42,732 nt of DNA, from assembly GCA_002269645.1 (NCBI GenBank), contig NIVC01004542.1, positions 1 to 42,732 on the forward strand. The letters run 5' to 3'. A program made the position numbers and the translations under genes. Shown here piece by piece: positions 1-42,732 of the stretch; position 1 is the stretch's first letter; the number at the start of each line of letters is the position of its first letter. The notes under the pieces are model-generated. The model ran no database searches. It was not told the origin of the DNA and was given only the letters and a program-made list of their open reading frames with translations. Origin of the DNA: Macrostomum lignano. Taxonomy: Eukaryota.

Positions 1-418
1 TAAATACTTAGCATTTGTTCAGTTCTAAGTGTTAGTCTTTTGTTATAATTCTATAATATAATGGCACTTTCAACTATAGAACCATTTAAAATTTGCACTT
101 TTATAATAGTATAGCAAGAATCTAGGATATTTCTCTATGGTATTAACTGGCTATAACTGCTTGAAATAGATTACTACATGAGTTTTATGATTGCAATTGG
201 ACATATTGTCTATATTTATAGTTAGTTTTAAATAGTTTATTCTGCTAAAATAGGTTTCCAATATGTAAACTGAATTTGGAGCTAATAATTGAATTGATTT
301 ATTAATTACATACTCATCATTTGGCTACCTTTCCAGTCCTGTTGCTGCACATATTTAGACAGGATATTTTGAAGTGAAATTCCTTAGGATTGATAAAAAA
401 TTGCATGCAAACAGAAAG

Positions 419-3400
419 ATGGCCATACCGCAGAGTTATTATGAGCAGCCAAGCTTTCTAGAATTCTTCCAGCGAGCTGCAATATCACTGGACGAGCTCT
501 GCTTCAAGACAGACAAACCATTCGATTTTACCTTTGTTTTGAGCATGATTCAGTCTGTGAAATTGATTGACATTTTTTCTGTGTCTGTGTTGCATTCCTG
601 TTTACTGGACTGAGGTCTCTAATGACCAGATTTGTGTCTGTGGTAAGTGATTGTTAGTTTTATGTATTGTTAACTATATTATTATTAGGATTTTCATTTT
701 TATGCAGCCAGGTTGTTCACCTGGCGCAACGCCAATGCCCACAGCCAGCGCTAGGGCGATTCTGGCCATTCCACAGACTCCTGAGCACATTCAAGCATGC
801 CAATGCTGTACGCAGGCACACTCTCATGCACACGTGCACTCTGTGTGCCTTGGGGATTTGGCCCTTAGGTGAAAATTGCACTTATAATTTTTTCGAAAAG
901 CAGAATCGAGCGTAGGGGATCGTAGTTCTGTGTCCAAATTTGTTATATGAAATTATAATTATTATTGAAATCCTATGTATTTTAACTTGCAACTACAGCC
1001 ATTAGCCAATGCACTTCAAGTGGCGGCTGAGCATAGACCGAAGTGGCCCGAGTCTGTTTGGAAACTGCTCATTTACTCTGGCCTATGGCTGCAGTCTCTC
1101 TACGTTGTGGTGCTCTGTGGAAAGTACGACGTTTTGCAGAATCCGTTGGATATTTTTAAAGACTGTGTATTTGGGGGTAAGTGTGCGAACCTCTGTGCAA
1201 TCTGAGAAATTTATGATTTGATAAAATTTATATCCTTTTTTCTGGCCAGATGCCCAGCTGAAGCAGGCTGTGCCAAGCGACATCTATTGGATGTACATGC
1301 TGCAGCTTGGCTTCTATGTGCACTCTATTATTGGCACATTGTACATGGATATGTGGCGCAAGGACTCTGTTATGATGCTGCTGCATCACGGGCTTACCAT
1401 CTTTCTACTGGAGTTTTCTTTTCTAGTTAGGTGAATGAACTATTATTTGCTTCAGGAGCTGTGTCATTGGGTTATTGTGTCAATAGGTAGAGTTTGCAGG
1501 GATGAGGTGCGTGTCGAGAGCGCCAGTGAAATGACTGGCCTCTGGAGGATTGGGGTACGTAGACAGGGAGGAAGGTGGGCATTGAGAGGGGCAGGAAGTG
1601 GGGTGAGATGTTGAGAGGGGCAGGAAGTGGGGTGAGATGTTAAGAGGGGCAGGGAGTGAGATGGGGTGTTGAGAGGGGCAGGGAGTGAGATGGGGTGTTG
1701 AGAGGGGCAGGGAGTGAGATAGGGTGTTTAGAGGGGCAGGGAGTGAGATGGGGTGTTGAGAGGAGCAGGGAGTGAGGTGTGGTGTTAATGCTTGGGCGCA
1801 ACCTTGGGATTCACTCGGCCGTTTCTATTGGCAACACACACGTGTGTCGCTATTGGACAGAATAGTAGTCACGTGACTGCTCTCAGCCAATAGCGACTTA
1901 CATGTGTGTGCTGCCAATAGAAACGGCGAGTGAATCCAAGGTTGCGCATGTATGGGTGTTAAGAGAGGTAGGGGTGAGGTGGGCTGTTGAGAGGGGCAGG
2001 GAGTGAGGTGGGTTGTTTAGAGGGGCAGGGAGTGACGTGAAGTGTTTAGAGGGGCAGGGAGTGAGGTGGGGTGTTGAGAAAGGCGGGGAGTGAGGTGGGG
2101 TGTTGAGAAACGCAGGGAGTGAGGTGGGGTGTTGAGAAAGGCGGGGAGTGAGGTGGGGTGTTGAGAAAGGCAGGGAGTGAGGTGGGGTGTTGAGAAAGGC
2201 AGGGAGTGAGGTGGGGTGTTGAGAAAGGCAGGGAGTGAGGTGGGGTGTTGAGAGGGGCAGGGAGTGAGGTGAGGTGTAAATTAAATCAGTGCGGTAAAGA
2301 GGAGCGGGACAACAAATATATATATATACAGCCATTTATTCCTGTTTCAAATTATCAATAATGAATCAGGTACCACAAAATCGGCGCACTCGTACTGCTG
2401 CTGCACGACCTAAGCGACATCCTGCTGGAGTTCACTAAAGTGCAAGTGTACTTAAAAGATCGGGCCAAGCAGCAGTGGCAGCTGAACGAATGGATGGCTA
2501 ATATTGGATTTGTCATTTTCAGCATCAGCTGGTTAGCAAATTCTGTTCATATTGATTGTTTACTAGAACTGTATCTATTGATTATTTCTACTTTTGTATT
2601 ATTTTTCACCTGACAACAATTTAGGGCCTGGTTCCGACTCTACTGGTACCCGTTGAAGGTGCTGTACACCAGCACGTGGGGCATCTACATTCATCACAGG
2701 CATAACGATCACAAACTGGTGCTTTTCTTTAACTGCATGCTGATTGCGCTGCAGGTGCTTCACATCTACTGGTTTTATGTGAGTGTCTGCTTTTTTATCC
2801 CTGTCTGAGGAGAATCTTATCCCAGTCTAAGGAGAATCTTATCCCAGTCTGAGGAGAATCTTATCCCAGTCTGAGGAGAATCTTATCCCTGTCTGAGGAG
2901 AATCTTATCCCAGTCTGAGGAGAATCTTATCCAAGTCTAAGGAGAATCTCATCCCAGTCTGAGGAGAATCTTATCCCAGCCTGAGGAGAATCTTATCCCA
3001 GCCTGAGGAGAATCTCATCCAAGTCTGAGGAGAATCTTATCTCAGTCTGAGGAGAATCTTATCCCAGTCTAGGGAGAATCTTATCCCAGCCCGAGGAAAA
3101 TCTTATCTCAGTCTGAGGAGAATCTTATCCCAGCCTGAGGAGAATCTCATCCCAGTCTGAGGAGAATCTCATCCCAGTCTAGGGAGAATCTAATCCCAGT
3201 CTGAGGAGAATCTTATCTCAGTCTGAGGAGAATCTTATCCCAGTCTAGGGAGAATCTTATCCCAGCCCGAGGAAAATCTTATCTCAGTCTGAGGAGAATC
3301 TTATCCCAGCCTGAGGAGAATCTCATCCCAGTCTGAGGAGAATCTCATCCCAGTCTAGGGAGAATCTAATCCCAGTCTGAGGAGAATCTTATCTCAGTCT

Positions 3401-4646
3401 GAGGAGAATCTTATCCCAGTCTGGGGAGAATCTTATCCCAGCCTGAGGAGAATCTCATCCCAGTCTGAGGAGAATCTTATCTCAGTCTGAGGAGAATCTC
3501 ATCCCAGTCTGAGGAGAATCTCATCCCAGTCTAGGGAGAATCTAATCCCAGCCTGAGGAGAATCTCATCCCAGTCTGAGGAGAATCTTATCCCAGTCTAG
3601 GGAGAATCTAATCCCAGCCTGAGGAGAATCTCATCCCAGTCTGAGGAGAATCTCATCCCAGTCTAGGGAGAATCTAATCCCAGTCTGAGGAGAATCTTAT
3701 CTCAGTCTGAGGAGAATCTTATCCCAGTCTAGGGAGAATCTTATCCCAGCCCGAGGAAAATCTTATCTCAGTCTGAGGAGAATCTTATCCCAGCCTGAGG
3801 AGAATCTCATCCCAGTCTGAGGAGAATCTCATCCAGTCTAGGGAGAATCTAATCCCAGTCTGAGGAGAATCTTATCTCAGTCTGAGGAGAATCTTATCCC
3901 AGTCTGGGAGAATCTTATCCCAGCCTGAGGAGAATCTCATCCCAGTCTGAGGAGAATCTTATCTCAGTCTGAGGAGAATCTCATCCCAGTCTGAGGAGAA
4001 TCTCATCCCAGTCTAGAGGAGAATCTAATCCCAGCCTGAGGAGAATCTCATCCCAGTCTGAGGAGAATCTTATCCCAGTCTAGGGAGAATCTAATCCCAG
4101 CCTGAGGAGAATCTCATCCCAGTCTGAGGAGAATCTTATCTCAGTCTGAGGAGAATCTTATCCCAGCCTGAGGAGAATCTTATCTCAGTCTGAGGAGAAT
4201 CTTATCCAGCCTGAGGAGAATCTCATCCCAGTCTGAGGAGAATCTTATCCCAGTCTAGGGAAAATCTTATCCCAGCCTGAGGAGAATCTTATCCAGTCTG
4301 AGGAGAATCTCATCCCAGTCTGAGGAGAATCTTATCTCAGTCTGAGGAGAATCTCATCCCAGTCTAGGGAGAATCTTATCCCAACCTGAGGAAATCTTAT
4401 CCCAGTCTGAGGAGAATCTTATCCCAGCCTGAGGAGAATCTTATCCCAGTCTAGGAGAATCTTATCCCAGTCTGAGGAAAATCTTATCTCAGTCTGAGGA
4501 CAAAATCCTTGAAACCTTGGTTGCAGTTCATCATTCTGCTGCTGATTCGAGTAGCCACAGGTCGCCAGAGCGAGATTGAGGACACTCGGGAATTTGAGGA
4601 GGAAACAACAAAGAACGCCAATAATGGCCGTCCGCATGATGATTGA
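419..4646 (+). CDS. CERS1: Ceramide synthase 1 (TLC/Lag1p domain), 6 exons: 419-642, 999-1176, 1250-1430, 2370-2531, 2625-2778, 4527-4646
   Basis: Manual translation gives KWPESVWKLLIY, MDMWRKDSVMMLLHH, LHDLSDILLEFTK (Lag1p motif), WFRLYWYPLKVLY and IEDTREFE, matching the CERS1/LASS1 subfamily. All introns are GT-AG with compatible phases. Exon 1 needs one extra T in the T-run at about 573-578 to read DIFFCVCVAFLFTGLRSLMTRFVSV; the corrected protein is 339 aa. Confidence 0.9.
1582..1786 (+). repeat. G-rich ~29-bp minisatellite, left block, in CERS1 intron 3
   Basis: About 7 copies of GAGAGGGGCAGGGAGTGAGATGGGGTGTT and variants. Confidence 0.9.
1796..1947. repeat. ~150-bp imperfect palindrome (fold-back or MITE-like)
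   Basis: Arm 1796-1872 (GCGCAACCTTGGGATTCACTCGGCCGTTTCTATTGGCA...) is the reverse complement of arm 1873-1947 (...TGCCAATAGAAACGGCGAGTGAATCCAAGGTTGCGC). The centre is GTCAC|GTGAC with no loop. Confidence 0.9.
1955..2276 (+). repeat. G-rich ~29-bp minisatellite, right block, in CERS1 intron 3
   Basis: About 11 copies of GAGA(A/G)(A/G)GGCAGGGAGTGAGGTGGGGTGTT. Confidence 0.9.
2797..4500 (+). repeat. 22-bp minisatellite (~77 copies) filling CERS1 intron 5
   Basis: Unit CCCAGTCTGAGGAGAATCTTAT, with variant units arranged in higher-order blocks. Confidence 0.97.
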
Positions 4647-6672
4647 TTTTTTAATGTTGTTTACGTGCTGTTAAATTGGCTTTTAAATAATTACATAAGC
4701 TATTTGTATTTGCATAGCTCCTTAATGAGTAGCAAGCATCTTGTCGAGTATGATTTGTTGATTTATAAATTGATATTGTAATTGATTAATTTTAACTTTA
4801 TTAGCTAGCGTGACTGACATTATTATTCATTAAAAGTTTTCTTGCCAAAGCAAATGAAGTGACATTAAATTTTTGTATTTTTAATCGTATTAAATTTTTG
4901 TATTTTTAATCGTATAATTCATATTCATTATACGAGTATATAGTTTTACTTGATAAAACCCAACTCTATGCATATTGGCTTGGCTAAGTACTTTGCTATC
5001 CAACCCACCTCATTCCCTGCCCCACACAGCCAGTCCGCACACTTAGGCGTATTGCCTTAGCTATGTACTTTGTTCTATTTTTAGACTTTGCCGTCGCTCT
5101 TGTGACTTTCTAACCCCGGCGGGCCTTAACTTCACAACCCCGCCTGGCCCATCGACGTTATCTACAAAGCTTTAGACGCAGCAAAGTACATAGTGTCTAT
5201 TTTTGACTTGTACGTCTTACGGGAATGTACATTCATTCTATTAATAGATTATTGTTGTTATTGCCCCCCAAACCGTCCTTATATTAGAAAAAATCCGTTC
5301 TTTAGCCAAGGCGTTATAGTCTAACTACGCTCGTCATGTTTTTAAGTCGATATTTTCTCTCAAAGATTTTAGTATGCAATATCTATTGCTAATGCCGAGA
5401 TATTTTAAAATATTTTTTCTCAGAGAAGTCAACAATATTCTGGAATTTAGCTCGTAGTTACTGCATTCCTAATTATCTTATTATGAAGCACTTTTTGAAA
5501 AAGAATTATTAATTACATTGATAATTCCTAAGTATTTCAATATTTTATTTTTTTAACCTGAAAATTATAGACCTAATTCTGTATTACGATAATTAGACAC
5601 TATTTAGCACCTTCAACATTTCCCCAGGTACCAAATAAGCATCCCTTCTTTCGTATTATTTCCTTAATATCTGCTCTTTTTGATTAATTAATGCTTTCAA
5701 ATTGCCGCCATTCTGACGCTACAATGCAGCAAGCACTTCCACATTGGACACAATTTATTGCAATTTTTGTTGTTGATTTGTTGTGCTAATTTTTTTAGTG
5801 ATTTGTCGTAATTTCTTTTACGGTTATATTTCTATCGTCCTGTTATAGTCGTCGTTTTTATTCATTTTCTACACTTTGATTTGCAATGTTTTAAAGTGTC
5901 CTAAAAGCTTTTACAATTCTTGGCCTCTGTTTTAGTACGGATTAGTTAGTTTATGTGATTTCAAAAATCAAGTGCAATATTAAATATTTTTCAGGATGCA
6001 CCTGACAATGCTCTGCTTACATTTTCTTTTCGTTGTAGTACATTTTTATGTACAGTATTGATAACTTCTGTACCCTTTTAAGCTATCTTTTTAAGTTACT
6101 GTTTTGATTCTGTGTCTGACCACAATCTAGTTATTTTTTCTTAAGTTTGTGCCTTCCATTTCTTAACTTCTACTATTACTTTTAAAGTCATTATTTGTAT
6201 TGGCGCGTGCAGCAGCGGGTGTTGATAAAACTCCTATTGGCTTGATTGCCAACCAAGCTTGATCGGCGCACCCAATATTGATTATCATGACACGGCAAAG
6301 TATTTTAATTCTGTTGATCTTTGCTGGAACCGTATTTTTCTTTAAATTTTCATATAGTTCACTTTCCATGCACAGGTACTCAGTTCTGAATGATAACAGA
6401 GCTTCTGTGTCCCTTGGAGATCCAATTTCCAGCTGGCATATCTGGGGCTCAAAATTCTGTTTTCAGATTTCCACTACAAAGCACTGTAGCTTAGGCTCTG
6501 TTAGCAAAAATTCGGTCAATCAACCAATCACGATTTTAAAAAGTGTAATCATGAACAACTGAAGTAGGACCGCTACTCCAACTTCTAGCATAGGCATCCT
6601 TGGTTGCTTTGGAGAAGTCGGATTTTCATGAACTAATTTGTCTATGGCACTTAGTGCACTAGTTGTACGACA

Positions 6673-6950
6673 CAGGGCCTGTCAACTGAAGTTCATAAAG
6701 TGGAGCCCGAGCACAGATTCTATAAACTGTGAGCCCGAGTAACCTATGTACACAAATGACGCGTCATTCTGGTCACAGTGACACCAGGAGCTGGATTTGG
6801 GAAAAAAATTACAAAAATTGAACCTGGGATAGGAGAGAACAAGCAAGAGAATAATTAGGGACTATTATGTAAGCTTAAGCTCAAGGTGGAGTCCCTAATT
6901 GTCCCCTCATTGAGCAGAATGACTCATCAATGAGCTTAAGTTGACAGGTT
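6673..6950. mobile_element. Possible degenerate MITE
   Basis: Inverted repeat CCTGTCAACTGAAGTTCAT (6678-6696) versus ATGAGCTTAAGTTGACAGG (6930-6948), 2 mismatches. No TSD found. Confidence 0.35.
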
Positions 6951-7582
6951 GTAAATAAGATCCAATTTGCTTGAGAGCTGGACGACAAGCTGGTGAGAAC
7001 TTATCCTTCCTCAAACTGAGTCCATTTCTGTCGGAATCCACCATAGCATTTCAACATTAGCTATTTGCATTGCGAGGGGCTGCTCGCCTATCCCTATTGC
7101 TACTAGAAATGAAATAAGCATCGATGCTATCCTGTGTGGATATAATTAATCAATTTGGAATTGTCCTCCACGATCGCGGCCACTCCAGCTTGCTTTGCCT
7201 AAACCTGTGAGGGCCCCATCTCATTCGAGAGCTGCATTATATTTACCCTCCGGGCGCTGCTGCTCTACAAGCTGTATCGTGCAGTGAGCTCGCATTTCAC
7301 GTGTCGCGTGCCTGGAGGCAGAGAGATGCTTCTCCATTGTTATCCATTGCTTTGCATTTGCCTTACTTGCAAGCCATTATGCTTGGTAGATAAATTGCGC
7401 ACAATGGAATAATAGATGTGGGTTGTGTTGGACATAGCTAGTCTAGCTGGATGCACGGTGCGAACAGTAATTCTACGATACTTATTTTACCGAGCGCGGG
7501 ACCGATCTCATCTAAGTTGAAAGAACCTCGAATCTCCCTAAGAGCTGTCAAGCAGCAGTTACTAGTGGGACACGCAGTCAAA

Positions 7583-9474
7583 ATGCCAGCAAAATCAGCC
7601 GAGACAGTCGCCGAAGATGCTGTGAAGCGAATTCTGAGCTCGGAACACGCCCGGCTACTGTCTCTGAACTCAAAATCTTCCTCCGCTGCGTCCGATGTGG
7701 CCGCCGAGATTCGACGCCGCAGTCGAGGCCGTGGGCGTTGTTTGGCCACGGTGGGGGCCAAGGCGGTCCTGCTGTACCTGCTGGCCAGCGTGTGCAGCAC
7801 CCTACTGTTCGGCCAGTATCCGGCTCTGTGGCAGTTCCTGCAAAACACCGACGCCTTCTCTCGGGCGGAGCTGCAGGTGAACCACCTGATGCGCAGGATC
7901 ACTGTCTCCCTGGGCCTGCACAGCTACGACCTGCTGCACGCCAGGGAGCGGGAGCAGTGCCTGTTGCCGAATCCGCTGCACAAGCGCCGGCTGCGCTGCT
8001 GTCCGTGCAATAACCATCGGGTGGTGACCGCCAAGACCGCCCAGTCCATCCGAAGCCGCTTCAATAAGCTGTTCGACCGCATGGTGAACCCGTTCGCCTA
8101 CTCCAACAATAGCCAGTCGGACTTGAACTTTCAGCAGTTGAAAGCCATCGTTGAGAGCGACTGGCAGGCGGTGAATTCTGGATCGAATCGGTTGAGACTT
8201 CTGTGGCCAGCGGCTGCTGTGGCGGCCGGCGAGCCAGTCAGTTTGGAGCAAATCTTCCTTGGTGTAAGAAAACGTTTGACGACTTTGCTATAAGTTCTGA
8301 TCGGACTTTGAACTCATAGCTCGCGCTGCTAAGGAACACTTTAGGCTGCTCCACCTGAAACAGACATTTCTGCCAGTTGCTCCGCGGGTCGGATATTGTT
8401 CAAATCAATGTATATTTGGTTCAGAACCCGTTTTAAAACTAATTCGAACAATCTTTGACCCGTGTATAGCTACTGTCAGTAATGTGTATACGAGCTATCT
8501 TTATGTAAGCCTCCGCGCCTTCCAAATTCGACATTGATCCCTTGAAAACTGTAACGCTTTTGTTTTCGTTGTTCTATTTGATGATCTGCTCTGGAAGTTA
8601 AAATTCTACAACTAGATAACGGATTATTCAGGAAAAATACTGAACTTTTCAAATAGCGCGGGTTCAATTCCAAATTCGATTTGAAATTAGCTCGCGACAT
8701 TTTTCGTGCAATTCACGCCCAGCAGGCCCCAACCTCCAAAGCAGAATATGTACTTGTACACGGGTTGTTGATGAAGTCGGGGCCGCTGTACGTGTACACA
8801 CCCTGCTGGAGGATATTACTGCAGAAGTATCCGTAGGAGTCTGAGAGCTCTGGGGCCAGAGGAATGGGCCTGGCTGCTTGCTCCGGTGATTAATTGCTTG
8901 TTTTAATCGAGTGATTAAGACGTGGTTTAACTGGGTATTTTCGCCGACTTAAATTATATATTCTGATTTATTCTAAATGACTCTTTTTCCACTTTGACCT
9001 GACCAGTCTAACACGGCTCCGCCTCCTGGCCGAGCCATCGCGTGGCTTTTCGGCCACCTGCCGGCCATCCGGCTGCTGCGAGATACCGTCCGCCGGCCGG
9101 ACCACGTGCCCGAGCTCACCGAAGACGTGTTCGCTCGCCAGTTCATCTTTCTAGGCGACGGCTTGCCCGCTGGCGAGAGCGTCCATCTGGGCGACTTAGA
9201 GAGCATCCGCGGCCTGGCCTTCGCCTTCTCGCTGCACGGCGAGGTGTCCATTAGCCTGGCCCTGAAGCCGGAGTGCTGCCCGGCTGAGGTGTCCAAGCCG
9301 GACTACCGCAACCAGACCCGGCGTCTCGGCTCCGGTGATGTGCTGGGCTTCATGTCCAACTGCTACTGGTTTAGTCTGGCCAAGCAGTCCACGTCGGGTT
9401 ACGCCATCGTGTATTTCGGTTCCGTTTACAACGGCATTCACCCCATTGAGAGCAAGGTGGCTACAAAAAAGTGA
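7583..9474 (+). CDS. Single-pass (type II-like) membrane protein, tentatively C6orf89/BRAP-like; exons 7583-8170 and 9007-9474
   Basis: Two GC-rich open frames join in phase 0 (GCG|GTGAAT ... GACCAG|TCT) to give 351 aa. There is a hydrophobic segment (AVLLYLLASVCSTLLF) after a basic stretch, then CLLPNP...CCPCN and a C-terminal LGSGDVLGFMSNCYW segment. The family resemblance is from memory and weak; the gene model itself is better supported. Confidence 0.6.
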
Positions 9475-10987
9475 TAGTTTTGGTGTATTTGCTCTTCAAC
9501 GATTGACTGCGAGAAAACTATTGTCACGTTATTGGCGTAGAGGTTATGACCCTTAAAAGGGCCGTTTGACGAGAATTGTCGTAGGTTGTTGTAGTCCCAA
9601 AATGACTCAAAGCCAATTCTAGCAAAGCGGATTGTGTAGCGGAGCACTTGGCGTATAAGGGCAGGAAACTGCCGTAGCTAATTTATTGTCGAGATCAATA
9701 TTAGACTGGTCAATATCAATACAAAACTTATAGTGTTCTGGGCACTGTCGGCTGCAACAATGGTTTTGAAGTGATTAGAATATGAAGTCGAGTAGCAGGC
9801 GAAGGATACAATGGCGACGCAACGTAGTGAGTGATGTCGATGAGCACAGTGGAGGCAGTGAGTAGTAAGTAGACAGGCAGATAAGTAGCGATGAGAGTGG
9901 CGTTAGCCGTGGCAGTACACAGTGGAGTACAGAGTGTGAACAGGCTGGCCCATACAGAGGAGCTGTGGCGTGAGATAAGGAGGCTCGAGGCAGCCAGGAG
10001 AGAGAAGGAAAACGAGACGAAAACACAAGGGCCGCAAGAGAAGACCCCCCAGGCCGCCGCCAGGCGGGGGTTAATAAAGGGGCGCAGAAGGGTTAGCATA
10101 AAACACGGAGAGTTTTCATTGGCTGGCGAGAGAACTTGAAATTATCGATCGTGCTAAAATTTACAGACGAACGCAAGGCCTACCAAATACACAGTGAATT
10201 AGCCATTGATACAGATTATTTGCACGCTACTACAAGTAAACGTTAAAATAAACTATTGGAGAAATTAAAATGAGAAATTGCAAGGGAAACTACAGTCCAA
10301 CGGCCCTTTTGCGGGACCACTTATACTAGCAACGTCACTATCCTCGGTCAAAAGTTAAATCCTTGCTATACTCACACTGTAATGTTTTATTTATTGCTTT
10401 CAAGGAAAATATCCACCCAGCGAACTTATATAAACAAAAAACATCTCGATCCCTTATACTTAACATTTACTTCAAATTATACATAATTATGTATCAATCG
10501 GCTATCACTTGATTATACTATAGGTAGAGAATCAAGTTACTCAATGTGAATGTATGAGCAGGATTTTACGTACTTGATCGCTTTCAGTGAAAGTACATAA
10601 TTATGATAAATTGTGTATAATGATTTAGGGGGTAGACAATGATGATTTTTGAGTGCACATGTGATGTACAGCGTGAGACAACGAAATTGACGAAAGAATG
10701 GCATTTCAAGTTTGAATGCAGTGGAACCCAACCATGAACAAAATATAACTATCTGATCCAACTGTTACATGCTACATGTGCTGCAGAGCTTGATGTGCAG
10801 CAGTTAATGCGAGAGCCAAATGCTTCATTTTTTCATCAATACAGTTCCCTTCCAACTCGGGAAAAGTAACTCGGGGCAGTAATGTAAAATTGAAAATTTA
10901 GCTGCAATGTAAGCCTCGCAATTATAATATACAAAAATATTAAAATTTGCTATTTGCAATTCTTAGTGGGCTTTAACTAATGGAAGC

Positions 10988-11241
10988 TGTTAAAGAAATA
11001 ATCAAGTCTAATAAATCTGAGGGTTACACTTTAAAAAAAACGGGTAAATGAGCCCTGTGGCTAAATTATTGCTTATATATTAAATTAAATCGATGTTCTC
11101 TCTCTCCAACTCTCTGACTCAACAACGCCTCACGCACATCAACCCCACCCCAACACACTCTGAGACGGGGACCGCCAAGTGTACACTGGCGACGCTACAC
11201 ATAGCAGAGGGTCGGTACGCAGGCACTCCAAATCCAATACA
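10988..11241 (-). repeat. 3' LTR (254 bp) of the BEL/Pao element
   Basis: Direct repeat of 17091-17311. Adjacent to the short purine tract TAGGGGGAG (11242-11250, minus strand). Confidence 0.95.
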
Positions 11242-11593
11242 CTCCCCCTAATGATGCTTCATCATTACAGTACTTAACATTGTTATTTGAAAAAGAAACT
11301 CGCCATTAACTTAAATGAAATTAAACGAAATGAATAGCAAAAAACAAACGAACAACAAAAAACGCTCCAACATTACAACAGACTTGATGACTAAAAATGT
11401 GACACACCATCACCAGAGTACTGAGTTAACGAAAAAGTAGGAACAAAGGGAAAACGAAACTCAAAAAAAATCCAATCAGCGCTAAGGAGCTCAAAAGGTA
11501 AGATTGAAAGGGAGTGAAAATTACTGCGAACTAAAACTAAACAGAAACTCGAAACAACGATTAGAACAGTCATTGAAAGTCAGTTACTTAAGT

Positions 11594-12682
11594 TCATTCA
11601 GTTTTCACAGCTTCCAGCAAAATCAGGTTCTCCACCGGTCGGCGAATCAAGCATCTCCTGGGACCGCGGCCAGGTCTGGGCGCGACTCGAACCGTTGCAG
11701 ATCTCACCGCCCCGTCTCGGCCAGGATGCACCGACTCGATGACACCGGTACACCAGGTAAGCCTCGGCTGCCCGGCCTCACCTTTCACCAGGACGATGTC
11801 GCCGGCCGTAGCTTCTCGAGTTACGCCATGCTTGGGACTTAGATTATGTTCTCGCAGGCTGGTCAGATACTGTCGCTCCCAGCAGTCCCAGAAGGCTTGC
11901 AGTCTGGCGCGCATTCGCCTCAGCAGTGTTGGCAACGGCAGCAGGAGCTCGGGCGTACCGCTAGAAGTTGGCTCCGCCGTCAGCCGTTGCAGGACCAGAA
12001 AGTGCGCCGGCGTCAGGACTTCTCCGTTGGTTTCGGCATCCACGTAGAGTAGAGGCCGACTGTTGAGCACCGCTTCCACCTCCATTAGCACTGTCCGCAG
12101 TTCGTCCAGCGTCAGGGTTGCGTTGAGGATGGTCTTGCGCAAAGCCAGCTTGATGTCCCTCATCAGTCGCTCCCAGAAGCCTCCTTGCCACGGTGCGCGT
12201 TCGACGATGAATTGCCAGGTGATTTTCCTGGTGGCGCAGAAGTCTTGAACTTGTCGACTCTCCGACGCCTGAAGTATTTTGGCAGCCTTGGTGAATGTCT
12301 TGGCGTTGTCACTGATGAGATTGGGAATTCCTCTCCGAGCACAGAACCGTCGGAGGGCTTGCAGGAAGGTCTCGGTCGTCAAGTCGCTCACCAGTTCCAG
12401 GTGAAGGGCTCGCGTGGCCGCACAGGTGAAAACCAGGATATAGCCTTTCTCGATCTCTGTGTCCTCCATCAGTTTGACAGGTTCGCAGTAGTCGAGTCCG
12501 CACCACTCAAAGGCTCTCCCAGACTTCACGCGTGCTTCAGGTAAGGCTGGGATTTGCTTCACTGCATATGGTAGTCCTTGAAGACGTCTGCAGACAAAGC
12601 AACTTCTCAGGATCGACTTGACTCGCTGTCTTCCTCTGATTAGCCAGAATCTCTCTCGCAGCTTACAAAGAGTGCTGGGCAC
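11594..12682 (-). pseudogene. BEL/Pao integrase region (zinc finger, DDE core, C-terminal domain)
   Basis: H..H..LRERFW, C..C, GLDY, SDNA, PWQGGFWERL. Disconnected from the RT frame by one extra base in the C8 run at about 12682-12689. Confidence 0.92.
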
Positions 12683-15170
12683 CCCCCCCGTGCAGAACCT
12701 TGGCGTGAGCGTCCCAGATGAGAAGAAGCTCCAGGTGTGACTTGCTCGGGATCAGAATCGGACAGTCAACCTCGGCAGAGGCGTTGGACTCCTTCAATCG
12801 ACCTTGGCTTCGGAGAATACTCTTGTTGTCGAGAAAAAGATTCAACTGCCTGCTGAGATCTGTACTGGCCGCTGACTCCTGAATGTGAGCAATTTCGGCT
12901 TGAAAACTCCGTCTCTGCACTTCTCGCAGCCAGCGCTCTTCAGCTTCAAGGACTTCTGCTGCAGCCAGTGGTCCCACTCGCTCCTCCCCCGCTGCAGAAG
13001 TTCTAGCTTGCAGGTTTCTGACGAAGCGTAGGACATAGGCTGTCACCCGAATCAGCTTGATCCAGGATGAGAAGTTCGTGTCATTGAGAACTTCCTGTAG
13101 ACTGATGTCAGGACCGGCTTCAGTTAGCAGAACAACTGGACGGTTCGCTTGTGTCTTCTGCTCCTCGGCAACTGCCGCTGTCGGTAAGCTGAGAAAGGAT
13201 TGGTCGGGCCAATCGTCAGGAGGTCGTGCCAGCCAGTCTGGACCGTGCCACCAGCTGTCGTCCGCCTTCAACTTGCTCGCTGATGTTCCTCGAGATGCAA
13301 CGTCCGCCGGATTCTCCTCGCCTGGGACATGTCTCCAGGCATCCTCTGGCACCAGGCGGCGGATCTCCGTCACCCGATTATGAACAAAGAGCTTCCAGGG
13401 TCTGTGCTGCCGGATCCAGTAGAGCGTGTCGGCACTGTCTGTCCAGCAAAACACCTGGCGAACCTGAGGATACTGACTCATGGATGATGTCAACAGTCTG
13501 GCGAGTATCAAGGCACCCAGGAGTTCGAGCCGAGGAATTGAAAGAACCGACAGTGGAGCCACTCTCGCCTTGGCGGCCACCAGGTTGCAGCTGACGGAAC
13601 CATCGGTGTACTGCACTCGCAGGTAAAGACACGCCGCATAGAATTTGATTGACGCATCACAGAACCCATGCAGCTGTATCTCCTCGACCTCCTTCGTCGC
13701 CGAAAGCACCAACCTTGGAACTTGAAATCGACCTGCCAGCATCTCCTGCAACCACTTCAGCCACTGCTGCTTAATCGGCTCCTTTAGCGGGCAGTCCCAA
13801 GCGATCTTTTCAACGCACAGCTTCTGGAACATCGATTTCGGCAACGTAAGCAGCGGAACCAGGAAGCCCAGAGGATCGTAGACACGGGCCAGCAGCTGTA
13901 GCACGACACGCTTGGAGGGCGACGCCTTGAGCAAATCTTCTGGCGGAGAAAACTGCAGCACGAACACGTCCGATCCTGTCTCCCATCGCAGCCCGAGGAC
14001 TTTTGACGATACGCCATCTTCGCCCAAGGAGGCGGCTGAATAGCTGGAGGGGTCCTCCGTTATGTCCTTTGTCACCGCCGACAACGCCGGAGCAAGAACA
14101 TCACTGTCAAGTGTGCTGGCGCGAACCGCTTTCAATACATTCTTGCTGTTGGACTGCCAGTGTCGCAGATTCATTCCAGCCTGTTGGAATATGTGCCGGG
14201 ATTTTTGGATGAGATCCAGGGCCTGCTGTTCATCCACGCACCCAGAGATCAGGTTGTCCACATAGATTTCTTTGGACACCTTATCCACGAACTCTGCATG
14301 CGGGCCTCGGTGAGATGCCAAGTGGTGTTGAATGACAGTCTCCAGGACGGCAGGTGAGCAGGTGAGTTCGAACACCAGAGCAGCGTAGCGCAGAACAACG
14401 AGAGGTGAATCAGCTTGACTGGGATCCCGTGGCCAGAGGAATCGTAGAGCATCGCGGTCGTCTTCTGCAATTCGGATCTGCAAAAAAGCCTTCTCAATAT
14501 CGGCAGTCAAGGCGATCGGATGAAGTCGAAATGCCTGAAGCAGTCGCGGAATCTCGGCCAACGAACAGGTTCCTGTTTCCAGACAGTCATTCAGCGATGG
14601 ACTGCACTGATCTCGCTTGGCACTCGCGTCGAAAACCACTCGAACTTTGGTCGATTCAGCTTCAGAACGGATTACGGCTCGGTGGGGTAGGTAGTGGATG
14701 AGATCGCTGGTCCCATCTGGAGCTTCTTCGACTACGCCAGCTTCCTTCTGACTGGTCAGAATGCGGTGGTACTCCTGAAGTAGCGCAGGCTCACGACGCA
14801 GCCTCGTCAGATTGGTCTTTAGTCTCTTGAACGCTACCTCGAAGTTGTCGGGCAATCTTAATTCCTTTTTGGGAATCTTCCACGGCAGCTGAACTGAGTA
14901 GCGACCCTCTTGGAACTGGGCATTCAGAGTCAGTGGACGCTGATCAGGCTCGGCTGCACTTCTGATGCCGAGACCTTCTAAAGTCCAGAACGCCTCGATG
15001 GTGCTGCTGTCCAGACCTTTCTCCGTTCCTTGAGCACAGCAGAGAAGAACCTGCTCTGACCTGGTCTCTAGCTCACTTGCGGCGAACCCATCTGACAGTG
15101 ACCCGCACAGCAACCAACCGAGCTGACTGGATACGGCAACTGGACCGGAGCCGACCTCTGAGCGAATCAC
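12663..15170 (-). pseudogene. BEL/Pao reverse transcriptase and RNase H region
   Basis: YLPHRAV, KVRVVFDAS, ADIEKAFLQI, YVDNL (RT) and GFCDAS, WTDS, NPADVASRG (RNase H, Pao peptidase family region). Confidence 0.93.
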
Positions 15171-17035
15171 TTGACCTGTGACAGGTCGTAGAATTGGTCA
15201 GCTCCGATGAGGATACTGATCTCGGGATTCTGTTCACCACCGATGTCCCAGTCTGCCATGTCGAGGTGTTGAAAGTGCTTCATGCACAAGCTGCTGACAA
15301 CTGGCTGATGAGAGCAGATGTAAGGCACTGTGTTGGCGCGCACTGTGAACTGGGGCGGTGCTGTCAGATTTCCGAAGCTTGAACTCGACCATCGCAGTCT
15401 GCAGCACCTTGGCCTCTGTGCCACCGAATGTTGTCTCTCTGCCAAGCTGGTCAAGATGAACGAACGGTTGCTTGCAGAGTCAAAGAGAATTCGCACCGGA
15501 GTCTCCTGATTGTTAACAGTCGAAATCAGTACAGCTCCCGCTGTTGGAAGGATCACTGTTTGAGCTTTTGTCACCATAGCCATGGACTTCACTTCTTGAC
15601 TCTTCACATTCTGTGCAGCAGCCTGCTCGGACTTCTTCCGGTCTTCTCCCACCTTTCCAAGTGTGGAGCCGGGTGCCTTCGGTCCATCCTTACCCTGCAG
15701 CTTCTCCATGCGTGCGCTACAAAGACTTGGGTGATGCTTCATCTGGCAGAATTCACATTGCTTCTTGTGGTAGCAGGTCTTGACGCTGTGTCCCTTGCAG
15801 AGACAGCTGAAGCAACGCCTCTGCTCCTTCAAAAACTGGAGTCGTGCCGCAACGTCTACCAGGCGAGTGCACTTCTCTGGAGCATGTTCAGTTTCGCAGA
15901 AGGGACAAGCCGTGCTGACCTTTTTGACCTTCGTGTGAAGCGCAGCCACTGTGCCGCCATCCCTTGTCTGTTTCTCACCAGTAGTCTTGGACGCTCCATT
16001 GGAACCGGACGTCTGCCCTGCAGCTCCAACGGCCGCCTCCTCCCGGACTAAAATCTCCATTTCCAAGACCTGCAGAAACTCCGTCACAGAATCTAAGCCA
16101 TTGCCATCCCTCATCTGCGACAAGCTGCTACCAAAGGAATAACCGACGGAAGCAATCCGAGCAGTTCTCAGCATCCCGAGACGAACGACTTCCGGCAGCT
16201 TCGCCAGCAAGTTGGGCAGCAACATGGACTCGTAAGATTCGACACTCACCCCGAGATTCGTCAGACTGCGGACATTTCCATTGACTTGGTCGTAGAAATT
16301 CCTCAGGTGCTGTGCCGACGAACTGGAGCAGGTCAGCACCGAGAACTTTGCCAGGTGCTCGCGCACGGCTCCGTTGCGGGATCCAAATCGTCGTTGCAGG
16401 TTGTCGATGGCGATATGGTAGTTGTCCTTCGTGATGTTGAGACCAGCGATCGAGTTTCGGGCTTCCCCAGACAGACACGACTGCAGGTAGCTGAATTTGT
16501 TGACGACACTCAGGCTCGGGTTGTCATGGATACTGGAGTTGAAGCGGTCCCAGAATTCCGTCCATTGGGTCCGATCGCCACTGAATGACGGTGGCGGCAG
16601 TTTTGGCAACCTGATGGCAGTCTGAGTCCTTGTCGTTGAAGAATTCTCTTCCGAAGACTTGGACGAAGTCGTCGTCTGTATGGCTGTATTCTGCAGCAGA
16701 TTTGTTGCCTGCGGCGTGCCGGTCCGCGCGGTCTGAAGCTCCTGGAGCCGTCTGGTGAGGTTCGAGATCAATTTGCCAGCCAGCAGGTCGTACTCCATTG
16801 TCGTCTCTGCTTCAGCCTGCACGTCCTTCTCGTCAACCTCCGCGGCGAGCTCTTCATCTGCTGCTTGGAGCTGCTGCTTCTTGAACCGTAGAGCCTCTAG
16901 AACGCTGTCGATTTCATCTTCAGCAGCATCTGTTTTGAGCAGGTCTTCGGCTTTCTGTGCCAGTCTGGTGACCGTCGCTCGTAACACGCCTCTCTTCCTG
17001 GAGTCCATGCTGTTGTTGAAAAATCGCTGAGTCAC
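15167..17035 (-). pseudogene. BEL/Pao gag (DUF1759-type, zinc knuckles) and aspartic protease
   Basis: LPKLPPPSFSGD..QWTEFWDRF, C-x2-C knuckles (CPFCETEH, CFSCLCKGHSVKTC, CEFCQMKHHPSLC) and protease ILFDSAS. The protease is damaged near 15340-15440, where the TFGG motif lies in another frame. Confidence 0.92.
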
Positions 17036-17078
17036 TGTAGCACTCTTGCGCTCACTGCTTGATTTTACTGTGATTTTG

Positions 17079-17090
17079 GTTCGGGCGCCA
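17079..17090 (-). promoter_or_regulatory. Primer-binding site complementary to tRNA-Lys(UUU)
   Basis: The minus strand reads TGGCGCCCGAAC directly after the 5' LTR. This equals the first 12 nt of the classical tRNA-Lys3 PBS. Confidence 0.8.
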
Positions 17091-17311
17091 TGTTAAAGAA
17101 ATAATCAAGTCTAATAAATCTGAGGGTTAGACTTTAACAAAAAAAACGGGTAAATGAGCCCTGTGGCTAAATTATTGCTTATTCTGACTCAACAACGCCT
17201 CACGCACATCAACCCCACCCCAACACACTCTGAGACGGGGACCGCCAAGTGTACACTTGCGACGCTACACATAGCAGAGGGTCGGTACGCAGGCACTCCA
17301 AATCCAATACA
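17091..17311 (-). repeat. 5' LTR (221 bp) of the BEL/Pao element
   Basis: Matches 10988-11241 except for 2 substitutions, a 3-nt indel and absence of a 36-bp segment. Confidence 0.95.
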
Positions 17312-17369
17312 GAAGCTAACACAGCAAAATACATTGTCAGCCATGCAGTCAAGCAAGTCAAGCGGGGTA

Positions 17370-18805
17370 AAACAACGTCACAGGGCGCGCGTTTCAGAGC
17401 CTTGGCGCGAACGTAGGCCGCACCGCCGGCAATGTCTGGGGCGCCGGCATCAGCCAGCAGGCAGTCAACGAAACGCCGAGTGCGCGCTTGTCCCCGCTGG
17501 TAGGGTGCCTGCAGGCTGCAGCGTCAGCAGCAGCAACAGCAGCACCTCCTGCACCGCCTGTAGTCAGTAGGACTCATCTCGGATGAAATCCGGCCTGCCA
17601 GCTGGAGTCGGCGCAAAAGTTCGCTGGGACGGAACAGCCCGGTGCCCGTGGCGTAGGCAAGGGGGGTACGGGGATGTATCCCCCCGTGGGCCTGGTCGGT
17701 GGGTGTAAGAAATTGATTTATGGCGCTTAATTTTCCTGTGAACTGCTCACTGTGGCCAGCAAGTATAAGTAGCAGCAAGCTACTCATATCCCTGCATCCA
17801 CCCGTGAGAAATTCCTGGCTACGCCCCTGCCCGGTGCGGCGACTGAGTACCGCATTGGTGACTCGCTCGTAGCAGATTTTAAAGGCGGCGCGCAGCAGGC
17901 CAGCCTGCGCCGCATCGACTAGCTGCTCGAGCGAATCCGTCAGCGTCCAGGTCTCGGCGTCCAGCGTCCAGGCTGTACAACAGAACGGTCTCGATCACCG
18001 CCTGGAACAACGCCGCTCTCTGGCGGTTGGGCATGGCTTCGGACTGCAGGACAGCATTCACAGAGCGAAAGGCAGCCCAAGCAAGTCCACGGCAACGTCG
18101 CAGGTCCTCGCGGACGTCAGGCACCAGACCGCCGAGGTAGACGAACTGCTGACAGCACGAAGCTTCGTCACCTGCCCGTCGTAGGCATAGAATTGCAGCC
18201 TCGAGATCATCTGGCATTCAGAGCACGACGGTCTTCTGCGTGTTGACCACCAGGCCGATGCTCGCCGCAACGCTCACCAGCCGGTCCAGCTGGAACTGGG
18301 TGTCCTAGACGGTCGAGGACAGCTTGCAGGGCGAGATCGTCGGCGTAGCCAAGCACGCTGAGCCGACTCTCCGGTTAGCATCGACATACACGTTGCTGCA
18401 GCTAGCAGGAAGAGCGTTCCGCAGCACCCAGTCAAGCACCAGGACGAACACGAACGGCGCAAGCATATCTCCCCGAAGCACTCCAGAGGATTTCTCAACG
18501 AAATCTGATAGACCGTCCGATGTCAGCACGGCATCGCTCGTGCCATGATACGTACAGCGCCATGACAGCGAGTCAGCTCTGGCACGTCGTATGCACGAAG
18601 CACTATTCAGAGCACACGGCCCGATCACGACCGAGTTGAAAGCTGATATCCTACATATAAGTCAAAAAGCTAGAAAACAATAGTTTTGACCTGGCAGGTC
18701 CGCGCTTCCTTGATGACTCGGCGAAGAGCCAGGATCTGCGACACTGTGCCGCGATAGGGCCGATTGAAACCCGTTCTGCTCAGACCGCAAATACGGATTC
18801 AGTAA
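17370..18805 (-). mobile_element. Decayed, 5'-truncated RTE-clade non-LTR retrotransposon (RT and C-terminus)
   Basis: Fragmented frames: LRSEQNGF...QILALRRVI, GVLRGDMLAPFVFVLVLDWVLR, FVYLGG...LAWAAF...LFQAVIETVLLY, FVDCLLADAG. Multiple stops and frameshifts. Confidence 0.85.
17646..17829. mobile_element. Non-autonomous hAT-type MITE (184 bp) inserted in the RTE
   Basis: Imperfect TIRs CCGTGGCGTAGGCAAG / CCTGGCTACGCCCCTG and a perfect 8-bp TSD CCCGGTGC (17638-17645, 17830-17837). Confidence 0.85.
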
Positions 18806-19469
18806 CTGGCTGGAAAGACGATATACATGTAAATGTTGCAGCTTCCGGTTGAAAAATCCAAGACTGCAGGCAGATAGATATATGGCTCGCTGCTCCTCAA
18901 GCCGTCTCTCATGCCAGGCTTCTTTGGAATAGCGATATGATGTGCGTCGCTATAAACATTTTGTCCCTTAACTGTAATGACAATGTACCGTAGTCCGGTA
19001 TACAAAAAATGAGTTAATTGTCTCTACATGTATCTATCTAATGTATCTATCCGTCTGTGATTGATTTTCGAAAAAACGGCTCAAATGATTTTAATGATTT
19101 TCATTTCATTTTCACTGATTCTCATTTTAATTAAAATTCTAAAACTGTGACAGTGTTTTCGCTGCTTTCTTTTTTCGCTGTTTTCTGTATATTAGTACTT
19201 TAAAACCTACGAGCGTAAAACTACTTAATGTATCGTCTGGCGAGACTTTTCTGAACGATGAGGTTTTGTAGTTGTGAAATTCAACTGCAAAAAGGTATTG
19301 TTAGTGCCCCGAAACGGATTGCTCGTATTCTATGACACGAATTTTATTTGGCTCTATTAAGGATTTAAGGTACATCGTGGTAACATGGTTATTTTTTGGG
19401 GCTTTGGATTTGGTATCTTTAGTTTTTGTTTAAAAGGTTTGTTATACGATATTATTTAAATTGTATTAA

Positions 19470-19826
19470 TGTAAAATAAGAATATATAAGAATATTTTCA
19501 AGCCTAACTTAAAAAACTACTTTCCCAGTATTTTTAGAAATAAAAAACTCCTAGAAATTCTGCTTAAGCTTAAAACTGAGTTCTTACCAAGCAAATACAC
19601 CCAAGAAAAATGCAAACTTTGTGGCAGAGATTCAGGCAATAATATCTTACACTATACAACTGAATGTGTCGGTATACTAGATGTCAGGAAAAAATACTTT
19701 AACCAAAGCCACCTGAGCACAAGACACTTTTACAGTTTAGGCTATGCTACAAACGAAAACAAAAATAAAAAAGATTTGCTAGCTATCGAGAAGATCTATA
19801 AACTCATAGCAAATCTCCCTCCTTAA
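19470..19826 (+). mobile_element. 3'-terminal remnant of a LINE ORF2 (CCHC knuckle)
   Basis: An ATG-less open frame missing from the ORF track: KIRIYKNIFKPNLKNYF...LLKLKTEFLP...CKLCGRDSGNNILHYTTEC...RKKY. The C-x2-C-x8-H-x4-C pattern is typical of non-LTR ORF2 tails. Confidence 0.65.
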
Positions 19827-21904
19827 CCGACATGAAAATTATAGAGAACACCATGTGTACCACGCTGTTGCTGACCGTCTTACACCAATTGAATCCCTGG
19901 TTACCTTGATACTTTACTTGCTATTCCCTCTTGCTACTATGCATCTCTTGCTATTAAGTCCCTACCCCTCTTCGAGTAAACAATACCGGTGCAATCTATC
20001 CCGTATTACGCGTTTATTTATGTAAAAAATTTCTTTTTCTAATCGCGCCTTATTTTTATTTAAGCACTCTATTTTTGGTTATTTCTTTCTTACATATTTG
20101 CTTCAAAAATACCCTTCATATTTAATGCCTAATAATTGCCAGCAATCCTTTCATCTGATTTTTTTGTCTGATTAATACATATAAACTTATTTTTATCACC
20201 TACGAATTCAAGTGACACCATACTTGTCTTTTAATTCCTTACTTAAATACTTTTTGCTTTGTTTGCCGTTAAAGATTTTTGAAGTTTCGTAAAAAAAAAA
20301 AAATTGGCGCCCTTTCAAATACTATATTATTGTAAAACTCGCCGCACAGATCCCATTCTATCGAAATAATATTAATATTAAATACACTGACATATACTGG
20401 CCAAACAGGCTTCTTGCCTGAGCCAAATTACTACTACTACTACTACTATTTCGTTAACTTCTTGAAGTCAAAAAATTCAAAAAGAATATTCGTTGTGATG
20501 ACAGACGGATGAATGAATGCGTCTTTGCTTGGTGGGTGCAATGCGCCTTAATTTAATTCATATTTATTTGTATAATCTATTTGTAATAAAAGTAATTAGA
20601 TTTATTATTTAAACTGGATGGACTCGAATTCTGGAAACTACGCTACTCTCTACAACTACTACAGCGCCTAGAAGAAAAACCCTAACACCAAACACAGCGC
20701 CTTCGCGTTTCAAATACGATAGGAATTAACATACAGTAAATCAATAGTAATAAAGTACGTACAGTAAGTATCGCGGAAATAGGAAACTCCTTACTGAATA
20801 AATACTGACTAAATAATAACACAATAATATTCAAGAACGCCGGATACATCATAAAAAGTGCGGAGATTCAATTAATACATAAAAATACTTTACATTAATT
20901 ATCCGGATTTTTTTCGCGTGCAATGGAACTGAAACAGGAACACTGACAACTAATACTTATAGTAAGAGTATATCATGGAGACCAAAATATAAAATTTTGC
21001 AAAGTTTTCGTTGGCCATTAAAATTTATTCCAAACTGACAAAATTTCCCCAGAACACATCACAAAAAATATATATAGACCAATAGACCATGACATACCTC
21101 TAAACCTCAATGCTCAATAAGACAATACTCTTTGATCTAGCTCCTCAGTATCTTGAATAATTTATGTGTCAAATATCAAACTAAAGCTAAAAGATCAGCA
21201 TGCTAAGTATAAAATATTGCTAAGTATATTTTCTCAATTTATAATTTTATGTTAGCCCCTATGAATATCATCAAGAAAATGGCTATTTATTAATAGATAA
21301 ATTAAAAGGTTGTTTCTAGATGGCTAGTTTACTAGGAATGACGAGGTTTAGCCAAGTTCTAGCTAAACCTGCACACCATAGTCCAGAACATGCTAGGTGC
21401 GTGCATACCCAAAAAATTGAATAATTTTAAATGCATGCCAAAAAAATTGAGTGTATGCTTATTGTCAAAAGTATGCTGGTGTTGTGACATTAAGTGACCT
21501 TTTTTATGTGTGACAATAAATGACCTTTTTTGAACTGCATAGTGGATCTAGATAATTTAACAAACAAAACTTGAAGATTGTGGATCTTTTTTGGCAAATA
21601 ATTTGGTTGATTTTTTTCGCTTTTTTGGTAATAAGCCTACTATTTATAGCAAAAAATTAATACATGCAAAGATTTGTTTAAATGCCTTTTTATGAGTTTA
21701 AAAAACCTGGAAAGCTTGTAATTTATTCTTAAAATGAGCTTTTGTCATCTTTTTTTCTATTTTATAATAACTTTTCCACTGATTCTATAAAGTGCATGCC
21801 AGGTGTGCACGTATACCTTTTTCTTAGGAGTGATACATACCAACTGTGCATGCTTACTTTTGGTGTGCAAGGCCAATGCATGCCTAAATTTTTGGTATAT
21901 ATTA

Positions 21905-22301
21905 TACGAAGAGCTTGCGTGCACGGCAGCCGTTCACGTAAGCTCAGAATTGCGTGCACGGCGGCTATCTACCTAGTGCTTTATTTGCATGTATGCAGCC
22001 GTCCACCTAGTGTTGTAATTGCGTGCACGGCAGCCGGCAATTGGCCGTGACTGGGCCCTTAAATCCACGCATTGGCATTGGCAAACCTAATTAAAAAATA
22101 TTTTTACTATATTGTTTTATAATGTTTTATCCCCCGTACACCATGGACTGCAAATGTAATCTTAATTCATTGTTTTTTTGTTAACTTGAATATTAATTCG
22201 AATAGTATATGACTTACTGTATAAGCCTATAAGATATAGCTCTGCCGTGCACGCAATTCTGAGCTTACGTGAACGGCGGCCGTGCACGCAAGCTCTTCGT
22301 A
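21905..22301. mobile_element. Tc1/mariner-type MITE with ~60-bp TIRs
   Basis: TACGAAGAGCTTGCGTGCACGGC.GCCGTTCACGTAAGCTCAGAATTGCGTGCACGGC at the left end and its reverse complement at the right end, with TA at both termini. The subterminal motif TTGCGTGCACGGC occurs 5 times. Confidence 0.85.
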
Positions 22302-24250
22302 TATTATATGATCTAGAGTGTGGCCTATATATTGGGTAGTAGGCTCATTCCATATCAGCACGGTCGTAACATGACAGGCTATTTTTACTTATAAAATGAA
22401 ATCTAATAATAGAATATATTTATAGAGTTTCATATAGATATCATAATTTGTATAGATGCTATTAAACCTTAAATGACACTTATGGTTGTAACGACAGGAT
22501 TTTTGACATATAGAAACTAAAAGGTAGAAGTCTTATAACATTTTTCATTTTTGATATTACAGAACATCTTTAGAAATCATACTCTTTTATTAGAATATAT
22601 AAACTCAAAAGGCAACAAAGATACAAAAGAAAAGGCAGCCTTATGGTCGTAACATTATGGTCGTAACATTTTTTTCTGTCAATTCAGTAACTTTGAGGTA
22701 CTAATACATTAAAAATATAATAGATTATTTGGTCACCAATGCTTTTATCTGATGATGCAAGTACTATACTTTTATCTATAGTTTGTTTCAACCTTCAAAA
22801 GCTTTCTATTTGTTTTTAAAAGGTACAAAATCTTAATGATGTCTTTTGCTTCAAAAAAGTCCAAATTTTTATAAAAATGACTTTTTGCCAATTGATAACA
22901 TATTAATCCAACATTTTACCATTCCTTTATTCTTAGATTGTATATATTGCACATAAAAACATTTGGTAAAAAAATAGACTAATAAGACAATGGCAAGCAA
23001 AAATATTGACTTTTTTCTATTTTCCAAATATGTCCATCTTATATGGAATGAGCCAGCAATATATACTATTAGGCCTAGTGAGTCATGGTCTTTCTTGACT
23101 TGAGTGCCTAACCAATGGTTCAAGAGATCTCTAATTGATTGAATATTTCTAAGTTAATTGTCTATTTGAATTGTCATTATTGATTTATATCTTTCAAAGA
23201 TTTCAATTATTGGGTCCCTTGTCTTTTTACAAGCATGAATGAATATTGCTAAGTCAAACATTGAGCTTGTTCAAGAGGTAAGTAGGATGACTTTAGCTAG
23301 GCCTAGCTGATTAGTTCTAATTATGAAATTTTGGATTTTTAAAAATCAAAATTAGAAAACATCAAAAACAAAAAGTAGTTTCTTAGCAACTAGTCAATTG
23401 ATTTATTATATTTTTGTAGCATTCTTTTTGAACAAGACAAATTTAATATATTAAACAACAATATAGACAATGTTTAATATATTTAATATAAACAAAGTTA
23501 AAATCTAAGGTGGCTATTTTTTTAAATTCATCATGATTGATGAGTTCTAGGCTCTTCTTTTCCTTTCTTCCTTGGACTAGGCTATTTAGACCCAGGCTAT
23601 TAAGGGAAAGAGTCAATTAAAGATATAATATTTTTTATTTTGGATTTTTTATTGATGCCATCTGTCAATTGGTATCCTGGTTTTCAGTTTGGCATTGGGG
23701 TTTTGGATCCAAACATAAGTTATTAATTGGCATTGGGATTCTAACATAGGGATTAATTGGCATTGTCTTAAACATATTTTACTGCAGATAGCTTTTTGTC
23801 TATGGCATAAGTTTTGGCTATATTATAGTACAAAGCTGATGTTTAGAAATCAACAAGTATTTAAATCTATATTGAGACATCTTGTGCTTAAATAAGATTT
23901 ACTTTTAATCTCAACCTATAAAACAAATACTTTCATATAATATAGTTGTACTTGTACATGTATTGCTAAGTATTGGCTTTCTACAACAATCTAGCCAAAT
24001 ATTTAAACACTTTACTGGTTGGCCAGGCTTGGAAGTAAAATTAAAAGGACATGTCTATACGCAAACAGTAGGTAATACAGGAGGGCATAGTTATAAATTA
24101 TATTGGTTGCTTTTAAAATAGTCAATTTTGGCTATGACATTGAAATAAATTTGGTCTCTTCATGAAACTCTTGACCAGTAAGCTGGTTAATTTTAAACTG
24201 ACTGCCGCCTACCAACTCCTGCTGCCAAATCTGTTCATTAATTGCGCGAA

Positions 24251-27200
24251 ATGAGTTTTGGACGCGGCCGAGGCCAGCTCAGCCGGGGCCTGGTTATCGG
24301 TCTGGCTCATGAAGCCGATGCTGCTGTTGCCGCTGCTGCTGGCACCACTTCGGCCACTGCGGGTGCCGGTTTTGGCCGGGGATTGACAGAGTTTGGTCGG
24401 GGCGCCACAGCTGCTGCCGCCGCCTCTGCCTCTGCTGCTGATGTACCGTCGCCACCTGCTTCAGCCGACGCCGCCCCCGACGCCAAGCCGCCGCCGGCCA
24501 AATTCGGCCCGACCTTCGTGCCGTTCGGCCGTGGCGCACCTCGTCCTCGCCTTGAGGGCACCGGCGACTCCGCCCCGGCTGCTCCGAGTGCACCCGCGCC
24601 TGCGGCTCCTGTTGCTGCTGCCGCCACGGGCTTTGCTCGCGGATTTGGCCGCGGCTTGACCCCTGCTCTGTCTACCGCAGCCGCCGCTGGCTCCGCTGCC
24701 CCTCCGTCAGAAGCGATGAATCGCCTGTCTGTTCAGCAGTCTCCGAGGCAGGAGGTTCCTGCCGATGCCAATGCCGGCCCCGCTCGGCGACCGGCCAGAC
24801 GGCCTCAGGTGCAGCGAGTCGGCCCGTCGGACCAGCGTGGCACTGCTGGCGAGTCGATCAGCCTGTGCACCAATTTCCTGCGAGTGGAAGGCGCCGAACA
24901 CACAGTTGTCTATCAGTATAACATAACGCTGAATCCGCATGTGGACTCCCGGATGATGCGCGACCGACTGGTGCTGGGCATTCAAGACGAGGAGTTCCAG
25001 CGCGTCACCGGCCGCGTTGTCTCAGGCAACTGCTTGTACACCAATCGGCCTCTGGTTCGCGACTCTGTCGTGTACGAAGTGGCGTCAGGCGGCATGCGGG
25101 TGGCCGTTCAGCTGCAGCTGGTTGGCCAGGCCGCCCTGTCCAGCCTGCCCAGCGTGTACAATATGATATTCCGGTCTGTGCAGGCTCGCATGGATTTGGT
25201 GCAAGTGCGCCGGAACTACTTTAATCCAATGCTGGCTGAGAAAGTGTCCGGTATGGAGGTGAGCGCTTTCAATTCACGTTTTGTTTGGAGATTGGATGTT
25301 TAAATTTAAACATGATGAACTTTAAAAGCAGTTTGGAGAAAGCAATTAGGAGAATCACAGTTGGATTTGTGGAGAATCCCAGTTGGACTTGTGGAGAATC
25401 ACAGTTGGATTTGTGGAGAATCCCAGTTGGACTTGTGGAGAATCACAGTTGGATTTGTGGAGAATCCCAGTTGGACTTGTGGCAAATCACAGTTGGATTT
25501 GTGGAGAATCCCAGTTGGACGTATGGAGAATCCCAGTTGGATTTATGGAGAATCCCAGTTAGACTTTTGGGGAATCCCAGTTGAACTTCTGGAGAATCCC
25601 AGTTGGATTTGTGGAGAATCCCAGTTGGATTTATGGAGAATCCCAGTTGGATTTGTGTAGAATCCCAGTTGGACTTCTGGAGAATCCCAGTTGGATTTGT
25701 GGAGAATCCTAGTTGGATTTATGGAGAATCCCAGTTGGATTTGTGGAGAATCCCAGTTGCACTTATGGAGAATCCCAGTTGGACGTATGGAGAATCCCAG
25801 TTGGACTTATGGAGAATCCCAGTTGGACTTATGGAGAATCCCAGTTGGATTTGTGGAGAATCCCATTTGGACTTTTGGAGAAACCCACAGAGGGGGGCAT
25901 CGATAGTAATCTGCAATGCCAGCTCAATCTGTCCACAGGTGTGGCCGGGCTACATCACCTCGGCCAGTCAGGTGGACGGCGGCCTCCACCTAATGGTTGA
26001 GTCCAGCTGCCGGGTGGTTCGAACCCAAACAGTTTACGAGCTGTTTCAGTGCCTCGGCTACCGCTTAGACGCTATGAACGATGCTCTGTTGGAGTCCACG
26101 GTTGTCACTCGCTACAACAATAGGTTTTCGCGAGTTGACCAAATCGACATGAGCAAGGACTGCACCAGCACGTTCGAGCGATGCGGACGACAGGTATCCT
26201 ACATTGACTATTACAGGCAGCAGTACCGGTTGGAAATTCAGGACCCGCACCAGCCCTTGCTCATTAGCCGGGTCAAGCCAACTCGAGGCAGCGATGGCCG
26301 TTTAATTGAACAGCCTCCGAAGTGCCTGGTGCCGGAGCTCTGCTACGTGACCGGCATCACGGATGAAATGCGGCGAGACTTTCGACTGATGCGCGACCTG
26401 TCCAAGTTCACCAAGGTGCTTTTTGGGGATTTCAGATGGGTTTTATAAAGTACCTGGGGTTTCTTGGGTGAATTCAAGCACCACTGTAGTGAAACTCAAA
26501 GATCTTGTAGTTTTTGGAGGCCTATTTCCTGGGAAAATGATTGCATTGGCAGCGCTTGCAGCCTAGTGGTCAGAGCGTCGGACTCATAACTGAAAGGTCG
26601 GGGGTTCGATTCTCGACCCACTGGAAACAATTTGTGTCCTTGAGCAAGACACTTAACTCTGCATTGCTACAGTTCACCCAGCTGTAAAATGGGTGCCAGC
26701 ATTAGCTGGGGTTATTGAGGGTGTGTGGCGACCCACCCCCAGTCCTTGGACTGAACAGCCGTACGCAGCCTTCAGATGCGCCGCGCATCCGAGTAAAATG
26801 GTAGTATATAACAGGACCTGAACTCAAAGATCATGTACTTTTAGAGGCCAATTTCCTGGAAAAATACAGTAGACTTTTTTATTTTTTTCAAAAGATTGTA
26901 CTCGTACTTTTCTGGGTTATCAGATGTACTTTTGTGAGATAGCTCGTAGTAGATGTACTTTTCCTGACCTAGTAGATGTATTTTTCCTGACCTAGTGGAT
27001 GTATTTTTCCTGACCTAATAGATGTACTTTTCCAGACCTAGTAGATGTACTTTTCCTGACCTAGTGGATGTATTTTTCCTGACCTAATAGATGTACTTTT
27101 CCAGACCTAGTAGATGTACTTTTCCTGACCCAGCAGTTGTACTTTTTCTGACCCAGTAGTTGTACTTTTCCTGACCTAATAAGTGTAACTTTCCTGACCT

Positions 27201-30009
27201 AGTATGTGTACTTCTGTTGACAGGCAGGTGTAATTTGCAAAAATCAAAGCCGCTGTAAGTCCCTATTCCTCCCCTATCCAGCTGTCCCCGGATCGCCGTA
27301 TCGTTGAGCTGCGCAAATTCGTCCAGGCCATCAACAACCGGCCGGAGTGTCGCCAGCTGCTGGACGCCTGGGGCCTGCGCCTGCTGGAGGAGCCGGAGGT
27401 GGTGCCCGCCCGCCGCTTCGTCAACGAGCGGGTGCTGTTCGGCGGAGGCGGAGACCGCGGCGCTCTCGTCCCGGTATCGGTCGGCCAGACCAGCGAGTTC
27501 AAGCGGGCCCTGGCCGATAACCGGGTGCTGATTGACGGCAAGCTGCTGAAGTGGCTGGTGGTCTATCCGGCCAGGGAGGAGCGGATCATCGCCTCGTTCT
27601 GCGAGACCATGATGAAGAAATGCCGCGCCATGGGCATCACGGTTGCCCAGCCCAGCACCGTAGCCCTGCCGAATGACAGCACTGGGAACTATCAGCAGGC
27701 TATTAAAAATAATTTCTCAACGGATTTGAATCTGGTCTGCGCCGTGTTCACTTCACAGCGACAGGAGCGGTACAACGCTATTAAGCGTTTGTGCTGCAAC
27801 GATCTGGTGGTCCCCAGCCAGTGCCTGTGGACCAAGACTATCAGCGACCCCAAGAAGATGGGCAGCGTGGCCGTCAACGTTGCGGCACAGATTAACGTCA
27901 AGCTCGGCGGCGCCCTGTGGGGCATCGAAATTCCTTACCAGCGGTTTATGGTGAGTCTGGCAATTGTCTACCTGTCAAGTTTCTTACCTTTAAAACTTCC
28001 GGTATGCTAGATGATTCACTCACTTCCGGTATGCTTGATGATTCACTCACTTCCGGTATGCTTGATGATTCACTCACCTCCGTTATGCTTGATGATTCAC
28101 TCACCTCCGGTATGCTTGATGATTCACTCACCGGTATGCTTGATGATTCACTCACTTCCGGTATGCTTGATGATTCACTCACTTCCGGTATGCTTGATGA
28201 TTCACTCACTTCCGGTATGCTTGATGATTCACTCACCTCCGGTATGCTTGATGATTCACTCACCTCCGGTATGCTTGATGATTCACTCACCGGTATGCTT
28301 GATGATTCACTCACTTCCGGTATGCTTGATGATTCACTCACTTCCGGTATGCTTGATGATTCACTCACTTCCGGTATGCTTGATGATTCACTCACTTCCG
28401 GTATGCTTGATGATTCACTCACTTCCGGTATGTTTGATGATTCACTCACTTCCGGTATGCTTGATGATTTATTTACTTCGGGTATGCTTGATGATTCAAA
28501 CACTTCCGATATGCTTGATGATTCACTCACTTCCGGTATGCTTGATGATTCATTTACTGCCGGTACGCGGTTAATTTATTCACCCTCTACCTGTCAAATG
28601 AATCCTCCCTACATACTTCCGGTATGAAAAACTCATCATTCTAATAACTGGCTTGTCACCACCCCTGCAACCGCAGATGATCGGAATCGACGTGTACCAC
28701 GAGGACAAGCTGCGCTCCAGATCCGTCACAGGCGTCGTGGCCTCGGTGGACCAGTCGTGCACCCGCTGGTACTCGCGGGTGGCTTTCCAACGCCGGGGCG
28801 AGGAGATCTTGAACTCCATGCGTGTCATCCTGCACAGCCAGCTTGTCCGGTACGTCAACAATGTTGGCAGCCTGCCCGAAACCATCTTCGTTTACCGGGA
28901 CGGCGTGTCGGACAAGCAGATTGCCGATGTGCAGCAGAAGGAGGTTCGCGCCGTCTACGAAGCCATCAGCAGCTTCGGGGCGCAGGACTACCGGCCCAGA
29001 CTGGTGTTCCTTGTGGTGCAGAAGCGGATTAACCAGCGCCTCCTGCTGCAAAGGGGAACCGGCTACACCAACGCGCTGCCAGGTAAGATCGCGGCTTTTG
29101 CTTATAGCTTATAGCTATAACTATACAAAACTGACCAGTTAGAGCCCAGCCTCCATGAGAATCGCAATCAAAACACCCTGAGAATCGCTATCAAACCACC
29201 CTGAGAATCGCCATCAAACCACCCTGAGAATCGCCATCAAACCACCCTGAGAATCGCTATCAAACCACCCTGAGAATCGCCATCAAACCACCCTGAGAAT
29301 CGCCATCAAACCACCCTGAGAATCGCCATCAAACCACCCTGAGAATCGCTATCAAACCACCCTGAGAATCGCCATCAAACCACCCTGAGAATCGCCATCA
29401 AACCACCCTGAGAATCGCCCTCAAACCACCCTGAGAATCGCCCTCAAACCACCCTGAGAATCGCCCTCAAACCACCCTGAGAATCGCCCTCAAACCAGGC
29501 TGAGAATCACCCTCAAACCAGGCTGAGAATCACCATCAAACCACCCTGAGAATCGCCCTCAAACCAGGCTGAGAATCGCCCTCAAACCAGGCTGAGAATC
29601 ACCCTCAAACCAGGCTGAGAATCGCCCTAAACAGGCTGAGAATCGCCCTCACTAAGTGTTGTCAAGAACTAAAAAACCTGATATTTCTCAACCGCATTCC
29701 CACGCAGGCACGGTCCTGGACCACACCATCACCCGCCCGGACATGATGGACTTCTTCCTGGTGCCGCAGCACGTCAACCAGGGCACGGTGACGCCGGGCC
29801 ACTTCATAATCCTAGAATGCTCTGGCGGCGTGCCAGTAGACGAGATCCAGCAGCTCACCTTTCGCAGCTGCCATCTGTACTACAACTGGGCCGGCTCTAT
29901 CCGAGTCCCGGCGCCGTGCCAGTACGCACACAAGCTGGTGTACATGGTGGGCCAGAACACCAAAGATGAACCGGCCGAGGCCATCTGCGACCGCCTGTTC
30001 TACTTGTAA
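24251..30009 (+). CDS. piwi: PIWI-clade Argonaute, 953 aa; exons 24251-25258, 25939-26415, 27282-27950, 28677-29082, 29708-30009
   Basis: RG-rich N-terminus, WPGY, PAZ (TRYNNRF...YIDYY...LVPELC), MID (QINVKLGG) and PIWI domain with IGIDVYH, GEEI, YRDGV and YAHKL (D-E-D-H). The C-terminal LFYL is typical of the Piwi clade rather than AGO. All splice phases are consistent and there is no frameshift. Confidence 0.97.
25349..25880 (+). repeat. 22-bp minisatellite (~24 copies) in Piwi intron 1
   Basis: Unit GAGAATCCCAGTTGGA(T/C)TT(G/A)TG. Confidence 0.95.
26548..26812 (+). mobile_element. tRNA-derived SINE in Piwi intron 2
   Basis: tRNA-like head with A box (GCCTAGTGGTCAGAGCG), anticodon-like loop CTCATAA (Met-like) and B box GGTTCGATTC. 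It is followed by GTGTCCTTGAGCAAGACACTTAAC...CCAGCTGTAAAATGGG, a conserved metazoan SINE core-type body. Confidence 0.85.
26950..27205 (+). repeat. 23-24-bp minisatellite (~11 copies) in Piwi intron 2
   Basis: Unit TAGATGTACTTTTCCTGACCTAG. Confidence 0.9.
28003..28560 (+). repeat. 27-bp minisatellite (~21 copies) in Piwi intron 3
   Basis: Unit GATGATTCACTCACTTCCGGTATGCTT. Two 24-bp variant units lie about 159 bp apart. Confidence 0.95.
29157..29650 (+). repeat. 23-bp minisatellite (~21 copies) in Piwi intron 4
   Basis: Unit GAGAATCGCCATCAAACCACCCT, grading to GAGAATCGCCCTCAAACCAGGCT at the 3' end. Confidence 0.95.
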
Positions 30010-30859
30010 GCCCGGACAGATTTGCTACCAGGCTTTTGCTTAACAGCTGGCATCCTGCAAAAGCCAGCCTGCAAATATTTTTATTTATTATCCTAAAAAT
30101 AATTCTCGAACCATTCTGAGAATCAACTTCAATTTCTACTGTAAGTAGGCCTTCAAATCACATTAATGATTGTCCCATTTAATCCATATTTAAATTGAAA
30201 ATGCTTCCGCTGTTGTAAATGCTTCGCTTTTTCTTTTGCTTTTCTTTCTGCTGTTATGCTACGTCTATATAGATTTTTTCGCTGATTTATGATCTGTACA
30301 TTAAAAAATGTTTATTGATGTGTGTTCATTTATTGAACCTTTTTTATTTACAAAAATCTTGTGACTAAAGTTTTTGTAAATGTATTTTTGATTTTTGATT
30401 TCTGATTTTATGTAAGAAACACTTTTGAATTATATTTGGTTTACAATACGGCTGGCTCCTTTGCTAATTTATTTACTGTAATTTTTATCATTTATTCAAC
30501 TTTAAGTTGTTTATGTCTAGTCATCTATTCTGCTTGCGTTGTAAATATTAGTTAATCTTCCAATATTGTTTTAGCCTCGATTTATACGTTGTTTAGCTTC
30601 ACTTTTTTCCCATTTCAATACTTTAAAAAATAATCAATAATACATATAAATCGAATGTGTGCTTTTAGAAATTCAGCCGCCTACTGCGACTCGGCTGTTC
30701 GGTAATTATTTGGTATCAAATTTGTTTTCTGGTCTTTTTATAATAACCAAGATGATCGTTTCCTTCTCCAGTTTTCTCAATGAGAGTAGCGAACTGGCTG
30801 ATTTTGACCCGGTTGTCAAGCGGTCTAGGAATTAATGGAGCTGACAAACAATGGATTAG

Positions 30860-31240
30860 GAGCATGGGTTTCGGAAAATTTTAAAAAGTGGGGCCTGGTT
30901 AGGTACCATTGCTCCCACTCAAAAGTGAGGGGCCATGCCCGCCCCCCCCTGCCCCGGCCGTTCTGATGCCTTTGATCATTACTCATTTGTTATAATTAAT
31001 ATGTATAATTGCTGATCCAATCCATATTTTAGTCTCCACCTTTCATAAGATATAAAATTAGCAAATACATGTACTTATATGGATTAAAAATCAAAAAATT
31101 TCAGCACTGGATAAAAATACATGTATATCTTAAAAGTTTCTAAAAAAGTAGGGGAGAGGGGGCAGGTCCATTGAAAATGGCCCTCCTACTTTAAAAGTGG
31201 GTGGGGGGCATGGCCCCACTGCTCCCCGTTCCGACTCTTG
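30860..31240. mobile_element. Two remnants of GC-rich hAT-like non-autonomous elements
   Basis: Two related GC islands in AT-rich DNA: AAAAGTGAGGGGCCATGCCC...CCGTTCTGA (about 30920-30970) and AAAAGTGGGTGGGGGGCATGGCCCC...CCGTTCCGAC (about 31190-31235). No paired TIR or TSD found. Confidence 0.35.
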
Positions 31241-31893
31241 TGATTATACATGTAGGAGTGAAGATATACCAGGCCTTGATAGGAGAGGATTACCACCTTG
31301 AGGGACGCCGCGCGGCTTGAAGGCTTCGCTGATTGCCTCGCCCTCATGGATTTGAATCACCTGTCGTCAAGATTAGCTGGAGACGATCCCGACAATGTTG
31401 AGAGAAATATAAGTATCACATCCAAGAAACTTATGCCTCGCTAATTATAGATACATGTAGTTGTCAGACACCCACCATCAATCCAAAGAATCGGCAGGCC
31501 TCGATTCTGTTTGTAAGCTTGTCTTAGCAACTCTTTTGCTAAGACTTCAGTCTTGAAATTTTCTATATCGGTGCATTCTAATAGATTGTAGCATCAATTG
31601 CTTGCTCTCTGTTCTGGACCAATGATTGTCAACTCGAGTTAAGAATTGTTGGGCACGTTTGAGATATTCGTAATTAGGAATATTGCTGCGGGTAGATTAG
31701 AATTCTTAATTTGTTATTAATTTGTTAAAATCTCGATAAATCCTGTAATACTGTTATTATTTTTACAAATAAAAATCCTATTCTAAATAATTGTCATTAT
31801 GGCGATTGTTAAAATTTCTTACTTCGTGAATCTTTACGAATCATTTTTAAGTTTTCTGTCGCAATTATTTTATTTTCTATCATATTTTTCTAT

Positions 31894-32153
31894 GGGCCTT
31901 TTCATATTGCTTGTTCTGGTTCCAGAACCAGAACCAATTTGTGAAGTATAACTTTTTGTCTCCATAACTAGAGGGAGATACGTGCAATAAAGTTTTTATT
32001 ATTGAATGACAATCGCCAAGAAGAAAGTGAAAAATCGTGCTAAGTTAGGTTGTTAAGGCAGTCAAATATTAACAGAGTTTAATAGTTATACTGCTGTTTT
32101 TCTTGGAATTCCGAACCGATTCTGGTTCTGGAATTGGTAATATGAAAAGGCCC
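31894..32153. mobile_element. PIF/Harbinger-like (Tourist-like) MITE, 260 bp
   Basis: Perfect 15-bp TIR GGGCCTTTTCATATT / AATATGAAAAGGCCC, subterminal TTCCAGAACCAGAA at both ends, and 3-bp TSD TAT on both sides. Confidence 0.75.
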
Positions 32154-33701
32154 TATAGGTACCGTGTCTGTCTGTTACTATTGTCACCTAAATAATTCAA
32201 TCAATAAGACTGATCATCCAGTCACGAGACATAGCAGAGGGGCCTAACAGTTTTTATTAGGTTACTGTAATAGCCCTAGGTCTAATTTTTACTCTAAAGT
32301 TATGATTTTCGAGACTGATAGGCCCCTAATCTATATATTCGAGGTAATCGAGATTCGAGATTAAGCCTAATTAGTATAGGCCTATTTACACTAAATCTAT
32401 CTAACAAACCTAATAATAAAATTGTTATTTGTTAGTCCTAAGTGTGTTTGTGACCTAGTCCTAGTGTGTACAAGTACAATTACTGATAGAAAGAAAAACA
32501 ATGATTATTTAATATTGAGCTTGTTAATAACTTGCTTGATCCTTGATGAATATCAAATATAAATATAATATCACAGGGCCTAGTCACAAATCTTCACTTT
32601 TCTCAAGATCTCAAAATTGAGGTTAACCAAGAAGGCAAGATTGAGATTAAGAAAAGTGCTAAGATCTTGATGATCAAGATTCAAGATAGGCCTTATTGTC
32701 CAACTCCTAGTTATAAATAGGGAGCCTAAATTGAATATTGAATAACCTATATATAAAGATATGTAAGATGTGTCTATAGTTTCAGTATCAGTTTTTTAAG
32801 TTAGAGAAATTGCACTTTAAAGTTTGATCCTTTAATTGCACCTTAAAATTGGGCACAAAGTACAATTTTGAATCTTGTTTTTGGCAAAGAAAAACTGGTA
32901 CCTGGTAAAATGCAGAATCCACAGTAGAATTGGAATGGAATAGCACAGTAAAATGTGGAATCTGCAGTGGTATGTTAAAATGCAGAATCAACTACAGAAT
33001 CCACTAAAATGCAAAATGTAAGAATCAAAAAAAATAATTTTTAATTTTTATAGTTTTGCCTGCAGCAATGTAACTGTATAAAAAAAAGATATATAAAGAA
33101 ATTTTATTATGATTCTATATTTACACAAACTGAACTAGAAATAGCAGCATCTATTAGACCTTATTCAAAGTAGTAATATAGGTTCTCTCATAAATAGTAT
33201 GGCTGATAAGTATTGAAAATTATTATCATAATTTTCTCTCTAGTAGTTTGGTAAAATTTTGAAAGCTTTATTGTTATAAGATTATATATAATAAATCATA
33301 ATACACTTCAGCTACTTTGCATTTGCAATTTAGTTTAAGTTAAGTAGATTCTGTTTCTCATTCCATATCTTACCATTCTACTGTAGATTCCACATTTTAC
33401 TGGGTGCCAGAAAAACCTATACTTAACATTAGGCCTAGGGACTTAAGGCTTAATAATCTTAATTTTAGTCTCTACTATACACTGGGTATATAGCATAAAA
33501 ATCTTTGTTGCTTAAGACCTTAACAAGTACTAAGTAAGGACTTATTTATGTCATAAGCTTGCTTTACAAAATCTTTAAATTATTAGATAGCCTATATCAG
33601 AATTAAATGTAGGAAATATGTTTTTATAACTATATATTATGTCTAAAAACATATATGTTTTTAATATAAAACAGTATATATGTTTTTAGACATAATATAT
33701 A

Positions 33702-35008
33702 CGAGGGATACTCTAAAAGTTTTGCAATTCGACTATTTAAAGTTAGTTTTGCCAAACTTTCTATTACAATCCTTCAAAGTAGGCTCCCCGGAACTGCAAA
33801 CACTTGTGCGCTCGTCCGAGCCACTTGTTCATCAAGCCCTGGAAGTCTTCAATTGGGATGCCGTCAATCGCCTCCTTCGCCGCCTGCTCCAGCTCCTCGT
33901 CGGACTGAAACCTGCGCCCCCTAAGCGACTTTTTGATTTCTGGAAAGAGCCAGAAGTCGCAGGGGGCGAGGTCTGGTGAGTAGGCCGGGTGTGGTAGCGT
34001 TGAAATGCCCTCTTGGTCCAGGAACGCTCGAGTTGCAGCAGCCGTGTGGGCGGGGGCGTTGTCATGGTGAAGCTTCCGCCCTCGCATTCCCATCCTTGGC
34101 GCCCTCTGGGTCACGCTGTCGATCACGACTGGTAAGCACTCTTCAGTGTACCATCGAGCAGTGACTGTAGCTTGACCCTCCAGCTTCACCATCGCCACCA
34201 CGCCTTGTGAGTCGAAGAAAATGGCAAACATCCGCTTGCCCTGGGACCGGGACCGCCTTGCTTTCAGGGGTCGTTGACCACCTTCCGGCACCCACTCTGC
34301 ACTGCTGCGCTTTGTCTCGACGTCAAAATGATAGAGAAACGTCTCATCACCAGTGATGACCTCAGAGCGGCGCTGATGGCTCCCGTGCTCATATCGATCG
34401 ATGAGAAACTGACAGAACTCCATGCGGGCCTGTTTCTGAGCATCTGTCAGGATGTGGGGTATCCATAGGGCACAAAGCTTCCTGACTCTCAGGTGATCGT
34501 GTAGAATTGTATCGACCGCTGCCGATCCAATGCCGACATTCATAGCTAGCATGTCCGTGGTGATTCGCGGATCCTGATGAATCAGCTCCTGCACTGCAGC
34601 GATGTTTTCCTCTGTCACTGCTGTCGGAGGTCTCCCGGGCCGGGGGTCGTCAGAAAAGCTGGTCCTGCCGGCCTGGAACTCGCGGTACCAGTGTGTAACC
34701 GTAGCATATGACGGCGCTTGAGCCTCCAATGTTGCTAGTAGCTCGGCATGAGTCTCAAGCGCCGTGAGCTTTCGCTTGTGGCAGTACCAAATTAGTAGCC
34801 GATTCTGCTCACGATTCAATTCCATGGCTGCAGCTGTACAGTAAAGGAGTCTCTGATTTTGACTGGGGGCTGAGCAGGCGTATATGTATGAATTCACTTG
34901 AAAATTGAGGTGGGGACTATGTACATGTTTATTGTACTGAGAGTTGGTTTTGAAGATTGTGCGACTTGCGCAAGTTGTTGAATTGCAAAACTTTTAGAGT
35001 ATCCCTCG
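33702..35008 (-). mobile_element. Full-length mariner DNA transposon (1307 bp)
   Basis: Perfect 29-bp TIRs CGAGGGATACTCTAAAAGTTTTGCAATTC, TA TSD (33700-33701, 35009-35010) and a single intact transposase ORF. Confidence 0.97.
33764..34825 (-). CDS. Mariner transposase, 353 aa, DD34D
   Basis: Starts MELNREQ. Contains the HTH region, PGRP linker, WIPHIL, ITGDET, HHDNA, then 34 residues including YSPDLAPC to the third D. No stops or frameshifts. Confidence 0.95.
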   Translation of the reverse strand: MELNREQNRLLIWYCHKRKLTALETHAELLATLEAQAPSYATVTHWYREFQAGRTSFSDDPRPGRPPTAVTEENIAAVQELIHQDPRITTDMLAMNVGIGSAAVDTILHDHLRVRKLCALWIPHILTDAQKQARMEFCQFLIDRYEHGSHQRRSEVITGDETFLYHFDVETKRSSAEWVPEGGQRPLKARRSRSQGKRMFAIFFDSQGVVAMVKLEGQATVTARWYTEECLPVVIDSVTQRAPRMGMRGRKLHHDNAPAHTAAATRAFLDQEGISTLPHPAYSPDLAPCDFWLFPEIKKSLRGRRFQSDEELEQAAKEAIDGIPIEDFQGLMNKWLGRAHKCLQFRGAYFEGL

Positions 35009-35686
35009 TACTTATAAAAACATATTTCCTCCAGTGAGATTTCAAAAGTTATTATTTAGTTTATTATTCCAATTGATAAATCTTATTTCCCGAAGAACAA
35101 AAGACACCTTCATTTTTATATTGTTTAACTTTATTTATTTAACTCAACATTATTATTTATTATTTATTATTACCTTATCATATTAAATATTTCTTGATTA
35201 GATAGTTGAGGCCCTTTCATTTAGGCTCATCATTAAAAGCTAATAGCTTCAAGTGGCCAAAAAGCCTAATTTGCAGTTTTAGACATTCAATAACCTATAA
35301 TTCAAAAAACATGGTACAAACATAATTGTAAGTATTTATTTAGACTACCCCATTCAATTATGTCCTATATACCAAGAATGAGTTCAAGGTGGTGTACACT
35401 CCTGTGAGTGCCTGCTCAGGTTAGTTGGTATAATGGGCAGTAATGTCTTTCGCTGGTTGTGTGACAATGTTGCTTAAAGTGCACCAGGGGGCACACAGCC
35501 TCCTGCTTTTAACTAAAAGACATCGTAAAGAAAACTAAAGGACATCTAGAATTTATAAAATATGTGGCAGACTGAGGGCAGCCAGTCCTTTCCTTATGAT
35601 TAAATTTGTAGAGTTTCAAAAATGCCCCTCTTGCACGCCTGCCCCATTTCTGCTATAGCTTATCTCACCCTAATTTCTCAAAAAGA

Positions 35687-36469
35687 ATGGCCCAAGCCAG
35701 CAGCAGCTCCGAGGAGATGGCCATCAATCTGGCCGCAATTCAGAAGACAGACAAGTCTGGCTGCGAAGTGCTGGACAAGTGCACCTCTAGCGCTCTATAC
35801 AAGTACGCGCAGGGCAAATGGGAGAAGTGCAATTGCGACGGGGTGTTCCTGCTGTACAGGCGCAGCGTGGCGCCTGTGTACGCTTTCATTGTGCTGAACA
35901 AGCGGAGCACTCAGAACCACGTGCAGCACGTCACCAAAGCTATGAGCCTGCAGCTGCAGTCGCCCTTCCTGCTGTACAAAACTGAATCGGGCGAGATCCA
36001 CGGCATGTGGTTCTACACCCAGCGGGACTGCGATCGCATCGGCAAGCGTGTTGGCAAGCTAGTTGAGACTCTTGGCGGCGACAGTCTGCGCGTAGCCGAG
36101 GATCGAGCAGCCGCTACCAAAGGCAAGCCGGCGAACGCTAGTCAAGCTGCCGCTGGGAAGCAGCAGCCCCAGCAGCCGCCAAAGTCTGCTCAAACTGGTG
36201 CAGATGCGGCTAACAGCATCCTGCAGATGCTTAGCCGGGCTCAGACTGATTTCACCACCCATCGTGGATTGCCGCAGCAGCAGCAGCAGCCACAACAGCC
36301 ACAGCAGCAGCAACCCAAGGTGATCAGTGTAGACAGTCTCTTTGGCAGCTCAAGCAAGCAGCAGCCAGCGCCAGTCAGCAATGGCGGGCCGCCGCTGCAG
36401 CGGGATCAATACGCTGAGATTTCTCACCAGATCAAGGAGCAGCTGGGCCTCCTCAACAGCTCCGGTCTT

Positions 36470-36501
<32 letters not shown>

Positions 36502-36867
36502 GCAGCAATCCAGCGCCGCTGTCTGCAGCAATGCACAAGCAGACGAAGAGGAAGAAGAATTCCTGCTAACCCGGGCATGCTGGAGTGCGCAGCCAGTCAG
36601 CTGATTGCCGACTGCCCGACTCAGGTGTCGCCATCGGCTCCGACGCAGTCGCCGCCGCAGCCGCGCGAGCAGCCCGGGAAAGCCAGACAGCAGCAGCAGC
36701 AGCAGGCGCCGCAGGCGTCAGTCAGCGGAGACGTCCCCGCCCTGACCAAGGAGCAGCTGCGGGAGAGCCTGCTGTACCTGTTGGAGAATGATGACGCCTT
36801 CCTCGGCTCGCTGCACCGGGCCTACGTGGCCAGCCTGCAGCGCCGGCTCGCGTCGCCGCGTTTCTGA
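35687..36867 (+). CDS. DCP1: mRNA-decapping enzyme subunit 1, intronless
   Basis: N-terminal EVH1-like domain (INLAAIQK...WEKCNCDGVFLLYRR...FIVLNKRS...IHGMWFY), a Gln-rich linker and a C-terminal trimerization motif (LTKEQLRESLLYLLENDDAFLGSLHRAY). The two frames join if one C is added at 36570-36572. Confidence 0.92.
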
Positions 36868-37869
36868 GTCCCTGTTCCGTCGTTGCTGGTTGCTGTTGCC
36901 GCCCAGTGCAAAGGCGGGGGTTGAGGAGGTCCTTGTGAAATTGTTATTTTTTTATTGTTTGTGTCCCCAGTTGTAAAACAATAGCCCAGCATTCAAACAC
37001 CCCCTCCGAGTGTTCATATCTGCCTACTCATAGTAGCAAACCATTTGGAGGTGTTTTATTTTTCTGTTGTTTGCAGTGTATATCAACAATAACAATATAA
37101 ATAACAATAATACGCGTAAATTATTAGTTTGGTCTCCGATATGCTTGTTGTATAGTTGCTCTGTCCTTGAGCAGCATTTTGAGTTTTGGCCCCGCTGTGC
37201 AGCAAAACCATTCATTTGTTCTATTATGGATGTACATTGCGTCACTTGTTGTCACAGTTGGCTGTGGCGCTGGTCATCTGCCGTGTCACGCCGGAAAATG
37301 TCGGCACTGCTTCTGGAATAAAAGCAGCCCAGCTTGTCTGTGTGTTTTACATAAGGCTCATCACCTGTTTAATTAATTTACTGATCGATTGAGATAAGAC
37401 ATGTCTCTGGCTGATTGGAGTCTTTAACTTTTTTTTATTAACGACTATAGCATTACAACATCATATTTTATAGGAAATCAAAAAAATTTACAATATAATT
37501 AAGATCATCTAGCATAGTAAGCTACTGCTACTACTTACAGTAGTATAATTAATAGCTGCTGCTATCAAGATGGCAGGTTGTTGGTAATAAAACTAGCTTT
37601 TACGCACTAAAATACGATTGAATGTACAAGCTAACGATCTATCCTGGTACTCAGATTCAGTAGTACAGTATCAAAGCGTAAATATCAATAACAATTGAAA
37701 GCATCACAAATAGAGGCATTTTTGTTGAAAATCCACACTGCAATTCTCTAGTTGAACGGGTAGTTGGTTTTTTAGCTGATTTCGATATTTTTAGAGATTA
37801 CCAAAGTTGTATGGTTGATAATTGAAAATCTTGAATGCCCAGTCTGAAGCCTGAGGAGCTGTGAGGGCG

Positions 37870-38345
37870 GCCCAGCAACTGAGGATCTGGGAGGCTGGCC
37901 CAGCAACTGAGGATCTGGGAGGCTGGCCCAGCCAACTGAGGATCTGGGAGGCTGGCCCAGCAACTGAGGATCTGGGAGGCTGGCCCAGCCAACTGAGGAT
38001 CTGGGAGGCTGGCCCAGCAACTGAGGATCTGGGAGGCTGGCCAAGCAACTGAGAATCTGAGAGGCTGGCCCAGCAACTGAGGATCTGGGAGGCTGGCCCA
38101 GCAACTGAGGATCTGGGAGGCTGGCCCAGCAACTGAGGATCTGAGAGACTGGCCCAGCGACTAAGGATCTGGGAGGCTGGCTCAGCAACTGAGGATCTGG
38201 GAGGCTGGCCCAGCAACTGAGGATCTGGGAGGCTGGCTCAGCAACTGAGGATCTGGGAGGCTGGCTCAGCAACTGAGGATCTGGGAGGCTGGCTCAGCAA
38301 CTGAGGATCTGGGAGGCTGGCTCAGCAACTGAGGATCTGGGAGGA
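37870..38345. repeat. 28-bp minisatellite (~17 copies)
   Basis: Unit CCCAGCAACTGAGGATCTGGGAGGCTGG. Confidence 0.95.
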
Positions 38346-38522
38346 TAATAGTACAGCCTTTGTCAGCAGCAAATTTGAGCAAACAAAATCCAGCACCCCC
38401 AAATCCTCAAACGGGTTTTAAAAAATTTCACTGTGCACGGCATCACAGTTGAGTTCTAAGGATTGAAGAAGAGCAAATCGGAGGAAATGCCTCAGCCGCG
38501 AGCACCGGCCTGGCTGTCACGC

Positions 38523-40990
38523 TCAGGTGAGAACCAGATGCTCGTCAAAGCCGGTGTACATGGCGGTGCTGCCCATTTTGACCAGGTTGCGCGAATACCT
38601 GGCTGTGATGCGGATGCAGCTCGTGCACAGGAAGCTGGTCAGCAGGAAGTTCGACCGCATGCCGTAGCCGAACCGGCCCTTGTAGCCATAGTAACCAGCG
38701 ACAGCTCCAGTGAGCACTGGCGCCACGGTGCTGGGTCGGGCGTTCCGCACCATCTGCTCCATCGACTGCGGCATCACTGCGTCTCCGATCTGTGACACCG
38801 GGTTTTGGACAGGGATGTCATTTACAGGTGACTGACATGCTGTAGTGGGTTACAGACATGCTGTAGTGTGTGTTACACACATACTGTAATCGTGTGTTAC
38901 AGGCATGCTGTATCGTGTGCTAAAGACATGCTGTATCATATGTTACAGAGTGTCTCATGTGCTATACAGACATGCTGTAGCATGTGTTTCAGCCAGGCTA
39001 TCTGCACAAACCTCGCTCAGCGCCAGTCGATATTCGCCTTTGCCGAAGGCCTCCCAGGCGTGCTGCATGTGCACGATCTCCAGGGTCTTCAGCACGCCCA
39101 GCGGGATGTCGATCTCCGGCTCGCCAGTGGGGGGTATCAGCTTTATCAGCTTGCCCAGAAGCTCCAGGTAGCGCTCCGCCTCGAACAGCTTCTTGATTTC
39201 GCCGCCACCGTCAAGCACATTCAGGAAGTCCGAGGCTTCCTCGTAACCGGCTATGGTGGCTCCCGCCTTCAGCACCTGGCAGATGCAAGGACTGGTGAGT
39301 CAGCTTGCGTTCTATCGGTCGTCCACACCTCAGGTCCTCCCCACCTCAGGTCCTCCCCACCTCAGGTCCTCCCCACCTCAGGTCCTCCACACCTCAGGTC
39401 CTCCCCACCTCAGGTCCTCCCCACCTCAGGTCCTCCCACCTCAGGTCCTCCCCACCTCAGGTCCTCCCCACCTCAGGTCCTCCCCACCTCAGGTCCTCCC
39501 CACCTCAGGTCCTCCCCACCTCAGGTCCTCCCCACCTCAGGTCCTCCCCACCTCAGGTCCTCCCCACCTCAGGTCCTCCCCACCTCAGGTCCTCCCCACC
39601 TCAGGTCCTCCACACCTCAGGTCCTCCCCACCTCAGGTCCTCCCCACCTCAGGTCCTCCCCACCTCAGGTCCTCCCCACCTCAGGTCCTCCCCACCTCAG
39701 GTCCTCCCACCTCAGGTCCTCCCCACCTCAGGTCCTCCCCACCTCAGGTCCTCCCCACCTCAGGTCCTCCCCACCTCAGGTCCTCCCCACCTCAGGTCCT
39801 CCCCACCTCAGGTTCTCCCCACCTCAGGTCCTCCCACCTCAGGTCCTCCCCACCTCAGGTCCTCCCACCTCAGTTCCTCCCCACCTCAGTTCCTCCCCAC
39901 CTCAGTTCCTCCCCACCTCAGTTCCTCCCCACCTCAGGTCCTCCCCACCTCAGGTCCTCCCCACCTCAGGTCCTCCCCACCTCAGGTCCTCCCCACCTCA
40001 GTTCCTCCCCACCTCAGTTCCTCCCCACCTCAGTTCCTCCCCACCTCAGGTCCTCCCCGCCTCAGGTCCTCCCCACCTCAGGTCCTCCCCACCTCAGGTC
40101 CTCCCCACCTAAAGTCCTCCCTACCTCAGTTCCTCTCCACCTCAGGTCCTCCCCACCTCAGGTCCTCCCCACCTCAGGTCCTCCCCACCTCAGGTCCTCC
40201 CCACCTCAGTTCCTCCCCACCTCAGGTCCTCCCCACCTCAGTTCCTCCCCACCTCAGGTCCTCCCCGCCTCAGGTCCTCCCCACCTCAGGTCCTCCCCAC
40301 CTCAGGTCCTCCCCACCTAAAGTCCTCCCTACCTCAGTTCCTCTCCACCTCAGGTCATCCCCACCTCAGTTCCTCTCCACCTCAGGTCCTCCCCACCTCA
40401 GGTCCTCCACACCTCAGGTCCTCCCCAACCTCAGTTCTTCCCCTTAGTTCCCCTCAGTTCCCTGCAGCATACACTGCTGCATGCTGCTAGATGTATTTAC
40501 AATTGCAACATGTACATCGCGTATTTCGCTTCTCGTTCCCAGTGTTTTAGCAGTCCCTGGCTGCCAATCCAAATCAAGGACCTCTTCTCACCTTGATACA
40601 GACCACCTGGTAGTCTTTGTCATCGAAGGCGTGCAGCGCATCGTGCAGGTCGGACACCACGGAGCCGATGGTGCCAGCCTCGCCGACTTCGTTGAAGTCC
40701 AGCCGGTGCGAGCAGCCACCACCGTCCTCATCATCAGCTCCATCATCGTCATCTCCAGCCTCCGTTTTCTCGGCGCTGAGCTCCGATTTGTTCGGCGTCT
40801 GTTTACTAATCGCCGCCGAATGATGGTCGCTATGGCAACGGACTGGGCGTGGATCGTCGGCCAGGCGGAGCGCCGGTCGGCGCAGCGCCCGGTAGCAGGC
40901 GAGGCTCTCGCGCCATCGGGCGCCGGCGCCACCGACGCCGCCGCCGCGCAGACTCAAATCGACAGCTGATCGCTCCAGGTTGGGGGCGCC
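38523..40990 (-). CDS. Unidentified spliced protein-coding gene; exons ~40990-40592, 39275-39012, 38789-38523; start codon unresolved
   Basis: Three GC-rich, codon-biased frames join in phase 0 through AAG|GTGAGA, TGCCAG|GTG, GAG|GTTTGT and TCACAG|ATC. The product has an acidic patch and a C-terminal hydrophobic Gly-rich segment. There is no in-frame ATG in the first exon; a possible upstream exon is 41363-41262. Confidence 0.65.
38834..38995. repeat. Degenerate ~23-bp repeat (~7 copies) in intron 38790-39011 of the minus-strand gene
   Basis: Recurrent GACATGCTGTA..GTGTTACA. Confidence 0.75.
39324..40450. repeat. 17-bp minisatellite (~66 copies) filling intron 39276-40591 of the minus-strand gene
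   Basis: Unit CCTCAGGTCCTCCCCAC (sense strand GTGGGGAGGACCTGAGG). Confidence 0.97.
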
Positions 40991-41540
40991 CTGTAACCGT
41001 CTCGTCCGCAGGGAGCTCTCACTCAGCTATCGGCAGAAACTGGTTGTCTGCCGAGCTCACGCTGCTTCTGCTGATGCTACTTTTTTAATTGTCTTTTTTC
41101 GATTAAAAAGCCAGTGTGGCTGTTAGAGAGCGAACGAGCGGTCTTTGCTACCTGACAGCTCTGCACCTGTTCAAAAGTGGCCCAGTGTGCCTGTCTCTCT
41201 AAAGCAACAAATCTCTGCACTCGTTTATTGCTTCTCTCAGTACAGCTGGCTGCAGGCAGACCTGTCTTTTGCCCCGAAGATTTGCCCCGGGCAGTGAGAC
41301 TGTGCGGCCCGGGGTGGCGTGCGAGCGGTTCGTCACGGGCGGCTGGCTGGTGGCGGGCTGCATTTTCTGCCCCTTACTGACTAAGATATCTTAGATGCGA
41401 ATAACTACTCTTTCGGGCTTTGAGCACGCGACTTCGGGTTGGCTCTCTTAGAAGGGGAGAAGAGTGGACGGAAGTTTTTCCTGGGAGCAGAAAAATGTAC
41501 AGTAGATGTACTTGTAATATATAGAATGGAGTCAGTGAGT

Positions 41541-41739
<199 letters not shown>

Positions 41740-42519
41740 AGCGGCAGCGAAACCCTCTGAGTTAACTTTGAATATAGTTCGAATTAAAATAGACGCGGCA
41801 CGTACTACTTTTTAATAGCCGCGTAAGTAGCCGATGACAGTTTTTTTACAAAATTGTACTCAGAGTAAATTTACAATAATCGGAGTTGATGTGGAAGATA
41901 TCAAACGCACTTAAAGCATTGACTTCTCACTACCCCACTCTTCTTAATCTCGCTATCTTCACGGTCCTCCGACACTGGCCTCTCAACTGCACCCAAATGC
42001 TCTCCCCGTCTTTAATAAGATCTACTAAAGCCTCTCCATGGTATAGGCGCCACGGAAACGTCAGCCCAACCAGCCAATCAGAATCGAGCAAGCAGATCAC
42101 CAGTCGACTTCAGTGAGTTTTCATTGGCCAGTCACTCCAGGCAGCTTCATCGGGCATTGGCAATAAAACGGGACTGCAGGTTAAGCCTTGGCTGCCTACG
42201 CATATCAGAGCACTATCAATGCATGCCCGATGCCCTTTCCAAGAACGCGCTACACAATCACCAGGCGGGATTCTTTTGATCCCAGGAAGTTTGACACGAC
42301 AAGGCTGGCCAGGACTCAGCGATTAACAACTCCGGCTTATTTAAGGTAGGAATTCGCTACAATATGCTGCACTTTTTGAGCACTTTTCCTTCCCTCTTTT
42401 CATCTGCTCTTAGAGTTTATGATGCGGCCCATCTCAACCGGGTGCTCATCCAATACGCATTTCATATGTCTTCCCACCTGCTGCACTCCCTTCAAACCAC
42501 TCTGCCCTCTACATATTCT

Positions 42520-42732
42520 CCCCATCTAACTATTTTCCCTTACCTACTCTCCATTCTGTCTACTCTCCATCTCACTCTCTACTCTCCCATCTGTCTATCT
42601 CCCATCTATCTACTCCCCTATTTATCTACTCTCCCATCTATCTACTCTCCCATCTGTCTACTCTCCTATCTGTCTACTCTCCCATCTATCTACTCCCCAT
42701 CTGTCTACTCTCCTTTCTGTCTACTCTCCCAT
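42520..42732. repeat. Pyrimidine-rich ~17-bp tandem repeat, cut by the window edge
   Basis: Recurrent CTACTCTCCCATCT(G/A)T. Confidence 0.85.

What the first reader, a model, noticed from the sequence alone, without database searches (positions are those of the whole stretch)
1582..40450. Intron-confined minisatellites with different units but a shared CCCAG..CTGAG / GAGAATC core
Seen: eight long introns in three genes each hold a different 17-29 bp array, while coding exons and the large AT-rich spacers (19-24 kb, 30-33.7 kb) hold none. The units are not fully independent. GAGAATC is in the CERS1 intron 5, Piwi intron 1 and Piwi intron 4 units. CCAG(T/C)CTGAGGAGAATC (CERS1) parallels CCAGGCTGAGAATC (late Piwi intron 4 units) and CCCAGCAACTGAG(G/A)ATC (28-mer). 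The Piwi intron 3 unit has TGAGTGAATC on its reverse strand. The flank of the 28-mer array (37838-37858) contains CCCAGTCTGA and GCCTGAGGAG, both found in the CERS1 array. Inference: either a common seeding or amplification mechanism targets introns, or a DNA/RNA-binding factor recognises the core. Possible roles are intronic licensing or anti-silencing marks (by analogy to PATC sequences in C. elegans introns) or small-RNA substrates, since the unit lengths overlap the siRNA/piRNA size range. This is the best candidate for an undescribed system in the window.
Basis: partly seen in the sequence, partly recalled or inferred. Interest (0 to 1): 0.75.

Follow-up and report, generated by a model that had tools for sequence, protein, structure and literature searches.

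The report
Minisatellites filling flatworm gene introns
In this piece of the flatworm Macrostomum lignano genome, nearly every long intron is long only because its own short tandem repeat has expanded inside it. The intron bias is real and strong, but the proposed shared core motif is barely above chance and nothing tested points to a function.

Summary
The arrays are real. Twelve tandem arrays (units of 4-29 bp, 2 to 78 copies) cover 6.3 kb, or 15% of the window. The window is Macrostomum lignano, whose genome is reported to be 15% simple and tandem repeats.

Eight arrays lie in eight introns: two in a ceramide-synthase gene, all four in a Piwi gene, and two in an orphan minus-strand gene that is not DCP1. 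They make up 32-98% of those introns. Array-free introns are only 65-130 bp, so the long introns are long because of the arrays.

Relative to 1.5 kb of intron backbone against 20.7 kb of other non-coding DNA, the enrichment is about 37-fold (P about 6e-8). However, the 28-mer array, a (TCTG)n array and a 16-mer array at the window edge are not shown to be intronic.

The shared core is weak. P is 0.005-0.05 against shuffled units and 0.015-0.08 against GC-matched genomic segments, with no excess in a whole-array permutation test. PATC, mirage, introner and transposon-borne-satellite features were tested and not met. One array-bearing Piwi intron sits at an ancestral position. Piwi loci of four other animals hold no such arrays.

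Best reading: ordinary minisatellites that expanded in place, at an unusual density. Function is unproven.

The parts
1582..1786 (+). Array A1: 29-mer x7.1 (TTGAGAGGGGCAGGGAGTGAGATGGGGTG), G-rich on the sense strand, in the ceramide-synthase intron at about 1432-2369. It is the left half of one array.
   Evidence: TRF; units printed; TLC-domain exons on both sides
1954..2277 (+). Array A2: the same 29-mer x11.2. It is the right half of the same array, separated from A1 by a 165-bp palindromic insertion at about 1790-1953.
2795..4500 (+). Array A3: 22-mer x77.8 (TTATCCCAGTCTGAGGAGAATC). It fills 98% of the ceramide-synthase intron at about 2781-4527 and starts 14 nt after the 5' splice site. 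It has an 8-unit (176 bp) higher-order repeat.
25349..25887 (+). Array B1: 22-mer x24.5 (GGAGAATCCCAGTTGGACTTGT), 78% of Piwi intron 1 (about 25250-25938).
26947..27213 (+). Array B2: 23-mer x11.6 (TAGTAGATGTACTTTTCCTGACC) in Piwi intron 2 (about 26418-27250). Degenerate copies lie in its left flank. The intron also holds a SINE-like insertion.
27995..28565 (+). Array B3: 27-mer x21.4 (ACTTCCGGTATGCTTGATGATTCACTC), 79% of Piwi intron 3 (about 27953-28676). It is not coding: stop codons separate it from both flanking exons.
29156..29651 (+). Array B4: 23-mer x21.7 (TGAGAATCGCCATCAAACCACCC), 79% of Piwi intron 4 (29084-29707). This intron sits at an ancestral position. Both edge units resemble the A3 unit more than the central units do.
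37851..38344 (.). Array C1: 28-mer x17.6 (CTGAGGATCTGGGAGGCTGGCCCAGCAA). It lies between the end of DCP1 (36867) and the last mapped exon of the minus-strand orphan gene (38495). It may be 3' UTR or intergenic and is not shown to be intronic.
38834..38999 (-). Array C2: degenerate 23/47-mer x7, 79% of the 210-bp intron 38799-39008 of the orphan gene.
39317..40443 (-). Array C3: 16-mer x70.6 (GGTCCTCCCCACCTCA; sense strand TGAGGTGGGGAGGACC, G-rich), 86% of the orphan-gene intron 39279-40591.
41542..41739 (.). (TCTG)n x49.5 microsatellite upstream of the orphan gene's mapped exons. Its context is undetermined.
42544..42732 (.). Array C5: 16/47-mer (CTACTCTCCCATCTGT) that runs off the window end. 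Degenerate copies begin at 42486. Its context is undetermined.
643..4646 (+). Host gene 1: ceramide synthase (TLC domain). Four short array-free introns (about 643-707, 870-998, 1176-1249, 2532-2624) and two array-filled introns.
   Evidence: Pfam PF03798 E = 2.4e-26
24248..30009 (+). Host gene 2: Piwi-clade Argonaute with 5 exons. All 4 introns hold an array.
   Evidence: Pfam PAZ and Piwi; PDB Piwi matches
38495..41104 (-). Host gene 3: a predicted orphan gene specific to Macrostomum. It has clean GT-AG junctions and GC-rich exons. It has no Pfam or PDB match and no homologue outside M. lignano.

Best explanation
These are ordinary, locus-specific minisatellites that expanded in place inside what were short (about 65-240 bp) introns of Macrostomum lignano genes. 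They are one local sample of the tandem-repeat load already reported for this genome.

Shown:
- Each array is a private unit amplified head to tail.
- The arrays grew by duplication of multi-unit blocks, which left higher-order repeats.
- They fill the intron except for 9-130 nt after the 5' splice site and 27-110 nt before the 3' splice site.
- They are the reason the host introns are long.

Inferred:
- Short tandem duplications arise everywhere, but further expansion happens preferentially in transcribed, recombination-accessible gene bodies, by replication slippage, unequal exchange or gene conversion.
- Selection removes arrays from exons and from the splice-signal zones, so arrays accumulate only in intron interiors and perhaps UTRs.
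- The weak sharing of CTGAGG / GAGAATC / TGAGGTGGGG strings is most likely a mix of chance and a mild sequence preference of the expansion process. It does not look like a recognition element.
For: - Arrays and units.
- Species: exon blocks are 95-100% identical to two M. lignano UniProt proteins. Arrays are 14.7% of the window, against 15% simple and tandem repeats genome-wide (PMC5730564).
- Higher-order structure: an 8-unit, 176-bp block repeated at least 3 times in A3, and 2-unit and 3-unit alternations in B1 and B2.
- Origin in place: degenerate copies of the unit lie in the flanks of A1/A2, B2, B3 and C5.
- No sequence is shared between array loci other than the retrotransposon LTRs and mariner terminal repeats.
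- Array-free introns are 65-130 bp and AT-rich (22-35% GC). Array-bearing introns are 32-98% array (57-98% without the transposon-bearing Piwi intron 2).
- Intron enrichment P = 5.6e-8.
- Two-copy duplications with 21-30 bp units exist in the AT-rich DNA but are not expanded there.
- Piwi intron 4 lies at the same codon (PPG|S/TV, split Gly) as in the coral Paramuricea, so the array entered a pre-existing ancient intron.
- Piwi loci of a coral, a mussel, a fish and an acorn worm (45.6 kb) hold no minisatellite.
- A palindromic element and a SINE-like element have inserted into an array or array-bearing intron. This suggests these intron interiors tolerate insertions.
Against: - A 37-fold intron bias is larger than a simple 'neutral everywhere, purged from exons' model predicts. 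The inferred link to transcription or recombination is untested.
- Arrays are 45-66% GC in seven of ten cases, while intron backbones are about 39% GC. They are therefore not amplified samples of typical intron sequence.
- Unit similarity is nominally above shuffles.
- With the A3 consensus as query, three other arrays score at or above the 99.9th percentile of the background. The edge units of B4 and C1 are more A3-like than their central units. This is what a shared ancestry or seeding motif would predict.
- Only one window was examined.
Confidence: 0.6

Rival explanations
1. A dispersed minisatellite family with a seeding core. Six of the ten units descend from, or are nucleated by, a common short motif (CCCAG..CTGAGG..GAATC / TGAGGTGGGG) that favours breakage or slippage. 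This would be a flatworm counterpart of the shared core of human hypervariable minisatellites.
For: - GAGAATC lies on the same strand in three units (P = 0.005; 0.013-0.025).
- CTGAGGA is the best common 7-mer (0 of 300 shuffles).
- A3 and B1 share two 8-mers and the same 22-bp period.
- The left edge of B4 (CCCAGCCTCCATGAGAATC) and the left edge of C1 (CCCAGTCTGAAGCCTGAGGAG) resemble the A3 unit.
- C1, B4 and B1 score at or above the 99.9th percentile of the background against the A3 consensus.
- TGAGGTGGGG is shared on the sense strands of the 29-mer and the 16-mer.
- GAGAATC and CTGAGG are not enriched in non-array DNA.
Against: - All statistics are post hoc and marginal. Against GC-matched genomic segments the overall similarity gives P = 0.07-0.08.
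- The column-permutation test shows no excess.
- The best background match to A3 (score 15, inside the retrotransposon pol gene) beats every array.
- Four units lack the motif.
- Resemblance of the 16-mer to the human core, as I recall that core, is 12 of 15 positions, with a family-wise P of about 0.09.
Confidence: 0.15
2. The arrays are satellite-like cargo of mobile elements (Helitron/Helentron-type or MITE-type) that insert preferentially into transcribed genes.
For: - A3, B1, B4, C1 and C3 have sharp boundaries with no degenerate copies in the flanks.
- Mobile elements clearly do land in these introns.
- Satellite-like arrays carried by Helentrons are documented in the oyster (PMC7492417, listed).
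Against: - No flank or terminus is shared between any two array loci.
- A3 and C2 begin 9-14 nt from the 5' splice site, which leaves no room for element termini.
- Every locus has a different unit.
- No transposase or helicase is associated.
Confidence: 0.08
3. The arrays are functional intronic elements: expression licensing or anti-silencing marks, splicing regulators, or small-RNA precursors recognised through the core.
For: - The intron bias is strong.
- One host is Piwi itself.
- The units contain purine-rich GGAGAA strings. I recall these from the literature as resembling splicing-enhancer motifs; this was not tested here.
- In C. elegans an intronic minisatellite (CeRep25B) is associated with alternative-splicing regions (PMC4039745).
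Against: - The orientation of the core relative to transcription is inconsistent.
- PATC features are absent.
- No array carries both 5'-like and 3'-like splice signals on the sense strand.
- The arrays are not found in Piwi introns of other animals.
- Transposon insertions into arrays are tolerated.
- Unit lengths do not match the species' small-RNA sizes.
- No Rfam family matches.
Confidence: 0.07
4. The arrays created the introns, either as introner-like gain or as mirage-type duplication of exon-intron boundaries.
For: - A3 is essentially the whole intron (98%).
- Piwi intron 3 lies 4-5 codons away from the position used in fish and mussel.
Against: - Piwi intron 4 is at an ancestral position shared with a cnidarian.
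- The units show no similarity to the adjacent exon-intron boundaries.
- Introns do not share sequence with each other.
Confidence: 0.03

Closest known systems
Minisatellites / VNTRs, including the shared-core families of human hypervariable minisatellites (Jeffreys et al. 1985; recalled from memory, not read here)
   Same: Head-to-tail units of 16-29 bp, arrays of 0.2-1.7 kb, mostly GC-rich, with internal variant units and higher-order blocks. There is a hint of a short G-rich string shared between loci. The sense strand of the 16-mer matches 12 of 15 specified positions of the human core as I recall it.
   Different: The density is extreme: 15% of the window, and eight of thirteen introns. 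The location is almost exclusively intronic. The shared string is statistically marginal. Length polymorphism, the hallmark of VNTRs, could not be examined.
Intron-enriched tandem repeats in Daphnia pulex (PMC3152781)
   Same: Tandem-repeat density is highest in introns, which that paper calls a rare feature in animals. Units longer than 6 bp are important.
   Different: It is a different phylum. In that genome overall repeat density is low, whereas here arrays make up most of each long intron.
Amphioxus 'mirage' minisatellites (PMC3087553)
   Same: Minisatellites of 10-72 bp (up to about 160 bp) inside genes that do not disturb normal splicing and are homogenised except at the array edges.
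   Different: Mirages duplicate an exon-intron boundary. The units here show no similarity to the neighbouring boundaries.
PATC (periodic A/T cluster) introns of C. elegans germline genes
   Same: A repetitive, non-coding intron filler that lengthens introns of expressed genes.
   Different: PATCs are AT-rich with a 10-bp phasing of A/T runs. These arrays are 38-66% GC, have periods of 16-29 bp and show no lag-10 signal.
Satellite-like arrays carried by Helentron/MITE elements in bivalves (PMC7492417)
   Same: Short satellite-like arrays are dispersed through gene-rich DNA.
   Different: Those arrays share unit families and element termini across loci. Here every locus has its own unit and no shared flanks.

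Membership tests
Minisatellite / VNTR | Head-to-tail repeats with a unit of about 10-100 bp and many copies | tested here: met
   TRF periods of 16-29 bp, 7-78 copies, 86-95% matches for the main arrays (C2 is degenerate at 69%)
Minisatellite / VNTR | Internal variant units and block duplications, indicating slippage or unequal exchange | tested here: met
   40 distinct variants in A3 with an 8-unit higher-order repeat. Edge units are more divergent.
Minisatellite / VNTR | Copy-number polymorphism between alleles or individuals | not testable with these tools
   No second M. lignano haplotype, homeolog or read set could be retrieved
Shared-core minisatellite family (Jeffreys type) | A common 10-16 bp core present in the units of many unlinked loci, beyond chance | tested here: inconclusive
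   P = 0.005-0.05 against shuffles. P = 0.013-0.08 against GC-matched genomic segments. No excess under column permutation. Only three linked gene loci were sampled.
PATC introns | AT-rich sequence with A/T runs phased at about 10 bp | tested here: not met
   A/T runs of 3 or more cover 0-18% of the arrays. Lag-10 autocorrelation is zero or negative. The top lags equal the unit period. GC is 38-66%.
Mirage minisatellites | The repeat unit contains a copy of the adjacent exon-intron boundary | tested here: not met
   No unit aligns to its exon boundary above shuffled controls. The significant flank matches are degenerate intronic units only.
Transposon-borne satellite (Helentron/MITE cargo) | Arrays flanked by conserved element termini shared among loci | tested here: not met
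   Self-BLAST finds no similarity between array loci outside the LTRs and terminal inverted repeats of two unrelated transposons. A3 and C2 abut the 5' splice site.
Introner-like elements | Many introns share near-identical sequence and occupy lineage-specific positions | tested here: not met
   Introns share no sequence. Piwi intron 4 is at the same split Gly codon as in Paramuricea. The position of intron 3 is ambiguous.
piRNA / siRNA source locus | Small RNAs map to the arrays, with 1U or ping-pong signatures | not testable with these tools
   No read data are available. Published small-RNA size classes are about 20, 22 and 28-32 nt (PMC4604429).

The most novel reading that the evidence does not exclude
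M. lignano has a sequence-guided process that builds minisatellites specifically in introns. In this reading, a short core (CCCAG-CTGAGG-GAATC, grading into TGAGGTGGGG) nucleates or spreads arrays within transcribed genes. That would explain why this species' introns are about twice as long as those of its sister species, and would give a non-vertebrate counterpart of the human minisatellite core.
Probability: 0.12. Interest if true: 0.6.

Novelty: new member of a known kind. Interest (0 to 1): 0.3.

Why it matters
M. lignano is a regeneration and stem-cell model. Its genome has been hard to assemble because of simple and tandem repeats, and the make-up of those repeats is explicitly left open in the literature read here (PMC5730564, PMC10468722).

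If the pattern in this window holds genome-wide, three things follow:
- A large part of that repeat load sits inside introns.
- It would account for the long mean intron (1.1 kb, against 0.56-0.69 kb in sister species).
- It would matter for gene models, for primer and guide design, and for transgene construction.

It would also offer a tractable system for asking why minisatellites expand in some chromatin or transcription contexts and not others. As it stands, it is an unusually dense instance of a familiar kind of sequence, not a new system.

Tried and rejected
- Finding the same or related arrays elsewhere. A metagenome scan for CCCAGNCTGAGGAGAATC returned 85 stretches (80 listed as loci), each listed locus with a single match and no array, which is chance level.
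- Exact-protein look-ups of the DCP1 ORF, the mariner transposase, the Piwi exon-1 ORF and the two M. lignano proteins found no contigs. Homeologs and sister-species introns therefore could not be compared.
- The first homologue search, which included array-derived residues, found nothing.
- Rfam and tRNA scans of the window were empty. The SINE-like element in Piwi intron 2 got only sub-threshold, irrelevant Rfam hits.
- The orphan gene has no Pfam or PDB match and no homologue outside the species.
- Coding repeat rejected. The 27-mer array is separated from both flanking exons by stop codons, and the Piwi domain is continuous without it.
- Background k-mer bias rejected as the cause of motif sharing. 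GAGAATC (5 observed, 4.3 expected) and CTGAGG (12 observed, 15.2 expected) are not enriched outside the arrays.
- Consistent G-richness of the non-template strand (an R-loop or G-quadruplex driver) rejected as general. Only the 29-mer and the 16-mer are G-rich on the sense strand, with long-loop G4 motifs only, and B3 and B4 are C-rich.
- Resemblance to the human minisatellite core, as recalled from memory, was not significant after multiple testing.
- The paper by Wasik et al. 2015 could not be opened.

Full report
**What is in the sequence**

- A 29-mer at 1582-1786 and 1954-2277.
- A 22-mer at 2795-4500 (78 copies).
- A 22-mer at 25349-25887.
- A 23-mer at 26947-27213.
- A 27-mer at 27995-28565.
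- A 23-mer at 29156-29651.
- A 28-mer at 37851-38344.
- A degenerate 23/47-mer at 38834-38999.
- A 16-mer at 39317-40443 (71 copies).
- (TCTG)n at 41542-41739.
- A 16/47-mer at 42544-42732 that runs off the window.

Printing the units in register shows clean periodicity with variant units. Together the arrays are 6,282 bp, or 14.7% of the window.

**Where the window comes from**

The coding pieces on the minus strand at 38.5-41.1 kb match two UniProt proteins of Macrostomum lignano, at about 95-100% identity within the best-aligned exon blocks. The Piwi domain is only 47-50% identical to any other animal's. The window is therefore M. lignano, a free-living flatworm.

Its genome paper reports that simple and tandem repeats make up 15% of the assembly and LTR elements 21%. 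It gives about 5 introns per gene and a mean intron of 1.1-1.4 kb (PMC5730564). A later paper gives mean introns of 558 and 692 bp in two sister species against 1,114 bp in M. lignano, and states that a full account of the repeats is outside its scope (PMC10468722). I found no paper describing intronic minisatellites in Macrostomum.

**Gene models**

- A ceramide-synthase gene (TLC domain, E = 2.4e-26) lies on the plus strand at about 0.6-4.6 kb.
- A Piwi gene (PAZ and Piwi domains) lies on the plus strand at 24248-30009, with five exons.
- DCP1 lies at 35687-36867. It ends there, so the arrays at 37.8-40.4 kb are not in DCP1.
- Those arrays lie among exons of a minus-strand predicted gene (exons 41104-40592, 39278-39009, 38798-38495). 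It has clean GT-AG junctions. It has no Pfam or PDB match and no homologue outside the species.
- The window also holds a BEL/Pao retrotransposon (10988-17311, LTRs 95-99% identical) and a mariner element (33700-35010).

**Is the confinement to introns real?**

Largely yes, but not strictly.

Eight arrays sit in eight introns. The split 29-mer and the 22-mer are in the ceramide-synthase gene, one array is in each of the four Piwi introns, and the 16-mer and the 23/47-mer are in the orphan gene. They make up 32-98% of those introns, or 57-98% once the SINE-like insertion in Piwi intron 2 is set aside.

The array-free introns of the ceramide-synthase gene are 65, 129, 74 and 93 bp and 22-35% GC. 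DCP1 probably has one 71-nt intron without an array (by eye). 'Long introns hold arrays' is therefore circular, because the arrays are what make those introns long.

With arrays and transposons masked, the introns offer 1,486 bp of backbone, against 20,659 bp of other non-exon, non-transposon DNA. Eight of eleven arrays falling in the former gives a binomial P of 5.6e-8, about a 37-fold enrichment.

There are exceptions:
- The 28-mer lies downstream of the last mapped exon of the orphan gene, in 40%-GC DNA with no convincing further exon.
- (TCTG)n and the terminal 16-mer lie upstream of that gene.

These three may lie in UTRs, in an outron or in intergenic DNA. RNA data are needed to decide.

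**How the arrays sit and grew**

- They leave 9-130 nt after the 5' splice site and 27-110 nt before the 3' splice site. That is the zone needed for splice signals and the branch point.
- A3 contains an 8-unit (176 bp) block repeated at least three times. B1 and B2 begin with 2-unit and 3-unit alternations. This is the signature of block duplication by slippage or unequal exchange.
- Four arrays (the 29-mer, B2, B3, C5) have degenerate copies of their unit in the flanks. This indicates origin in place.
- A 165-bp palindromic element has inserted into the 29-mer array, and a SINE-like element into Piwi intron 2.
- Two-copy duplications with 21-30 bp units exist in the AT-rich DNA (for example 4864-4915 and 23705-23765). 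Birth of duplications is therefore not confined to introns, but expansion is.

**Are these new introns?**

At least one is not. M. lignano intron 4 splits the Gly codon of ..ALPG|TVLD... The coral Paramuricea has an exon boundary at the same ..PPPG|SVVD...

Intron 3 (..YQRFM|MIGID..) lies 4-5 codons from the boundary in a fish (VPL|KNLMVVG) and a mussel (|LKNLMVIG). Its history is unclear.

The Piwi loci of the coral, the mussel, the fish and an acorn worm together span 45.6 kb. They contain no minisatellite at TRF score 80 or above. The arrays are thus a Macrostomum feature, not a Piwi feature.

**The shared core**

I also found TGAGGTGGGG shared by the 29-mer and the reverse strand of the 16-mer. 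Because the orphan gene is on the minus strand, this puts it on the sense strand of both host genes.

Significance depends on the null model:
- Against mononucleotide shuffles of the ten consensus units:
  - longest shared string 10, P = 0.04;
  - a 7-mer on one strand in three units, P = 0.005;
  - summed pairwise gapped similarity, P = 0.006;
  - best common 7-mer CTGAGGA, 0 of 300 shuffles, among 18 tests.
- Against GC-matched segments drawn from the non-array part of the same window, which is the null for 'random local sequence got amplified':
  - summed similarity, P = 0.07-0.08;
  - the three-unit 7-mer, P = 0.013-0.025;
  - the best pair, P = 0.2-0.27.
- Comparing whole arrays plus flanks with column-permuted versions gives no excess (369 against 381.6 +/- 8.7).

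GAGAATC and CTGAGG are not enriched outside the arrays, so genome-wide k-mer bias is not the cause.

With the A3 consensus as a query, the 28-mer, B4 and B1 score 14, 12 and 11, where the 99.9th percentile of the background is 11. However, the best background hit (15) lies inside the retrotransposon pol gene.

The edge units of B4 (CCCAGCCTCCATGAGAATC at 29145-29163) and of the 28-mer (37838-37858) are more A3-like than their central units. That is what common descent would predict. It is also the product of a search with many degrees of freedom.

I rate the core as suggestive but unproven.

**Functional proposals**

- PATC features are absent.
- The core is on the sense strand in the ceramide-synthase and Piwi arrays. 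It is on the plus strand for the 28-mer, whose only candidate host is on the minus strand, and on the antisense strand in the Piwi intron-3 unit. A common RNA-binding factor is therefore unlikely.
- No array has both 5'-like and 3'-like splice signals on its sense strand.
- No Rfam family matches.
- Small-RNA size classes in this species are about 20, 22 and 28-32 nt (PMC4604429). The unit lengths are simply the usual minisatellite range.
- Only the 29-mer and the 16-mer are G-rich on the non-template strand, with long-loop G-quadruplex motifs. Other arrays are C-rich or neutral. An R-loop or G-quadruplex driver cannot be general.

**Verdict**

The arrays and a strong intron bias are real. The host-gene assignment and the strict confinement needed correction.

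The best explanation is expansion of ordinary minisatellites inside formerly short introns. Selection protects the exons and splice-signal zones, and some unidentified property of transcribed gene bodies favours expansion. This is a dense local sample of the repeat load already known for this genome.

The closest known phenomena are vertebrate minisatellites and VNTRs, the intron-enriched tandem repeats of Daphnia pulex (PMC3152781), and the amphioxus mirages (PMC3087553). The defining feature of mirages, duplication of an exon-intron boundary, is not met here.

A seeding core or a function is not excluded. It needs the genome-wide, comparative, small-RNA and reporter tests listed under next steps.

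Noticed in passing
window 1790-1953: A near-perfect palindromic element of about 165 bp (arms 1796-1845 and 1900-1947) is inserted into the 29-mer array and splits it in two. GGTGTTAA is present on both sides, a possible 8-bp target duplication. It looks like a MITE.
   Followed up: partly
window 26493-26865 (Piwi intron 2): A tRNA-like head (box A/B-like TAGTGGTCAGAGC...GGTTCGATTCTCG) is followed by a segment that resembles MIR/CORE-SINE sequence by eye. It is flanked by 46-bp direct repeats (26493-26538 and 26821-26865, 87% identical) that resemble the neighbouring 23-mer unit. ARAGORN and Rfam do not call it.
   Followed up: partly
window 10988-17311 (-): A full-length BEL/Pao LTR retrotransposon. 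It has three long ORFs (DUF1759 gag-like; Peptidase_A17 plus RT; integrase plus DUF5641) and LTRs of about 250 bp that are 95-99% identical. It is probably recent.
   Followed up: partly
window 33700-35010 (-): A 1.3-kb mariner/Tc1 element with 34-bp terminal inverted repeats (97% identical) and an uninterrupted transposase ORF of 353-377 aa.
   Followed up: partly
window 36521-36591 (DCP1): The DCP1 reading frame switches here. A 71-nt phase-0 intron (GCT|GTCTGC ... CTAAC ... GCGCAG|GCC) would join the two parts. It is GC-rich and array-free, unlike the AT-rich short introns of the ceramide-synthase gene.
   Followed up: partly
window 38495-41104 (-): The host of the 16-mer and 23/47-mer arrays is a predicted gene with no homologue outside M. 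lignano among 1.8 billion representative proteins, and no Pfam or PDB match. Its upstream coding exon has no in-frame ATG, so the start may come from an upstream exon or a spliced leader.
   Followed up: partly
window 7442-10140: A GC-rich (about 53%) block in otherwise AT-rich DNA, with a 283-aa ORF (7442-8290, +) and several overlapping ORFs. It has no Pfam hit and no tandem array. Its identity is unknown.
   Followed up: no
window 17312-18700: A GC-rich stretch just downstream of the BEL/Pao element, with broken minus-strand ORFs that look like a decayed retroelement. There is no significant Pfam hit.
   Followed up: no
window 21897-21968 / 22236-22309: A 74-bp inverted repeat (95% identical) in the AT-rich spacer. 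It could be a foldback or MITE-like element.
   Followed up: no
window 13310-13326 (-): CCCAGGCGAGGAGAATC lies inside the retrotransposon pol ORF. It is the best match in the window to the ceramide-synthase 22-mer unit outside that array. I treated it as chance and used it as a yardstick for the background.
   Followed up: yes
window 4864-4915, 23705-23765, 32604-32650, 32915-32961: Two-copy tandem duplications with 24-30 bp units lie in AT-rich non-genic DNA. These look like proto-arrays that have not expanded.
   Followed up: no
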